DNA from: Bdellovibrionales bacterium
GTDB lineage: Bacteria; Bdellovibrionota; Bdellovibrionia; Bdellovibrionales; UBA1609
Direction: 5' to 3'
DNA: 64,000 nucleotides
NCBI GenBank assembly: GCA_965203095.1
Contig: OZ241877.1
Span: forward strand, 64,001 to 128,000
The notes below the pieces were generated by a model. The model was not told where the DNA came from, did not search any database, and worked only from the letters and a program-made list of their open reading frames with translations. The stretch's first letter is position 1. Every line of letters begins with the position of its first letter. Below are positions 1-64,000 of this stretch, piece after piece. Both the position numbers and the translations under genes were made by a program.

Positions 1-228
1 ATAAAGGGAATCCAGCTGTAGTCGCATTTTATTTAACTGCTGACCATGGGCTGGTCTTTCTTTTAAGGGGAGGTCTTTGATGCCTCGCATAGCCAAAATC
101 AAAAAACTTTTTTTACCTAAATACTGAACTTTTAAATCATAAAGCTCTTTTTCAGTTGAGGCTTTGTTAAAAGCCTCTTTAGCCTCTTTTAACATGGAGT
201 TTATATTTTTATTCATACCATCGCCCAT
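1..228 (-). CDS. pheS: Phenylalanine--tRNA ligase alpha subunit, 5' part (runs off the window start; start at 228 or 216)
   Basis: Hand translation MGDGMNKNINSMLKEAKEAFNKASTEKELYDLKVQYLGKKSFLILAMRGIKDLPLKERPAHGQQLN matches the PheS N-terminal coiled-coil pattern (L..L+V.YLGKK...LP..ERP..GQ.LN). Not in the ORF track. Confidence 0.8.
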   Translation of the reverse strand, partial: MGDGMNKNINSMLKEAKEAFNKASTEKELYDLKVQYLGKKSFLILAMRGIKDLPLKERPAHGQQLNKMRLQLDSLY

Positions 229-362
229 TTTTTAAATCAGCTCCTATTATCAGGAGAATGAATAAAACTTCAACTGATATTGAATTATTTAATCTCTCGT
301 GAAAATCTAAATTCATGGTGACTTAAGCTGGCTTTTATGATAGCTAACTTATTGGAATCACT

Positions 363-449
363 ATGAAGAATAGGTATTTTATCCGTTCCCGAATCGCAGA
401 GAGGAAATTTAGGGAGATTATTAGGCTCTTTTCAGCTGATTTTTTTTAA
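363..449 (+). pseudogene. Fragment of IS1595-family transposase N-terminus
   Basis: Translates MKNRYFIRSRIAERKFREIIRLFSADFF*, resembling the KN+Y..RSRISE.KFR.I+RLF..D start of IS1595-family transposases; stops after 28 codons. Confidence 0.6.
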
Positions 450-627
450 GATTTTTTGCTTTTTTTTGTGAAAAATAGGATCCCGGGGGGAAGATGTAAG
501 GCCCTCCCCGTGATATTTAAGCCCCCCTCCATTGTAGGGAGACTCCAGACTTGTTTTTAAGGCTTATTTGATAGCTGAGGCTTGGATATAGATAAAGATT
601 AGAGAGAAAAATAGAGGGTTCTGAGGC

Positions 628-1110
628 TTAATCCACCCAGTTAATCTTGTCTGTGTTCAATGCTCCGCTGTCCATAATCATGTCATAATGTTTTGAGTCT
701 ATAAAAGCTCCTGCCAAGTCTGCCTTTGTCAAGTTTGCCCCTATCAATTTTGCCCCTGCCAAGTCTGCCATAAACAAGTCTGCCCCTATCAATTTTGCCC
801 TATACAAGTTTGCCCATGTCAAGACTGCTCAAGTCAAGTCTGCCTTTATCAAGACTGCCCCTGTTAAGTCTGCCATAAACAAGTCTGCCCATCTCAATTT
901 TGCCCTATACAAGTTTGCCCATGTCAAGACTGCCCCATACAAGTTGGCCTCTGTTAAGTCTGCCCATCTCAAGTCAGTTTTTTCCAGGTGTTTTTTTCCT
1001 TGTCTGATTTGTTCAATCAATTCTGCTTGTTTTGTGGGATCAACTGGCCCCGGATTTTCAGAAAAAGCCGGCAAGCTTATTAAAAGAATAAGGCTCAATA
1101 GTATTTTCAT
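628..1110 (-). pseudogene. Secreted pentapeptide-repeat protein interrupted by an in-frame TGA at 829-831
   Basis: ORFs 829..1170 and 628..822 are in the same frame; signal peptide MKILLSLILLISLPAFS starts at 1110; A(D/N)Lxx repeats continue across the stop; C-terminus NTDKINWVD is shared with 45195..45767. Confidence 0.85.
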
Positions 1111-1204
1111 TGTCTGTCTTATAGCAGGATTGTCTGGGGGAATAAAGTCTTTTGTAAATTTTTCACACAAAAGGGCAGGGCTTTATTGTGGGGCTTTGTC
1201 TTTT

Positions 1205-1257
1205 AAGCTGGTCTTTTGCTTATGCGATAACGGACAGAGCTTTTTCACGAGCGACTA
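1205..1257. mobile_element. Partial copy of hairpin-MITE family 1 (one stem arm plus terminal repeat TTTTTCACGAGCGACTA)
   Basis: Matches arm and end sequences of the copies at 57242 and 63678. Confidence 0.65.
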
Positions 1258-1401
1258 AATCGCCTGTGACAAGCCTTGTTAAAAAGATTGCATTATTCTT
1301 CAATTTCTTTAAGCCATAGCTTGCTTTTCCACAAAAAGCATTTTATACTATTTTTTTGGATTCTCAGTAAGTTAAACACCAACTAATAAGGAGATATACC
1401 A

Positions 1402-2385
1402 ATGAAAATCAAAACTCAAAAAACTAAAAAAGAACTTGGGGAATTTTCGGTATTAAAGCCCGGAAATCATCACGACAAATTTTTTAAAAGATTCTATTCT
1501 CAGCCTCAATTTGCTGAGGAGATTGTGAGATTGATATTGTCTAAAGAGGAGTTAAAAGCCTGTAATCTATCAAAACTCAAAGTAGAAAAAAGCCTTTTTA
1601 AAGATAAGCAGATGGACTTGGTTTTGTCTTTTCCCCTAAAAAACTTTCCTAAAAGCCAGATCAGGATAGTCGTCCTGTTTGAGCACAAGTCCAAATATGA
1701 CAAAAATCTCTTTAAGCAGGTTTTAAGGTATCAGACAAAGCTTTATGAGCAGTCCCAACAGAGGATAGTGGTAATTCCTGTTTTGTTTTATCACGGAAAA
1801 GTCCCTTGGAGTTGGAAGTTGTCTTTTCAGGAGGTTGTTTTAGGAGAGTTTTTTTTAAAAATTCCTCGATCTTTTAGAAAAAACATGTTAAATTATGGTT
1901 TGAGGTTATTGAATACAGGGGATAGGAGGGTTCAGAGGGTTTTTGATGATCGGAGTTTTAAGACGGGTCGGGTTTTACAGTTGTTGGACCGTGTGTGGTT
2001 TTTAAAGGATAATGAGCGGGAGTTGCGGGAGGTATTATTTGCTTTTTTTAGGGTTTTTAAGCGTGATGAGTGGATATTGGCTGTGGCCAAGTATTTGAGG
2101 TCGGCGGGGGTAAATATTAAGCTTTGGAACAAGTTGGAGGAAGAGGCTATTAAGAAGGCTTTATTAAAGAAAGGAGGCTATATGGACATAAAAGAGGAAA
2201 TTCGGTTGGAAGGTCGCTGGGAAGGACGACAGGAAGGTCGGCAAGAGGGACGGGAGGAAGGTCGGGAGGAAGGCCGACAGGAAGTTATCCGGAATATGCT
2301 GAGAGAAAAGGCAGATCTGACTTTCATCTCTAAAGTGACGGGCCTACCTGTTCGAGAGATCAAAAAGCTTAAAAACGGTTCTTGA
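1402..2385 (+). CDS. Rpn family recombination-promoting nuclease / putative transposase (PD-(D/E)XK)
   Basis: HDKFFK, MDLVL, LFEHKS and VIPVLFYHG motifs; C-terminal EGRQEGR repeats and ISKVTGL. Confidence 0.9.
   Translation: MKIKTQKTKKELGEFSVLKPGNHHDKFFKRFYSQPQFAEEIVRLILSKEELKACNLSKLKVEKSLFKDKQMDLVLSFPLKNFPKSQIRIVVLFEHKSKYDKNLFKQVLRYQTKLYEQSQQRIVVIPVLFYHGKVPWSWKLSFQEVVLGEFFLKIPRSFRKNMLNYGLRLLNTGDRRVQRVFDDRSFKTGRVLQLLDRVWFLKDNERELREVLFAFFRVFKRDEWILAVAKYLRSAGVNIKLWNKLEEEAIKKALLKKGGYMDIKEEIRLEGRWEGRQEGRQEGREEGREEGRQEVIRNMLREKADLTFISKVTGLPVREIKKLKNGS
2182..2385 (+). CDS. Candidate internal in-frame small product (RpnS-like antitoxin, 67 aa)
   Basis: AAGGAGG at 2171-2177 precedes an in-frame ATG at 2182. 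Confidence 0.6.
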   Translation: MDIKEEIRLEGRWEGRQEGRQEGREEGREEGRQEVIRNMLREKADLTFISKVTGLPVREIKKLKNGS

Positions 2386-2401
2386 TTCTTGTTCAGTTTG
2401 T

Positions 2402-4957
2402 TTAAAAATAGGTTTTAAGGTATTGCCCGGTCAGGCTTTTTTTGTTTTTTGCCACATCCTCTGGAGGGGCCTGAGCCAAAAGCTGTCCACCTGCTGGTCC
2501 AGCTCCAGGGCCTAAATCTATAAGATAATCACAAGATTTGAGTATATCTAAGTGATGCTCGATAACCATCACTGTATGCCCTTGATCCACCAGACGGTGT
2601 AAAATTTGAATCAGCCTCTCCACATCCTGAAAATGAAGTCCTGTAGTAGGCTCATCTAAAATATAAAAACTGTGAGAGCGAGTTTTTTTGGCCAGTTCCC
2701 TGGACAGTTTGATCCTCTGGGCTTCACCACCGGAAAGGCTAAGAGAGCTTTGCCCTAAGCGAATATATCCTAAACCCACATCTTGCAAAAATTTTAACTG
2801 ATAATTAATGCCCGGATGATTTTTAAAAAACTTTAGAGCTGAATCCACACTCATATTTAAAACATCAAAAATATTTTTCCCTTTGTAAAATACATTTAAA
2901 ATCTCCGGTGTGTATCTTTTGCCATTACAAACTTCACACTGCGAAAATACATCTGGCAAAAATCGCATCTCCAATTTAACAGCTCCTGCCCCTTTGCAAT
3001 TCTCACAACGGCCTCCAGGAATATTAAAGCTAAAATGCCCCGGTGCTTGCCCTCGCATTCTGGCTGTAGGTAAAAAAGCAAAAAAATTCCTAATTTGTTG
3101 GAATAGGCCCACATAAGTGGCTGGGTTAGAACGAGGGCTCCGGCCAATTGGTTTTTGATCAATACAAATGACTCTTTCCACAAGATCTAAACCATAAGCC
3201 TTGCGAACCAAGCCCTTGGGGTAAGAACTTTTGTTAATTGAGCTGAGCAAAAGAGGCTCAATACTACCTGTGACAAGAGAACTTTTCCCACTTCCGGAAA
3301 CTCCACTCACAGCCACCAAGCAAGATAAGGGAATATTCACATTTATATTTTTTAAATTGTTGGTTTTAAGCCCTTGAAGCCGGATAGTAGAGGCTTTTCT
3401 GTTGAAACGACTCTGGTAAATGGGGATGGATTTTTTTTTGGATAGATAAGCCCCAGTCAGGCTTTTTTTGTTTTTTTTGATTTCAGAAACTGTTCCCTCC
3501 GCTAATAAAAAACCTCCGTTTTCCCCAGCTCCGGGCCCCAAATCAATCACCTTGTCGGCCTGACAGATGCTCTCCTCATCATGCTCCACTATGATGACTG
3601 TATTCCCTCTATCCCTTATTTTTTGGACTGCCTTTAAAAGGCGATGATGATCTTTTGCGTGAAGGCCAATGCTGGGCTCATCTAAAACATAAAGTGCCCC
3701 CACTACCGGAGAGGCCATTTGAGAAGCCAGACGAACCCTTTGGGCCTCTCCTCCGGAAAGGGTGGAAAGAGAGCGGTTTAAACTCAAATAATCTAAACTC
3801 AGTTCATGCAAAAAAGAGAGCCTTTCTAAAATAGGCTTTTTTATCTTTTCCACAATTTGCTTTCGAGTCCCAGAAAATTTTAAAGCCTTTATAAATTTTT
3901 CCAACTGGACAATATTCATTGCACTGAGCTGATTGATATTTAAATCTTGAATTTTTACTTGTAGGGCCAACTCATTTAAACGGCCCCCTTGGCATTGAGG
4001 GCAAAGCTCGCCCACTTTCTCTTTATGTCTGTAATAAATATCCTCTCTGTCTATCGATCGCCCTGTCCCATTACAAGAGGCACAAGCCCCTTTGGGGCTG
4101 TTAAAGCTGAAAAGCTTAGGCTCCATGTCGGGAAAACTGAAGTCACACTGAGGGCAAGACAGATGGAGGGAGTAAAGTTTTTTTTGTCCCTTAGGGCTTT
4201 CTGCCTGCACAAAAGAATGGCTGAGGTTTAAAGCCCCCTCCACCGCAGAGGTGATTTTTTCCAAATAACCTCTATCCCAAGTCACTATATCCACTAAAAC
4301 CTCAATATAATGATCCTTTCTTTTTTCCAGTTTATGAACTTGGCCCAAGTCCCTCCACTGGCCATCAATTCGTGCACGATCCCATCCCATAGAGAGGCAC
4401 TGCTCTATCTCTTTAGAAAACTCCCCCTTTTTGCCTCTGGCAATGGGGCTTAAAATATAAAGAGGTTCTGTTTTAGGGGACTTGGCTATTTCCGCAGTGA
4501 TCTCCTCAGCAGTTTGTGATTTTAAGAGCTTTTTGTGAAGGGGGCAAAAGGACTCTCCGGCACGGGCATATAAAAGCCGGACAAAATCATAAATTTCCGT
4601 AAGAGTGCCCACAGTGGAACGAGGGTTAAAAGAGATGGTTTTTTGATCGATGGCAATGCTGGGGGAAAGCCCGTAAATGAAGTCCACTTGGGGCCTTTTC
4701 ATCTGATCGATAAAGTATCTCACATAAACGGATAGGCTTTCTAAATAGCGCCTTTGCCCCTCAGCGTAAAGGGTATCAAAAGCCAAGGTGGATTTACCAC
4801 TGCCACTGAGTCCGGTGATAAGAGTGATTTTATTCCGGGGGATAAAAACATTTATGTTTTTTAAGTTGTGCTCCCTGGCACCCAGGACCTGAATGCCCTC
4901 TTTTGCTGTTTTCCTTAAAGGGGATTTTTGTAAAATAGGTTTTTTTAAGCCTTCCAT
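2402..4957 (-). CDS. uvrA: Excinuclease ABC subunit A
   Basis: GAREHNLKNI, two Walker A motifs (GLSGSGKS, GVSGSGKS), LSGGEAQR twice, CxxC zinc fingers. Confidence 0.97.
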   Translation of the reverse strand: MEGLKKPILQKSPLRKTAKEGIQVLGAREHNLKNINVFIPRNKITLITGLSGSGKSTLAFDTLYAEGQRRYLESLSVYVRYFIDQMKRPQVDFIYGLSPSIAIDQKTISFNPRSTVGTLTEIYDFVRLLYARAGESFCPLHKKLLKSQTAEEITAEIAKSPKTEPLYILSPIARGKKGEFSKEIEQCLSMGWDRARIDGQWRDLGQVHKLEKRKDHYIEVLVDIVTWDRGYLEKITSAVEGALNLSHSFVQAESPKGQKKLYSLHLSCPQCDFSFPDMEPKLFSFNSPKGACASCNGTGRSIDREDIYYRHKEKVGELCPQCQGGRLNELALQVKIQDLNINQLSAMNIVQLEKFIKALKFSGTRKQIVEKIKKPILERLSFLHELSLDYLSLNRSLSTLSGGEAQRVRLASQMASPVVGALYVLDEPSIGLHAKDHHRLLKAVQKIRDRGNTVIIVEHDEESICQADKVIDLGPGAGENGGFLLAEGTVSEIKKNKKSLTGAYLSKKKSIPIYQSRFNRKASTIRLQGLKTNNLKNINVNIPLSCLVAVSGVSGSGKSSLVTGSIEPLLLSSINKSSYPKGLVRKAYGLDLVERVICIDQKPIGRSPRSNPATYVGLFQQIRNFFAFLPTARMRGQAPGHFSFNIPGGRCENCKGAGAVKLEMRFLPDVFSQCEVCNGKRYTPEILNVFYKGKNIFDVLNMSVDSALKFFKNHPGINYQLKFLQDVGLGYIRLGQSSLSLSGGEAQRIKLSRELAKKTRSHSFYILDEPTTGLHFQDVERLIQILHRLVDQGHTVMVIEHHLDILKSCDYLIDLGPGAGPAGGQLLAQAPPEDVAKNKKSLTGQYLKTYF

Positions 4958-5871
4958 CCTCCCTTTACCCCTTTGACGATAGAGCTTTCCACAGTGAAAG
5001 GATGAAGGCTCTCATAATGTTGCACACGAATAAAGTAATCCACAAGCCCCTTTTCCCTCCGGAACAAAAAGGCCAATCGCCGGACGGCATCTTCACAAAA
5101 CATCATATTGTTGGCATTGAGACGGGCAAACTCCGCCTCATCCTCCCTTTTGACCGCTGTTTGCACAGCTGTTTTTAGGCTTTCTTCTACTTTACCCACT
5201 GTCTTTAAAAAAGAAAAAGAGTTTTTTGATTTTTCCCCCAACTGAAGTTTAAAAAAAGCTTTACTTTTTTGAGCATGAGGGACGGCAGACAAAAAACCCC
5301 TCTCATTCAAATAAGCTAAAGCCTCTTCTTTTTTAATGCTGTTTTGACTTATGAAAGCCTTTTCAAAATCCCGTTTGATGATCTCACGGGCTAAAGAAGC
5401 AGAGCAAGGGCAAGTCGAAGAGTAAAGAACCTCCCCCCCAGCAATATATTGAAAAGCCTTTTTCTTCCCCTCAAAGTTCAATTCCAAATAAAAAGGATAC
5501 TCCCTCCACCCCCTGAGCGAACTTTTAAGAGCTTTTCGCAAAACAGGCCATCCGGCTGAGAGACGAATACGGCCGGATTGAGATGGCCCTTTTTGACTTT
5601 TGATGGCCTTCAGCAAAACTTTTTTTAAGCCTGAGAAGCTCACAATATTTTTGGAAAAATACTCATGCAAGCTCAAATAAAGCCTCGACATGTGTATCCC
5701 TCTCACTTTTTGATCTTGTAAAGAGACCAAAACCGACAACTTGGCCGATGTTGTGATCTGGGTTGTGAGACGCACAGGCAAGCTCAAACCCTGAATGCCC
5801 ACCAAATCAATAGCTTGGCTGGACTTTAGCCTTTCCCTCGCGACATCGGGAACTTGTTGAGATAAAGACAC
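4945..5871 (-). CDS. folE2: GTP cyclohydrolase IB
   Basis: RGIHMSRL, YSSTCPCS, PHAQ, VKREDE, FCEDAVR and HYESLH motifs. Confidence 0.95.
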   Translation of the reverse strand: MSLSQQVPDVARERLKSSQAIDLVGIQGLSLPVRLTTQITTSAKLSVLVSLQDQKVRGIHMSRLYLSLHEYFSKNIVSFSGLKKVLLKAIKSQKGPSQSGRIRLSAGWPVLRKALKSSLRGWREYPFYLELNFEGKKKAFQYIAGGEVLYSSTCPCSASLAREIIKRDFEKAFISQNSIKKEEALAYLNERGFLSAVPHAQKSKAFFKLQLGEKSKNSFSFLKTVGKVEESLKTAVQTAVKREDEAEFARLNANNMMFCEDAVRRLAFLFRREKGLVDYFIRVQHYESLHPFTVESSIVKGVKGGWKA

Positions 5872-5881
5872 TGGTCAAGCC

Positions 5882-6097
5882 TTACAGCCTATCCGCTGGA
5901 CGAATGGGATTGTCATAATCAAAATAAACTTTGCCTTTAGCCACCTCTCTTAAAGCTGTCACTACCGGCTTGTTTTTTACAGCTACCAAAGGAGAGTCCC
6001 CCTTTAAAATCTGCTTGACACGCTTAGAGACAATCACCGCCAACTCAAAGCGATTGGGAACTTTTTTTAAGCAATCTTCCACAGTGACACGAGCCAT
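5882..6097 (-). CDS. rpoZ: RNA polymerase omega subunit
   Basis: [17 protein letters not shown]...[10 protein letters not shown]. Confidence 0.97.
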
Positions 6098-6157
6098 ATT
6101 TTCCTCCTTATTTAAAGCTCTCTTCTATCATCATTTTTAAGCCTTCTCAAGTTTTTT

Positions 6158-6838
6158 TTACATTTTGATTAGGGCATAGAAAAGCATTTTTTTCAATTCA
6201 AAAGGCAAAAAAGGTTTTTCCAATAAAAGGCTAATTCGTTTGGCCTTTTTGTCATTCCACTGGGAGGGTTGGTTCAAAAACTGAAGGGCTTGAGCTTTTT
6301 TTGAGCTGATCCGGGGGGTCCGTTGCGGGGCTTTTTGGCCGGGATAAACCGTTTTAAAAAGCCGGGGCCAGTCAAACAAATAGCCCGGATCGGCTTTGCC
6401 ACGAAAGCCAGCAATATGCTCATGCCCTAAAATCCTTTCCGGCTTTTCCAAAGCAGGATAAAGCTTTTTAAGCTGAGACAAAAGGGCAAAAAGGCTGGCA
6501 TATTGGTTTTCAGAAAAGGGAAAAACATTGCCGTTCCAATTCACTAACTCTATCCCAAGAGAAAAGCGGTTAAAGTTTTCCCAAAGAGCTTCAGAATCTA
6601 AAAAACGACTGTGACCAGCATGAAAAGCTTTTTGGCAAAGGCCCTTTGTGCAAGGGACTATTTCATATAAAGCCCCTTTCTCATCTATCAGAATATGACA
6701 GGATACTGGGTGAGAATGAGATAAAAAAATATTCAAACTCCCCTTCAAGCTCTGTGCTGTATAATGCAAAACTGCAAACTGAACAGGAATAGGCTTTTTT
6801 TCAAGATGAGGGGAACGGTATTTTTGGGAAATCAGCAT
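6158..6838 (-). CDS. N-acetylmuramoyl-L-alanine amidase (Amidase_2, AmpD-like)
   Basis: VLHYTA, AFHAG.S, NRFSLGIELVN, GHEHIA..R.K.DPG..FDW. Confidence 0.9.
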   Translation of the reverse strand: MLISQKYRSPHLEKKPIPVQFAVLHYTAQSLKGSLNIFLSHSHPVSCHILIDEKGALYEIVPCTKGLCQKAFHAGHSRFLDSEALWENFNRFSLGIELVNWNGNVFPFSENQYASLFALLSQLKKLYPALEKPERILGHEHIAGFRGKADPGYLFDWPRLFKTVYPGQKAPQRTPRISSKKAQALQFLNQPSQWNDKKAKRISLLLEKPFLPFELKKMLFYALIKM

Positions 6839-6933
6839 AATGGACTCTGCCCTGTATAGAAATTTTAGATTAAGTCTCTTCTTCTAATTTTTTTAAAATA
6901 ATAGACCCTGCCCTGTATACAAAAAAATTTAGA

Positions 6934-6990
6934 TAGTTGCCTGATAAAAGTCTACATTTAACAGATCGCATAAACAAAAATCCATCTTAC
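6934..6990. mobile_element. Degenerate partial copy of hairpin-MITE family 1
   Basis: TAGTTGCCTGATAAAAGTCTACATTTAACAGATCGCATAA resembles the reverse complement of the right end of the 57242 copy. Confidence 0.5.
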
Positions 6991-7267
6991 CTGGCGGGAA
7001 AAATACCCATGAACCATACAAAAAACTTAGGATAAGTATAAGCTAAAACTAAGACTAAAAAAAACAGGAAACAAGTTTAAAATTTAAAAACATAAAAAAG
7101 TTAAAAAAACATAAAGTTTGAAGTAAAAAAAGCCGGATCCCGGCATTTTTGCCATAGAGTTATTTTCTATTAAAAAACATTTCTGTGAAATTATTTCAAA
7201 GTTGGTTGAGGTTTTTACAAATAAAAAGTAAAAAAGCTTAATGACTTTATTTTATGAAATAATAAAA

Positions 7268-9010
7268 ATGAAATATATTGTTTTGTTTGCTTTGTTTATT
7301 TTGATCTCATGTAAAGATCACTTCACCCCCACCTTTTCTGAAAAATTAGATGAACCTCAAATTTACCTCAGTCAAGATCGAGAATCTGTGGGCTTAAAAG
7401 ATCTCAACAGGGATGAATCCCAGTTTTTACTGCTGTCGGACAAAATCATTTTCCCTAAGAAAACCAATGTAAAAAAACCGGATCCGCTCAGCTCATGGAA
7501 AACTCTCGATAGCTTGAAACCGGAAGATATTAAAATCAAAATATCCTCTTTTTGCTCCTGGACAAAGCAAGAAACAAACTCTGAGGAAAGGCTTGTTCGG
7601 GAAATGGCCAGCTCATCTTACCATAGATCCTTTTCTGTTTTAGAGCTTGTGCCAAAAAAAGTTTTGCTTTCCTCTCCACAAAAAACTTTTTATTGCAGTT
7701 TTATTTTTGCTTTTAAAAATGAGTCCGGGCTTTTTGACCATTACAGTATAAACCAACAAAGCATTCATCCTTTGTTTGCTGTTTTTGAAGATTCACCTCG
7801 GCCCCATCAAGAACTCTCTTTAATCAGGGAAACGGCTGAAGGCTACCTTCCCATTCAAAACAAAGTGATAAAAAAAGAAGATCTTTCTAAAATCACACTC
7901 TTTGACAGATCAGAGCAGTCGGTTAAAAATTACCTGTTATTTTGTGAAGGTTTAAAAGCACTCAATATTCCCGGAAATCCCACTGGCCTATCCCCTGCTT
8001 TTGTCCATCTGAGTCAAGCCCATCTAAAAGATGCTCCTCAAGGGCTGAGCCTTTGCCGATTCTTTTCTGAAGATAAAAATGGAAAAACTCTGGGAATAAG
8101 CTCTCCTTTTCAAATAGATTTTGCCAGTTTGCAAGAAGAAGAACAAACTCCTTTAGATCTGGAGGCCCTCTCGGCACCAAAGTTAATATCTCCCGACTAT
8201 TCTAAAATCCTATCTGGTCGTGATCCGGCCCCTTTAAACAGCTGGTTTCAATTTCAAGGGCTTGAGCCTTTTTTAGGAAAAAGCGACTCATCCATAGATA
8301 TCGAAGTGACCACATATTGTTCTAACAGAAAAAATCTTGGCCGGGGCCAAGTGGTTGTGGAAAGCTATCGCTTTCCCTTCCAAACCCAATTTCCCCTAAT
8401 GGCTGTCACCCCCAAACCACTTTTTCTTTTAGATACTGTGAGCACAAAACGATGGGAAGGTAAAAAAGAGAGATTTCGGGAGAGGGGGACATTTTCCATG
8501 CCTCGCCGGCAACATCGTGCAGACAAAGCCACCTGCCTATATGAAATCCAGTTAAAAAGCCCGGAAAAACCTAAAGTCTCAAAAAAGTTTCCTGTCCGTC
8601 ATCAAGATATTATATTCAGCAATGGATCTTATGGGATAGATTATAATCCCTTAAGCCAATACCCCTTTATCAACCCTGTATCTCCAAATAGAAGCAGAAG
8701 TAAATATTTTTTAAGCCTTAGAGATTTGGATCAGGCGGGGCATTTTCATTTTGTTTTTGAAAGCCCCTCTTTAGCCAATCATACAGTTATAGAATGCCAC
8801 GGTGGAAAAGACTCTAAAAAAACAGATCAATATATAAAAATCTCCCTGGATCTGAGTTCAGTGGGGCGGATCATGTCTGCAAAGGCACTGTTCCTTAATC
8901 CAGAATTAAAAGAATATATAGACAGGAAAACCATGGCCGCATGTCGTCTTTTTATTTATAAAAATAATATTATTCAAAGTTTTTCCGGTGAGATGAAAAT
9001 CATGAAATAA
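7268..9010 (+). CDS. Hypothetical lipoprotein with two internally repeated Cys-containing domains
   Basis: Lipobox-like MKYIVLFALFILISC; similar blocks IKISSFC..FSVLELVPK and IEVTTYC..FPLMAVTPK. Confidence 0.7.
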   Translation: MKYIVLFALFILISCKDHFTPTFSEKLDEPQIYLSQDRESVGLKDLNRDESQFLLLSDKIIFPKKTNVKKPDPLSSWKTLDSLKPEDIKIKISSFCSWTKQETNSEERLVREMASSSYHRSFSVLELVPKKVLLSSPQKTFYCSFIFAFKNESGLFDHYSINQQSIHPLFAVFEDSPRPHQELSLIRETAEGYLPIQNKVIKKEDLSKITLFDRSEQSVKNYLLFCEGLKALNIPGNPTGLSPAFVHLSQAHLKDAPQGLSLCRFFSEDKNGKTLGISSPFQIDFASLQEEEQTPLDLEALSAPKLISPDYSKILSGRDPAPLNSWFQFQGLEPFLGKSDSSIDIEVTTYCSNRKNLGRGQVVVESYRFPFQTQFPLMAVTPKPLFLLDTVSTKRWEGKKERFRERGTFSMPRRQHRADKATCLYEIQLKSPEKPKVSKKFPVRHQDIIFSNGSYGIDYNPLSQYPFINPVSPNRSRSKYFLSLRDLDQAGHFHFVFESPSLANHTVIECHGGKDSKKTDQYIKISLDLSSVGRIMSAKALFLNPELKEYIDRKTMAACRLFIYKNNIIQSFSGEMKIMK

Positions 9011-9023
9011 ATTCATAAGTGTT

Positions 9024-9097
9024 TATACCGATTCTGTTTGAAAATTCCTGCTTTTTCTATCCTGTTTTGAACGGAAATCTCAAATGTAACCAGTATA
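9024..9097. mobile_element. ~74-bp MITE-like repeat, family 2 (TATAC.GATT...AA.CAGTATA)
   Basis: Four similar copies (9024, 18084, 26139, 49806) with short terminal inverted repeats ending in TA. Confidence 0.75.
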
Positions 9098-9212
9098 AGA
9101 GTTCTTTTTATCAAGAAAAACTTGACAAGCTACCATATTTAAAGACAAAGTATTTGATACGATTTAAGTCACTATGAACCTTTATAAAGTTCTGTGGTAG
9201 CCTTAGAAAAAT

Positions 9213-11732
9213 ATGCCCATAAAAAAAGAAGCTATAGCCAGAATAAAAATCAATAAACTGCTGGAAAAAGCAGGTTGGCGGTTTTTTGAAAGCCCTCAGG
9301 GCTTAGCCAATATTCAGTTAGAACCCAACATCAAAATTCGTCCCAAAGACATTTCAGCCATAGGCGACAACTTTGAAAAAACCAAAAGGGGCATGCTGGA
9401 CTACCTGCTTTTAGATGGCAAAGGCTTTCCCCTTGTCGTGTTGGAAGCCAAAAGGGAGGAAAAAGACCCCTTGGACGGCAAAGAGCAAGCCAGAAAATAT
9501 GCCTATAGCTTAAATGTCCGGTTTGTCATTTTATCTAACGGAAATTTACATTATTTTTGGGATCTGGAAATAGGCCATCCTGAAATTATTATAGACTTTC
9601 CTACCCAGGAATCCTTACAGCAAAGACTTCATTTTAAGCCCAACAAGCAAAAACTTTATAAAGAGCTTATAGATGAGGACTATATTGCCTCTTCACAAAA
9701 GCCAGAAATTTTAAGAGATCCGGATTGGGCGAAAAAAAAGCTGGCACTGGCAAGACAATACAATATCCCTATTTTGCGACCCTATCAGTTAAAAGCCATT
9801 AGGCTTTTACAAAAATCAGCTCAAGAGGGCAATAAGCGTTTTCTTTTTGAAATGGCTACAGGGACGGGTAAAACCCTGCTTTCCTCAGCTGTGATCAAGC
9901 TTTTTCTCAGGACGGGAAATGCAAAAAGAGTTTTATTTCTTGTAGATAGGCTGGAGCTTGAAGATCAAGCTTTTAAAAACTTCAAGAATTATCTCAAAAA
10001 TGACTATCAATCGGTTATTTATAAAGAGAGTAAGGAGGATTGGAGGAGAGCAGAGATAGTTATTTCTACTGTGCAAAGCTTAATGGCAGGAGATAAATAC
10101 ATTCAGCTTTTTTCCCCTACAGACTTTGATCTTTTAATTTCAGATGAAGCTCATCGCTCTATTGGGGGCAAAAGCCGAGCCATTTTTGAGTATTTTATTG
10201 GGTTCAAGATAGGTCTGACAGCCACACCAAAAGATTTTTTAAAGAATATAAATGCTCTAAAACTATCCGAAAAAGATCAAAGAAGTTGGGAGCGAAGATT
10301 GCTTTTAGACACTTACACCACTTTTGGTTGTGAAAGTGGGGAGCCTACCTTTAAATACAGTTTAATAGACGGAGTTCGTGAAGGCTACTTGATTGATCCT
10401 CTCGTAGTAGACGCCCGGACAGATATTACAACGGAGCTTTTGTCAAAACAGGGCTACAGCCTAAAAATGGAAACTGAAGAGGGCTTAGAGGAAGAGCATA
10501 TTTTTTTTAAAAAAGATTTTGAAAGAAAATTCTTCTCTGAAAAAACAAATCTTATTTTTTGCAAGAGTTTTTTGGAAAATGCTCTAAAAGATCCTATCAC
10601 TAAGGAAATGGGAAAAAGTATTGTTTTTTGTGTAAGCCAAAAACATGCGAGAAAAATCACTCAAATTTTAAATCGGCTGGCTGATAAGATCTGGCCCGGC
10701 AAATACAATTCTGATTTTGCGATTCAAATTACTTCTAACATTGAGGGCACTCAGGGCTACACAGTTAATTTTGCCAACAACAAACTGAATGGCTATAGCC
10801 GATTTAAAGAGGGCTATAAAACCAGCAAAACCAGAGTTTGCGTCACAGTTCGTATGATGACTACAGGTTATGATTGCGAGGATATTTTAAACCTTTGTTT
10901 AATGAGGCCGGTATTCTCCCCCACAGACTTTGTTCAGATGAAAGGCCGGGGAACCAGAAAATTTACATTCCAATACAAAAACGAAAACGGAAGAGAACAC
11001 AAAATAGAAAAAGAAAAGTTTAAACTTTTTGATTTTTTTGCAGTCTATGAGTTTTTTGAAAAAGAGTTCAATTATGACATAGCCTTAAAACTGCCTTTAG
11101 GCCAATCAAAGATTTTAGATAGTGAGAGAGTTGCTCCTATCATGGATAAAGCGGAAATATATGACCCCGATAGTTTAAAAAGCCTCTCTGAAACAAAAGT
11201 TGGAATTGAGGGCATGAGAGTTGATCGGGAACTATGGGGCCAGGCACAAGATAAAATCTCAAAAGACCAGGATTTGGCAGAAGCCGTTCAAAAAGAAATG
11301 TGGCAAAAAGCAGAAAGCATTGTAAGAGAGAGATATGAAGACAAACCAGAGCTTTATTTGAATTTGCAAAAAATCCGTAAAGCAGAAAATTTAGACCGGC
11401 GGATCACTTGGAAAGAGGTCTTACTGAGGGTATTTGGTATTATTGACTCCTTCCCTAACAGAGAGGAGCTGATTGAGGAGGAATGTAATAAATTCATAGC
11501 CATTTTTAAACCAGAAAATAAATATATCCATCACATTAAAAATTATATTTGGTCTTACATTACAGACGCAAAGTTTAGAGAAATTATTGACACCAAGGCT
11601 TATGCTCTATTAAATGTCAACCCAGGTTTTGATTTTCAGGATTTTAAGGCTTTAAACGGCAAAACAGGCTTACAAACAAAAATTCCTGAATATATAAAAA
11701 ACTATGTTAACTTAAACCTCTTTATGGATTAA
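9213..11732 (+). CDS. hsdR: Type I restriction endonuclease R subunit (EcoAI/EcoEI-like)
   Basis: N-terminal nuclease DYLL..VLEAK..Q...YA; MATGTGKT, DEAHRS, GLTATP and QMKGRGTR helicase motifs. Confidence 0.9.
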   Translation: MPIKKEAIARIKINKLLEKAGWRFFESPQGLANIQLEPNIKIRPKDISAIGDNFEKTKRGMLDYLLLDGKGFPLVVLEAKREEKDPLDGKEQARKYAYSLNVRFVILSNGNLHYFWDLEIGHPEIIIDFPTQESLQQRLHFKPNKQKLYKELIDEDYIASSQKPEILRDPDWAKKKLALARQYNIPILRPYQLKAIRLLQKSAQEGNKRFLFEMATGTGKTLLSSAVIKLFLRTGNAKRVLFLVDRLELEDQAFKNFKNYLKNDYQSVIYKESKEDWRRAEIVISTVQSLMAGDKYIQLFSPTDFDLLISDEAHRSIGGKSRAIFEYFIGFKIGLTATPKDFLKNINALKLSEKDQRSWERRLLLDTYTTFGCESGEPTFKYSLIDGVREGYLIDPLVVDARTDITTELLSKQGYSLKMETEEGLEEEHIFFKKDFERKFFSEKTNLIFCKSFLENALKDPITKEMGKSIVFCVSQKHARKITQILNRLADKIWPGKYNSDFAIQITSNIEGTQGYTVNFANNKLNGYSRFKEGYKTSKTRVCVTVRMMTTGYDCEDILNLCLMRPVFSPTDFVQMKGRGTRKFTFQYKNENGREHKIEKEKFKLFDFFAVYEFFEKEFNYDIALKLPLGQSKILDSERVAPIMDKAEIYDPDSLKSLSETKVGIEGMRVDRELWGQAQDKISKDQDLAEAVQKEMWQKAESIVRERYEDKPELYLNLQKIRKAENLDRRITWKEVLLRVFGIIDSFPNREELIEEECNKFIAIFKPENKYIHHIKNYIWSYITDAKFREIIDTKAYALLNVNPGFDFQDFKALNGKTGLQTKIPEYIKNYVNLNLFMD

Positions 11733-11757
11733 ACCACACAAACAAAAAGGAAAAATA

Positions 11758-14436
11758 ATGTTAGATCAAGAAACCAAAAGAAAAATTGATTCAGTTAGGG
11801 ACATTCTTGTTGGAAAAATCCCTGACCCCACCCAGCAAGTAGATCAAATTACAACAGCTCTTATCTATAAGTTTATGGATGATATGGATCAGATTTCCAT
11901 TGGAGCAGGGGGATCCGCTCAGTTTTTTAAAGGCCGGTTAAAGAATTTCAGCTGGCCTAAAATTATGGATCGAAAACTCTCTGGTCAAGAGCGATTAGAC
12001 CTCTACATTCAAGCCTTAAACCAACTCCCACAAAGCCAAAACTTGCCCCCTCTTTTTCGTGAGATTTTTAAAAACGCACTCCTGCCTTATAGAGATGCTG
12101 AAACTTTAAATCTTTTTTTAAAAGAGATAAACAACTTCTCTTACGATCACAGTGAAAATTTAGGCAATGCCTTTGAATATTTGCTTTCTATATTAAGCAG
12201 TCAAGGCGATGCGGGGCAATTTAGGACTCCCAGACATATTATTGATTTTATGGTAGAAATTGTAGATCCTAAAAAAAGAGAGAACATTTTAGATCCTGCT
12301 TGTGGGACTGCCGGTTTTTTAATTTCTTCCTACAAACATATTATAAAAAACAATTCAAAAAATTACAATCCGGAAAAAGACAAGCATAGCTTTGGAAACC
12401 TGTCTTTTAAAGATCAAAATAAATCTAAAAACAAAATTGAGAATGGCACTGATAGCTCTATGGAAAATGCCTCTGCTGTGCAAATCCAAAGCAATGGGCA
12501 ATACAAAGGCGAAAAACTAAAAGCTGGGGAGGAAAAGCTTTTACAAAAAAACATTGTGGGCTACGATATATCTCCTAAAATGGTCAAGCTTTCCCTTGTG
12601 AATATGTATTTGCATCGGTTTAATGATCCCAAAATTTATGAGTATGATAGTTTAACCAGTGAAGATCGATGGGGAGATGAGTTTGATGTGATTTTAGCTA
12701 ATCCTCCCTTTATGAGCCCGAAAGGGGGGATCCGCCCTCATAAAAAATTTTCGGTCCAGGCCAATCGCTCAGAGGTTCTTTTTGTAGATTACATAGCAGA
12801 GCATTTAAGGCTTAATGGCCGGGCCGGCATTATTGTCCCGGAAGGAATCATCTTTAAAGGTGATAAAGCTTACAAGGAACTTAGGAAAATCCTGTTGGAA
12901 GATCGATTCCTTTGGGCGGTTTTGAGTCTTCCTTCTAAAATTTTTGAGCCTTACTCTGGAGTGAAAACCAGCATTTTGTTTTTAGACCGGAAAAGAGCCA
13001 AAATAACAGATGAGATTTTGTTTATAAATATTCAAAACGATGGTTTTGATTTGGGAGCCACTCGCCGAAAGATTGATGAAAATGACTTGCCAAAGGCTTT
13101 TCAAATTTTAAAAGCTTGGAGGGAAGGGAAAAAACAAACCAGCCCCTTAGCTCATTGGATTCATAGAGAAAAAATCAGAACCTCTGGCGATTATAATTTT
13201 ACCGCCAATCGATATAAAGAAATCCAGCAAAAACCTACAAAATACCCTCTCATAGAACTTGGAGAGGTTTTAGACTATGAACAACCAACAAAATATGTTG
13301 TTCAATCCACCCATTATAAAGATGAATATGAAACCCCTGTTTTGACTGCTGGAAAAAGCTTTTTATTGGGTCGGACAAATGAAAAACAAGGAATCTTTCC
13401 AAAAGAAAAGCTACCAGTAATAATTTTTGATGATTTCACAACAGCAACAAAGTTTGTGGATTTTCCTTTTAAAGTCAAATCCTCAGCAATGAAAATTTTG
13501 CATTTATCCAGCATTTGTCATTCTCATAATATCCCTTATTCTCACAATCTGCATCCTTCCCACAATCTGCATCCTTCCCACAAAGACCGTCATTCCCGCG
13601 AAAGCGGGAATCCAGAAAATATAATAAAAAAAGATAAAATCACTTATATAAAATTTATTTTCTATATGATGCAAAATATTAAATTTAACGCTAAAACACA
13701 TAAACGGTATTGGATTTCTCAATACTCAAAAATCAAAATCCCACTCCCTCCCCTGGAAGCCCAAAAGGAAATCGTAACGGAGATTGAAGGCTATCAAAAA
13801 ATCATTAAAGGAGCAAAACAGGTTGTCGCAAATTGGAAACCCACCATTCCAATCGATCCCTCTTGGCCTCTTGTAGAGCTTGGGGAGATTGCTGAAATAA
13901 ACTCTGGCAATTCAGCTCCTCAAGATAAAAGCCTTTTTAAAAATGGAAAATATCCTTTTTGCAGAACTGGCGATGTTGGTAAAATTCACATATCAGATAA
14001 TTTTAAAGAAATTAATGATCGCTTAAATGATAAGGGAATTAAGGGTCTAAGACTATTTAAAAAAGACACAATTTTGTTTCCAAAAAGTGGAGCTTCAACT
14101 TTTTTAAATCATCGTGTTTTATTGAAAGTAGATAGTTATGTTTCAAGCCACTTAGCAACCATTTATGCAAACAAAGAAAAGATGATTTCTAAATTCTTAT
14201 TTACTTTGCTGTGTTTTGTTGATGCAAAGAGCTTAACAAATGAGCAAAACTATCCTTCTTTGAGACTGTCAGAAATAAAGAGCATAAAAATTCCCCTGCC
14301 TCCTCTTAAAACTCAGAAAGCGATTGTGGAAAAGATTGAAGAAGAGCAAGCTCATGTTGAATCTTGTAAAAAAATGATTAAACTCTATGAGCAAAAAATC
14401 CAACAAAAAATCTCTGAAGTATTTAAGGAAAAATAA
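11758..14436 (+). CDS. Type I N6-adenine methyltransferase fused to specificity domains (HsdM-HsdS fusion)
   Basis: GQFRTPRHI, DPACGTAGF and NPPF motifs, then two TRDs ending in KIPLPPLE.QK / KIPLPPLK.QK. Confidence 0.9.
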   Translation: MLDQETKRKIDSVRDILVGKIPDPTQQVDQITTALIYKFMDDMDQISIGAGGSAQFFKGRLKNFSWPKIMDRKLSGQERLDLYIQALNQLPQSQNLPPLFREIFKNALLPYRDAETLNLFLKEINNFSYDHSENLGNAFEYLLSILSSQGDAGQFRTPRHIIDFMVEIVDPKKRENILDPACGTAGFLISSYKHIIKNNSKNYNPEKDKHSFGNLSFKDQNKSKNKIENGTDSSMENASAVQIQSNGQYKGEKLKAGEEKLLQKNIVGYDISPKMVKLSLVNMYLHRFNDPKIYEYDSLTSEDRWGDEFDVILANPPFMSPKGGIRPHKKFSVQANRSEVLFVDYIAEHLRLNGRAGIIVPEGIIFKGDKAYKELRKILLEDRFLWAVLSLPSKIFEPYSGVKTSILFLDRKRAKITDEILFINIQNDGFDLGATRRKIDENDLPKAFQILKAWREGKKQTSPLAHWIHREKIRTSGDYNFTANRYKEIQQKPTKYPLIELGEVLDYEQPTKYVVQSTHYKDEYETPVLTAGKSFLLGRTNEKQGIFPKEKLPVIIFDDFTTATKFVDFPFKVKSSAMKILHLSSICHSHNIPYSHNLHPSHNLHPSHKDRHSRESGNPENIIKKDKITYIKFIFYMMQNIKFNAKTHKRYWISQYSKIKIPLPPLEAQKEIVTEIEGYQKIIKGAKQVVANWKPTIPIDPSWPLVELGEIAEINSGNSAPQDKSLFKNGKYPFCRTGDVGKIHISDNFKEINDRLNDKGIKGLRLFKKDTILFPKSGASTFLNHRVLLKVDSYVSSHLATIYANKEKMISKFLFTLLCFVDAKSLTNEQNYPSLRLSEIKSIKIPLPPLKTQKAIVEKIEEEQAHVESCKKMIKLYEQKIQQKISEVFKEK
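13517..13615 (+). repeat. In-frame insert: four degenerate 18-bp tandem units plus REP/RPE-like palindrome GTCATTCCCGCGAAAGCGGGAATCCAG
   Basis: 18-bp period at 13517/13535/13553/13571; palindrome 13589-13615 is read as RHSRESGNP. Confidence 0.85.
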
Positions 14437-14446
14437 AGGTGTCAAT

Positions 14447-16813
14447 ATGAAAATAGGCAGAATTAAAGAAATAAAAGACATAGGAGCTTTTGCAAACTTT
14501 AAAAACGGAGGTTCTCTCAGCTTTGAAAAACTAACATTTATTTATGGCTTGAACACTTATGGAAAAACCACTTTAGCAGATATTTTTCAATCTTTAAAAC
14601 AAAAGGATCCGCAATTAATTAAAAATCGAAAAACCATTCCGTATCAATTGGAATCACAAAAAGTCATTTTAACAGAGAAAGATCAAAAAGAAAATGATAT
14701 TATATTTCAAGACAATCAGTGGCAGGAAAATAGCTTAAGCTCTCATCTTGAAGTATTTGGTTCTGACTTTGTTTATAAAAATCTTTTTACTGGACTTAAT
14801 ATTGAAAGGAAGAATAAAAAAAATTTTACCCAGTTTATCCTTGGAGAGCAGGGAGTCAAAATCACTAAAGAAATTGAGAGTAAAAAACAAGAATCTCAAG
14901 AAAAGAAAAAAAATCTAAAGACAACAACTCCTCTTTTTGTAAAAGGCAAAGAGGATGATGTTATTGAGCAATTTTTAAAGTTTTCTATAGAAGGATTAAA
15001 CCTGCAAAAAGTCAGAGAAGAGCTAATTCAAAAAATCTCAGAATGGGAAAAAGAGAAAAAGCGAATTGAAAAACCACAAAAAATTTTAGGAATGGAAGAA
15101 CCAGATCAATATACAACTCCCAAAATAAATATTATTGGTTTAATGGACTCCATAAATGAGATTTTTCAAAAAGATTACTCTGAAATAAAAGATGAAATTT
15201 TAAAAAAACTAAACCAACACCTTGAAGAGCATTTTCCCAAACAGAATGGAGCTGAAAACTGGATAAAAGAAGGCTTAGATTATTGCAAGAATAAAACCAA
15301 CTGTCCCTTTTGTGGCCAGCCATTAACCACAGCTCAAGATTTGATCGAAAATTACCATTCTTATTTTGATCAAGCTTATACAAGCTTTATTCAAGAGATC
15401 GAAAATGCTTTATCAAAAAACTGCAATAAGATTGAAAATTCTTATTTTTCAGAAAAATCAAAAATCCAAACAGTTTTAACAAAAGCCAATAAATTTAAAG
15501 TTAAAGATCTTATAACTGATAATGAATTTCAACAGCAACTTGATGAATTAGAGGAACTGATAAATAAATTAGATGAGGATAGATTAAATGATGAAAAAAA
15601 CTCAGTTTTTGAAAAAATAAAAACAAATTGTGATATTAAAAATAAGAAACCTTATAAAAAAATAGAAGCTCTTGATTGTTCTGAATTTAAAAAGCATGTG
15701 AAACTTTATATGCAATCCCTTTTTGAATCTGAACAGAAGATCAAAAAAATCAAAATCCATATAGATAAATTTAAAGAGCTATATCGTGACACTCATAAGA
15801 TAAAAGAGAAAATCAATCATCTGGAAAAAGAAGTTAAAGAGTTAGAATATAAAAAAGCTCGCATAGAGCAAAATGAAGATTGTCTAAAATATATTGATCT
15901 TGAAGATAAAATTGAAAAACTTGATCAAAATGTTAATGAGCTGAGAAAAAAATTAGAAAAAGAACAGTCAGAATATCTTGAAAAATATTTTTTTAAGATA
16001 AATGAATTATTTAAAAATTTTGGAAGTAAAGATTTTACTCTTGAAAAAAAGATAGATAAAAGAGGAAATATGACAGTCTGTTCCCTAAAAGTAAAATTTC
16101 GTAAAGAGGAAATACAAAATGAACAATTAAAAAACACTTTTAGTGATTCTGATAGAAGAGCTTTAGCTCTATCTGTATTTTTATCAAAAATAAAATTAAA
16201 AGAAGATTTTGAAAAACAAAAATTAACTGTAATTTTAGACGATCCTATTACGAGTTTTGACGATATTCGGATCACCAGTAGCATTAACCTTTTTAGAAAC
16301 ATATTAGGCAAAATAGATCAGATGATCATATTGACACATTACCCACAATTTATAAAAAGGTTTTGTGAAATCACTCATTCTGAATCCATAAAAATTCTAC
16401 AAATAAAACAAGATACTGTCACCAGTTTTTTAGAGCAAACAAATAAAGACTTTTTCCTTCAAAATGAATATCAGAAAGCTTTTGAAAAAATTTATGGTTT
16501 TATCAATAAAAACCATTCAAAGGATATAAAAACCAACTTACGGCCTTTTTTTGAGAATCATTTAAAGATGATTTTTGCTAAAAAAATAAAAGATGAAAAT
16601 ATAAATTGCAATGATTTGAAATCAATGATTGATGGAATTTTTAAAGACAATAAAGAGGTAAAAAACAAAATGAATGGGTTTAGGGAAACATTAAACCCAG
16701 CCTCTCATATTATAACTTCTGATAATGAAGAGAATATTCGAAACTTTGCCAGAGAGCTAATGGATCATTTATACTCTATAAAATTATATGATAATTTAAG
16801 CGGGAACTTATGA
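14447..16813 (+). CDS. AAA_13 / RloC-like Rad50-type ABC ATPase with zinc hook and putative C-terminal HEPN-like domain
   Basis: Walker A YGLNTYGKTT, hook CPFCGQ within coiled coil, FSDSDRR signature, LDDPITSFD, LTHY; C-terminal LRPFFE...RETLNPASH. Confidence 0.75.
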   Translation: MKIGRIKEIKDIGAFANFKNGGSLSFEKLTFIYGLNTYGKTTLADIFQSLKQKDPQLIKNRKTIPYQLESQKVILTEKDQKENDIIFQDNQWQENSLSSHLEVFGSDFVYKNLFTGLNIERKNKKNFTQFILGEQGVKITKEIESKKQESQEKKKNLKTTTPLFVKGKEDDVIEQFLKFSIEGLNLQKVREELIQKISEWEKEKKRIEKPQKILGMEEPDQYTTPKINIIGLMDSINEIFQKDYSEIKDEILKKLNQHLEEHFPKQNGAENWIKEGLDYCKNKTNCPFCGQPLTTAQDLIENYHSYFDQAYTSFIQEIENALSKNCNKIENSYFSEKSKIQTVLTKANKFKVKDLITDNEFQQQLDELEELINKLDEDRLNDEKNSVFEKIKTNCDIKNKKPYKKIEALDCSEFKKHVKLYMQSLFESEQKIKKIKIHIDKFKELYRDTHKIKEKINHLEKEVKELEYKKARIEQNEDCLKYIDLEDKIEKLDQNVNELRKKLEKEQSEYLEKYFFKINELFKNFGSKDFTLEKKIDKRGNMTVCSLKVKFRKEEIQNEQLKNTFSDSDRRALALSVFLSKIKLKEDFEKQKLTVILDDPITSFDDIRITSSINLFRNILGKIDQMIILTHYPQFIKRFCEITHSESIKILQIKQDTVTSFLEQTNKDFFLQNEYQKAFEKIYGFINKNHSKDIKTNLRPFFENHLKMIFAKKIKDENINCNDLKSMIDGIFKDNKEVKNKMNGFRETLNPASHIITSDNEENIRNFARELMDHLYSIKLYDNLSGNL

Positions 16814-16860
16814 AATATACCAAAATAGAATGGATAAATATGCATGAAATTCTGTGATAG
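16810..16860 (+). pseudogene. Possible decayed 5' remnant of a DUF5131 (phage Gp37/Gp68-like) gene
   Basis: MKYTKIEW.. then, after a frameshift, (T)*NSVI, resembling TKIEWTD.TWNPVTG. Confidence 0.35.
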
Positions 16861-16884
16861 TTCTACCCAATAAAAGGAGGGTTT

Positions 16885-18072
16885 ATGAATAGGCCAAAAT
16901 GTTTTTATTATATCAGTCATAAGGACAATTTAAAATCTATCTTAAAAAGAGGTATATTGTCCCGATCACAAATAAAAGCTGGTTTGTTTGCTAAAATTGG
17001 ATTAGGCCAAAAAACAAAATCCATCCATGATGAAAGCATTATTCAAAGTAGAAAAAGCAGGAAATTCAAAAACCGTTCCCTTTGGGATTATGCCAATGTG
17101 TATTTTCAAGCACGAAACCCTATGCTCTACCGGGTGATTAAAGAGTTTGGGAAGGAGGAGATTGTTGTTTTGCAAATCAACTCAGATATTTTAGACATAC
17201 CCGGCTCTGGAATTACAGACGGCAATTCAGCCTCTCCAAATGCTATTATTTTTGAAGACATAAATGAAGGCTTAAGTGCTTTGGACAAGACCTTATTTGA
17301 AAAAGGCCATTGGATTAACATTGAGAACGGAAAAAGAAAAATAATGGCAGAAGCCTTAATCCCCGATCAAATTCCAACAGAAAAAATAACAAGCATATAC
17401 ACAAACTCTCAACAAACAAGTCAAGAAATAAAAGAAGAGCTGAAAATATTGCTAAATAACATACCTGTTATTTTTCATCCTTGGATATTTTTTCATCCTA
17501 AATTTCAAAAAAATATTCCAAAAAAAATCTCACTTGTAAAAGGGGATATGTTTTTTTCAAAAATGAAAACTTTTACAATTAGTGTAAATACTGTCGGGGT
17601 TATGGGCAAGGGCCTGGCCTCAAGGGCTAAGTATCAATTCCCCGATGTTTATGTTCTTTATCAAGATATTTGCCGGCAAAGGAGGTTAAAAATGGGTGTT
17701 CCTTATCTTTATAAAAGAGAAGAAAATTATGAAAAAACTCTTATAGAGGACACAAACTCCACTGTGACTGAAAACGGGAATCGATGGTTTTTGCTCTTCC
17801 CCACAAAAAATCATTGGAGGGAAAAATCCCCACTGGAAGGGATCGAAAAGGGCCTGCAACACTTGGTAGCCCATTATAAAAACCAAGAAATAGAATCCAT
17901 AGCTCTCCCCGCCTTAGGCTGTGGCTTAGGTGGTTTGGATTGGAAGGATGTCGGCCCTTTGATGTGCCGATACTTAGATAAAATGGATATTCCGAGTTCG
18001 GTTTATTTGCCTCTTGAAGGGCAGATTCCTGAAAAACAGTTGTCAGCTGAGTTTTTATTAAACTACAAATAA
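16885..18072 (+). CDS. DarT-like (DUF4433) DNA ADP-ribosyltransferase fused to a DarG-like macrodomain
   Basis: N-terminal YYISH..NL.SIL..GILS, DYANVYF..RNPMLY, TDGNSAS, AEALIP; C-terminal GDMF, VNTVGVMGKGLA, FPTK.HW, IALPALGCGLGGLDW. Confidence 0.88.
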   Translation: MNRPKCFYYISHKDNLKSILKRGILSRSQIKAGLFAKIGLGQKTKSIHDESIIQSRKSRKFKNRSLWDYANVYFQARNPMLYRVIKEFGKEEIVVLQINSDILDIPGSGITDGNSASPNAIIFEDINEGLSALDKTLFEKGHWINIENGKRKIMAEALIPDQIPTEKITSIYTNSQQTSQEIKEELKILLNNIPVIFHPWIFFHPKFQKNIPKKISLVKGDMFFSKMKTFTISVNTVGVMGKGLASRAKYQFPDVYVLYQDICRQRRLKMGVPYLYKREENYEKTLIEDTNSTVTENGNRWFLLFPTKNHWREKSPLEGIEKGLQHLVAHYKNQEIESIALPALGCGLGGLDWKDVGPLMCRYLDKMDIPSSVYLPLEGQIPEKQLSAEFLLNYK

Positions 18073-18083
18073 AAAAACAAAAT

Positions 18084-18159
18084 TATACCGATTTTGTTTG
18101 AAAATTCTTGTTTTTTCTATCCCCTATTTTGAACGGAATTTTAACTGTGATTGCTGTAT
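18084..18159. mobile_element. MITE-like repeat family 2, degenerate right end
   Basis: TATACCGATTTTGTTTGAAAATTC... nearly identical to the 9024 copy, same orientation. Confidence 0.7.
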
Positions 18160-18544
18160 GTTAGATCAATAGACTAAAGGCTGGGAAAAGCCCAAAAAAG
18201 AATTTTTATAGAGGAATATTTTTAAAAAATTTAAAGCCATCAGTCAAAATAATTGATACAGCACTGCACAATAGGGGATAAGGGGTTTTTACACTATGCG
18301 ACAATTCCCGTATTAAAGAAGGAAGCTCTAACAACATAATTGGGGGTAGGGAGCTGTTGGGCTTTAGTGCAGAGAAGATATAAAAAAGCAGAAAAAAGGC
18401 TTTGCTAAAATAGGGAAAGGGATTTATATTCAGATTAGAGTAAGGGAATTAGATGGGGATAAAGAGAGGAAATGAAACATAAAAAATTATTAGGAAATAG
18501 TGTTAGTAAAAGATATTCGGTCACCATGAACCCACACTAATAAA

Positions 18545-19363
18545 ATGAAAAGGCTTAATTCTACCGCTAAAAAAGTTTTTTCTATAAATAAAAAAAATCA
18601 ATTTTTATTAAAAACAATAGACTTTAAACCTTTGCTTAAAAGTATAAAGCCCAATACTACAGATTTGATTTTGACTGATCCCCCTTATGCTATCTCAAAA
18701 AAAACAGGATTTAAACAAATGGGAAAAAACTCTATTGAAAGGTTTGCTGTCTCAATGGATTTTGGAAAATGGGATAACCAAGAGATAAACCTAAAAGAAT
18801 TTGCTCGTTTAAGCTACAAAGCCTTAAGGCCTGGCGGGACTATCATTTGCTTTTATGACTTGTGGAAAATCACAAAAGTTCAAACAGCCTTTATCTCGGC
18901 GGGATTTGGAATGATAAGGCTAATTATATGGGAAAAAACAAATCCTGTCCCTCTCAATTCGCATAGTATTTATTTAAGCAACTCAAGGGAAGTGGCTGTT
19001 TTAGGGATAAAAGGGGGCAAGCCTACTTTTAATAGTAAATACGATAATGGGATTTATGAATTTCCTATACATAGAGAAAAAAGAATACATCCCACACAAA
19101 AACCCTTAAAGCTCATGTCCGCCTTAATCAAAAAACATTCCAAAGTTAATGATTTAGTAGTGGATCCTTTCTTAGGTTCCGGTTCCACGGCACTTGCCGC
19201 ATTAAAATTAAAAAGAAAATTTATCGGAGGCGATAAAGATAGGAGGTATGTTGAAAAAGCAAGAAAAAGAATTGAAAAAGCTAACAAAGAAAGCTCTGTT
19301 TTTAGAATTAGCAAAGCCCGACAAAACGGGTCTGTCAAAAAAAGTGTATATAAAAGAGTTTAA
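18545..19363 (+). CDS. Site-specific DNA methyltransferase, N6/N4 beta class
   Basis: TDPPY precedes HPTQKP and DPFLGSGST. Confidence 0.92.
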   Translation: MKRLNSTAKKVFSINKKNQFLLKTIDFKPLLKSIKPNTTDLILTDPPYAISKKTGFKQMGKNSIERFAVSMDFGKWDNQEINLKEFARLSYKALRPGGTIICFYDLWKITKVQTAFISAGFGMIRLIIWEKTNPVPLNSHSIYLSNSREVAVLGIKGGKPTFNSKYDNGIYEFPIHREKRIHPTQKPLKLMSALIKKHSKVNDLVVDPFLGSGSTALAALKLKRKFIGGDKDRRYVEKARKRIEKANKESSVFRISKARQNGSVKKSVYKRV

Positions 19364-19841
19364 AGGTAAATATAAATCTCTATTCTACAGAAACGGCAAT
19401 CCCTGGGCCAGAAGTTTAAAGGAATATAATATTTATATTCATAAAGAAAAAAACAAAACTCAATATATCCAGTTAAGAGGTTTTAAGCCTCATAGTTTTA
19501 GCCAAAACATAAAATCATCTATTAAAAAAGAGATCTTAACAAAACCCTGTGTTGTATTAAATACTACACATAATCTTGAATGCGATCATAAAGACGGCTT
19601 TAAAGAGTTTGATATATTACCAGAAAATCAAACTCAAGATTTATTCCAGCCAATGCATAAGTCTGTTAATTCTGCTAAAAGAGAGCATTGTAAAAAATGT
19701 AGGAAAACTAAAATCCGATTTGACGCTAAAAAGCTTGGTTATAAAAAATCTCAATGGAAGGGAAAAAGCAGATATGAAGGAAGTTGTGAAGGTTGTTATT
19801 GGCATGACCCCTTCCGTTTTAACAGGGAGTCAAGTATATAA
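19248..19841 (+). CDS. IceA1/NlaIII-like HNH restriction endonuclease (start uncertain)
   Basis: LFLELAKPDKTG, F.GKY..L...NG..W.R, ECDHKDG, KRE.CKKC....RFDA, CEGCYW.DP. Confidence 0.8.
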   Translation: MLKKQEKELKKLTKKALFLELAKPDKTGLSKKVYIKEFKGKYKSLFYRNGNPWARSLKEYNIYIHKEKNKTQYIQLRGFKPHSFSQNIKSSIKKEILTKPCVVLNTTHNLECDHKDGFKEFDILPENQTQDLFQPMHKSVNSAKREHCKKCRKTKIRFDAKKLGYKKSQWKGKSRYEGSCEGCYWHDPFRFNRESSI

Positions 19842-19868
19842 TTCCCAAACTTCTCAATTGTGATCAGT

Positions 19869-20561
19869 TTAAGAGATTATGTTGGGATGAGGAAGAGATC
19901 TTAACTTGTTAAAAAAAGCAAAAGCTTTATCACACCATTTTAAAAAAAGTTCTTTCCGGCAAAGCTTTATTCCCGGATAAAATGAGAGTTTGTCATGCTT
20001 CCGGCCGGCCTCCCCACAACTTTTAATGGCAGAAAACAAACTCAAATCATTTTCCACATTAATAGACAAACCCTGCTGGCTCAGCCCTTCAGAAATATGG
20101 ATCCCAAAAAAACAAATTTTCCCCCTGGCTGTCCAAAGGCCCGCCCGATCCCCCTGTTTTACTACCTGCACATTAAGGCTCTTAAAAAAATCTATACTGA
20201 TCTCCTCTAAAGAGGAAATAAAATCCTTAACCCTCAAACCAAAAAAAGGGAGATGAATAACAGGATAAATCACCAACTGCCCCGGAGAATGCAAAGTGGC
20301 CCCCCCTCCCCTTTTGACCTCACAGCAAGAAAGCCCTTTTTCCTTTAAGCGACTTTTAGGCCAAAGAATATGCTCTGCCCCGGACTTCAGCCCTAAACTG
20401 ACCACCGCCTTAGAGCTTTCAAAACCAAAAAAACAAAACTTTGATTTTTTTGCAGATTTTTTTAATTCCTTTTGCAGGAAAAGGCTTTTTTCAAAAGGCA
20501 AAATTCCGGCCCAATGGCAGGAAAGCTCTCCCTTATCCCTATTTCCTACATTATTACTCAC
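19869..20561 (-). CDS. lipB: Lipoyl(octanoyl) transferase
   Basis: RGGGATLHSPGQLVIYPVI, KICFFGI, GLSINV..DL. Confidence 0.88.
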   Translation of the reverse strand: MSNNVGNRDKGELSCHWAGILPFEKSLFLQKELKKSAKKSKFCFFGFESSKAVVSLGLKSGAEHILWPKSRLKEKGLSCCEVKRGGGATLHSPGQLVIYPVIHLPFFGLRVKDFISSLEEISIDFFKSLNVQVVKQGDRAGLWTARGKICFFGIHISEGLSQQGLSINVENDLSLFSAIKSCGEAGRKHDKLSFYPGIKLCRKELFLKWCDKAFAFFNKLRSLPHPNIIS

Positions 20562-21748
20562 AGTGTTTTAGCGTAAATCTCCATTTTCCGCTTTTTAAAA
20601 CCTTTAACTTGAATGGCAAAACCAGGCAAACGAGCCTTTTTTAACTCTTTAATAATAGAAGTCATGCTTTTTGAAGACTCTGCTAAATAAAGCCAACGAC
20701 CACTACTTAAAAATCTCTCTTCTAAACTTTGTATCCCTGAAATATTTTCCACAAGAGCTTTTTTAAGCCGTTCCGCCTCAGCATAAGTGAGTGCACCTTG
20801 GATACTGATAATCATACGGTTCAATTCCAAAACCCCTTCTTCCTGATAAAAAGCCAGCTGATAACTCAGGCTATTTAAAACATCCTTTGAACGGAGAAGC
20901 AGTTCCTTTACAGGATCCTTCATAAGGGCCGGAGAGAATGGGAATTGCTTTTTCAACTTGAATAAAAACTGACGAGTCTTTATGTTAAAAACATTAAATG
21001 AAAACTGAGTCTGATAAGAGGAAGAAAGCGAACCCTGCCCAATTAAATCAGCTGAAGAACCTGTTTGGATATGGCCTAATAAAATGAGGTCACAATTATA
21101 AAATTCAGATAAAGAGGCAAAATGTTTGGCCCGTGTGACTTTTTTTGGCAAAACAAAGGAGGGAGCACCTTCGTCTATCCTTTGAAAAACAGGATCTAAA
21201 ACATAAAAACCTTGTTTAATTAGCTCTCCACTTAACAACTTGAAAAAAGCTGTGGCCATTTGCTTTAAAAGAGGATCTGCTGTTTCGCTTGATTTTTTTT
21301 TAAACCAAGAATAGCTTTTCTTTTTCTCTTCAAAATAAGAGGAAAAAGAAATAGCAGGAAGTAAGCAAAAAGAACCTTCCGAAGTATAAAATAAATTATG
21401 GTTTAACAAAAGATTTTTTAAATTCTCCCTGGAGACTTGAGCTGTCACAGTAAAGGAAAAAGCCCCATCATCTTGCAAAACCCCAGAGGAGATCTGAACC
21501 GATAGGATATAGCGGTTCCGGCCCTTTATTATATATTTTACAATTTTTTGCTTTTCTTTTTGATATTTGTCTGCCCCCACCATCTCTTTAACAAGCTCCT
21601 GGGATATTTCATCTAAAGCCGATTTTTGTGCCAAAGCCTTGTCATCTGTTTTTAAACTTATCTCCTTTACCAATGTCTCTATTTTTTGTGCAGAGGCTCC
21701 GTTCAACAAAGCACCGGACAAAAATATAAAAAACCATTTTTTAATCAT
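20558..21748 (-). CDS. Hypothetical exported protein
   Basis: Long ORF; signal peptide MIKKWFFIFLSGALLNGASA from the ATG at 21748. Confidence 0.7.
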   Translation of the reverse strand: MIKKWFFIFLSGALLNGASAQKIETLVKEISLKTDDKALAQKSALDEISQELVKEMVGADKYQKEKQKIVKYIIKGRNRYILSVQISSGVLQDDGAFSFTVTAQVSRENLKNLLLNHNLFYTSEGSFCLLPAISFSSYFEEKKKSYSWFKKKSSETADPLLKQMATAFFKLLSGELIKQGFYVLDPVFQRIDEGAPSFVLPKKVTRAKHFASLSEFYNCDLILLGHIQTGSSADLIGQGSLSSSYQTQFSFNVFNIKTRQFLFKLKKQFPFSPALMKDPVKELLLRSKDVLNSLSYQLAFYQEEGVLELNRMIISIQGALTYAEAERLKKALVENISGIQSLEERFLSSGRWLYLAESSKSMTSIIKELKKARLPGFAIQVKGFKKRKMEIYAKTL

Positions 21749-21764
21749 AACATCCCTCTTTTTT

Positions 21765-24700
21765 TTAAGACCTGTATAACACAATAGGTTCTGTTGTTTT
21801 AAAAATTTTTCGTGCCTTTTGCAAAAAACCATGTGTGATCTTTATACCATGCCATTTCCCCTGAGTGTCAATTTCCACAAAAGCTTTTTTTTCTGGAATA
21901 TATGTTTTAAGGCCAATACAAGAGGGGCCGGAAGGGCTGGAGGAAAGCAACTCCTTTAACTCCGAAAGGCTTTGTTTGCTCATATCTGGAGAGAGCTCAA
22001 ACTCAATTTTTTGAACCTGCTTTAATAAGTCATCTAAAAAACTCAACTCCTCCACAACTAACTGAGGGGTCCGCCCTCTGTCTTTTTTTAAAGAACCAGT
22101 AAGACAAAAAACTTCCCCTTCCTGAAGAAGCTTTTCCTTAGCCTTCCCATACACTTCGGGAAATAAAATGGCCTCCATAGAGCCGGCCCCATCCTCTAAA
22201 ATAGCAAATGCCATGAGTTGGGACTTTTTTTTAGTCACTATTTCCCTAATGTGAGAGATCAAAGCCAAAGTTTTCACAGTTTGAGAGGCCAAACCTCTCC
22301 GTTTGAGATGAGAGACTGTTTGACAACCTAAAGACAATTCCAAACCCTCCAAAGCCTTAGTGGGATGGTCATTTAAGTAAAAACCAAAAGATTCCTTTTC
22401 ATAAGCTAACCTTTCTTTCCGGGACCAAGGTTCTGTTTTTAAAATCTGAACATGGGCTGATTTTTCAGAATGAGAATCAAAAAGGCTTTGTTGACCGGAC
22501 ATTTGATCTTCCTTTTGCTTTAAGCCATAATGGCTGAATTTTTCTATATTTTCAAAAATTTCCCTCCGTTTATAGCCAAAACCATCTAAAGCACCGGATT
22601 TGATTAAGCCCTCTAAAGTTTTTTTATTGACTTTTTTTAAATCTACAAGCTCAAAAAACTCCTCTAACCGAGAAAACTTTTTGCCCTTTAACTGCTCTCT
22701 CGCTCGCACAATCTCTTTAGCCGCTGAAAGGCCCACACCTTTAATAGCTCCAAGTGAAAAATAAATTTTTCCCTCCTTTATCACGAAACGAAAAGAGGAA
22801 CTATTGACATGAGGGGAAAGGGGGCTTGTGCCATGCTCTCTGGCATCCCGAATGTAGGGTAGCAGTTTATCCGAATCGTTTTGCTCGACAGTCATTTGTG
22901 AGGCTAAAAATTCTACCGTATAATATCGTTTCAACCAAGCGGTTTGTGCGGCCAAAACACAGTAAGCCGCCGCATGGGATTTGTTAAATCCGTATTTAGC
23001 AAACTCCGCCATCAAGTCAAAAAGCTCTTCTGATTTTTTTAAAGGCTGTCCCTTTTTTGTTGCCCCTTCTAAAAACCGATTTTTTTGCTTTTTCATAACC
23101 GACTGAATCTTCTTTCCCATAGCTCGCCTCAAAACATCTGCTTCGCCATAGCTATAGCCGGCAATTTCCACAGCAATTTGCTGGACTTGCTCTTGATAAA
23201 CAATAATTCCGTAAGTCTCTTTTAAAATAGGCTCTAATTGGGGGAACATATATTCCACAGGCACACGGGCTTTTTTACGATCCAAATAAGAGGAGATCAT
23301 ACTCATCGGCCCTGGGCGATAAAGGGCGTTTATGGCCACAATATCCTCAAAACAAGTGGGCTGGGATTTAATTAAAAGATCGGTAATGCCAGCACCTTCA
23401 AACTGAAAGATCCCCACTGTGTCCCCACGGGACATAATCTCATAAATGCCACTGTCCTTTAAAGAAATTTGCCCTGTTGTGATCCTCTTCCCATGATTTT
23501 CCTCAATCAAACGAAAAGTCTCCGCCATAATAGTCAAAGTTTTTAAGCCCAAAAAATCAAACTTCACTAAGCCAATTTTTTCAGCCTGTTTCAGATCGTA
23601 TTGGATAACATTTTCGCCATCGGCTCCTCGGCAAAGGGGGGCATAACTAACAATGGGAGTATCCGCTATAATAATGCCTGCGGCATGCAGTCCAACATGA
23701 CGAACCAAGCCCTCAAGCAAAGCCGTAAGTTGGATCCATTCGGCAACTTTAGGATCTTCGTCCGCCATCTTCTTTAAACGAGGCTCTTTTTTTAAAGCCT
23801 CCTTTAAAGTGATCCCCAAAATGTCCGGTATGAGTTTGCTCACCTGATCCACTTCGCTATAATTTAAAGCCAACACACGACCCACATCACGAAGGGCCGC
23901 CCGGACACTTAACCTCCCATAAGTAATAACATGAGCACTGCATTCCGATCCGTATTTTTTAGTAATGTAATCAATCACTCTTTGCCGATTTTCCTGACAG
24001 AAATCAATATCAAAATCCGGCATGCTGATTCTTTCAGGATTTAAAAATCTTTCAAAAATCAAATTTAAGGGCATAGGATCTAAGTCTGTAATGCCCAAAC
24101 AAAAAGACACTAAAGAGCTGGCTCCAGATCCTCTTCCCGGCCCCACAGGGATCCCATTTTTTTTGGCCCAACTAATAAAATCATAAACAATATAAAAATA
24201 ACCCTTAAAGCCCATTCTTTCTATAATTTCCAACTCATAATTGAGCCTTTTAAGATATTTTGACTTTTTCTCCGAAGTCCAAACCTCTCCTCGTGTGTGA
24301 GCTTCTTTCATTCGATTTTCCAAACCCTTTATGGCCAGATCTTTTAAATTCTTTTCGCCATCAATTAACTGAGGCAAATGATAAATGGGGCGAGCCTTAT
24401 CATCCTTGACTTTAAAACGGACATGGCACTGTTCAGCTATTTCCAAAGTGTTATCGCAAGCCTTTTGGTAAAAGCCGGAAATAGCGGGATTATTTTTAAA
24501 CATGCCTCTCATTTCATCCGGGCTTTTAACATAAAAAACCGCTGGGCCTAACCGGGGCCGATCTTTATCAGACAAAGTTCTATTAGCACCAATGCAAAAT
24601 AAAATGTCTTGCACTAAGGAGTCTTTTTTCTCTATATAGTGGACATCCCCCCCGGCAACTAAAGGCAAATTTTCGCGATGACCTACTTCCGCTAAAAAAA

Positions 24701-25274
24701 CATTGTAAGCCTCACAAGCCTTAAGCCCTACAGGAGCCAACTGGAGATAGAGGTTGGAACCAAAAAGGCTTTTTAATTTTTTAATCTCTTGAATGGCAAA
24801 GTCAGGACCTTTATTGTGAAATAAATAGGGCACAAAGCCACGGCTGGCCCCAGTTAAAGCTATAAGCCCCTCTTTACACTTCTCTAAAAGAGCCAGGTCG
24901 GCTCGCGGAACAAAATAAAAGCCTTTTTGATGAGCTGATGTATTGATACGACAAAGGTTTTTATAACCTTCTAAATTTTTAGATAAAAGAACAATAGTGT
25001 TATATTTAATGGGGTGACGAAAGCTTGCACCTGTCCATTTTTTTTCCTTTTTTTTATAATCCTCCACATAATACATTTCACAAGCTAAGATAGGATTGAT
25101 GCCCTTGGACAAGGCGGAAAAATAAAACTCCAAAGCACCAAACATGTTGCCATAGTCTGTTAAGGCCATGGCCGGCATTTTAAACTCTAAACACTTGTCT
25201 ATGAGGGCGGGCACTGTGCATGCCGCATTCAAAAGGGAATAATGGGAATGAACATGAAGATGGACAAAAGACAT
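21765..25274 (-). CDS. dnaE: DNA polymerase III alpha subunit
   Basis: FVHLHVHSHYSLL PHP domain, GPGRGSGA, FERFLNPERISMPDFDIDF, FNKSHAAAY. Confidence 0.98.
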   Translation of the reverse strand: MSFVHLHVHSHYSLLNAACTVPALIDKCLEFKMPAMALTDYGNMFGALEFYFSALSKGINPILACEMYYVEDYKKKEKKWTGASFRHPIKYNTIVLLSKNLEGYKNLCRINTSAHQKGFYFVPRADLALLEKCKEGLIALTGASRGFVPYLFHNKGPDFAIQEIKKLKSLFGSNLYLQLAPVGLKACEAYNVFLAEVGHRENLPLVAGGDVHYIEKKDSLVQDILFCIGANRTLSDKDRPRLGPAVFYVKSPDEMRGMFKNNPAISGFYQKACDNTLEIAEQCHVRFKVKDDKARPIYHLPQLIDGEKNLKDLAIKGLENRMKEAHTRGEVWTSEKKSKYLKRLNYELEIIERMGFKGYFYIVYDFISWAKKNGIPVGPGRGSGASSLVSFCLGITDLDPMPLNLIFERFLNPERISMPDFDIDFCQENRQRVIDYITKKYGSECSAHVITYGRLSVRAALRDVGRVLALNYSEVDQVSKLIPDILGITLKEALKKEPRLKKMADEDPKVAEWIQLTALLEGLVRHVGLHAAGIIIADTPIVSYAPLCRGADGENVIQYDLKQAEKIGLVKFDFLGLKTLTIMAETFRLIEENHGKRITTGQISLKDSGIYEIMSRGDTVGIFQFEGAGITDLLIKSQPTCFEDIVAINALYRPGPMSMISSYLDRKKARVPVEYMFPQLEPILKETYGIIVYQEQVQQIAVEIAGYSYGEADVLRRAMGKKIQSVMKKQKNRFLEGATKKGQPLKKSEELFDLMAEFAKYGFNKSHAAAYCVLAAQTAWLKRYYTVEFLASQMTVEQNDSDKLLPYIRDAREHGTSPLSPHVNSSSFRFVIKEGKIYFSLGAIKGVGLSAAKEIVRAREQLKGKKFSRLEEFFELVDLKKVNKKTLEGLIKSGALDGFGYKRREIFENIEKFSHYGLKQKEDQMSGQQSLFDSHSEKSAHVQILKTEPWSRKERLAYEKESFGFYLNDHPTKALEGLELSLGCQTVSHLKRRGLASQTVKTLALISHIREIVTKKKSQLMAFAILEDGAGSMEAILFPEVYGKAKEKLLQEGEVFCLTGSLKKDRGRTPQLVVEELSFLDDLLKQVQKIEFELSPDMSKQSLSELKELLSSSPSGPSCIGLKTYIPEKKAFVEIDTQGKWHGIKITHGFLQKARKIFKTTEPIVLYRS

Positions 25275-25407
25275 AAAATTTTAGGAGATAGACTCCCAAT
25301 ATTCAGTATAAAAAAATAAGTTGAGGGTTCTGTTTGTATGTTTTATCACCCTTAAATCTAATATCTCAACCTGCGAACCCCACCAACTGCTCATAGATAA
25401 GGAGGGA

Positions 25408-26028
25408 CTAAGCCTTCCTGGCGGCATAATACTCTGTAAAAAGCCCGACATTAAAGGCAAAAGGGATATGCTCTGGTCCGGGAGAGGATTGCAGAATGCC
25501 AATGATTTTCCCCTGTTTTTCCTCTTTTCTTAAGTAGTCTGGCAGATCCAAGCGAGGGCGACTTAAACCCTGCAAAACAATTTGATTTTTTAAAGATTTC
25601 TCTTTGAGAGATATCTCCTGGTTTTCCTTCACGACAATGGAGGGAATGTTGGCCTTTTTTCCTGAAAGGAGGATATGACCATGGCCCACCAACTGCCGGG
25701 CCGCGGGAATGCTGGTAGCAAAACCTAAGCGAAACACCACATTGTCCAGCCGGCTTTCTAAAAGGCAAATCAGTTTGTTGACCCAATGGCTGGATCGGCC
25801 CTGCTTGGCATTCCTGATAAATCGCCTCAACTGCCTTTCTTTTAAAACATAATGATAGCGAAGCTTTTGCTTCTCCTCTAAACGGAGGGCATAATCGGAA
25901 TACTTCTTCCTCTTATTCCCGCTCTCCCCTGGAGGGTAAGGTCGCCTTTCTAAGGCACCGCTTTTCCCTAATCCGGCCAACTCCAGGCCCAATCGCCTTT
26001 GTGTTTTGAATCGAGCTTTTCGCAACAT
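25408..26028 (-). CDS. rpsD: 30S ribosomal protein S4
   Basis: YPPG, SDY..RL.EKQKL, LESRLDNVVFRLGFA, ARQLVGHGHI. Confidence 0.97.
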   Translation of the reverse strand: MLRKARFKTQRRLGLELAGLGKSGALERRPYPPGESGNKRKKYSDYALRLEEKQKLRYHYVLKERQLRRFIRNAKQGRSSHWVNKLICLLESRLDNVVFRLGFATSIPAARQLVGHGHILLSGKKANIPSIVVKENQEISLKEKSLKNQIVLQGLSRPRLDLPDYLRKEEKQGKIIGILQSSPGPEHIPFAFNVGLFTEYYAARKA

Positions 26029-26138
26029 AATTTACCCCTTGCCTATACTTTTGCGGAAGGCTGATTTTAAGATCTCCGCAAATAAAACCTGCCTCTGTAT
26101 AATGTCTGTTGGCTCACCTGTCCAGTTTTTTTGTTTTT

Positions 26139-26211
26139 TATATTGATTTTGTTTGAAAATTTCTACCTTTTCTGCTCTTTTTTGACCGGAAAATTCCACT
26201 GTATCAGTATA
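26139..26211. mobile_element. MITE-like repeat family 2
   Basis: TATATTGATTTTGTTTGAAAATT...GTATCAGTATA. Confidence 0.7.
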
Positions 26212-26239
26212 AATTACCCTTGAAACTGAAGTTCGCAGG

Positions 26240-28042
26240 TTAATTTTCAGATTTCATAAAGGCCATAAAAGCTTTTTGCGGGACCTCCACTCGCCCAATG
26301 GACTTCATTTTTCTTTTACCGGCTTTTTGTTTTTCCAGCAGTTTCTTTTTCCGAGTCACATCTCCGCCATAGAGCTTGGCCGTCACATCTTTTCGGTAAG
26401 CTCCTAAAGTTTCTCTGGCAATAATTTTTGATCCCACAGCGGTCTGGATAGCCACCTGAAATTGCTGACGAGGTATCAACTCCTTTAGTCGCTTAACCAT
26501 GATCCGCCCTCGCCCTTGTGTTTGTGAACGGTGGATAATTACAGATAAGCTATCCACGGCCTCCCCATTCAACAAAACATCCATTTTTACTAAATCTCCC
26601 GGCTCATAACCTGCTAACTCATAATCCATGGAGGCATAACCCTTAGACAAAGATTTTAAACGATCATGAAAATCCAAAATTATTTCACTTAAAGGGATTT
26701 TATATTTCAATATTACTCTGTGACTGGATATGTATTCCAAACCCTCTTGTTGCCCTCTCTTGCTTTCGCAAAGTTTAAGAAGATGACCAATGCAAAATGT
26801 TGGGGAATGAATTTGCAGGATAGCCACAGGCTCCTCTATACAGGCTATTTTTGTAGGATCAGGAAGTAGAGCTGGATTTTCCACATTTAAAATTTCAGCC
26901 TTTTTTTTAAGATGAACCTTGTAAATCACACTGGGTGCTGTGGCAATGAGATCTAACTCAAACTCTCTTTCCAACCTCTCTCGCACGATTTCCTGATGGA
27001 GCCATCCCAAAAAACCACAACGAAAACCAAAGCCTAAAGCCCTTGAGGACTCCATCTCATAACTCAAACTGGAGTCATTAAGAGAAAGTTTTTCCAAAGC
27101 TTTTTTTAGATGTTCAAAACCATCCGTATGAATGGGAAAAATCCCGGAATAAACCATAGGCTGAATCTTTTTAAAACCCTTTAAAGGAGGGACATCCTTG
27201 GAGTTTTTATGGACAATGCTATCCCCCACTCTCATATCTGCAATTTTTTTAATGCCTGTAATTACAAAACCGACCTCTCCGGCCCTCAACTCAGCCAACT
27301 CGGAGACAAAAGGGGTGAACACCCCCAACTTTAAAACCTCACACTCCCTGTTAGAACCTTTTAAACAGATGGAATCCCCTTTTTTGATAATCCCCTGTTT
27401 CACACAGCAAAGGGCCACAACCCCCTGGTAACTATCAAACCAAGAATCAAAAACCAAAGCTTGTAAAGGCTGGAAAGAATCTCCTGATGGGGGAGGAATT
27501 TTTTGTGCCACTGCCTCTAAAATCTCTTGAATGCCTTTTTTCTCCCTGGCACTGGCTAAAAGAATACTTTCTTCTTTTAAACCTATAAGATCTGTGATCT
27601 GCCTTTTAACTTCATCCACTCTTTGAGTGGGCAAATCAATTTTATTGATTACAGGGATAAGCTCTAAATTGTTTTCCAAAGCTAAAGCAGAATGAGCTAA
27701 AGTTTGTGCTTCCACACCTTGACTGGCATCCACTACCAAAAGGGCCCCCTCACAAGCAGAAAGAGAGCGGGAAACCTCGTAAGAAAAATCCACATGTCCC
27801 GGAGTGTCAATCAGATGAAATTGATAGATCTGGCCGTCTTTACTTTGAAAATTCAGCCTCACAGTTTGAGCTTTAATGGTGATCCCCCGTTCCCTTTCTA
27901 AATCCATCTGATCCAAAAAGCGATCCTTCCTACTTCGCTCGTCTAAGGCATGGGTCAGCTCCAAAAAACAGTCGGCTAAGCTGGACTTACCATGGTCAAT
28001 ATGAGCTATGATGGAAAAATTCCTAATTCGATCTAAAGGCAT
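26240..28042 (-). CDS. lepA: Translation elongation factor 4
   Basis: IRNFSIIAHIDHGKS, DTPGHVDFSYEVSRSL, RKDVTAKLYGGD. Confidence 0.98.
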   Translation of the reverse strand: MPLDRIRNFSIIAHIDHGKSSLADCFLELTHALDERSRKDRFLDQMDLERERGITIKAQTVRLNFQSKDGQIYQFHLIDTPGHVDFSYEVSRSLSACEGALLVVDASQGVEAQTLAHSALALENNLELIPVINKIDLPTQRVDEVKRQITDLIGLKEESILLASAREKKGIQEILEAVAQKIPPPSGDSFQPLQALVFDSWFDSYQGVVALCCVKQGIIKKGDSICLKGSNRECEVLKLGVFTPFVSELAELRAGEVGFVITGIKKIADMRVGDSIVHKNSKDVPPLKGFKKIQPMVYSGIFPIHTDGFEHLKKALEKLSLNDSSLSYEMESSRALGFGFRCGFLGWLHQEIVRERLEREFELDLIATAPSVIYKVHLKKKAEILNVENPALLPDPTKIACIEEPVAILQIHSPTFCIGHLLKLCESKRGQQEGLEYISSHRVILKYKIPLSEIILDFHDRLKSLSKGYASMDYELAGYEPGDLVKMDVLLNGEAVDSLSVIIHRSQTQGRGRIMVKRLKELIPRQQFQVAIQTAVGSKIIARETLGAYRKDVTAKLYGGDVTRKKKLLEKQKAGKRKMKSIGRVEVPQKAFMAFMKSEN

Positions 28043-28100
28043 AAGTTTTTATAGAAAGTTGAGACAAATACATTAAAAATCCAGGGCAATAAAAGATCAG

Positions 28101-28289
28101 TTAATCCTTTTCATCCTCTAAAGGCAAGGATATTTGGCCAGAAAGTTTTTTATCATATTTTTTTAAAATCAAATCAATACCTTGGCGAATCAACTCAGAG
28201 ATGGGAATCTTTAAGCGATCATTTAGCTCTCTAAGTTGCCTTTGTTGCTTTTCTGTAATATAAATTGTAGTGGCTTGTTTTTTTGCCAT
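28101..28289 (-). CDS. Ribbon-helix-helix domain protein
   Basis: TTIYITEKQ...L..L.....IPISELIRQGIDLIL. Confidence 0.75.
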   Translation of the reverse strand: MAKKQATTIYITEKQQRQLRELNDRLKIPISELIRQGIDLILKKYDKKLSGQISLPLEDEKD

Positions 28290-28306
28290 GTTTTATAATG
28301 TTTTAA

Positions 28307-28383
28307 TGGCACGTCCGAGAGGATTTGAACCCCTAACCCCTGGATCCGAAGTCCAGTGCTCTATCCAGTTGAGCTACGGACGC
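28307..28383 (-). tRNA. tRNA-Arg(UCG)
   Basis: GCGTCCGTAGCTCAACTGGATAGAGC...CTGGA-CT-TCG-GA-TCCAG...GGTTCAAATCC...CCA cloverleaf. Confidence 0.95.
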
Positions 28384-28547
28384 TGATTAAATTTTATATA
28401 CCTCTGAGATGGTTTAAACACTTCCTATCTTATTTAAGCTATTTTGTTGATATATGTCAAGATTTCCTGGCCAGCTTAAAAGAAGAAAACTTTTCATTAA
28501 ACACTTTTTTATAGACAAAAAGCCTTTTTTGTGTTATTTTTATAAAC

Positions 28548-28985
28548 ATGAAGTGGGCCTTTTATTTCTTTCTTATTTCTTTTTTACTGCCGGCCTGCTC
28601 CCATCTGAACACCACATGCAAAGCTATCAACTGGTATGAGTTGGGCCGACAAGATAGTGCGAAAGGTTTAAAAAAAAGCTCTATCTTTGAAAAGAGAAGG
28701 AAGGTTTGCCCTATTTCCCCTAACTCTATTTATGCTAAAGCTTATGACAATGGGTTTTCAGCAGGTTTAAGGGATTATTGTAGTTTTAAAACTGGCTATA
28801 TTTACAGCCTCTCTCAGATGAAAAGGGAGCTTGTTTCCGCCTGCCCGGAAAACTTAAAAATAGAGTTTATCAAAGGCTATGAGATAGGTTCTTACATGAA
28901 AGAGATCCAATCCCTCCAAAATGAAATTCAGGACAAAATTCAACGGGTGGCTAAAAAATTGGTTTCTATGGCAAACAAAAAATAG
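28548..28985 (+). CDS. DUF2799-like lipoprotein
   Basis: Lipobox LPAC; C...NWYELG..D...G; Y..GF..GL..YC. Confidence 0.75.
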   Translation: MKWAFYFFLISFLLPACSHLNTTCKAINWYELGRQDSAKGLKKSSIFEKRRKVCPISPNSIYAKAYDNGFSAGLRDYCSFKTGYIYSLSQMKRELVSACPENLKIEFIKGYEIGSYMKEIQSLQNEIQDKIQRVAKKLVSMANKK

Positions 28986-29032
28986 TTCAGGTTCAAAAAA
29001 TAGGTTCAGGTTGATCTTAAGGGACGACTAAT

Positions 29033-29223
29033 TAGTCGCCTGTGAAAAACCTCTATAATTCACAGGGGATTCTTCAGTTTCTTTGCCCAAAAGCCACAGC
29101 ATTTCGGGACGGCAATACCTTGGACCCTCATGCCGTGGCCTTTGGGCAAAAGTCATTGAAAAGCCTGAGCCTGTAAAAGCAGGGGATGAGAGGGACTTAC
29201 TGAGGTTTTTTCACGGGGGACTA
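29033..29223. mobile_element. Hairpin-MITE family 1, complete copy (core on - strand, 29103-29129)
   Basis: TIRs TAGTCGCCTGTGAAAAACCTC / GAGGTTTTTTCACGGGGGACTA; internal hairpin 29082-29150. Confidence 0.8.
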
Positions 29224-30270
29224 ATTATCGAATTTATCGAATTTCGTTAATGTTCTTTGTTTCTTTCTCTTAAAAGTTCTATAACAAGTACTCACAGCAC
29301 CAACAACTAATGGAACTCCTAAGATTTGTCCAGTCCCTTCAATTCTACTGGGTAGCCTGGAGGGAGAATCAAGAGATGGAAAAAAGTTTCCCACAAGAGT
29401 AGTATCTATACCGGCATCCAAGGTGATTATTTTGGCTATAAAAAATAGCACAGCAGTAGGCACACCAAATATAGCCATATTAGAGACAAAGAAAAATAAG
29501 CTATCTGATTGTACTTTCAATTTTTTAAGGGCAAAGTAGGTAGGAAAGTTTTCTTCTTGTTTAGCCAACTTAGAGAGGCGAGAAAGTTTTAAACTATTCT
29601 GTAAGGCTTGACTTCTTCCCGATATCGATAGTCCTCTCTGGAGTTGAGGTGCCTTTGAGTAAAGTTGAGGCGTCTTTGAGGGAGACAAATAGTTTTTATC
29701 AATATGTTCCACCACAAAACTGGTGCTCATCTTTGTATTTGGCAAGCCGTAAAAATGGCCAATAAGATCACGAGCGGGGCCTTCTAACAGATTATTAAGA
29801 GCTGTTTTTAGTTTTTCCCTATCTTTTAACAAAATGGCCTGGCCAATGGCTGTTTCTTCCATCTTAGGAACTTTTATCCACTCACCTCCCAGTTCGATTG
29901 AAGGAGAGATTCTACTAGAAAAAGAGGTATAACCAGACATTAAAAGCAGTAAAGCCTCTAACTCTTCAGAAAACTCTTTTTGGTGTTTTTTAGCTTTAAT
30001 TATTTGATGAATAATGCTGTCGCCTTTTTTATCCACATAAGAGATGGCAGTTATAAAATCCTCCACAGGGCCATCTAATAGCCGGCTCATCTCTTCTGAA
30101 TATTGGCTATAATCTGAATTTTTGACAGCCTCATAAATAGGAGAGGGTTTTAAAGTTTCTTCATACTCAACTATAGATTGATCCCAGCGGGATCCATCAA
30201 ATGGAAAAAAATTCGCCCCCATGCTATGGGAAGAAAAAATCAAAGTTAAAAGTAAAGTTAAAAACTTCAT
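29221..30270 (-). CDS. Hypothetical exported protein with C-terminal hydrophobic segments
   Basis: Signal peptide MKFLTLLLTLIFSSHSMG; two C-terminal TM-like stretches. Confidence 0.7.
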   Translation of the reverse strand: MKFLTLLLTLIFSSHSMGANFFPFDGSRWDQSIVEYEETLKPSPIYEAVKNSDYSQYSEEMSRLLDGPVEDFITAISYVDKKGDSIIHQIIKAKKHQKEFSEELEALLLLMSGYTSFSSRISPSIELGGEWIKVPKMEETAIGQAILLKDREKLKTALNNLLEGPARDLIGHFYGLPNTKMSTSFVVEHIDKNYLSPSKTPQLYSKAPQLQRGLSISGRSQALQNSLKLSRLSKLAKQEENFPTYFALKKLKVQSDSLFFFVSNMAIFGVPTAVLFFIAKIITLDAGIDTTLVGNFFPSLDSPSRLPSRIEGTGQILGVPLVVGAVSTCYRTFKRKKQRTLTKFDKFDN

Positions 30271-30422
30271 ATTTTGAGCCTATATTAAAAATGATTTTTA
30301 ATTTGTCAAAATAAAAAAAGAGATTTTGTAAATTTTTCACAAAATTTTAAAAAGCTTGAGTGGCCTCTTAGATACAAGCAGACTTAAAAAAACTTACGCC
30401 AGTTGTTCCCGCCAAACTTTGC

Positions 30423-31520
30423 TCAAAAAGCACTAATAAAGGATAAGCTTTGCTTTAAAAGATCCAACTGCTCTTTTGTGTGCTGAAAGTGAAGGCTCAA
30501 CCTTAAACCAGACCGGCCCTTAGGCACTGTGGGTTCTCGAATAGCGGGGATAAAAAAACCCTTCTGCTTTAACTTTCGCGAAAACTCTAAGGCGACTTTA
30601 GAATTTTTTAAAACAATAAAAAGAATGGGGCTTTCCGATAGGCTTAAGCCTAAATCTTTTCTTAACTGAAGAGCTTTTTGCCTGAGATTGAGGGCACGGT
30701 GCCTTTCTTTTTTTAAAACCCGCAAAACCGCCAACCACTGGAGCATAAGAAGAGGAGAAACAGCTGTGCTGTAAATAAAAGAACGGCAGTTGTTGATAAG
30801 ATATTTTTTTATCAAAACAGATGAGCCAACAAAAGCCCCCGAACAAGCTAAAGCCTTCCCTCCGGTATGAACGGTGACAATATGCTCTTTTTGTTTTAAA
30901 TCACTCACAAAACCTCCGAGGTTTTTCCCAAAAAGCCCTGTGCTGTGGGCTTCATCCACAAGTAAAAGAGCCTGATAAGCCTGTGCAAGGCGGGAAAGCT
31001 CTTCTAAGGGAGAAAAATCCCCCTCCATACTGAAAAGGCTTTCTGTGACGATCAATTTCCCTCCTTTTTCTTTTTTCAGTAAATCCTCAAGATGATTCCA
31101 ATCATTATGCCGAAAAATATGATAGGGCCTCCGGCTCAAACGAATGCCATCAATAAGGCTGGCATGACTTAGCTGATCGGAGAAGATCACCCTTTCCTTA
31201 GATAAAGCGGGAATAAGACCCAAATTGGCCTGATAGCCGGAACAAAAACTCAAAACTGCGGGCCGGCGGATAAATTGTGCCATTTGTTTTTCCGCTTGAA
31301 TATGATAAGGGCTTGTCCCCCCAATCAAACGGGAGGCCTTAGAAGACAAAGCCAACCCTTCCTCCCTCAGGCTTTTGATAAGATCTTTTTTAATCTCTGA
31401 ATGTTGGCTAAGATCCAAATAGTCATTAGAGCTAAAATCTATATCTTCTAAAGACCTGCATTTCCGGTAGAGGAGGTTTTGTTTTTTTTGCTCTATATCC
31501 TTTTTAAAAAAATCAAACAT
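30423..31520 (-). CDS. bioF: 8-amino-7-oxononanoate synthase (class II aminotransferase)
   Basis: DFSSNDYL, SGYQAN.G, HASLIDG, ESLFSMEGD, VDEAHSTG, GKAL. Confidence 0.88.
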   Translation of the reverse strand: MFDFFKKDIEQKKQNLLYRKCRSLEDIDFSSNDYLDLSQHSEIKKDLIKSLREEGLALSSKASRLIGGTSPYHIQAEKQMAQFIRRPAVLSFCSGYQANLGLIPALSKERVIFSDQLSHASLIDGIRLSRRPYHIFRHNDWNHLEDLLKKEKGGKLIVTESLFSMEGDFSPLEELSRLAQAYQALLLVDEAHSTGLFGKNLGGFVSDLKQKEHIVTVHTGGKALACSGAFVGSSVLIKKYLINNCRSFIYSTAVSPLLMLQWLAVLRVLKKERHRALNLRQKALQLRKDLGLSLSESPILFIVLKNSKVALEFSRKLKQKGFFIPAIREPTVPKGRSGLRLSLHFQHTKEQLDLLKQSLSFISAF

Positions 31521-31571
31521 TCTTCCCCTTTTACCTCAACAGAGCTTTTAAATAATTTTTCCCCATCAAGA

Positions 31572-32246
31572 TTATAAAAATTTTTGTTCCTTTAAATGGG
31601 ATAAAATTTTTTCTAAAAGTTCTTCTGGTGGATGGAGGGCATTCAATATCAACCATTTTTCAGAATAAGCTTTGGCCATTTTAAGGTAATAATCCCTCAC
31701 TCTTTGGTAAAAGGCGGGCCTTTCCTTTTCCATCCGATCCCGCAGGCCCTTTTTTAAAGAATAATGGCTTAAAAGAGGCAGTTGATCTTCTCTTGTTTTG
31801 GTTTTTTTTGAAGGGAGTCGCTTAAAAGCCTCCGCCACAGGCAGATCTAAAAGAATCCAAAGGTCTGGCTCACAACTCCCACAAATTTTTTGTTTTAAAA
31901 GCTGGATAAAAGCAGGATCCATCCCCTTCCCCCCACACTGATATGCCGAAGTGCTGGCATAATAACGATCGGATAAAACCCATTGGCCTTTTTCAAGGGC
32001 TGGCCGAATGACCTCCTCAATGTTTTGCTTTCTGTCAGCGTAAAAGAGCAAGCTTTCCGATAAGGGATTGAGGGCAAAATTTTTTTTAGCCAATAAAAGC
32101 TCCCTGACTTTTTCGCCAGCAGGGGTCCCCCCCGGTTCCTTAGTCAGAATAAAATCCTGACCCCTTTTTTTGAGCTGAGCTTGCAAAAGTGAGATTAAAG
32201 AGCTTTTGCCTGAACCATCTATCCCCTCAAAAGCTAAAAAAGCCAT
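31572..32246 (-). CDS. tmk: Thymidylate kinase
   Basis: FEGIDGSGKS, EPGGT, SDRY..ST.AYQ. Confidence 0.95.
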   Translation of the reverse strand: MAFLAFEGIDGSGKSSLISLLQAQLKKRGQDFILTKEPGGTPAGEKVRELLLAKKNFALNPLSESLLFYADRKQNIEEVIRPALEKGQWVLSDRYYASTSAYQCGGKGMDPAFIQLLKQKICGSCEPDLWILLDLPVAEAFKRLPSKKTKTREDQLPLLSHYSLKKGLRDRMEKERPAFYQRVRDYYLKMAKAYSEKWLILNALHPPEELLEKILSHLKEQKFL

Positions 32247-32350
32247 AATCTCAGTTTATAAATGAAATTTAGGGCAGAGGCTATGTTAAAAAAGGATTTT
32301 TAAAGTTTTTTTTGAAAAAATAGTGATGGCAGAGATAAAAGCTTATCTCC

Positions 32351-32866
32351 TTATTGTTTGATTCTCTCATAAATTAAAAAGGAAAAAGGCTGAGGCTCCG
32401 CCTTATCTATCCGGCTGACTTCCTGAAACTGATTCTCTGGTATTTCAGGATAAGAGGCATCCCCCTCATATTCCTTATGGATCCGGGTGATATACAGACG
32501 ATCAGTCATACTGAGAGTCTGTTTGTAAATCTCCCCTCCACCGGTGATAAAAATCTCATTTCCATATTTTTTTTGAATTTCCGCCCTTTGGCAATACTTT
32601 AAGACCTGATCTATTGAGCTAAAAGAAACCGCCTCCTTATCTTTAAATTTTTTATTTTTTGTTAAAACCACATTCAACCTGTTAGGCAAGGCATGGCCGA
32701 TGGAATCAAAAGTTTTTCTGCCCATAATCAAGACCTTATTTTCTGTTGTCTTGTAAAAATATTTCAGATCTTCTGGTATATGCCAGGGGAGTTTGTTGTT
32801 TAAACCAATCATATTATTTTTTGAAACGGCCACGATATGGGAAAATGTGAGGCTTTGAGGATTCAT
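32351..32866 (-). CDS. folA: Dihydrofolate reductase
   Basis: IG..NKLPWHIPEDL, IMGRKTFDSIG..LPNR, GGGEIY. Confidence 0.96.
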   Translation of the reverse strand: MNPQSLTFSHIVAVSKNNMIGLNNKLPWHIPEDLKYFYKTTENKVLIMGRKTFDSIGHALPNRLNVVLTKNKKFKDKEAVSFSSIDQVLKYCQRAEIQKKYGNEIFITGGGEIYKQTLSMTDRLYITRIHKEYEGDASYPEIPENQFQEVSRIDKAEPQPFSFLIYERIKQ

Positions 32867-32883
32867 AAATTAACAGGGCAAAG

Positions 32884-33201
32884 CTAATGAATAGTTTTGT
32901 CTTTATTCAAAATGGTATTGTCCACAATATGAAAGTAAGTTCGAACCAAAATTTCAAAATTTTCTGAATCGAGCATACTCAAATAGTTTTGTTTGGCCTT
33001 TATGCTTTTTTTGGAGACCAGTTCGGTAAATACCTTTTGTATTTTTTGCATATTTTTGGAGTCAAAAAAACTTTTTTCCTGTGTGGGATGGCGGAGGATA
33101 TGGGCCAGCTTTTTGTTGTCTTCAAAAAGCCAGTGAATGCCCTTAGTGGATTGATGAAATAAAAATTCTATTTCCTTTAATTGTCGTTTTTCAATTTTCA
33201 T
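32884..33201 (-). CDS. Hypothetical protein
   Basis: ORF with SD (AGGAGG) upstream, co-oriented with folA-tmk-bioF. Confidence 0.7.
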   Translation of the reverse strand: MKIEKRQLKEIEFLFHQSTKGIHWLFEDNKKLAHILRHPTQEKSFFDSKNMQKIQKVFTELVSKKSIKAKQNYLSMLDSENFEILVRTYFHIVDNTILNKDKTIH

Positions 33202-33246
33202 TAGCCCCTCCTGTGAATATCCCTATTTAATTTTTATTCTTTTCTT

Positions 33247-33335
33247 AGATCAAGGAATAAAAAAGAAAGCGGTCTAAAGGCTGGTTTTTTTCTTGTGCGA
33301 TCTATTAAATTACAAAGGTTTTTCACGAGCGACTA
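33247..33335. mobile_element. Degenerate hairpin-MITE family 1 copy lacking the core
   Basis: ...CTTGTGCGATCTA...GGTTTTTCACGAGCGACTA. Confidence 0.55.
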
Positions 33336-33392
33336 AACAGTCCCCCAGAAAAAACTTGCCCTGAAAGCTCAAAATAGAGTATTGAATAGAGT

Positions 33393-34055
33393 ATGAAGAA
33401 ATTTATTTTAAGAGCTTTAACCGGGCCGGTAAAGGGCCAAAAATTCCCATTAAAAAATGGCCTGCAAATTGGTCGCTTTAAGGGGGATATCTTACTTCAG
33501 GATGAGTTGGTTTCGTCCCTTCATGCAGAAATTTCTGTCAGCTCCAAAGGCAAAATCCTCATCTTTGACAAAGATTCAAAAAATCAAATCATTATGGAAG
33601 ATCAAAGAGTTGTAAAATCTATTTTAAAGCCCGGATCAAAGTTTCAAATCGGACAAACAGAATTTCAGTTAGAGCTTATCCCCGACACTGAGGAGCTTTG
33701 GGCTTTGTTTATTAAAAAAGCTGGAGGGAAAATACAAGATCAGGCCATCCGCCTTCAAGCCTTTGCTCAGGCCATTGAGTTTGTTTTTTTGTCCGGCCCT
33801 CAAGAAGGCCAGACCGGCCAGCTGTTTTATGGGCCGAGGGTTTTTGGAAGTCGATCTTTAGATTTTCCCATTTTTGAAAAAAAAGCTCCAGCAAAAGCCT
33901 TTGCCCTGATCCCTGGGCCTAAAGGTTCTGCTTTTTTTGCCACAAAACATCCTGCCACAGTTCAACTGAATGGGAAAAAAGTAAAAAAAGCCAAAATAAA
34001 AGACGGAGATAAAATTTCAGTAAGAGGTTCCACCTTAAAAATCAATATCAAATAA
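33393..34055 (+). CDS. Tandem FHA-domain protein
   Basis: IGR...DI.L.D..VS..HA; second FHA-like domain ending ..NG.......+.DGD.I. Confidence 0.8.
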   Translation: MKKFILRALTGPVKGQKFPLKNGLQIGRFKGDILLQDELVSSLHAEISVSSKGKILIFDKDSKNQIIMEDQRVVKSILKPGSKFQIGQTEFQLELIPDTEELWALFIKKAGGKIQDQAIRLQAFAQAIEFVFLSGPQEGQTGQLFYGPRVFGSRSLDFPIFEKKAPAKAFALIPGPKGSAFFATKHPATVQLNGKKVKKAKIKDGDKISVRGSTLKINIK

Positions 34056-34162
34056 GGAGTAAGCATCTCCTTATAAAGGGAATACTCCTGTTTTTTTGTG
34101 AAAAGGGAACAGGGGCGACCAGCTTCTTTATCATGAGAGCATCCCGCCCTATACATGCTTTT

Positions 34163-35083
34163 TTAAATCTCAGTATAGGCCGGAATGCGGACATAAGATT
34201 CCTCCCCTTCTAAGGGGACTTTGTCTGTTTTGAATTTTGAGTTCAAATACTTTAAATCATCATAAGGAATACCTAATTCTTTAGATATATAAGATAAAGA
34301 GGAAGGACTCCTAAGAGAGATCAAGTCATACTCTAAAGGCTCTTTGTAATCCAAATTATAAAAACCATAGGCACGGGGTTTGAGGGCAATTTTTTTCATA
34401 GCCATAATTTTAGGAACATAGTTTCTGGTTTCTGGTGGGAGAGCTTTTCGCTGGACCAATCGCCAAAAATTTTTACTCTTGTGCTTTTTAATGGCCCGAA
34501 TCACTCTATTTTCCCCACAATTATACGCGGCCATGCTCAAACGCCAATCACCAAAAATAGCATACAGATCTTTAAGGTACCAAATGGCGGCCCTTGTGGA
34601 TAAATAAACATCCTGCCTCTCATCCACATAAGAATCCACCCGCAAACCATACTGCCTCCCTGTGGGCCGAATAAACTGCCAATAACCCACTGCATTGGCT
34701 GAACTTTTGGCATAAGGGTAAAAACCCGACTCCGCCATAACCATATAAACCAAGTCCTTAGGAAGTCCCTCTTCCTGTAAAATATCCCCCATAAAATAAA
34801 TATATCTGCGAGATCGCTCCAAATATCTCCTCATATCATCCTTTAAGGGCTTTTTTGATAAACGGCTAATCCAATGTTTGACATACGAGTTATTGTCTAT
34901 GGGAAAAGGCTTGTAATCTATTTCTGGCCTATCCTCTGTGTCTACATCAGAGTGAGAGGCTATAAACAAACCACTCAGGTCAGAATAAGGATCTAAAGGC
35001 TCTGCCACCTGCAAAGGGGCACAGGAGATCCCGCAACATAAAAAGAGCACAGTGAGCCACAGTGGGAGAAAAACTCTCATCAA
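34163..35083 (-). CDS. Lytic transglycosylase (SLT, MltD-like) lipoprotein
   Basis: MAESGF, AVGYWQFI..TG..YGL, AAYNCGE, ETRNYVPKI. Confidence 0.9.
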   Translation of the reverse strand: MMRVFLPLWLTVLFLCCGISCAPLQVAEPLDPYSDLSGLFIASHSDVDTEDRPEIDYKPFPIDNNSYVKHWISRLSKKPLKDDMRRYLERSRRYIYFMGDILQEEGLPKDLVYMVMAESGFYPYAKSSANAVGYWQFIRPTGRQYGLRVDSYVDERQDVYLSTRAAIWYLKDLYAIFGDWRLSMAAYNCGENRVIRAIKKHKSKNFWRLVQRKALPPETRNYVPKIMAMKKIALKPRAYGFYNLDYKEPLEYDLISLRSPSSLSYISKELGIPYDDLKYLNSKFKTDKVPLEGEESYVRIPAYTEI

Positions 35084-35113
35084 GACTGTAATCGGATTAT
35101 TTTGTAAGTTTTC

Positions 35114-35584
35114 TTAAGACTTTTGTCCGATAAAAGCCGGATTTGGGGCTGAAGACAGGGCAGAGAAGGCTCTCGCATACTGAAGAACCTGGTCTAAAAG
35201 AGAGCCTATGCCATTAGTCCGGCGAAGGCTCAAATACCGACTCAGCTGGAGTTGCTCAATAAATAAGGGGGGATCTTGCAAAATCTCTTGGGCTGTTCTC
35301 TTTGTATAAAATTTAATTATAATAGCTAAAATCCCCTTGGTTATCAGCCCTTCGCTATCCCCCATAAAAATAATCTGACCCGAATCGCCCATTTCCGGTT
35401 TCAGCCATAAAGGGGATTGGCAAGCTTTAATGAGCCACTTATCTTTTTTATCCTCTTCATTAAATTTTTCCAGCTTTTTTCCAAAATCAATAATGGCTCT
35501 ATAATTTTTCTCCCAAGTATTTTCTGGAGGGAAGATTTGCATTATCATTTTGTTTCTGTCTGTCATACTCTGCCACCTTAACAT
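35114..35584 (-). CDS. sufE: SufE family Fe-S protein
   Basis: IKACQS.LW, GDS..LITKG, LS..R.NG. Confidence 0.85.
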   Translation of the reverse strand: MLRWQSMTDRNKMIMQIFPPENTWEKNYRAIIDFGKKLEKFNEEDKKDKWLIKACQSPLWLKPEMGDSGQIIFMGDSEGLITKGILAIIIKFYTKRTAQEILQDPPLFIEQLQLSRYLSLRRTNGIGSLLDQVLQYARAFSALSSAPNPAFIGQKS

Positions 35585-35726
35585 GGGCGGGCCAAAAATT
35601 AAATAGTTAACAAGGTTTTTTACGGGGGATTAAATAAAAGCATGATTTTTTAAACAGATTAGGGTATAAAGGATTAAAGGCTTTGCAAGCCTCTTTTAAA
35701 AAAAGTCTGAAATAAGGGAGATCAAA

Positions 35727-36875
35727 ATGATTAAAATTCTCATTGTGGATGATGAACCTGACATAGAGAGCCTTTTTAAACAAAAATTTCGCAAAAAAAT
35801 TCAAAACAGGGAATGGTCCTTTGTTTTTTGTCATAACGGCGAAGAGGCCTTAGAGGCCCTGCAAAAACATGAGGATATGGACCTGGTTTTATCTGATATC
35901 AATATGCCCAAAATGGATGGCTTAAGCCTGTTAGAAAAAATCAAATCCAATCGCTTTGATGTAAAAACAATTATCATTTCAGCTTATGGAGATATGGGAA
36001 ATATCCGAACAGCAATGAATCGCGGGGCTTTTGACTTTATCACTAAACCTATTGATTTTGAGGATGTGGAGCAAACCCTCAACAAAACCATTCAACATGT
36101 GCAAACTCTCCGGCAAGCCTTAGAAAATCAAAACAAGTGGCTTTCCATCCAAAAAGAATTAGAAGTGGCCAAAAAAATACAAAAATCCATTTTGCCCACC
36201 TCCGCCTCCCCTACTCCAAAATGTGATATTTTTTCCCATAATGCTCCAGCTAAAGAAGTGGGAGGGGATTATTACGATCTGTTTCTAATAGATAAAGAAC
36301 ACTTGGCCCTGGTGATAGCGGATGTCTCAGGTAAGGGGATCTCTTCAGCACTATTTGCTGTGGTCAATCAAACTTTAATGAAAAGCACGGCGGGTCAGTT
36401 TCTCTCTCCAAAAAAATGTATTGAATCGGTTAATCTGAATTGTTCAAAAAACAACAGCAACTGCATGTTCGCTACAGTATTTTACGCGATTTTGAATTTG
36501 AAACAAGGGAGTTTAAATTATTGCAATGCAGGCCATCTCAGCCCCTTTAAAATCCAAAAAGGAGGACCACTTGAGGCCCTTCCCCCTACAGGAGATATTC
36601 CTGTAGGTGCTAAAGAAAATTTTGAATTTCACGAAAAAAAGAGCTATTTAAAGCCGGGGGAACGGCTCTTCCTTTACACTGATGGGCTGACTGAGGCCCA
36701 CAACACCAAAAAAGAAGAGTTTGGGGAAAAAAGACTTACGGAAACTTTATCCCAAAGCCAAACTTTGCCTGTTCTCAAAGCAGGGGAAAGTATTTTAAAA
36801 TCTGTAAAAGATTTTTCTAAGGAGGCAGAACCTTATGATGACATCACTTTTGTTTTGGCCGAATATAAAGGCTAA
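35727..36875 (+). CDS. Response regulator receiver + SpoIIE/PP2C phosphatase
   Basis: ILIVDDE, SDINMPKMDG, VGGDYYD, ADVSGKG, YTDGLTEA, DDIT. Confidence 0.92.
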   Translation: MIKILIVDDEPDIESLFKQKFRKKIQNREWSFVFCHNGEEALEALQKHEDMDLVLSDINMPKMDGLSLLEKIKSNRFDVKTIIISAYGDMGNIRTAMNRGAFDFITKPIDFEDVEQTLNKTIQHVQTLRQALENQNKWLSIQKELEVAKKIQKSILPTSASPTPKCDIFSHNAPAKEVGGDYYDLFLIDKEHLALVIADVSGKGISSALFAVVNQTLMKSTAGQFLSPKKCIESVNLNCSKNNSNCMFATVFYAILNLKQGSLNYCNAGHLSPFKIQKGGPLEALPPTGDIPVGAKENFEFHEKKSYLKPGERLFLYTDGLTEAHNTKKEEFGEKRLTETLSQSQTLPVLKAGESILKSVKDFSKEAEPYDDITFVLAEYKG

Positions 36876-38004
36876 ATTTTTATTGTTTTTGATTGTTTTT
36901 CCTCTCCCTTCTCTATCACAAACCGAAGGAGTGACGAAACACAAGATCTTGTTTGGGCAATCCACTGCATTAACTGGTGCGGCAAAACGACTGGGGATAA
37001 ACATGAGGGCTGGGATTCTCTCCGCCTTTAATGCCGTCAATGAAAAGGGCGGTATCTATGGGAGAAAGCTGGAACTTATCTCCTTAGATGACTCTTATGA
37101 GCCAGAACTCAGTATCAAAAACACCAGAGAGCTTATCAACAAACACAAAGTTTTTGCCCTCATTGGAGCTGTGGGCACGCCCACTTCTAAGGCGGTGGCC
37201 CCTATTGTCTCTGAAGTCTCTATCCCCTATATCGGGCCTTTTACAGGGGCAGAGTTTTTGCGAGATCCCTCACAAAAAAATATTATCAATGTCCGGGCTT
37301 CTTATTTTCAGGAAATTCACAACCTTGTGGAGCGACTGATTGAGGATTTGAACATTAAAAAAATCTCTATCCTCTATCAAGACGACTCTTATGGCCGGGC
37401 CGGGCTGAAGGGGTTAAAAAAAGCCCTCCAAAAAAGAAATATGAAAATCCAATCGATGGGTATTTATTTGAGAAACACCACCGCTGTTAAAACCGCCCTT
37501 TTAGACATTATGGCTGGTCAACCCTCAGCGGTTTTGATTGTTGGAGCTTACCGTCCAGCGGCTACTTTTATCCAACTGGCGGACACTGTGGGCTTTAAAC
37601 CTCTCTTCCTCAGCCTCTCTTTTGTGGGGATTGAGGCCCTTCATGAAGAATTAAAAAATCAGCCCTCTGTAGTGGTGCTCAGCTCAGTAGTTCCCTTCCC
37701 CTTTCGTGCAGACAAGCCTTTAATCAGCCATTACCAAAAGGCCATTAAAAAAAACTTCAATTTTGTGTCCTTAGAGGGCTATCTTGTGGGCCAGCTAACA
37801 GTTATGGCCCTACAAAAGGCCGGACCCCATCTCACCCGCTCTAAATTCATAAAAGCCATTAAAAAAACCAAACATTTCTCTATCCATGACTTTATTTTAG
37901 AATATGGACCTAAAGATAACCAAGGTTCAGATAAAGTCTTTCTCAATGTTATTTCTAAGGGAAAGCTTTTTCCCATATCCAATTTGAAAGATATCCGCCA
38001 ATGA
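36835..38004 (+). CDS. Periplasmic ligand-binding protein (branched-chain amino acid type; start uncertain)
   Basis: GQS.ALTG.A, N..GGIYGRKLELI..DD.YEP, VGTPT, NVRASY. Confidence 0.88.
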   Translation: MMTSLLFWPNIKAKFLLFLIVFPLPSLSQTEGVTKHKILFGQSTALTGAAKRLGINMRAGILSAFNAVNEKGGIYGRKLELISLDDSYEPELSIKNTRELINKHKVFALIGAVGTPTSKAVAPIVSEVSIPYIGPFTGAEFLRDPSQKNIINVRASYFQEIHNLVERLIEDLNIKKISILYQDDSYGRAGLKGLKKALQKRNMKIQSMGIYLRNTTAVKTALLDIMAGQPSAVLIVGAYRPAATFIQLADTVGFKPLFLSLSFVGIEALHEELKNQPSVVVLSSVVPFPFRADKPLISHYQKAIKKNFNFVSLEGYLVGQLTVMALQKAGPHLTRSKFIKAIKKTKHFSIHDFILEYGPKDNQGSDKVFLNVISKGKLFPISNLKDIRQ

Positions 38005-40160
38005 ATGAACCCACTGTAAAAACGACAAAACCTAAAAAGAAAAAAAGAGGGATAATGAAAAGCCTCTCCTTTAAGCTCTATGGGATTTTATTGCTTTTTC
38101 TCAGTTTTATCCTCATTGTTAGCCTATTCAGCTGGAGATCTCTTTTAGAAGTTGTGAACATCCAAAAGATCTTGGCCACTAAAAATATCCCTGAGCTTAT
38201 TTTGGCCGGCAATATTGTCCAGCAAAGTGAAAGATTGCTGAAGTCAGCCCCTCAACTGATAGCCAGCCCCTCTGAGGTTTCGGCCAAACAGATTAAAAAG
38301 GAAATCCAACAGGACAGCCAAATTTTACAAGAGCAGTTGAACACTTTTGAAAAGTCCACCTTGGCACAAAATTCTTTAGAGCTACAAGGCTTAGTCCAAA
38401 AAATGACAGACAACCTGAAATTTATAGAACAATCTGTGGGAAGGCAAAGGTCTCTTTTGCAAAAACTCAAAAACATGTCGGATCAAATACGAAAACTCAA
38501 CCTGAGGCTTTACAAAACTCTGGTTGTGGAAATTGACGATAAAACTTTTGCTTTGGCCATTCAAACTCAAGCTATCTCTACCTCCCCTTCCTCCCCTGCA
38601 AAACCAACCTCACAACAGGCTATCCAACTTAAAGACATTCTTCTTTATAAGGAGCTGTTGAGCCTTCAAGCACAAATGAGTATAGCTGTCAATTTATTAA
38701 GGGAAGCGGGGGATCTGTCCAATGCTGATCTCATTCAACCTATAAGAGAGCGATTTTTGGCTTCCATTCAATCCTGTGAAAGATCAGTCCAATCCTTCGC
38801 GGGGGCTTTATCAAGCATCTCAAAGGACATTCAATCCCTCAAACGATTGGGCTTAGGAGAGGGAAAAAACATTTCCCTTTTTGATTTAAAAAAACAAATT
38901 TTAAATATTGAAAAAAAACAAAATCAATATCTTGAAAAAAACAGGGAAATCGCGAGCCAACTTTCAGAAACCATCAAAAACATTCACTTGAACATCAAAG
39001 CCAGTGGGAAAAAGAGCACGGTTCTATTTAAAAAATCCCTTAAGAAAAATCAAACTCTGCTTTTGGCTATCAATATTATCAGCTTGGCCGGCTTTTTTAT
39101 AGCTGTGGTTTTTTTAGTGGCTCCTTTGGCTCGCCGTTTAAACTACCTGGCTAAAAAAATGCAGAGCATGTCCAAAGGGGGCTTAAAGGATAAGGTCAAT
39201 GTCCAAGGGCAAGATGAAACGGCGGATATGGCTCGTGCTCTTGAGGCCCTTCGCCTTTATGCTTTAGAGGCTCAGCGGCTGGGTCTTGTGGAAAAACTGG
39301 CCGGAGAGGTTCAGGAAAAAAACAAAAAACTGGAAGAGACCATAGGCCGGCTGAAAAAAACACAAAGGCAATTAGCCGTTCAAGATAAACTGGCCTCCTT
39401 AGGACAACTCACCGCAGGCATTGCCCATGAGATCAAAAACCCTCTTAATTTCATAAATAATTTTGCTAAAATCTCTCAGGAATTGTTGAAAGAGCTGGAT
39501 TCAGATATTCAAAAAATAAAACCTGAAGGGGATGAAAAGATGAACATTTCCATTCAAGAAAACATGAAGGACATCAAGTCCAATATGGAAAAGATCAGCC
39601 AGCATGGGGATCGGGTGAGCGACATCATTACAGGGATGCTGGAGCACTCTCGCCGAGCCACAGGCCAAAAAGAGCAAGTCAATATCAACCGCTATATGGA
39701 GATTTACTCCAATCTGGCTTTTCATAGCAAAAGAGCCTCTAACTCCTCCTTTAATATGTCATTTAAAAAAGATCTTGATAAAAGTTTAGAGCCTATTACT
39801 GCTGTTCCCCAAGACATCAGCCGGATCATCCTTAACCTTGTGGCCAATGCCTGTGATGCCATAGAGGAAGACAATAAAAAAAACAAAAACTACTGGATAG
39901 AGTTGAAAACCAAAAAAATAGGGAATCAGGTGGAGATAAAAATCCGGGATAACGGAACAGGCATTCCAGAAAATATAAAAGATAAAATTTTTAACCCCTT
40001 TTGGACGACAAAAGAAACGGGGAAAGGCACAGGCTTAGGGCTGTCTCTCACCCATGATATTGTTCTTAAATACGGAGGGGCTTTATCTGTTCAATCAAAG
40101 GAAGGGGAATGGACAGAGTTTATCCTCAGCTTGCCCACAAAAAAAGAACCGGCAACCTAA
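38001..40160 (+). CDS. Membrane sensor histidine kinase (HAMP, HisKA, HATPase)
   Basis: Two TM segments, LGQLTAGIAHEIKNPLNF, NACDA, DNGTGI, GTGLGL. Confidence 0.93.
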   Translation: MNEPTVKTTKPKKKKRGIMKSLSFKLYGILLLFLSFILIVSLFSWRSLLEVVNIQKILATKNIPELILAGNIVQQSERLLKSAPQLIASPSEVSAKQIKKEIQQDSQILQEQLNTFEKSTLAQNSLELQGLVQKMTDNLKFIEQSVGRQRSLLQKLKNMSDQIRKLNLRLYKTLVVEIDDKTFALAIQTQAISTSPSSPAKPTSQQAIQLKDILLYKELLSLQAQMSIAVNLLREAGDLSNADLIQPIRERFLASIQSCERSVQSFAGALSSISKDIQSLKRLGLGEGKNISLFDLKKQILNIEKKQNQYLEKNREIASQLSETIKNIHLNIKASGKKSTVLFKKSLKKNQTLLLAINIISLAGFFIAVVFLVAPLARRLNYLAKKMQSMSKGGLKDKVNVQGQDETADMARALEALRLYALEAQRLGLVEKLAGEVQEKNKKLEETIGRLKKTQRQLAVQDKLASLGQLTAGIAHEIKNPLNFINNFAKISQELLKELDSDIQKIKPEGDEKMNISIQENMKDIKSNMEKISQHGDRVSDIITGMLEHSRRATGQKEQVNINRYMEIYSNLAFHSKRASNSSFNMSFKKDLDKSLEPITAVPQDISRIILNLVANACDAIEEDNKKNKNYWIELKTKKIGNQVEIKIRDNGTGIPENIKDKIFNPFWTTKETGKGTGLGLSLTHDIVLKYGGALSVQSKEGEWTEFILSLPTKKEPAT

Positions 40161-40200
40161 AATAAAATGCCCTCATGAAAGCAGGTTCTTATAAAAACTC

Positions 40201-41688
40201 TCACCTTGAAAAAGTGCTTTTGCAACTTGCCGGAACTAAAGAATACTCTTTAAGGATTCGAATCAGACTAACATTAGGCACTTCGGCTAATACAGCAATT
40301 TGCAAAGGGGTTCGCCCTTGTTGATCTTCCACTAAAGGATCGGCCCCCACTCGTAAAAGTATTTCAGCAACTTTGGGATTGGAGTTGAGACGATTGGATA
40401 CAGCTATATGCAAAGCCGTCTCACCATAATGATTGAGGGCATTTAATTGTATTTCACTCAGCCCATAATTTAAAAGAGCACTTATGACCCCCTGATCTGG
40501 ACTTCGAGTCGCTCTATGAAGAGCCGTTTCTCCCTCAGCATCAATAAAACCCGGGAAAGCACGAGCCTCTAACAAAACCCGGACAGTGTAATGGGCTAAG
40601 TCCTTATTGGGACGATGAGGAGGGACAAAGCTGGCCAAATGCAAGGGGGTCCTTTTTTCACTGTCTTTTAAATTGGGATTGGCTCCCCGTGCTAAAAGGG
40701 CAAGAACAATTTCATGATGGCCCTTGTCAACAGCCAAGTGAAGAGGGGTTTCACCCTTTTGGTTTTGAACATTGGGGTCTGCCTCAGAGTCCAAAAGCAA
40801 CTGAACCACCTGGAGATCTCCTCTTATGACAGCTAAAAATAAAGGGCTATCTCCGTTAAATGGGTTTTTGCCTTGGATAAGAGCTTTGTCTTTGTCTAAA
40901 AGAGCCTGAAGAATGGAGACAGGGGCACCTGCCCTTATGGCCTTATGTAAAATATTCCCGTATGAACTTTGAATTTTAGGATCGGCTCCTGCATTGAGTA
41001 AAATTTTAAAAATTTCCAGCCCCGCTTTTGCTGAAAAATCAACTTGAAACAGAGCTGTTTCACCTGTAAAATCCTGAGCATTGATATCCACTTCTGTTTT
41101 TGATAACAAAAGCTTAAGTGCTGTGGAGTTGTATCCTTGGGCGGAATAGTGGAGGACTGTCCGATTCAAACCATCTCTAATCTCAGGGTCTGCCCCTGCA
41201 TTAAGTAAAACTTCCAATGTGTCCTCATGATCCACAGCAATATGCAAAGGGGTTAGCCTCATATCAGAAGTAATATCAGGATTGGCCCCTGCTGACAATA
41301 AAAGCTGAACCACTGGTGCAAAGGGCACAGCATAATGTAAAGGGCTATCTCGAGTTAAGCTCACATCAGATTTTTCCAGATTCTCCTTGAGATTGGGATC
41401 CGCTCCATACTCAAGCAAAATTTTAACTCCCTCTATAGATTTTGAAACAGCATAGTGCAGAGGTTGCAAACCACGATCATCCCTGGCATTGGGATTTGCA
41501 CCCGCCTCTAAAGCTTGCCGGAGGGCTAAAGGACCTTCGGAAATAGAAGAGAACAGAAGATTATCCTTCTCTTCTTGCTCCTTCTGAGCTTTTTCCTTAG
41601 CCTGTTGTTTATCAGAAGCTTTAGGAGTTTTTGAGCTGAAAGCACCTTGAGCAGAAAACACAAAAAATAACAAAATAAAGTATTTCAT
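40201..41688 (-). CDS. Secreted ankyrin-repeat protein
   Basis: Signal peptide MKYFILLFFVFSAQG; about 11 G.TPLH.A...LL..GADPN repeats. Confidence 0.92.
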   Translation of the reverse strand: MKYFILLFFVFSAQGAFSSKTPKASDKQQAKEKAQKEQEEKDNLLFSSISEGPLALRQALEAGANPNARDDRGLQPLHYAVSKSIEGVKILLEYGADPNLKENLEKSDVSLTRDSPLHYAVPFAPVVQLLLSAGANPDITSDMRLTPLHIAVDHEDTLEVLLNAGADPEIRDGLNRTVLHYSAQGYNSTALKLLLSKTEVDINAQDFTGETALFQVDFSAKAGLEIFKILLNAGADPKIQSSYGNILHKAIRAGAPVSILQALLDKDKALIQGKNPFNGDSPLFLAVIRGDLQVVQLLLDSEADPNVQNQKGETPLHLAVDKGHHEIVLALLARGANPNLKDSEKRTPLHLASFVPPHRPNKDLAHYTVRVLLEARAFPGFIDAEGETALHRATRSPDQGVISALLNYGLSEIQLNALNHYGETALHIAVSNRLNSNPKVAEILLRVGADPLVEDQQGRTPLQIAVLAEVPNVSLIRILKEYSLVPASCKSTFSR

Positions 41689-41928
41689 AAAAATTCGGGG
41701 ACAAATTATCAAAAAAATCAAGCTTTTCCAAGATTAAAGGCAAAAAAATGAAAATTTTTCCCTCATAATGGTTGATATTTTTAGACTTTTTCGGGCTGAT
41801 AGACAAAAAAGTTAAGACTTTTTCAAGATAAATAGCGAAAAAGCCAAATAAAGAGAAAAACAGGAGCAGACTTGAAAATTAAGCCCTCCATCAGTATATA
41901 ATATGGATATAGCTCTTTCAAGTAGGAG

Positions 41929-43653
41929 GTGCCTTTGGCGACTTGTATCCCCTCTCATCTTAAAAAATTTATTGTGCCTCAAAACTATAAAAAATATAGC
42001 CATGAGGATCAGGCCCTTTGGCGTTTTGTAATGAGGGGCATAAAACACAACCTGTCCCTTTATGGGCTGAAAGGGGGTTTGAAGGGCTTAGAGCAAACAG
42101 GAATCAGTCAGGATAAAATTCCTAAAATTTCAGATATAGACAGGAATTTAAGAAAATTTGGTTGGCGGGCTGTTTGCATCAGTGGCTTTATCCCTCCCAG
42201 AGCTTTTATGGAGTTTCAAAAATCTAAAATCCTCCCCATCGCTTCGGAGTTAAGGTCTGTCCAACATGTGTTTTATACTCCCGCACCGGATATTATTCAT
42301 GAAGCTGTGGGCCATGTCCCTTTTTTAACCAATCCCTTGTTTTCAAAATTTTTAGAAAAATACGCTCAAACTGTTTTAAAGGCCATCTTCAGCCGGGAGG
42401 ATATGGAAAAATACAAAGCCATTAGAGACCTCAGTGACTTAAAAGAGAACCCGCACTCCAGCCCTCAACAAATCCAAAGGCAAGAGCAAAAGCTAAAGGC
42501 CATCACAAAAAATATGTCTCATGTTAGCGAATCGGCTCGTCTGTCTCGCTTAATATGGTGGACTTCAGAGTATGGGCTTATAGGGAGTTTAAAAAATCCA
42601 AAAATATACGGAGCGGGCCTGATCTCTTCCATAGGAGAATCCCTTCAAATCCAAAAAGTGAAAAAAATAAAGTTGAGTGAAAACTGCTTAAACTACCCCT
42701 TTGATATTACCGATTTCCAGCCCCAACTATTTGTGGCAGAAAGCTTTAAACAGGCCGGACAGGTTTTGGAAAAGATCTCAAAAAAAATGGCTGTTAAAAG
42801 AGGGGGAGCTTATGGGGTGAGGGAGGCTCTTAAATCTCAAACTGTAAATACTGTGGTTTTAAATAGCGGGCTACAAATTTCCGGGATTTTAACTCAGGCC
42901 ATCATTACTAAAAACAATAAAGTCGCTTTTTTAAAATTTTCCGGACCTGTGCAACTCTCCTTTCAAGGTCGGGAGCTTAAAGGCCATGGAAAAGCTTATC
43001 ATAAAGAGGGCTATAGCACAGCTTTAAACTTTCAAGGCCCAAACTCTACTCCTTATTTTTGGACAAAAAGCACTTTGTCCCGCCAAGGTCTACAAATAGG
43101 AAAGAAATCCAACTTGCAGTTTGCAGGGGGGATCCGCCTTACAGGAGAGCTTAAATCCTGCTTGAGACGAAAGGGCCGATGGCTTTTGCTGTCTTTTAAA
43201 AACTGCTTAATAAAAGATGAGAAAAACAAATTATTGTATCATCCCTCTTGGGGGCCTTTTGATTTGGCTGTTGGACCATCGGTAAGCTCTGTTTTTTCTG
43301 GCCCTGCCGACAACAAAGCTTATGGGCTAAAAGATGATTTTGAACCTTCAAAAATCCCTCAAAAATTTGTGAGCAAAAAACAAATAGAGAATTTTAAAAT
43401 TTACAAACAGCTCAATCATATTAAAAATCTGTCTGAAAAGGAGTTAGAGCAACTCATCCATAAACTAAAAACAAAAGACCACTGCTGGCTTATGTTTTTA
43501 GAGCTGTTGCATGCAGTGAGACAGCAAGCTCGCCTTAAAAAAAAGCTTTTGGCCTCTTTAGGCCCGGTGGCTCAAACCCAACTGCAAGGGAAAAAAGTTT
43601 TTCAACTGGGAAAAAAGTTTTATAAAATTAGAGAGAAAAATAGAGGCTTTTAG
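41929..43653 (+). CDS. Aromatic amino acid hydroxylase (long-form phenylalanine 4-hydroxylase)
   Basis: YTPAPDIIHEAVGHVP, WWTSEYGLIG, IYGAGL.SS.GES. Confidence 0.9.
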   Translation: MPLATCIPSHLKKFIVPQNYKKYSHEDQALWRFVMRGIKHNLSLYGLKGGLKGLEQTGISQDKIPKISDIDRNLRKFGWRAVCISGFIPPRAFMEFQKSKILPIASELRSVQHVFYTPAPDIIHEAVGHVPFLTNPLFSKFLEKYAQTVLKAIFSREDMEKYKAIRDLSDLKENPHSSPQQIQRQEQKLKAITKNMSHVSESARLSRLIWWTSEYGLIGSLKNPKIYGAGLISSIGESLQIQKVKKIKLSENCLNYPFDITDFQPQLFVAESFKQAGQVLEKISKKMAVKRGGAYGVREALKSQTVNTVVLNSGLQISGILTQAIITKNNKVAFLKFSGPVQLSFQGRELKGHGKAYHKEGYSTALNFQGPNSTPYFWTKSTLSRQGLQIGKKSNLQFAGGIRLTGELKSCLRRKGRWLLLSFKNCLIKDEKNKLLYHPSWGPFDLAVGPSVSSVFSGPADNKAYGLKDDFEPSKIPQKFVSKKQIENFKIYKQLNHIKNLSEKELEQLIHKLKTKDHCWLMFLELLHAVRQQARLKKKLLASLGPVAQTQLQGKKVFQLGKKFYKIREKNRGF

Positions 43654-43661
43654 GGCTTAAT

Positions 43662-44348
43662 CTAATCTTCTTCAACTTCTTCAAAAAAATGGGCGACCTT
43701 AGAATCTCCTTCATGTTCATGAGAATCTCCTTCATGTTCATGGCAAATCACAGCTCCGACAAATCCCCCTGTCATACCCATTGTCGAAATCAAAACAATA
43801 GGATAGGCAGCAGGAAACATCCTCCCTGTCTCCGCATGTGCAATGTGCATCCCAAAAAAACCAAAAAAGGAGGCAAGAGCTGTTCCTCCGAAAGCCCATC
43901 TAACCCATTCTTTTTTTGCAAGCCTTCCTACAAGGCAACCAATCCCTCCGCCAACTAAAGCTGATCCCCCCGCCCAAGCCAGAAAAGGAATGAGGGCCGT
44001 TTGAGTTCCTTCCAAAATAAAATGATCTTTTAAGTAAGAGTAGTTTTCTTTTTCTATTTCATTGCAGGCCCGGAGATTATGAATAGAGATAGAAGACCTA
44101 AAGTTTTCTGGGATGGTTTTTGAAAAATGGGGGAGTAGGTCTGTTTGATTTCCTTTATCAGTAAAATCAATATAACAAACAGCTTGGCCGTCTTGAATAA
44201 TAACTGCTTTGCTAATGATAGCTTGTTTTGGAGCAAGTTGTTCTATTAGTTCTTTGTTCTGAGATTGAACAATGGGATCAGTGGAGTCTGGCAAGCCGGC
44301 CAACCCCGGCAAGCTCATTAAAAGGATAAGGCTTAATAGTGTTTTCAT
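43662..44348 (-). CDS. Hypothetical exported protein with glycine-zipper-like TM segments
   Basis: Signal peptide MKTLLSLILLMSLP; AGGSALVGGGIGCLVG; C-terminal HEHEGDS x2. Confidence 0.75.
   Translation of the reverse strand: MKTLLSLILLMSLPGLAGLPDSTDPIVQSQNKELIEQLAPKQAIISKAVIIQDGQAVCYIDFTDKGNQTDLLPHFSKTIPENFRSSISIHNLRACNEIEKENYSYLKDHFILEGTQTALIPFLAWAGGSALVGGGIGCLVGRLAKKEWVRWAFGGTALASFFGFFGMHIAHAETGRMFPAAYPIVLISTMGMTGGFVGAVICHEHEGDSHEHEGDSKVAHFFEEVEED
43701..43742. repeat. Perfect 21-bp tandem duplication (HEHEGDS x2)
   Basis: AGAATCTCCTTCATGTTCATG x2. Confidence 0.9.
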
Positions 44349-44554
44349 TGTGTTGGGGTATAGCAGGATTGTCCGGGAAGATAAAGTTTTTTTTAGTCTT
44401 TATGTAAATTTTTCACAAAAAGGGCAGTTTTACCTACCTTTGCCCTGTGCTTCCCCTTTGAGAAGTGTCTGGGCAGGATTGGGCTTGTCTGTCTGCTGTT
44501 TTGTCAATCGTAATAATTGCTTTGTCCAATCTATCTGATAAGGGAATAAATAGA

Positions 44555-44803
44555 TTATTTGTTTTTGCGGGCTTGCTTTGGCTGATCGTGCGAATGGTTT
44601 TTAAAATCATAAAACAGCTGTTTAAGTTCCGCCATATCCTCTGATAGCTTGGCTTGGCCAGCCTCAATCCTGTCTATCCTCTTATCAAGATTAACCTGAT
44701 TAGCCTTAACCGGAACTAAAAGGAGATTAAAGACAATTCCTAAACCTGTCAAAACGGCCACAAAAGCAATAACAGCTTGAAATAATGGAATAAAGGCTTT
44801 CAT
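44555..44803 (-). CDS. Small TM + coiled-coil protein (paralogue 1)
   Basis: MKAF.PLFQAVIAFVAVLTGLGIVFNLLL; near-identical 5' half to 44826..45050. Confidence 0.8.
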   Translation of the reverse strand: MKAFIPLFQAVIAFVAVLTGLGIVFNLLLVPVKANQVNLDKRIDRIEAGQAKLSEDMAELKQLFYDFKNHSHDQPKQARKNK

Positions 44804-44825
44804 ACATCCATTATATGGACATTGT

Positions 44826-45050
44826 TTATTTGCCCTTGTGAGCTTGCTTGGGTTTTGGGGGCTGTTTTGGCTGGTTGTGAGATTGATCTTTTAATTCATA
44901 AACCAGCTTTTTTATTTCAACCTGCCCCGCTTTAATGTGCTCTATATCTTTTTTAACCGGAGCTAAAAGAAGATTAAAGACAATTCCTAAACCTGTCAAA
45001 ACGGCCACAAAAGCAATAACAGCTTGAAATAATGGAGTAAAGGCTTTCAT
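44826..45050 (-). CDS. Small TM + coiled-coil protein (paralogue 2)
   Basis: Paralogous to 44555..44803; sigma70-like promoter abuts the ATG. Confidence 0.8.
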   Translation of the reverse strand: MKAFTPLFQAVIAFVAVLTGLGIVFNLLLAPVKKDIEHIKAGQVEIKKLVYELKDQSHNQPKQPPKPKQAHKGK

Positions 45051-45056
45051 ACATTC

Positions 45057-45085
45057 ATTGTCAGTCCATTGTCCGGGAATGTCAA
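45057..45085 (-). promoter_or_regulatory. Sigma70-like promoter TTGACA-17-GACAAT, 6 nt before the ATG (leaderless)
   Basis: - strand TTGACA ttcccggacaatggact GACAAT gaatgt ATG. Confidence 0.7.
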
Positions 45086-45194
45086 GCTTTTTTTAAAGTG
45101 CTCAAATATCAGCCAGAATAGGCTTTTTTCCCAGCTGAGGCTTTTGATATAGATATAGATAGAGATTAGAGAGAAAAGCAGAGGGTTCTGAGGC

Positions 45195-45767
45195 TTAATC
45201 CACCCAGTTAATCTTGTCTGTGTTCCATGCTCCTTTTAATTTACCGCGATATTTTGAGTCTACCATCGCTCCTTTCAAGTTTGCCCCTCTGAAGTTAACT
45301 CTGAAGTTAGCCCTCCACCATTTCACCCTTAACAAGTTCCCATTTAACAAGTTAGCCCTCCACCAATTTACATCCCCTGATCTATCCGTCATCCATACCA
45401 GCTTAGCCTCTATCAAGTATGCATGACTTAAGTTCGCTAAATCTAACTTTGCCCAATACAAGACCGCTTTTGTTAAGTTTGCTCCCGTCAAGTTAGCCCC
45501 TTGCAAGTTAGCCCCCGTCAAGTCGGCCAGGGCCAAGTCTGCCCTTGTTAAGTCTGCCCCTCTTAGGTCTGCATTCGTCAACAAAGCCCCTCTCAAGTCC
45601 GCCCCCTCCAATTCTGCCAACTTTAAGTTTGCATGACTTAAGTCCCTCCCCGCTAAGTCTAAGTCTTTTTTCCCTTGTTTTATTTGCTTAATAAGCTCTG
45701 TTTTGCTCAAGATTTTGGCTTGAGCGGGAATTGAGAAACATAAGAAGATAATAATCAGACCTTTCAT
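45195..45767 (-). CDS. Secreted pentapeptide-repeat protein
   Basis: Signal peptide MKGLIIIFLCFSIPAQA; A(D/N)L.G repeats; C-terminus NTDKINWVD. Confidence 0.9.
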   Translation of the reverse strand: MKGLIIIFLCFSIPAQAKILSKTELIKQIKQGKKDLDLAGRDLSHANLKLAELEGADLRGALLTNADLRGADLTRADLALADLTGANLQGANLTGANLTKAVLYWAKLDLANLSHAYLIEAKLVWMTDRSGDVNWWRANLLNGNLLRVKWWRANFRVNFRGANLKGAMVDSKYRGKLKGAWNTDKINWVD

Positions 45768-45861
45768 ACTTATCTTATCGGGTTATTGTCCGGGAAACTA
45801 AAGAAAAAAAGAGCCGTAAACTGTGGCCACCGGGAAAAGGCAAATAAAGGGAATAAAGAGA

Positions 45862-46188
45862 CTATTTGTTTTTGCGGGCTTGCTTTGACGGATTGTGAGA
45901 ATGGTTTTTAAAGTCATTTTTAAAGTCATATAACAGCTGTTTTATTTCAGCCTGCCCTGTCTCTAATTTATCCATTCTTATTTCAATCTTAGCTATGTTT
46001 TGTTTTAATGGGTCTATTTTTGCGTTTAAAAGAAAATTTACTCCTACAAGCAAAAAAGACAATGTCACCACAACACAAGATATAGTGATCATTAAAGGAA
46101 CAGAAGGTTTTAAATTCATACTTATTCCTTCAATCTTATTATCATCTGCTATTTGTCCAGTTGTGGCCGGGTTTAATGTTTCAGACAT
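45862..46188 (-). CDS. Small TM + coiled-coil protein (paralogue 3)
   Basis: TM segment then NFLLNAKIDPLK..GQAEIKQLLYDFKN..SH...KQARKNK, sharing its C-terminus with 44555..44803. Confidence 0.8.
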   Translation of the reverse strand: MSETLNPATTGQIADDNKIEGISMNLKPSVPLMITISCVVVTLSFLLVGVNFLLNAKIDPLKQNIAKIEIRMDKLETGQAEIKQLLYDFKNDFKNHSHNPSKQARKNK

Positions 46189-46221
46189 GTTAGCTCCTTA
46201 AGGTTATCAATTTATACATCC

Positions 46222-46250
46222 ATTATATGGACATTGGCCGGGAATGTCAA
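46222..46250 (-). promoter_or_regulatory. Consensus sigma70 promoter TTGACA-17-TATAAT
   Basis: - strand TTGACA ttcccggccaatgtcca TATAAT. Confidence 0.8.
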
Positions 46251-46344
46251 GTTTTTATTTCAAGTGCTCAAATATCAGCCAGAATAGGCTTTTTTTCCAG
46301 CTGAGGCTTTTGATATTTAAAGATTAGAGAGAAAAATAGAGGGT

Positions 46345-46986
46345 TTAGAGCGTATTCACCCATCTAACTAAGTGCAAGCCCTTAGCTCCCTTAAACAGTT
46401 CCCCCTTCCTGTCTTGATTTCTGTGCTTATATTTTATGCTAATAGTAGCCCCCGCCAAGTCCGCTCCAGTAAAGTCTGTCCGCCAAAAATCTGCAAATCT
46501 CAAGTCTGCCCATAACAATTTAGCTTCTGACAAGTTAGCTAATGTAAAATCCGCCCCTATCATTTTTGCCTCTGTCAAGTCAGCCCCTTCCAAGTCCGCT
46601 TTTCTTAAGAAAGCTCCCTGCTTTTGAGCCTTATGCAAGTTCGCTTCATGTAATCTTGCTCCATTCATTTTCGCACTCCTTAATTTTGCTTCCTCCATTT
46701 GTGCTCGATCAAGGCGTGCCCCTCTTAAGTCTGCCCCCGTAAAGTCTGCTCTCTGAAAATCGGCACCGGTCAAATTTAAATTCTGCATTTGGGCATTTTT
46801 AAAATCACCACCTGGGAAGGTTTTTTTCCCCCTTCTGATTTGTTCAATCAGTTCGCTCCCCCCTTGATAGATCAGTCTTGCTTTGGACTGAGGAGTCCTT
46901 TCCCCTTGAGTTTCTTTTTTGGCAAACTTAAGAGTCCCACAAGACAAAATAAAAGACGATAGAAAAATAAAAAATAGGATTTTCAT
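46345..46986 (-). CDS. Pentapeptide-repeat lipoprotein
   Basis: Lipobox ILSC; ELIEQIR.G leader as in 628..1110; ADL.GA repeats. Confidence 0.9.
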   Translation of the reverse strand: MKILFFIFLSSFILSCGTLKFAKKETQGERTPQSKARLIYQGGSELIEQIRRGKKTFPGGDFKNAQMQNLNLTGADFQRADFTGADLRGARLDRAQMEEAKLRSAKMNGARLHEANLHKAQKQGAFLRKADLEGADLTEAKMIGADFTLANLSEAKLLWADLRFADFWRTDFTGADLAGATISIKYKHRNQDRKGELFKGAKGLHLVRWVNTL

Positions 46987-47014
46987 GGTCCCTTCTTTTA
47001 GGGTTGTTTCCTGT

Positions 47015-49672
47015 TTATCTTATCGGTTGTTTGTCCGGATCTCTTAGTCCTGTTTTCTCAAAACTGGACTTCAGTTCCTTCAATTCTTTTGAGAGGCTGT
47101 CTATTTTTTCATTGGCTGATTTTAGTTCCTTTGTATTGTCTTGAAGTTTTGCAGTGGCTTCTTTTAATTCCTGTTTAGTATTGGCCAGCTCTTTTTTAAA
47201 CTGATCGTCTGTTTTGCTGAGGGCTTTAAACTTTGCCTCTATTGTGGAATTGAGAGTTTTGAATTTTGAGAGCACATCTTTTTTAAAACTTTCTATCTTG
47301 GAATGAAGGGCTTTTATCCCAGCCCACAATGTCCCATAGATAGAGGGCCAGTCCGGGGAAACAGGCTTTCCTTTAAGCTGTAAGCTTTTTGGCAAGTCCT
47401 CCGCTATCACTCCCATTCTTTTCTTTTTAGGAAAATTGTCTTTATCCTTAAAATAATAAGTGAATAGGGGAGTATCTATTATGTCCTTCAAAGCCTTTTC
47501 CATATCATTAAAGGGACGAATATTCTTTTTATAAACTTTGGAGGATCGCCCTGTGCCTTGATATATGCAAGAGCACCTATCCTGCTCCCATGCATGACTG
47601 CTCGCACATCTTGGCTGACAGTGATTACAAGATTCATTCCAAAGATAAGAACAGGACTTACATTCCTGATCCCTAACAGACCAATTGTTTGGGCATCTAT
47701 GGACACACTGTGATCCATCCCATCTGTGAGAGGCTTGACATCTGTTTTTACATTGCGACCCGTCCCAATACTGCTGGGCAGAGCAGGCAGAGACACACTT
47801 TGCCAAAGGGGATGACCAGTTTGGCTTAGCCCCCCCACAGCGGGTCATACAGCGACTCCCATTCCAATAATAGCCGGGCATACATTTATCTTGAAGGGCA
47901 CAGACTTTATTCCCGGCGGAGTTAAATCCTCTGAGAACATCCCCCACTGGACAGGTTTGTTTCCAGCCTGTGCCACCAGTGGCAATACAAACTTTATTCC
48001 CAGAAGTGTCAAATCCTCTAAGAGTTTGGCCAGCTGGACATAACCAGCCTTGAGCTTTTACTTTAACATCTGGGGCTTTGATTTCTATTTTACCCCCCTT
48101 GATATAAGTTCCACCATTGCCAGAGATAGTCTGCCCTGTCCCCCCGGCACCGGCTCCGATAAGAGTATTATAATTCCCGGACACCTTAGCAGTCCGGCCG
48201 GCGGCATGACCTAAAAAGACATTCAAATCCCCAGAGATATAACCGCCTGTAGTTGTCCCATGATTCTTTTTTCCCGCTTCATTCCCTATAAAAACATTTC
48301 CATTAGCACCGGATCTTATATCTGCACTCCGCCCAGCACCATCCCCTAAAAAGAGATTGGTATTCCCTCTCACTGTGGCTTTGTCACCAGCATGATAGCC
48401 AAAAAAATCATTTCCAGTCCCGGACACTGTAGCTTCTTTACCGGCATGATCACCAATAAAATGGTTCTGCCCTCCGCTCACTGTGGCTTTTTTCCCAGCA
48501 TTGTCCCCAAAAAAATGATTGCCTCCAGATGAGATTGTGGCTTCTCTGCCTGAATTAGTGCCAACAAAAGTATTCATTGCCCCTGAAGTTATTTTTGTTT
48601 TATAACCCGCTTGAGAACCAAAAAAATGATGGCCTGTTCCAGGGACTTTTGCTTGATCGCCAGCCCACCTTCCAAAAAACATGTTGCTATTCCCGCTTAC
48701 TTTTGCTCCACTCCCTGATCGTTCCCCTACAAAAGCATTCCATTTCCCGCTCACTGTGGCAAATTGGCCTGTCCCGTGCCCCACAAAAACATTATTGTCC
48801 CCGCTGACATGACTACTTGTGTTTGCTCTCCCCGCCTCACTTCCTATAAAAACATTATAATCAGCCCCAGACCTTACATCTGCATGAAGGCCCGCACCTG
48901 CTCCTAAAAAAAGATTATTAGCCCCAGCGATAGTAGCCGACCTTGCCACATCATTACCAAAAGCCGTTGTGCCTGTGCCACCAAGTGATTGTGTGCTACC
49001 ACATCCAGCAAGGGTTCTTCTGCTCCCAGTTGCCTCCGCTTTATAACAGCGGTTTTTGCCCCCTGTTGTTCCTATTTCAGTGCAAGTGAAATTAGTATAA
49101 GTGCTATTAGGAGCGGACGACCATTCAATGTCTACAGTCAAAAGCCTCCCTCTGATAAAGGTCATCCCTTTTTGAATACCTGGGATAAGCATCCAAGTTT
49201 TTTTACAAGCCCCGCCTGAATAGGTATGAGCAGAAGTCCGACAATCACAGCTCCCACCATTGTCGGCAAGATTACATCTCAAAACAAAAAATCGCGGAAA
49301 AAATCCATAGCGGGAAAATATGTTGTTAGAATCATGAACATCTAAAAGATTTGTGTTGTCTGCTTTTTTTATGATTTGGATCTCTATATGATTATCTTGA
49401 GTCCCCTCCGCTAACTTTGCTTTTTTTGTGGCAGAAGGGGCCGGATATTTATTAGGAGTATTCTGATTGAGCCAGTTCTCTATTGTTTTCTGACAGCTTG
49501 TTTGTGTCCCAAACTGCTCCCAAAAAGCATTCAGTTCCCTTTCCTTATTTATTTTCTGTTGCTGTTGGGCTATCAAGGCCATGTGTTTAGCCATACCCGT
49601 CATGGCTATTACCCCAATAGTGGAGGCCACCACAACACCGGTAATAGAAAAAACCTTTATTGTTAAAAACAA
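47015..49672 (-). CDS. Fibre-like adhesin: pilin-like N-terminal helix, Gly-rich N.F.G..AG repeats, Cys-rich repeats, peptidase S74 chaperone domain, coiled coil (5' end uncertain)
   Basis: Repeats NxFxGxxAG; C..WDGSQC repeats; SSKVYKKNI, MGVIAEDLP, DW......LWAGIKAL. Confidence 0.8.
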   Translation of the reverse strand: MFLTIKVFSITGVVVASTIGVIAMTGMAKHMALIAQQQQKINKERELNAFWEQFGTQTSCQKTIENWLNQNTPNKYPAPSATKKAKLAEGTQDNHIEIQIIKKADNTNLLDVHDSNNIFSRYGFFPRFFVLRCNLADNGGSCDCRTSAHTYSGGACKKTWMLIPGIQKGMTFIRGRLLTVDIEWSSAPNSTYTNFTCTEIGTTGGKNRCYKAEATGSRRTLAGCGSTQSLGGTGTTAFGNDVARSATIAGANNLFLGAGAGLHADVRSGADYNVFIGSEAGRANTSSHVSGDNNVFVGHGTGQFATVSGKWNAFVGERSGSGAKVSGNSNMFFGRWAGDQAKVPGTGHHFFGSQAGYKTKITSGAMNTFVGTNSGREATISSGGNHFFGDNAGKKATVSGGQNHFIGDHAGKEATVSGTGNDFFGYHAGDKATVRGNTNLFLGDGAGRSADIRSGANGNVFIGNEAGKKNHGTTTGGYISGDLNVFLGHAAGRTAKVSGNYNTLIGAGAGGTGQTISGNGGTYIKGGKIEIKAPDVKVKAQGWLCPAGQTLRGFDTSGNKVCIATGGTGWKQTCPVGDVLRGFNSAGNKVCALQDKCMPGYYWNGSRCMTRCGGAKPNWSSPLAKCVSACSAQQYWDGSQCKNRCQASHRWDGSQCVHRCPNNWSVRDQECKSCSYLWNESCNHCQPRCASSHAWEQDRCSCIYQGTGRSSKVYKKNIRPFNDMEKALKDIIDTPLFTYYFKDKDNFPKKKRMGVIAEDLPKSLQLKGKPVSPDWPSIYGTLWAGIKALHSKIESFKKDVLSKFKTLNSTIEAKFKALSKTDDQFKKELANTKQELKEATAKLQDNTKELKSANEKIDSLSKELKELKSSFEKTGLRDPDKQPIR

Positions 49673-49724
49673 AAGTTTTTTTATGTTTAAAATGATTTAA
49701 ACTATTGAATTTACAGCATTTTTC

Positions 49725-49742
49725 GGGGGGGGGGGGGGGGGG
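49725..49742. repeat. G18 homopolymer (C18 on the coding strand of the fibre gene)
   Basis: Direct count of 18 G. Confidence 0.9.
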
Positions 49743-49750
49743 TAAATTTA

Positions 49751-49795
49751 CCGTCCCGAAATGAAATGGCCTTTGGGCAAAGAAACTAAAGAATA
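49751..49795. mobile_element. Half copy of hairpin-MITE family 1 (3' part of core + right arm)
   Basis: CCGTCCCGAAATGAAATGGCCTTTGGGCAAAG. Confidence 0.7.
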
Positions 49796-49805
49796 TTTGC
49801 CTTTT

Positions 49806-49879
49806 TATACTGATTTTGTTTGAAAATTCCTGCCTTTTCTACTCTGTTTTGACCGGAAATCTCAAATGTAATCAGTATA
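49806..49879. mobile_element. MITE-like repeat family 2, best-preserved copy
   Basis: Perfect 10-bp TIR TATACTGATT / AATCAGTATA. Confidence 0.8.
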
Positions 49880-49931
49880 TTTATTAAAAAAAACCTATCT
49901 TGGTGGGGTTTAGAGCACTTTAAACAAAGGC

Positions 49932-49960
49932 TTGACATTCCCGTCCAATGCCCCGATAAT
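49932..49960 (+). promoter_or_regulatory. Sigma70-like promoter TTGACA-17-GATAAT, 6 nt before the ATG
   Basis: TTGACA ttcccgtccaatgcccc GATAAT gagatt ATG. Confidence 0.7.
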
Positions 49961-49966
49961 GAGATT

Positions 49967-50220
49967 ATGTTAAGTTTTTTATCTGTTTTAAATTTTTTAG
50001 GTTTTAAGGCTGAAAATACAGCTCTATTTATTGTTTTGATTTTGTTTTACATAATTTTTAAGCATAAGTTTGAGCTTTTAAATAAGGATATAGGTCACAT
50101 AAAAGAGGCTTTAAGCAACACATAACAGACACAAACAAAAAGATTGATCGGCTGGACAATAAGTTTGATAAGAGAATTGACAAACTTGAGTCTAAAATCG
50201 AGCAGAACTTTAGAAAATAA
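49967..50220 (+). pseudogene. Frameshifted small TM + coiled-coil protein
   Basis: MLSFLSVLNFLG...IGHIKEALSN stops at 50125; another frame continues ITDTNKKIDRLDNKFDKRIDKLESKIEQNFRK* to 50220. Confidence 0.65.
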
Positions 50221-50422
50221 CTTCTTTTTCCCTCTGATCTCTGCCTTTTAATGATGTGAAAAATTTACAAAAAACTCTTTTTTTTCTCTATTTCACGGAA
50301 GCCCTATTTTTTACCCTCTTTATGGAGCTAAGTTTGACTTTTAGCTCCCCTTAAGCTTTAAATAGAGAGCCGTCAGACATAAAGTTTTTACTGATTTTTC
50401 CAAACCATGGATAGGAGATTTT

Positions 50423-50896
50423 TTGGAACGAACAGAAATTAAAAATCCAAAAGAGCTTAAACAAGTCTGTAAGAAACTAATAAAAAATATCAAAAGCCCT
50501 CATGTGGTTTTGTTGGAAGGTCCCTTAGCTGTGGGAAAAAGCCTTATGGTGAGTTATATGGCCAGTCAGATGGGCTTTCCGGAACAGGAAATTCACTCCC
50601 CCAGCTTTTCCCTAATTAATGTTTATAAAAAATCCCCACATGATATTTTATATCATGTGGATCTCTTCCGTTTGAAAACAATAGAGGAGGTAGAGAACAT
50701 TGCCTTTTGGGATATTTTTTGCGAGCCGGCCATAGTGTTTATTGAGTGGCCCCAACTTGTTCAAAAACATATCCCCCCTTTATGGAACCAACTCAAAATC
50801 CTGCTGAGCTTTGCCCCTCAAAAAGAATCTCGAATTTTAGAATGGACATTCATCCCTCCCATTCCTCTTAAATCAAAGGGCCGGAGGGCTAATTAG
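50423..50896 (+). CDS. tsaE: tRNA threonylcarbamoyladenosine biosynthesis ATPase
   Basis: LEGPLAVGKS, SPSFSLINVY, YHVDLFRL, FIEW. Confidence 0.93.
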   Translation: MERTEIKNPKELKQVCKKLIKNIKSPHVVLLEGPLAVGKSLMVSYMASQMGFPEQEIHSPSFSLINVYKKSPHDILYHVDLFRLKTIEEVENIAFWDIFCEPAIVFIEWPQLVQKHIPPLWNQLKILLSFAPQKESRILEWTFIPPIPLKSKGRRAN

Positions 50897-51157
50897 TCGC
50901 CCGTGAAAAAGTCTCAAAAGCTTTTTAGCTCCCGTGAAAACGGGAATCCAAGAATCTCAATTGTTTCCACAAAAATTTATTGAAAAACCTTATTCCTTAG
51001 CTTGTTGTCCAAAGGCCATTCCATGAGGGTCCAAGGTATTGCCGTCCCGAAATGGAATGGTCCTTTGGACAAAAAAAGTTGAAAAGGCTAAAAAATGATT
51101 CTGTCAGCGAAATAATGAACATTTACAGGAATGACAGAGGTTTTTCACGGACGACTA
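50894..51157. mobile_element. Hairpin-MITE family 1, complete copy (core on + strand, 51025-51051) containing a REP-like palindrome at ~50930-50949
   Basis: TIRs TAGTCGCCCGTGAAAAA / TTTTTCACGGACGACTA; hairpin 51005-51072. Confidence 0.8.
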
Positions 51158-51167
51158 AATAATCCAT

Positions 51168-52949
51168 CTATTCATTTTTTTTGGAAAGGAGAAGATCCAA
51201 CTCCAACAAAGCTTTCTCAGGGATAGAGGAAGGGGCTTTAGACATCAGGCAGGATCCATTTGCCGATTTAGGAAAGGCCATGACATCTCTAATGCTTTTA
51301 GCTCCTGTCAAAAGCATGATCAGTCGCTCCACACCCAGGGCAATCCCACCATGTGGAGGAGGGCCATAGTTGAGGGCATGTAAAAAAAAGCCAAACTTCT
51401 CCTCTATATCTGTTGTGCTTAAGCCCAAGGCTAAAAATATCTTTTTCTGAAGTTCAGGATTAAAAATACGAAGACTTCCCCCCGCAAGCTCTTGCCCATT
51501 GCAAACCAAGTCATAAGATCTCACACGGATTTGGGAAAGTTTTTTTAGGGAAAGATCATTTAAAAGCTCTATATCCTCCTCTTTTGGCAAACTAAAAGGG
51601 TGATGGCGAGCACTCCATTTTTTTGTTTCCAGATCCTGTTCAAAATAAGGAAAATCCGTAATCCAAACAAATTTTGTAGAGCCGTTTTGTTTTTGCTCTT
51701 TTCCTATTTGATCCCTAAGCCCCGATAAAATGGTATTGACAACAGATCCCTCCCCACAACTGATAAAACAAAAGCCATCAGCTTTCCCTCCTGCCGATTC
51801 AAAAAGACTTTTGAGCTGAGCCATTTCCACCCATTTTTTTATAGGGGTTTTAAACTCTCCCCCCTTTTTTTGTATCCAAAGTAGCCCGCCTCCCATGGAT
51901 TTTGCTGTTTTCTGCAAATCCTCCCTCTGGCGGATAGAAAATTCCATCTGAGGAGCAAAAAGCCCCTTAGCCAAACCACCATTTTTTAATCCAGACAATA
52001 AAATTTTTAAGCCGGTTTTTTGAATAACAAAGTCCGGAATAATTTTTAACTCTAAAGGGTTCCGGAGATCAGGTTTATCTGTTCCAAAACGATCCATAGC
52101 CTCTTGAAAAGACATACGGGCAAAGCTTGAAATCTCCTCTTGTTTTATCTCTCTCCAAAGGGCCTTTATAGTGTCTTCTGTCAAGTTCTGAATATCCCTT
52201 TCGTCAACAAAACTCATTTCTAAATCCAACTGGCTAAACTCTGGCTGACGGTGGGAACGCAAATCTTCATCCCGAAAACAACGGGCAATTTGAAAATACT
52301 TTTCCCAACCGGCCATCATCAAAAACTGCTTTAAAATTTGTGGGCTTTGTGGGAGAGCATAAAAAAATCCTTTTTGATTTCTGGAAGGGACAAGATAATC
52401 CCTGGCACCTTCCGGTGTGCTTTTGTAAAGGATGGGGGTTTCAATTTCAACAAAAGCCCTGCGGGAAAGCTCTTGCCGAATGATCTCAAGGGCCTTATGG
52501 CGAATTTTTAAATTGTGTTTTAAATCCTCTCGCCTTCTCATATCTAAATAGCGATATTGGAGGGCCAGGGCCTCATTCACTTTGTCCCCCTCACGAAAGG
52601 GAGGAGTTTTAGATGAGGAGAGCAGGTGAGCCTCTTCAGGAATTAACTCCATCTCTCCGGTGGATATTTTTTTGTTTTGTTTATCTTCTGGCCTTTTTTT
52701 GACCTGCCCTTTAACAGACAAAACAGAACCATAGTGAATCTGCTGGACAAACTGCCACTTTTGAGCTTGAGTGTCAAAAGTGACTTGAACCCGCCCACTC
52801 TCATCCTCCATATCAATAAACAAAAGCTGACCATGATCTCTAATCCCTTTGACCCAGGCATTCAGAATGACTGTCTGCCCCTCTAAGCGAGGGCTGATCT
52901 CTCCACAAGTATGAGTGCGTTTTTTTGTTTTATCCCAAAAAGATGGCAT
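51168..52949 (-). CDS. aspS: Aspartate--tRNA ligase
   Basis: RTHTCGE, STPEGARDYLVP, LPQSPQ, CFRDED.R..RQPEF.QLD.E, PPHGGIALGVERL. Confidence 0.98.
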   Translation of the reverse strand: MPSFWDKTKKRTHTCGEISPRLEGQTVILNAWVKGIRDHGQLLFIDMEDESGRVQVTFDTQAQKWQFVQQIHYGSVLSVKGQVKKRPEDKQNKKISTGEMELIPEEAHLLSSSKTPPFREGDKVNEALALQYRYLDMRRREDLKHNLKIRHKALEIIRQELSRRAFVEIETPILYKSTPEGARDYLVPSRNQKGFFYALPQSPQILKQFLMMAGWEKYFQIARCFRDEDLRSHRQPEFSQLDLEMSFVDERDIQNLTEDTIKALWREIKQEEISSFARMSFQEAMDRFGTDKPDLRNPLELKIIPDFVIQKTGLKILLSGLKNGGLAKGLFAPQMEFSIRQREDLQKTAKSMGGGLLWIQKKGGEFKTPIKKWVEMAQLKSLFESAGGKADGFCFISCGEGSVVNTILSGLRDQIGKEQKQNGSTKFVWITDFPYFEQDLETKKWSARHHPFSLPKEEDIELLNDLSLKKLSQIRVRSYDLVCNGQELAGGSLRIFNPELQKKIFLALGLSTTDIEEKFGFFLHALNYGPPPHGGIALGVERLIMLLTGAKSIRDVMAFPKSANGSCLMSKAPSSIPEKALLELDLLLSKKNE

Positions 52950-53060
52950 AGCCTGAAAAGTTTAACTTAAATAAAGACCCTTTATCAAGCAGAATCAAAC
53001 AACAGGGCTTTGTTCTATTTTTTTAAAGTGATACTATAAAAATCACTAAGAGTTTTTATA

Positions 53061-53540
53061 ATGAAATTACAAAAAAATTCTGGCTTTTGGCTTTCACCTA
53101 TAGGCTTTTTAAAAATTGAGCTTAAGGGCCGGAGGCTTTATTCCATATCTTTGGCAAAGGGGGGCCAGGGGAAGTTTCTAAAAAAATCATCCCCTGCTTT
53201 AAGGCAAATAATTCAACAGTTAGAAAAATATTTTGAGGGGGAGTTAAAGAGTTTTGACATCCCTTTATTTGAAAGAGGGACAGATTTTCAAAAAAAAGTA
53301 TGGCAGGCTATCAGAAAAATCCCTTGGGGGGAGACCAAAACCTACCGACAGTTGGCTCTCCAAATAAAAATTCCGGGTGGGGCCAGGGCTGTAGGCAATG
53401 CCTGTGCTAAAAACCCCTTCCTGATTGTCACCCCCTGCCACAGGGTCCTGTCTCAAAAAGCTTATGGAGGATTTGCCTTAGGTTTAAAAGTCAAAAAACA
53501 GCTCTTATTTTTAGAGCAAAATAAAGGCTGTGGGAGATAG
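53061..53540 (+). CDS. ogt: Methylated-DNA--protein-cysteine methyltransferase
   Basis: GTDFQ.KVW, IPWGET.TY, RAVGNAC..NP, PCHRV. Confidence 0.93.
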   Translation: MKLQKNSGFWLSPIGFLKIELKGRRLYSISLAKGGQGKFLKKSSPALRQIIQQLEKYFEGELKSFDIPLFERGTDFQKKVWQAIRKIPWGETKTYRQLALQIKIPGGARAVGNACAKNPFLIVTPCHRVLSQKAYGGFALGLKVKKQLLFLEQNKGCGR

Positions 53541-53654
53541 TGCCCGTTTAATCAATAAACCGAACTTTAAAACCAAAGTTTTTGCTTGAATCGCGATTTT
53601 GACACAGGACAGCAAAGCCCTACTAAAAAATCTTAAACACCAATGAATCTAAAA

Positions 53655-53791
53655 TAGTCCCCCATGAACAAAGTATCCTCTTAACTTTTTTTGTCCAAAG
53701 GCCGTTCCATAAGGGTCCAAGGTATTGCCGTCCCGAAATGGGATGGCCTTTGGACAAAAGAGGCTAAAACCAAGTTTTTCACAGGCGACTA
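53655..53791. mobile_element. Hairpin-MITE family 1 copy (core on + strand, 53711-53737)
   Basis: TAGTCCCCCATGAA ... TTTTTCACAGGCGACTA with internal hairpin. Confidence 0.8.
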
Positions 53792-53806
53792 AACTATATC
53801 AAAAAA

Positions 53807-53893
53807 TGGTGCCCCGGGAGAGACTCGAACTCCCATGAAGTTGCCCTCACTGGATTTTGAGTCCAGCGCGTCTACCAATTCCGCCACCGGGGC
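53807..53893 (-). tRNA. tRNA-Leu(CAA)
   Basis: GCCCCGGTGGCGGAATTGGTAGACGC..CTGGA-CT-CAA-AA-TCCAG, long variable arm, GTTCGAGTC, CCA. Confidence 0.95.
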
Positions 53894-53922
53894 CATATCC
53901 CCTATTTCTAAAAAAACTATAA

Positions 53923-54011
53923 TGGTGCGCCTGAAGCGACTTGAACGCTTACACCCACAAAAGGGCACTAGGCCCTCAACCTAGCCTGTCTACCTATTCC
54001 AGCACAGGCGC
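53923..54011 (-). tRNA. tRNA-Leu(GAG)
   Basis: GCGCCTGTGCTGGAATAGGTAGACAG..CTAGG-TT-GAG-GG-CCTAG, long variable arm, GTTCAAGTC, CCA. Confidence 0.93.
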
Positions 54012-54208
54012 TAACCCTGAAAAACAAACCATGAACCTCAAGCATAAAAAATCCTGATTTAAAAATTTTGTTATTTTTTCTTTGTTTTAAACCCCTTTAT
54101 GTTTTATAGGTATTCATTGCACAGGAGGCAAAAAGCTTTTGCCCTCTGCCTGAATTAACCAGCTTAAAGTGCTATTTAAATATATAATGTTTAAAAAAGA
54201 GGCTCAAC

Positions 54209-54604
54209 TTGTTTTTAAAAAATAATTTTTTGTTAAGGCTTTTTCTCTTTTTTGCACTGTTTCAAAGCCCACTCTCTATAGCCAATCCAGAAGGACAAGC
54301 TCCTCCTTTAGCCCCCTCTGGCCCCAATACCTTAGAAAAGTTTTTCCCCTTCATTATCATTGGCCTTTTATTTTATATTCTGCTCATTCTCCCTCAACAA
54401 AAAAGGCGGAAACGGCACGAGGATTTTTTATCAAAAATTAAACGAGGGGATAAGGTTTTAACTGCCAGTGGGATTTATGGGCAAATTGAGGGCCTTACTG
54501 ATCGCTTTGTCATATTGGAGGTGGACAAAAATGTCCGTATAAGAATTGTCAAATCCCAAATTGCCTCTTTGACCGATGATTCCGACAGTGCAAAGAAAAA
54601 ATGA
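54209..54604 (+). CDS. yajC: Preprotein translocase subunit YajC
   Basis: FY.L.ILPQQKR, GDKVLTASGIYG; upstream of secD. Confidence 0.93.
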   Translation: MFLKNNFLLRLFLFFALFQSPLSIANPEGQAPPLAPSGPNTLEKFFPFIIIGLLFYILLILPQQKRRKRHEDFLSKIKRGDKVLTASGIYGQIEGLTDRFVILEVDKNVRIRIVKSQIASLTDDSDSAKKK

Positions 54605-56298
54605 TTGAAAGTTTAAAAGCTCGTTTTATTATCCTTTTGGCCGGCCTTTTACTGGCCCTAATCTGCTTTGCCCCCAATATTATTTCTATTGAAAAATATC
54701 CTTGGTGGCCTTCTAAAAACAAATTGGTTTATGGCTTAGACATTCAAGGGGGCCTGCACCTGACCTTATCCGCTGATGTGGATGAAATTATTGAAGAGAG
54801 GCTGAGCCGGCAAGGTTCTGAAATTCAAAAAAAACTGAAGAAGGAAGACATCTCAGCCCCATTCACAACCGCTCAGGAGGGAGAGGCTTTTTATCTGCTT
54901 TTTCAACTCAAAAGCTCTGCGGATAGGAAAAAGGCTGAAGAGTGGATACAAAAATCCGATTTTGCCGGGAATTTACAAATTTTACCAACTAAGAAAAAGC
55001 AACTCAAACTGGCTTATTTCAGCTCTCAAGTGAAGAGGCTTAAAGAGCAAGTGATAGCACAATCTATTGAAGTTATCCGCAATCGGATTGACGAGTTTGG
55101 CGTCACAGAACCTATGATCAGTGCCCAAGGTAGTGACCGCATATTGGTCCAACTGCCAGGGATAAAAGACTCTAAAAAAGCCAAAGACCTTATCCAAAGG
55201 ACGGCCCGGCTGGAGCTATCTATTGTGAATGAGGAATTCCCACCGGAAAAGCTTTTTCCCTTAATTGAACAGGCGGAAAAAGCAGGGGGCTACTCCTTGG
55301 AAGAGGGAGGCTTAAGTTATAGGGGCTATATTAAAAAAATCAATAAGGACTTGAAAGGGCAACTTCCGGAAAACTCCTGGATTGTTTTTGAAAAAGCTCC
55401 CGGAGCCACTTCGGTTCAGGCGGGCAAAATCCCTTATCTTATCGATAGGCTCCAAAGTGTTCCAGGGGATCTGTTAGAAGACGCCTCTGTGGCTTTTGAT
55501 CCGGACTTCAATAAGCCTTTGGTCTCCTTCAAATTCCAACCAGAGGGCCGGAAGTTGTTTTCTGACTTGACCGCCCGTTCAATAGGCAAAAGGCTCGCGG
55601 TGATTTTAGACAATGTTTTAAAATCCGCCCCTGTAGTGGAATCCCGGATATCGGACGAGGGCCAAATTTCCCTTGGGGCCGGAAATTACGAAGATCTTTT
55701 AGAAGAGGCTAACCGCATTGCCACCACCTTAAGAACAGGGGCTTTACCTGCCAGCCTTCAGGAATTGGAAGAAAAAACAGTAGGCCCCAGCCTGGGAAAA
55801 GATTCCATTGACAGAGGGAAAAAAGCGGGATGGATCAGTCTGCTCTTAGTGGTTGTTTTTATGTTGCTCTACTACCGGAAGTTGGGCCTGATAGCCAATA
55901 TATCTTTAGCGGCCAACATGTTTTTTTTGCTGTCCTTAATGTCTTCCCTTTCCGCCACATTGACTTTGCCCGGTGTGGCCGGCATCATCCTCACTATCGG
56001 AATGGCAGTGGATGCCAATGTGATCATTTTTGAAAGAATTAAAGAAGAGCTGAGAAAGGGGGCCAGCTTAAAACTATCTGTTCGAGATGGCTTTGGCCAG
56101 GCCTTTTCCGCTATCTTAGACGCGAACATTACAACGGCCATTGTCTGTTTTGTTTTAATTTACTTCAGCTCCGGGCCGGTCAGAGGTTTTGCGGTCACTT
56201 TGTTTTGCGGGATACTCAGTTCGCTTTGGACAGCCGTCTTTTTGTCCCGAACTTTAATGGACTTTTTAATCCTCTATGGGGGCTGGAAAAAGCTTTGA
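54601..56298 (+). CDS. secD: Protein translocase subunit SecD
   Basis: GLDIQGG, RNRIDEFGV.EP, VGPSLG.DSI, GMAVDANVIIFERI. Confidence 0.97.
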   Translation: MIESLKARFIILLAGLLLALICFAPNIISIEKYPWWPSKNKLVYGLDIQGGLHLTLSADVDEIIEERLSRQGSEIQKKLKKEDISAPFTTAQEGEAFYLLFQLKSSADRKKAEEWIQKSDFAGNLQILPTKKKQLKLAYFSSQVKRLKEQVIAQSIEVIRNRIDEFGVTEPMISAQGSDRILVQLPGIKDSKKAKDLIQRTARLELSIVNEEFPPEKLFPLIEQAEKAGGYSLEEGGLSYRGYIKKINKDLKGQLPENSWIVFEKAPGATSVQAGKIPYLIDRLQSVPGDLLEDASVAFDPDFNKPLVSFKFQPEGRKLFSDLTARSIGKRLAVILDNVLKSAPVVESRISDEGQISLGAGNYEDLLEEANRIATTLRTGALPASLQELEEKTVGPSLGKDSIDRGKKAGWISLLLVVVFMLLYYRKLGLIANISLAANMFFLLSLMSSLSATLTLPGVAGIILTIGMAVDANVIIFERIKEELRKGASLKLSVRDGFGQAFSAILDANITTAIVCFVLIYFSSGPVRGFAVTLFCGILSSLWTAVFLSRTLMDFLILYGGWKKL

Positions 56299-56307
56299 GA
56301 GTAGAAA

Positions 56308-57240
56308 ATGAAAAAACCAATACTTAAAAAAATACAAATCAATTTCCTGGGGCCGGCTAAGTTTCTCACTCCTCTTTCCGGGGCTCTGTCTTTTGTGTCT
56401 CTTATCACTATAATCATTTTAGGCTTTTCTTATGGGATCGATTTTTCTGGAGGAAATGAAATTCAAGTCCGTTTCCAACAGGCTGTGACCGCTAAACAAA
56501 TTCGAAAAGCCTTAAGCCAAGCTGACATCAAAAAACCTATAGTCCAAAAGTTTGGGTCGGAGGAGGAGTTTCTCATTCGTTTAGAAGTGTCTGAAAATGA
56601 ACGCGAAAATAGTGAGAAACTCAAACTTTTGAGCCATAAGTTGAAAAATATTTTTAAAAATCAAGGTCTTGAGATCCGCAGGACCGATTCCGTAGGCCCA
56701 CAAATTGGAAAAGAGCTGAGGCGAAACGGGATCTTGGCCCTCATCTACAGCCTCTTAATGATATTGATTTACCTTGGACTCCGCTTTGACTCAAAATACG
56801 CCCCCTCAGCTGTGTTTTGCCTGTTTCATGATGCAATGATAACTATGAGTCTTTTTTCTGTTTTCAGATGGGAAGTGAATACCCAAACTTTGGCGGCCAT
56901 TTTAGCTATTGTGGGCTACTCCTTAAACGACACTATTGTCACTTTTGATCGGATTCGTGAAAACCATCAAATTTTAGAAGGCAAAAAATCTTTTTTTGAT
57001 ATATGCAATCAATCTTTAAATGAGGTCTTGTCCCGGACCCTTCTGACCTCTGTCACCACTTTGTTAGCTCTCTCCACTATGTATATTTTTACTTCTGGAG
57101 TCATTAAGGATTTTGCCTTCACCTTAGGCTTAGGTGTTTTGATTGGCACTTATTCCTCTGTTTATATTGCCACTCCTCTTCTTTTGTGGATGAACCAGCT
57201 CCCACTTTTTAAAAAGAAAAGCCCTGCAAAAAAAAGATAA
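56308..57240 (+). CDS. secF: Protein translocase subunit SecF
   Basis: GIDFSGG, VGPQIGKEL, GYSLNDTIVTFDRIRE, GTYSS. Confidence 0.97.
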   Translation: MKKPILKKIQINFLGPAKFLTPLSGALSFVSLITIIILGFSYGIDFSGGNEIQVRFQQAVTAKQIRKALSQADIKKPIVQKFGSEEEFLIRLEVSENERENSEKLKLLSHKLKNIFKNQGLEIRRTDSVGPQIGKELRRNGILALIYSLLMILIYLGLRFDSKYAPSAVFCLFHDAMITMSLFSVFRWEVNTQTLAAILAIVGYSLNDTIVTFDRIRENHQILEGKKSFFDICNQSLNEVLSRTLLTSVTTLLALSTMYIFTSGVIKDFAFTLGLGVLIGTYSSVYIATPLLLWMNQLPLFKKKSPAKKR

Positions 57241-57241
57241 A

Positions 57242-57370
57242 TAATCGCCCGTGAAAAACTCTGCCCTTTATCGCATAAGCAAAAGCCAGCGGTGAGGGTC
57301 CAAGGTATTGCCGTCCCGAACAAGCTGGACTTTTGCTTATGCGATCTATCAAATGTAGGCTTTTTCACAA
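57242..57370. mobile_element. Hairpin-MITE family 1 copy, second stem type (core on + strand, 57294-57320)
   Basis: TAATCGCCCGTGAAAAA ... TTTTTCAC; hairpin 57270-57345. Confidence 0.8.
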
Positions 57371-57379
57371 AGAATGAAA

Positions 57380-57970
57380 TTATGTTTTTTTTAATTTTTC
57401 GGAAAGGATTTTCCGGAACTCTGCCCATGCTGAAGGAAAGGAGTCATTTATGATTTTATAATCATATTTCCGGCCCTGGGCCATCTCCAAAGCGGAGTTG
57501 GCCAACCGTTTTTTCATCTGCTCTTTAGTATTGGAACCTCTTTTTAAAATTCTTTTCTCCAATTCATTAAGAGAGGGAGGATAAATAAAAATACTCACAC
57601 TGTGAGGGAAAATTTTTTTAATAGCCAAGCCCCCCTGAACATCCACATCTTTAATAACAACCTGCCCTTTTTGCCACAATCTCTCCACCTCTTTTTTAGA
57701 AGTGGCGTAAAGCTCCCCATGCACTTCAGCCCACTCTAAAAACTCCCCTTGATCCCGCCGGCAATAAAAATCCTTTTTAGTAGTGAAGTGATAAAATTCT
57801 CCCTCCTTTTCCCCTTTGCGAGGGAGGCGTGTGGTCCAACTGACTGTGCTGGAAAGCCAAGAAAACTCCTTTAAGCTTTTTCTTAAGAATAAAGTTTTCC
57901 CCACACCGCTGGGGCCGGACAGTATCACAAAAAGACCTTGGGAACTTATAGTTTCACCCAATGTTTTCAA
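57380..57970 (-). CDS. gmk: Guanylate kinase
   Basis: SGPSGVGK, TTR.PR.GE, FLEWAEVHG.LY. Confidence 0.95.
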   Translation of the reverse strand: MKTLGETISSQGLFVILSGPSGVGKTLFLRKSLKEFSWLSSTVSWTTRLPRKGEKEGEFYHFTTKKDFYCRRDQGEFLEWAEVHGELYATSKKEVERLWQKGQVVIKDVDVQGGLAIKKIFPHSVSIFIYPPSLNELEKRILKRGSNTKEQMKKRLANSALEMAQGRKYDYKIINDSFPSAWAEFRKILSEKLKKT

Positions 57971-58011
57971 CCTTTTGACTTTTTAATTTAAGAAAAAAAT
58001 AACTCATGATT

Positions 58012-58863
58012 TTACTCAATGTTTTGAGCTTGCTCTTTAATTTTTTCCAAAACAAACTTCCCTTCAACCACTTTAAGGGTCAGATTAGATAATTGAGATT
58101 TAGAACCCATAGTGTTCATCTCCCTTAAAATTTCCTGAATATAAAAATCCATTTTCCGGCCTATAGGTAAAGGACTGCTCATTATTTTTTTAAAATGAGC
58201 CAAGTGCTCCTTTATACGAATCAACTCTTCGTGAATGTCAAACTTTTCCAACTCCAAAGCCAGATTTTTTGAGAGGGCCTCCTCAGTTTGCCGGCTTTTT
58301 TTTCGCATATACTTGGCTATTTGCTTTTTATTTAATTGCTGAATGCCCTCACAAAGAGATTTAAGCTCCTTTAAACGGGAAAATATGTCTTTTTTTAAAG
58401 CTGAGCCTTCCCTTTTCCTCTCCTGAAGACAGAGGCGAAAGGCTTTTTGAAAGCTCTCTTTAGCCTTTTTCTTCTCCCATTCAGTTAAGGTTTGAGCTTT
58501 TTCCACAAGTTGAATAACCCCCTCTTGAGGAATCAGATCCCTGAGGGTCAAATCATTTTTAAAATTCATCTCTTTAGACATTTGATTGTAAAGGCTCTTC
58601 CATTTTTTAGCCTGAATTTGACTATAACGAGGAGAAATATCTGGCAGAGGTTTTGGGGGGAAGCGATCCATTCGGACCACAAAATAACCCCGCTGGCATT
58701 GTTGGGAAATAATTTTCTTCAACTCCGGCTCTAAAGCCATATAATGCAAAGCTGTGTAAAACTTAACCTCTAAAAACCGGGAGTTGACGGATTTGACACT
58801 GACTTCTAATTCCCAGTCTTTATTGTTTGCTGTCACAGTTCCAAAACCTGTCATACTTTGCAT
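58012..58863 (-). CDS. yicC: YicC/YloC family endoribonuclease
   Basis: SMTGFG, KSVN.RFLE, DI.EE..R, GRKMDF..QE..RE.NT.GSK, EKIKEQ.QNIE. Confidence 0.9.
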   Translation of the reverse strand: MQSMTGFGTVTANNKDWELEVSVKSVNSRFLEVKFYTALHYMALEPELKKIISQQCQRGYFVVRMDRFPPKPLPDISPRYSQIQAKKWKSLYNQMSKEMNFKNDLTLRDLIPQEGVIQLVEKAQTLTEWEKKKAKESFQKAFRLCLQERKREGSALKKDIFSRLKELKSLCEGIQQLNKKQIAKYMRKKSRQTEEALSKNLALELEKFDIHEELIRIKEHLAHFKKIMSSPLPIGRKMDFYIQEILREMNTMGSKSQLSNLTLKVVEGKFVLEKIKEQAQNIE

Positions 58864-58876
58864 ATTTTACAATTTA

Positions 58877-59794
58877 TCATTTAAAAAATTTTTTGTAAAG
58901 CTCTAAAGCGGGCTGGTCCCCATCTAACCATAAAATGCTCTTATCCCTTTTAAACCAAGTTTCTTGTTTTTTAAATAAGGCCATAACACTAAATACGATC
59001 TCTTTTAAGAGATCTTCTTTTTTGATTTTCCCCTCTAAATAAAGTAGGCCCTCTTTATAACCCACACTGTGCAATGGGGGCCAGTTTTGAAAGCCTCGGT
59101 TTCTCAAAGACTCAATTTCCTCTATCAAGCCCCTTTTGAGCATGGTTTTTGCTCTTTTTTCTACCCTCTGGAGGACCTGCTCCTTCCTGCTCCGGAAAGC
59201 CACTTTAAAATAAGGCCAATCTAACTTCTGCCCTTGAAACTCCTTTTTGATTTGAGAAAGAGCCTTCCCCTCGCTTTCTATCAAGCTTAAAGCTCGAAAA
59301 ATTCTGTATTTGTCTTTAGGGCTTATTTTTTTAGCACTCTCTGGATCTTTTTTTATCAATTTTTTATAGAGATAGCCATAGCCTTTTTCACTTTGGATTT
59401 CTTTTAATTTTTGAGTCACGGTTTTTGGAACAGGGCGAAGGGGATACATACCCTTTTCTAAAGCCTGAATGTAAAAGCCACTCCCTCCAACAGCAAACAT
59501 TCTTTTAAAGGGTAATTCTTTTTTTAAAATTTTAAGAGCACGCCTTCTAAACTCTCCAGCAGTCCATATTTGAGGAGCTTTTATCTCATCAAAAAGATAA
59601 AAATTTATTGAAGGGTATTTTTTAAAATCCGGCTTGGCTGAGCCAATGTTTAAGTCCTCATAACCTTGAATGCTATCGCAATTTAAAATGCCAGCCGAAA
59701 CTTGGCCGGCCCACTGGATGGCCTTTTCGGTTTTTCCTGTGGCTGTGGGACCAACAACAAAAATGAGAGGGGCCGATTTAAGTGATTCGGCCAA
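58877..59794 (-). CDS. miaA: tRNA dimethylallyltransferase (probable TTG start at 59794)
   Basis: GPTATGKT, DS.Q.Y..LNIGSAKP, VGGSGFY, VGYKE, KKQ.TWF. Confidence 0.93.
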   Translation of the reverse strand: MAESLKSAPLIFVVGPTATGKTEKAIQWAGQVSAGILNCDSIQGYEDLNIGSAKPDFKKYPSINFYLFDEIKAPQIWTAGEFRRRALKILKKELPFKRMFAVGGSGFYIQALEKGMYPLRPVPKTVTQKLKEIQSEKGYGYLYKKLIKKDPESAKKISPKDKYRIFRALSLIESEGKALSQIKKEFQGQKLDWPYFKVAFRSRKEQVLQRVEKRAKTMLKRGLIEEIESLRNRGFQNWPPLHSVGYKEGLLYLEGKIKKEDLLKEIVFSVMALFKKQETWFKRDKSILWLDGDQPALELYKKFFK

Positions 59795-61550
59795 AATCCC
59801 TCTCCAAACGAGATAAAGAATACTGGACAAAAACAGGACGGCCATGCGGGCAAAAACTGGATAAGGGAAAATCATCCATTTGAGTTAAAAGCTCTTCCAT
59901 CTGATTCAGATTTAAAACCTGTCCGGCCCTTATGGCGGAATGGCAGGCCAAAGTGGCACAAAGATCAGAGACGGATTTCTCAAAAGCAAAGCAGTCCCCT
60001 GTTTGAATCCTCTCCTTAGCTAAAAACAACAGGCCCTCCTGCAAGGCCTTTTCCTTTAAAATGGCCGGAGAGGAACTGACAGATAAGGAGTTGGGGCCTA
60101 AAGACTCCAAATGAACACCTAACTTTTCCAATTCCTTGCTCAAATCCAAAAGAGCAGAGGCTTGCCCCTCTTCCAAATCTAAGGGGAAGGGGATCAGATG
60201 GCTTTGAACTTCCACCCCACCACTTTTCCAATGAGAAAAAAGCCTCTCGTAAAGCGACCTTTCGTGAGCGGCATGCTGATCAATAAAAATCAGAGCATTA
60301 TCCGACTGGCAAATAATATAAGTGAGATGAGCCTGAGATAGGATTTGAAGTGAGGCCCAAGAAGACTCCATTGCCCTGTTTTGGCTTTCTCCAATTCCTG
60401 TTTCAGCTGAAGAGGAGGAAAACTCATTTTTTGCTGAAAGAGGAGATAAAGTGGATAAAATCTCTTTAGAATATTCTCTCCGATTTAAGGGGAATTGAGT
60501 TTTTTCAAAATTAAAACCCTTTAATGGCAAGCTCTTGTCTTTAGAAGGGATAGGCTCTGTGATTTTTTTTACCCAAGGGGCTTGCTCTAACTTCTGCCTT
60601 ATAGACGATTCCACAAGTTTAAAAACAACAGAAGAATCTTTAAAACGGATTTCAGACTTAGCGGGGTGGACATTCACATCCACCTCATCCTTAGGACCTT
60701 GCAAACTGATAATGGCCATTGGGTATTCCCCATGCATTAAAAGCCCCCGGTAGGCCGACATTAAACCCGCTTGCAACACTCGCGACTCCACCCATCGGCC
60801 TTGAACAAAAAACCAAACAGCTCTTTTATTTTTGAGCGTGTTATTGGGAGCACCCACAACAGCTTTTAACTTGTAAGCCCCCCTTTGTCCTTCTATAAAA
60901 TACAGGTCTTTTAGGCTAAGAACCTGGCTCACCCTGTCTTTTAAGTTTTTTTGAGGAGGCCAATAAAAAACCAGCTGGCCTTTTTGCAAAATTCGAAAAC
61001 AAATTTCCGGTCGCGAAAGGGCCATAGCCTTTAACATGTTTTTAATTCTTGAGTGTTCCACTCCCTCACTTTTCAAAAACTTAAACCTGGCGGGCACATT
61101 TTCAAATAAGGAACGAACGATCACAGTAGTTCCATTAGCAGAGCCGGAAGATATATCTTCTGTCTCTTTTCCAAAAACTTGGCGAAGGCGAGAGGAAGGT
61201 TGGCCCGGAGCACCGGAGATTAAAGTCAAATCACTCACAGAGGCTATGCTGGCTAAGGCTTCACCCCGGAAACCGTAAGTCTTTAACCGAGACAGATCTC
61301 CTAAATGAGAAATTTTACTTGTTGTGTGGCGAGCTAAAGCCAAAGGCATATCTTCTTTTAAAATCCCAGAACCATTATCCCTCACTTTAACAAAACGTCC
61401 CCCTTGGCCAAAATCTATTTCAATTTCACTGGCTGAGGCATCTAAAGCATTTTCCACCAACTCTTTGATGAGATGGGCGGGCCTTTCCACCACCTCCCCA
61501 GCGGAGATTTGGTTAATGGTCTCTTCTGATAAAACTTTAATTTGTCCCAT
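59778..61550 (-). CDS. mutL: DNA mismatch repair protein MutL
   Basis: AGEVVERPA, GFRGEALASI, DVNVHPAK, DQHAAHER, ACH.AI, CPHGRP. Confidence 0.97.
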   Translation of the reverse strand: MGQIKVLSEETINQISAGEVVERPAHLIKELVENALDASASEIEIDFGQGGRFVKVRDNGSGILKEDMPLALARHTTSKISHLGDLSRLKTYGFRGEALASIASVSDLTLISGAPGQPSSRLRQVFGKETEDISSGSANGTTVIVRSLFENVPARFKFLKSEGVEHSRIKNMLKAMALSRPEICFRILQKGQLVFYWPPQKNLKDRVSQVLSLKDLYFIEGQRGAYKLKAVVGAPNNTLKNKRAVWFFVQGRWVESRVLQAGLMSAYRGLLMHGEYPMAIISLQGPKDEVDVNVHPAKSEIRFKDSSVVFKLVESSIRQKLEQAPWVKKITEPIPSKDKSLPLKGFNFEKTQFPLNRREYSKEILSTLSPLSAKNEFSSSSAETGIGESQNRAMESSWASLQILSQAHLTYIICQSDNALIFIDQHAAHERSLYERLFSHWKSGGVEVQSHLIPFPLDLEEGQASALLDLSKELEKLGVHLESLGPNSLSVSSSPAILKEKALQEGLLFLAKERIQTGDCFAFEKSVSDLCATLACHSAIRAGQVLNLNQMEELLTQMDDFPLSSFCPHGRPVFVQYSLSRLERDFGRIT

Positions 61551-61557
61551 AATTTTA

Positions 61558-62730
61558 TTAAAAACCCACCTGCAAAGCACAAAGAGGCCCATAAAGAAAA
61601 GATCCCTTCCTCAAGCCATATTGAGCCTTAAAACCCAGCCTAAACAAAAATTTATTATAAATGGGGATAACTAAAGAGAGGGCCATGGGGAAGCCATAGT
61701 CCACCTGATCATTTCCCCTTCCCATATTCAGATCTGTATAAACACCTCCCATTGCTAAAAAATGATAATATGAGGATCGAAGTAATGGATAGGCAAACAA
61801 AACATCAAAATAAAAATGCTGAAGGTTTATTGACCCCGATAAATTCAAATCCATATTTAAATAGGAGATCAATGTGTTATAGCCACTGAGTTTTAAACCC
61901 AAATGAATTTTTCTCTGATCCAAAAAATAAAAAGAAGGAGTAAAAAAACTCACAGAAGGGCCAATGTATCTTCTGGTATGGCTACTTTTCCCCTCTTTTA
62001 AGTCTTGAGGCTTTTTTTCTTTCTGCTGATGACGTTGAAGTTTATCCATTAGCTCTATATCTAAGCCACCTTGGGCCATCTGTTTTTTAGCCAGTTTGTA
62101 AGCTGAATGTGGCTTGTATCTTGGACCTTTTTTAATAAATTCAGGAATCACCTCAGCTGTAGAGATATAACCCACAATCTTTTTCTTACGAAAAATCAAA
62201 ATTTTATAAAAAGAACCAAAGTTATGATCTGGGCGAAAAACTTTTTTAGATATGAGAACATGCCGACCCACAAGTAAGGGAAACAGTTTTTTAGAGTCGA
62301 AATCCGGTGCTTCATAAACAAAACTGTTTAAGGCCGATACATAAGCTTTTTGCAGGTGCGGTTTGTATTTTTTAGGAACAAGATATTTTTTACCAGCAGA
62401 TTTTTTTTGAGAGGAAGGGATAGGGCTAACTTTGGCTTTTTGCACAGAAGCTGTTTTTTTACTGGCCAGCCTTCTATCAGAGATTCTTTTTTTAAGGGAT
62501 TTATGTTTTATTTTTTTTATTTGGGATACAAACACCCTTTTTTTCCTCTTAGGGGATCGAGTGTAGCTTATCAAAAAGCTCTCCTGGCCTCTTCTCAACT
62601 TTAAAGAAAATTTATTTTTTGTTTTAATAATAGAGGATATTTTTTGATAAAGCTTTTTGTGAGAGTGAACGGGCTGGCCATTAACTGACAAAACTGTATC
62701 CCCTTCTTTGAGCTTTATTTTCCCTAACAA
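61558..62730 (-). CDS. Hypothetical exported protein (N-terminal PDZ-like, central SH3-like, C-terminal beta-rich); true start probably further upstream
   Basis: L.EGD.VLSVNGQ PDZ-like motif; VYE.PDFDS; C-terminal aromatic residue. Confidence 0.65.
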   Translation of the reverse strand: MLGKIKLKEGDTVLSVNGQPVHSHKKLYQKISSIIKTKNKFSLKLRRGQESFLISYTRSPKRKKRVFVSQIKKIKHKSLKKRISDRRLASKKTASVQKAKVSPIPSSQKKSAGKKYLVPKKYKPHLQKAYVSALNSFVYEAPDFDSKKLFPLLVGRHVLISKKVFRPDHNFGSFYKILIFRKKKIVGYISTAEVIPEFIKKGPRYKPHSAYKLAKKQMAQGGLDIELMDKLQRHQQKEKKPQDLKEGKSSHTRRYIGPSVSFFTPSFYFLDQRKIHLGLKLSGYNTLISYLNMDLNLSGSINLQHFYFDVLFAYPLLRSSYYHFLAMGGVYTDLNMGRGNDQVDYGFPMALSLVIPIYNKFLFRLGFKAQYGLRKGSFLYGPLCALQVGF

Positions 62731-62870
62731 ACTGCCTGAAGGGATGCGGGAAATTTTTAAACCTCTTGAACTTTTTGAAAGGTTTTTTGAGACAGAAGAT
62801 CTTGTGCGGGGCTGGCTAAAGCTATAAAAACCCCCTACTGACCAGAGGATTAAAAAGAAAATAAAAAAAA

Positions 62871-63431
62871 TTAAAGCCCTGTGCTTCCGAATCCTCCACC
62901 TCCTCTCCCGCTATAGCTTAATTTTTGTCCCTCTATAAATTCTGCCTTAAAAACAGGGCAAAGTGCAAGTTGAGCCACCCGGTCCTGGTCCTTAATTGTA
63001 ATGTTTTTTTTACCTGCATTTAAAACTAAGGTTTTCACCTCCCCACGATAGTCAGAATCAATAGTTCCGGGGCTATTGAGCACAGTGAGACCCTGTTTTA
63101 AAGCCCAGCCACTGCGAGGGCGGGCTTGAAACTCAAATCCTGGAGGAATTTCAAACGACAATCCCGATGGGATTAAAGTTCTTTCCCCGGGCTGTAAAAT
63201 AATGTCCTCTTTCAAACAGGCTCTGAGATCAAAAGCACTGGCCCCTTCACTTTTATATTCGGGAAGTTCCCCTTTAAAATGTTTTAGTTTTTTAACCCTG
63301 ACCAGCAAGCGAGGGATTTTTGCCCTAAAATCTGCTGAAAAATCCTTTTTTTGCCCCTGTCCTCTTTTTTTGGAGAACTTAGGGCTTATCCCTTTTTTAT
63401 TATTGGACTTTTGTTTCCTTGGACGATCCAT
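62871..63431 (-). CDS. dut: dUTP diphosphatase with basic N-terminal extension (probable start 63431)
   Basis: ASAFDL, RPRSG, NSPGTIDSDYRGE, DRVAQL, RGGGGFGSTG; SD GGGAG before ATG 63431. Confidence 0.95.
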   Translation of the reverse strand: MDRPRKQKSNNKKGISPKFSKKRGQGQKKDFSADFRAKIPRLLVRVKKLKHFKGELPEYKSEGASAFDLRACLKEDIILQPGERTLIPSGLSFEIPPGFEFQARPRSGWALKQGLTVLNSPGTIDSDYRGEVKTLVLNAGKKNITIKDQDRVAQLALCPVFKAEFIEGQKLSYSGRGGGGFGSTGL

Positions 63432-63532
63432 AAGCTCCCTCTTTAGTTTATAAAGGAAACAGCAAAATCCGGCTTTTGACAAGTGTTTTTTAAATGCCTT
63501 AAGCTTTAGATATTCCTCCCTGAACCATCTTT

Positions 63533-63925
63533 GGACCTTCATACTGTAGTCTTTGGGCAAAACACAGTTGAAAAGGTTAAAAAATGATTCTGTCAGCGAA
63601 ATACTGAACATTTATAATTCCCGTGAAAACGGGAATCCATTTTGGACTTTAACCATGAAAAAATCCATATTTGATAGATCGCACAAGCAAAAAGTCCAGC
63701 TTGTTCGGGACGGAAATACCTTGGACCCTCACCGCTGGCTTTTGCTTGTGCGATAAAGAACAGATGTTTTTTTATGCAATTCTTTGATTTCTTTGCCTAA
63801 AGGCCGTCCCATTTCGGGATGGGAATACCTTGGCCCCTCATGGGACGGCCTTTAGGCAAAAGTGATTGAAAAACCTGATGTAAAAGCAGAGAATGAGAAG
63901 GTCTTACTGAGGCTTTTTCACGAGT
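63533..63925. mobile_element. Cluster of hairpin-MITE family 1 pieces: degenerate half copy, REP-like palindrome (~63617-63638) and two full hairpins (63678-63754, 63792-63860; cores on - strand)
   Basis: Cores at 63704-63730 and 63813-63839; the right end matches the 29033 copy. Confidence 0.8.
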
Positions 63926-64000
63926 CATTGATTATAGTATTTAAGAAAAATTAAAACTTAAGCCTTGTTTTGTGATTTTCTGTTTAAATATGGATCTTAT

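Follow-up and report, generated by a model that had tools for sequence, protein, structure and literature searches.

The 64-kb window, by which we mean the whole stretch of DNA analysed, contains a dispersed hairpin that an earlier note had described as a conserved core on exchangeable stems. The cores of all six full copies lie where that note had placed them, three exactly (29103-29129, minus strand; 51025-51051 and 57294-57320, plus strand), those at 53711 (plus) and 63704 (minus) with one mismatch each and that at 63813 (minus) with three, and the stems with paired changes that it had named are likewise present. All five of its partial copies are broken pieces of the element seen in the full copies, and two of them, at 1205 and 33247, consist of one arm plus an end, with no core. 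The copies are as follows.

1205..1255, minus strand: fragment without core; one arm and one inverted end (1241-1255)
6934..7005 (limits approximate), minus strand: fragment retaining a worn end, the right arm and, from a variant core, the 3' half
29035..29221, minus strand: complete 187-bp MITE; inverted ends 29035-29049 and 29207-29221, hairpin at about 29082-29150, core 29103-29129
33247..33333, plus strand: fragment without core; worn right arm and inverted end (33319-33333)
49748..49794, plus strand: fragment retaining the right arm together with the core's 3' half, preceded by a long G run
50896..51155, plus strand: composite 260-bp MITE; both ends intact, hairpin 51005-51071, core 51025-51051
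53657..53789, plus strand: 133-bp MITE with worn left end; core 53711-53737 (one mismatch), flanks agreeing at 6 of 7 positions
57244..57376 (end coordinate approximate), plus strand: hairpin 57270-57345 with the second type of stem; core 57294-57320, left end 57244-57258, decayed right end
63525..63575 (limits approximate), minus strand: fragment retaining the left arm and, from a worn core, the 5' half
63660..63928 (start coordinate approximate), minus strand: tandem hairpin pair, one of each stem type; cores 63704-63730 and 63813-63839, worn end 63914-63928

An exact TAATTA duplication flanks the 187-bp element on both sides; the flanks of the composite element, which contains one dRS3/NTS-like repeat, agree at 5 of 6 positions. 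Folded as DNA, three window hairpins gave z values of -4 to -8 relative to shuffled sequences. The window copies are non-autonomous mini-transposons of the IS5 family; the earlier note had overlooked the IS5-type inverted ends and the target duplications.

IS5-type carriers of the hairpin

The host genome of the window (G000, 90% complete) holds about 120 copies of the hairpin family (122 analysed), at unrelated loci. The core, allowing three mismatches, was found 81 times genome-wide, compared with no match for a reversed-pattern control, and elements chosen by their ends alone contained the core word in 40 of 43 cases. Many of the hairpins lie inside non-coding MITEs of 130-190 bp, the overall size range being 130-260 bp. 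Terminal 15-bp inverted repeats are present at both ends in 49 of the 122 copies, at one end in 29 and at neither in 44; an exact target duplication of 6-7 bp accompanies 23 of the 49 two-ended copies, and the 20 duplications that are six bp long all conform to TANNTA.

IS5 elements with near-identical ends are present in two other genomes, G017 and G209. The G017 ORF passes the IS5 family threshold (469.6 bits against a cut-off of 275 for NF033578), and the 445-aa ORF of G209 was placed in IS5 by its 57-58% identity to the G017 ORF, not by profile scan. The G209 element is a full IS5 whose right end is the hairpin tip, with the stop codon of the ORF falling within the left arm of the hairpin, and 7 of 11 G209 cores are situated directly behind same-strand transposase matches. 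Copies of this intact IS vary chiefly in their apex. No hairpin is present in IS5 relatives at about 45-58% identity, and among those examined the structured right end is confined to one IS5 lineage; in the literature searched we found no description of such an end in an IS5 element. A matching IS5-family transposase was not found in the host genome, and a DDE transposase no longer seen there would have moved the MITEs in trans into TANNTA sites. IS1634, with four copies in the host genome, was rejected as carrier because its ends differ. A search for an empty orthologous target site in the contigs of four runs yielded no clean empty allele.

Fold and covariation of the tip

The tip combines a helix of 3 bp, a GTC/GTC step interrupted by a T.T mismatch, a bulged CAA of 3 nt and a short stem, with a free apex that ranges from 3 to about 70 nt. 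Among the elements chosen by their ends alone, core columns are better conserved than the stems on either side (0.93 compared with 0.74 and 0.75), as the earlier note had expected, whereas the near-invariance it ascribed to all 27 nt is qualified genome-wide by further variants in the 3' half. In an alignment of 54 sequences 94% of cells are paired and 13 of 17 pairs show two-sided change; since the copies are related, however, such cell counts overstate the number of independent events. Across genomes (133 copies) three core pairs covary, one between GC and AT, one between GC, AT and TA, and one, in the apical stem, between GC and CG. The predicted GGG/CCC helix is replaced in relatives by GAG/CTC, GTG/CAC and AGG/CCT and is fully paired in 66 of 69 copies, which is among the grounds on which the proposed selection on a strand-specific fold is supported. 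The tandem G.A pairs proposed above this helix are not universal, as G240 and G026 have other loops or Watson-Crick pairs there.

In G232 the outer stem, the core helix and the loop have been shuffled while their partners stay matched: linkage is 0.94 and 0.83 between partner segments, but only 0.08-0.20 between neighbouring ones (p 0.11-0.21). In the host genome modules track subfamilies instead of showing nested shuffling, and the core pairs are nearly invariant; left/right chimeras and core-less deletion copies occur.

In 101 of 122 copies RNA folding favours the strand carrying GAGGG, by a mean of 3.3 kcal/mol. It had been claimed that non-Watson-Crick positions in the 29.1- and 53.7-kb copies are G-U wobbles only; this holds for both (two G.T apiece and no A.C), while A.C pairs exist elsewhere in the host genome, where distinct events number 19 G.T and 9 A.C (p 0.087). 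Pooled, the counts are 26 and 10 (p 0.011). Of 37 copies in G240 and G026, 35 have the apex GCGNAGC, a DNA mini-hairpin (PMC13037366), with all four bases used at N, and a mini-hairpin apex (GCGNAGC / GCGNNAGC) is also found in one G209 IS. Apexes in the host genome, in G232 and in the short G247 copies read are of other kinds. The GNA apexes stem from few ancestors.

Occurrence of the tip and search for a partner

Seven genomes from a second genus of the family carry the tip, giving eight carrier genomes including the host; none of nine congeners of the host has it. Two of three tested window elements are 78-82% identical over 120-130 nt to copies from the other genus; for the third, identity to such copies spans 66-70 nt. 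IS5 ends are missing from 13 of 13 copies in G026, 21 of 23 in G240, 10 of 12 in G205 and 4 of 5 in G199. Because the tip ends one IS5 in one genome and occurs mostly without IS5 ends in four others, it probably represents a REP-like module in its own right that was captured by a single IS5 lineage. The tip would then predate its carrier, having spread as a REP-like repeat in the sister genus before its capture at the right end of that lineage, with which, or with whose MITEs, it may have reached the host genome.

The exact core had no match in GTDB, and the core within three mismatches none among 60 relatives, a sample with one genome of the carrier genus, whose apex differs. Metagenome and viral scans returned either nothing or matches lacking a hairpin (6 and 3 loci), and a single plasmid match was attributed to chance. 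Phylum-wide patterns gave singletons only, at control level, in 19 of 400 genomes. Among the singleton matches of another scan, 34 loci outside G240 were folded, and the long hairpin was seen in none.

The earlier note had suggested looking for a co-distributed RAYT or reverse transcriptase gene, and neither Y1_Tnp nor PF00078 had a match in the host genome. Y1_Tnp is present in 3 of 15 sister-genus genomes, adjoining no core in the three loci read. A short GIY-YIG frame of Ssn size was likewise not found in the host genome; Ssn-like genes occur in G199 and G227, one a carrier and one a non-carrier, and are flanked by NTS instead of the tip. GIY-YIG genes of 230-270 aa were rejected as partners because the tip does not flank them and they also occur in non-carriers. 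The search for an IS91-type Y2 transposase was negative in five of five genomes, as it was in the control genomes. In Rfam only tRNAs reached gathering score, the remainder being sub-threshold matches to miRNA-type hairpins, in agreement with the view that the hairpin belongs to no known family.

Possible roles of the hairpin

The explanation we favour, with some reserve, is that IS5 MITEs carry a REP-like tip which serves as a strand-specific, folded single-stranded DNA site for a putative protein. The hairpin structure of the cargo is established; the role assigned to it here is a proposal. The tip would most likely fold on one strand as ssDNA and be read by a structure- and sequence-specific protein, by analogy with the reading of REPs by TnpA-REP and of NTS by SsnA. 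The pattern seen in G232 could result from exchange in or close to the tip, which would swap inner and outer modules with partners staying matched. This reading draws on the excess of G.T over A.C, on the GNA mini-hairpin apexes and on the lack of a sense bias. Against it stand that no partner enzyme travels with the tip in the genomes examined, that G.T wobbles and tandem G.A pairs suit RNA equally well, that the folded strand in the full IS is the transposase mRNA strand, that host-genome modules follow subfamilies, and that the apexes of the host genome, G232 and short G247 copies are not mini-hairpins.

The main rival, though we think it rather unlikely, is a function in RNA, in which a 3' structure of the transposase mRNA or an element-derived small RNA would set stability, processing or protein binding and the MITEs would inherit it from the IS end. 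It can point to the G209 hairpin, whose start, on the sense strand, coincides with the stop codon of the transposase, to the better RNA folding of the GAGGG strand, and to precedents: according to parts of the respective sources, RNase III cuts transcribed MITE hairpins (PMC10969869) and the RNA fold of bcr1 is maintained through compensatory change (PMC3184786). However, the tip occurs without IS ends in four genomes, GNA triloops are a DNA motif, and other IS5 relatives manage without a hairpin. Nor is there a bias relative to the sense strand of host genes in the host genome (22 vs 18), and five other genomes lean towards antisense (21 vs 7, from small samples with crude ORF calls and copies that are not independent). 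An ordinary foldback MITE with no selected function, in which template switching keeps the arms complementary and gene conversion homogenises the core, seems to us improbable. The chimeras and deletion copies fit such a history, as does the fact that most host-genome stem types follow subfamilies, and the near-identical 35-nt stretch around the core could co-convert both helix sides; arm-to-arm copying, in contrast, would wipe out the T.T mismatch as well as the bulge and internal loops, all of which are retained. The two-sided changes within the core weaken this explanation further. The four matched helix types and the apical GC/CG swap each require a compensated change, and across eight genomes the tip is maintained on unrelated stems and carriers. 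Least credible, and very much so, is a small self-cleaving ribozyme or an intergenic host regulatory RNA. The conserved core with tandem G.A pairs over a short helix resembles hammerhead domain 2 or twister P4, but the Rfam result speaks against a ribozyme, the G.A tandem is lost in two genomes, and copies lie at unrelated loci in random orientation among host genes. Nothing in the analysis points to the ribozyme or stand-alone ncRNA that had been considered earlier. Readings as IHF site, hammerhead, twister, hairpin ribozyme, K-turn or attC were dropped because the other parts that these require are absent.

A more specific form of the ssDNA reading, which we regard as speculative and doubtful, is that an as yet undescribed ssDNA enzyme, distinct from both RAYT and Ssn, recognises the tip and exchanges strands there; it would recombine two folded hairpins across the GTC/GTC step, swapping inner and outer modules with both partners at once. 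The site might be a circular permutation of the CGTC-REP/NTS junction, captured by the IS5 lineage as a diversifiable right end. For the study of how hairpins of the REP-like and MITE kinds spread and diversify, this family offers a natural experiment: one small motif occurs free, within MITEs and within an intact IS5 element, supplying a defined 26-nt substrate with natural compensatory variants as well as an intact transposase. Exchange between folded strands, if true, would be a new route to mosaic repeats; if it is not confirmed, the family is still a clear example of an IS capturing a structured repeat.

Among known repeats, the long-hairpin MITEs Correia/NEMIS, ERIC, QMITE2 and Nezha are similarly short, non-coding and intergenic with a long stem-loop, and share with the present family target duplications and ends common with autonomous IS elements, as far as parts of PMC10969869 and PMC3184786 describe them. 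By the same accounts the family differs from them in its IS5-family ends and 6-7-bp TANNTA duplication, and in a covarying, conserved tip that shifts between unrelated stems and exists without ends. The full G209 element, the ends and the target duplication are those of IS5-family insertion sequences (NF033578). In the portion of PMC3184786 concerned with it, bcr1 of the Bacillus cereus group is also a mobile repeat (about 155 bp) with direct repeats and fold-keeping compensatory changes, but it is a cruciform, is read as RNA and has no described link to IS ends. REP/BIME repeats with TnpA-REP (RAYT) resemble the family, judging from part of PMC8266576, in the folded single strand, the conserved mismatch or bulge, one-strand reading and mosaic arrays; here, however, the stems are much longer, the tip is enclosed in the hairpin and no Y1_Tnp gene was found in the host genome. 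In contrast to GTAG REPs, the GTAG tag is absent from the stem foot in aligned copies. In CGTC REPs and NTS-SRM with Ssn nucleases, as presented in parts of PMC3733652 and PMC11893778, CGTC and TCCA also flank a stem junction of an ssDNA hairpin, but there a stem of 8-9 bp has CGTC on its 5' side and a CCA tail on its 3' side, whereas here the words are enclosed, swapped in order and in a different register. G026 alone has a similar word pair at the stem foot. The family appears undescribed in the literature searched, of which the consensus tables and degenerate SRM of these two papers, covered in part, could hold a closer match.

As to orientation along the chromosome, 51 of 122 host-genome copies fall on one replication strand (p 0.085, with weak skew). 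Strands cluster in G240 (21 of 25, p 0.013), where replichores could not be told apart from 20 sampled windows of 10 kb. The host genome is rich in NTS-like repeats, which are found close to copies without ends more often than to two-ended ones (15/44 vs 5/49, p 0.006).

Hairpin copies and their IS5-type carrier

The hairpin family is real. The six full cores located by the earlier note in the window (G000:C1:64001-128000) were all recovered (three match exactly, two differ at one position and one at three), and the 1.8-Mb source genome (G000; 38% GC) contains 81 core copies at up to three mismatches (reversed control: 0), or 122 copies under a broader definition. The proposed covariation of the stems was borne out by two-sided changes at 9 of 25 predicted pairs among 27 copies of one stem type, all nine located outside the core. 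Among elements of this genome chosen via their ends, to avoid choosing by core, the core was more conserved than its flanks (0.93 for core columns, 0.74 and 0.75 for the stems), and the core word was present in 40 of 43. A search against Rfam found only tRNAs.

The conserved flanks extend outward to a 15-bp inverted end, GTCGYCCGTGAAAAA. Both ends are present in 49 of the 122 copies and a single end in 29, and 44 have neither; element lengths group near 133, 153 and 188 bp. Exact target duplications of 6 or 7 bp border 23 of the 49 two-ended copies, and TANNTA fits all 20 six-bp duplications. In another genome, G017, a similar end flanks a 1.56-kb element whose ORF scores above the IS5 cut-off. 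The ends, the duplications and the matching end of this IS5 element thus indicate that the window copies are IS5-type MITEs, and all tests with an outcome classify the hairpin element as a MITE family. No match to the transposases of G017 and G209 (the latter a genome of the sister genus) was detected in G000 by tblastn. IS1634 was rejected as carrier, as its four copies in G000 have ends of another kind. Searching GTDB for such paired ends yielded 44 loci from several phyla with varied cargo; core relatives were present inside three, all from one genome. In a Chlamydiae record (L068, L082, L092, L094, L101, L105), MITEs with ends of the same type contain another long hairpin, which has a variable tip of its own. 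Further features of the source genome are:

G000:C1 near 175258-177182, 971121-973051, 1227586-1229518 and 1350952-1352884: the IS1634 copies, one adjoining a MITE and one flanked by a long identical repeat
G000:C1:247132-247259 and 1248228-1248394: MITEs with most of the core gone, apparently deleted between short direct repeats
G000:C1:226059-226254: two of the inverted ends around a tRNA-like gene in place of the hairpin
window 9022-9097, 18083-18135, 26137-26212 and 49804-49879: copies of another short repeat, bounded by TATA and probably a MITE as well; one adjoins the partial hairpin at 49748
window 49725-49743: a run of ~19 G directly before a partial core, possibly an assembly artefact
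window 9213-19841: a defence cluster of restriction-modification genes, an AAA protein, a DarT-plus-macro-domain ORF, a methylase and an ICEA-like nuclease
window 685-997 and 45195-46986: pentapeptide-repeat genes and fragments, with 37 related ORFs genome-wide

The tip in the sister genus and in a complete IS5 element

A 13-nt word of the tip was matched in genomes of a sister genus within the family of G000 (G232, 179; G247, 43; G205, 18; G209, 11; G199, 10), and a short-apex pattern in two more (G240, 24; G026, 13). A covariance model, which missed G240, found the tip in 7 of 109 family genomes, namely G000 and 6 of 15 of the sister genus, and in none of nine congeners of G000; searches of phylum, viral, metagenome and plasmid sequences returned matches at chance level only. 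Two of three tested window elements show 78-82% identity over 120-130 nt to sister-genus copies, and the third does so over 66-70 nt. Because the window elements are this close to sister-genus copies while congeners are devoid of them, sequence comparison makes transfer between the genera likely.

In G209, an intact IS5 element of 1580 bp has the hairpin as its right end: the 445-aa ORF terminates within the left arm, next comes the core, on the sense strand, and ~60 nt beyond it lies the inverted end, a layout shared with the G000 MITEs of 133 and 153 bp. A transposase match is found directly upstream of 7 of the 11 G209 cores, and nine right ends have nearly identical flanks, differing mainly at the apex. 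The hairpin is absent from IS5 relatives at ~45-58% identity. The ends are missing from most or all copies in G026 (13 of 13), G240 (21 of 23), G205 (10 of 12), G199 (4 of 5) and G247 (16 of 24), and both are present in 37 of 47 in G232; for G232, G247, G205 and G199, the counts cover the subset of copies that was retrieved. Most simply, a free repeat would have been captured by one IS5 lineage, which then gave rise to the MITEs. Some copies (L334 and L292 in G205 and G199, L266 in G026) presumably lie within ribosomal-protein and ATP synthase operons, judging from sequence similarity; those of G205 and G199 occupy one common site.

Fold, strand and shuffling of the tip

The GGG/CCC helix predicted by the earlier note covaries: in G232, 66 of 69 standard-loop copies (of 76 read) are fully paired, with GGG/CCC in 26, GAG/CTC in 18, GTG/CAC in 15 and AGG/CCT in 7, and as copies were chosen by their 3' side alone, this pairing was not imposed by how they were chosen. 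Among 54 aligned sequences, 94% of cells were paired (shuffles, 77%), two-sided changes occurred at 13 of 17 pairs, and covariation scored 0.48 (shuffles, 0.17; slid controls, at most 0.17), all counts being inflated by relatedness of the copies. Across eight genomes (133 copies, only two of them from G205 and G199 taken together), pair 3:24 was GC in 123 and AT in 9, pair 4:23 GC in 90, AT in 29 and TA in 10, and pair 12:18 GC in 99 and CG in 30; position 6:21 was T.T in 131, an invariance partly built in by anchoring the search on these words. We model the tip as an outer stem, a variable internal loop, the 3-bp helix, T.T, C-G, a CAA bulge, a short stem and a free apex of 3 to ~70 nt. Long-apex forms of G209 and G232 are devoid of the 3' GT, and a loop variant seen in ~20 G232 copies is a poor fit to the short stem. 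The tandem G.A pairs suggested earlier hold in six genomes and are missing in G240 and most G026 copies.

The partners in this fold are strongly linked in G232, at 0.94 of maximum mutual information for the two helix sides and 0.83 for the outer arms, but DNA neighbours are not (outer left-helix 0.20, p 0.21; helix-loop 0.08, p 0.21; helix-outer right 0.14, p 0.11); the loop is weakly linked to the outer arms (0.20-0.31). Plain descent or single crossovers would make neighbours the most linked. The pattern seen requires inner segments to be exchanged, through conversion and selection or through crossover between folded strands. Nested shuffling was not seen in G000, where modules track subfamilies and some copies are left/right chimeras.

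Strand-specific wobble, noted earlier for the GAGGG strand, recurred as an excess of G.T over A.C, 19 to 9 in G000 (p 0.087; some chimeras and alignment edge cases included) and 7 to 1 in G232 (both genomes together, p 0.011). Of the 122 G000 copies, 101 fold better on this strand as RNA and 97 as DNA. Between co-directional genes it is sense in 22 cases and antisense in 18, and this near balance speaks against a function in host mRNAs. The apex reads GCGNAGC (N = A 21, G 8, T 5, C 1) in 35 of 37 copies of G240 and G026, found with a search pattern that placed no constraint on the loop, and one G209 IS carries the form GCGNNAGC. Among triloops, GNA alone is described as giving this very stable DNA mini-hairpin, and the RNA version of a related tetraloop sequence as far less stable (excerpts of PMC13037366). 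This match favours ssDNA, on few independent changes; the apex of G000, G232 and G247 differs from GCGNAGC. In G240:C1, copies tend to share a strand within each half of the genome (21 of 25; p 0.013, with the scan of split points allowed for); replichores could not be defined there from GC skew.

A proposed protein reader and likeness to REP and NTS

TnpA-REP is reported to recognise only one strand of the bulged REP (PMC8266576), and SsnA is reported to recognise NTS as ssDNA, not RNA (PMC11893778); by analogy, the folded strand would be read by a protein. The RAYT-type (Y1_Tnp) or RT gene envisaged by the earlier note was sought in G000 (90% complete) and not found, nor was an Ssn-sized GIY-YIG gene, and in the sister genus the distribution of Y1_Tnp and Ssn-type genes does not track the tip. 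The element would resemble REP and NTS sites in function, but membership tests placed it in neither. The words CGTC and TCCA occur both in the tip and in CGTC REPs (PMC3733652), but the tip encloses them in swapped order; G026 elements have a second word pair of this type at the stem foot, ~43 nt out on each side.

Hairpin MITEs with compensatory changes, including bcr1, are already known (excerpts of PMC3184786 and PMC10969869); searches of published text found no account of this family or of such an IS5 end. New are the IS5 source, the free form seen in relatives, covariation inside the core, nested shuffling and the mini-hairpin apex. The results show ends and duplications of IS5 type, capture by a full IS, core covariation and, in one genome, nested linkage, whereas reading of the folded strand by a protein is an inference.

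G000 contains 245 dRS3/NTS-like repeats (27 strict; e.g. window 50927-50950), which lie near 15 of 44 end-less versus 5 of 49 two-ended hairpin copies. Ssn-like GIY-YIG genes of 87-98 aa are located between NTS-like repeats at L421:1516-1779 (in another genome, G227) and L422:1483-1779 (G199).
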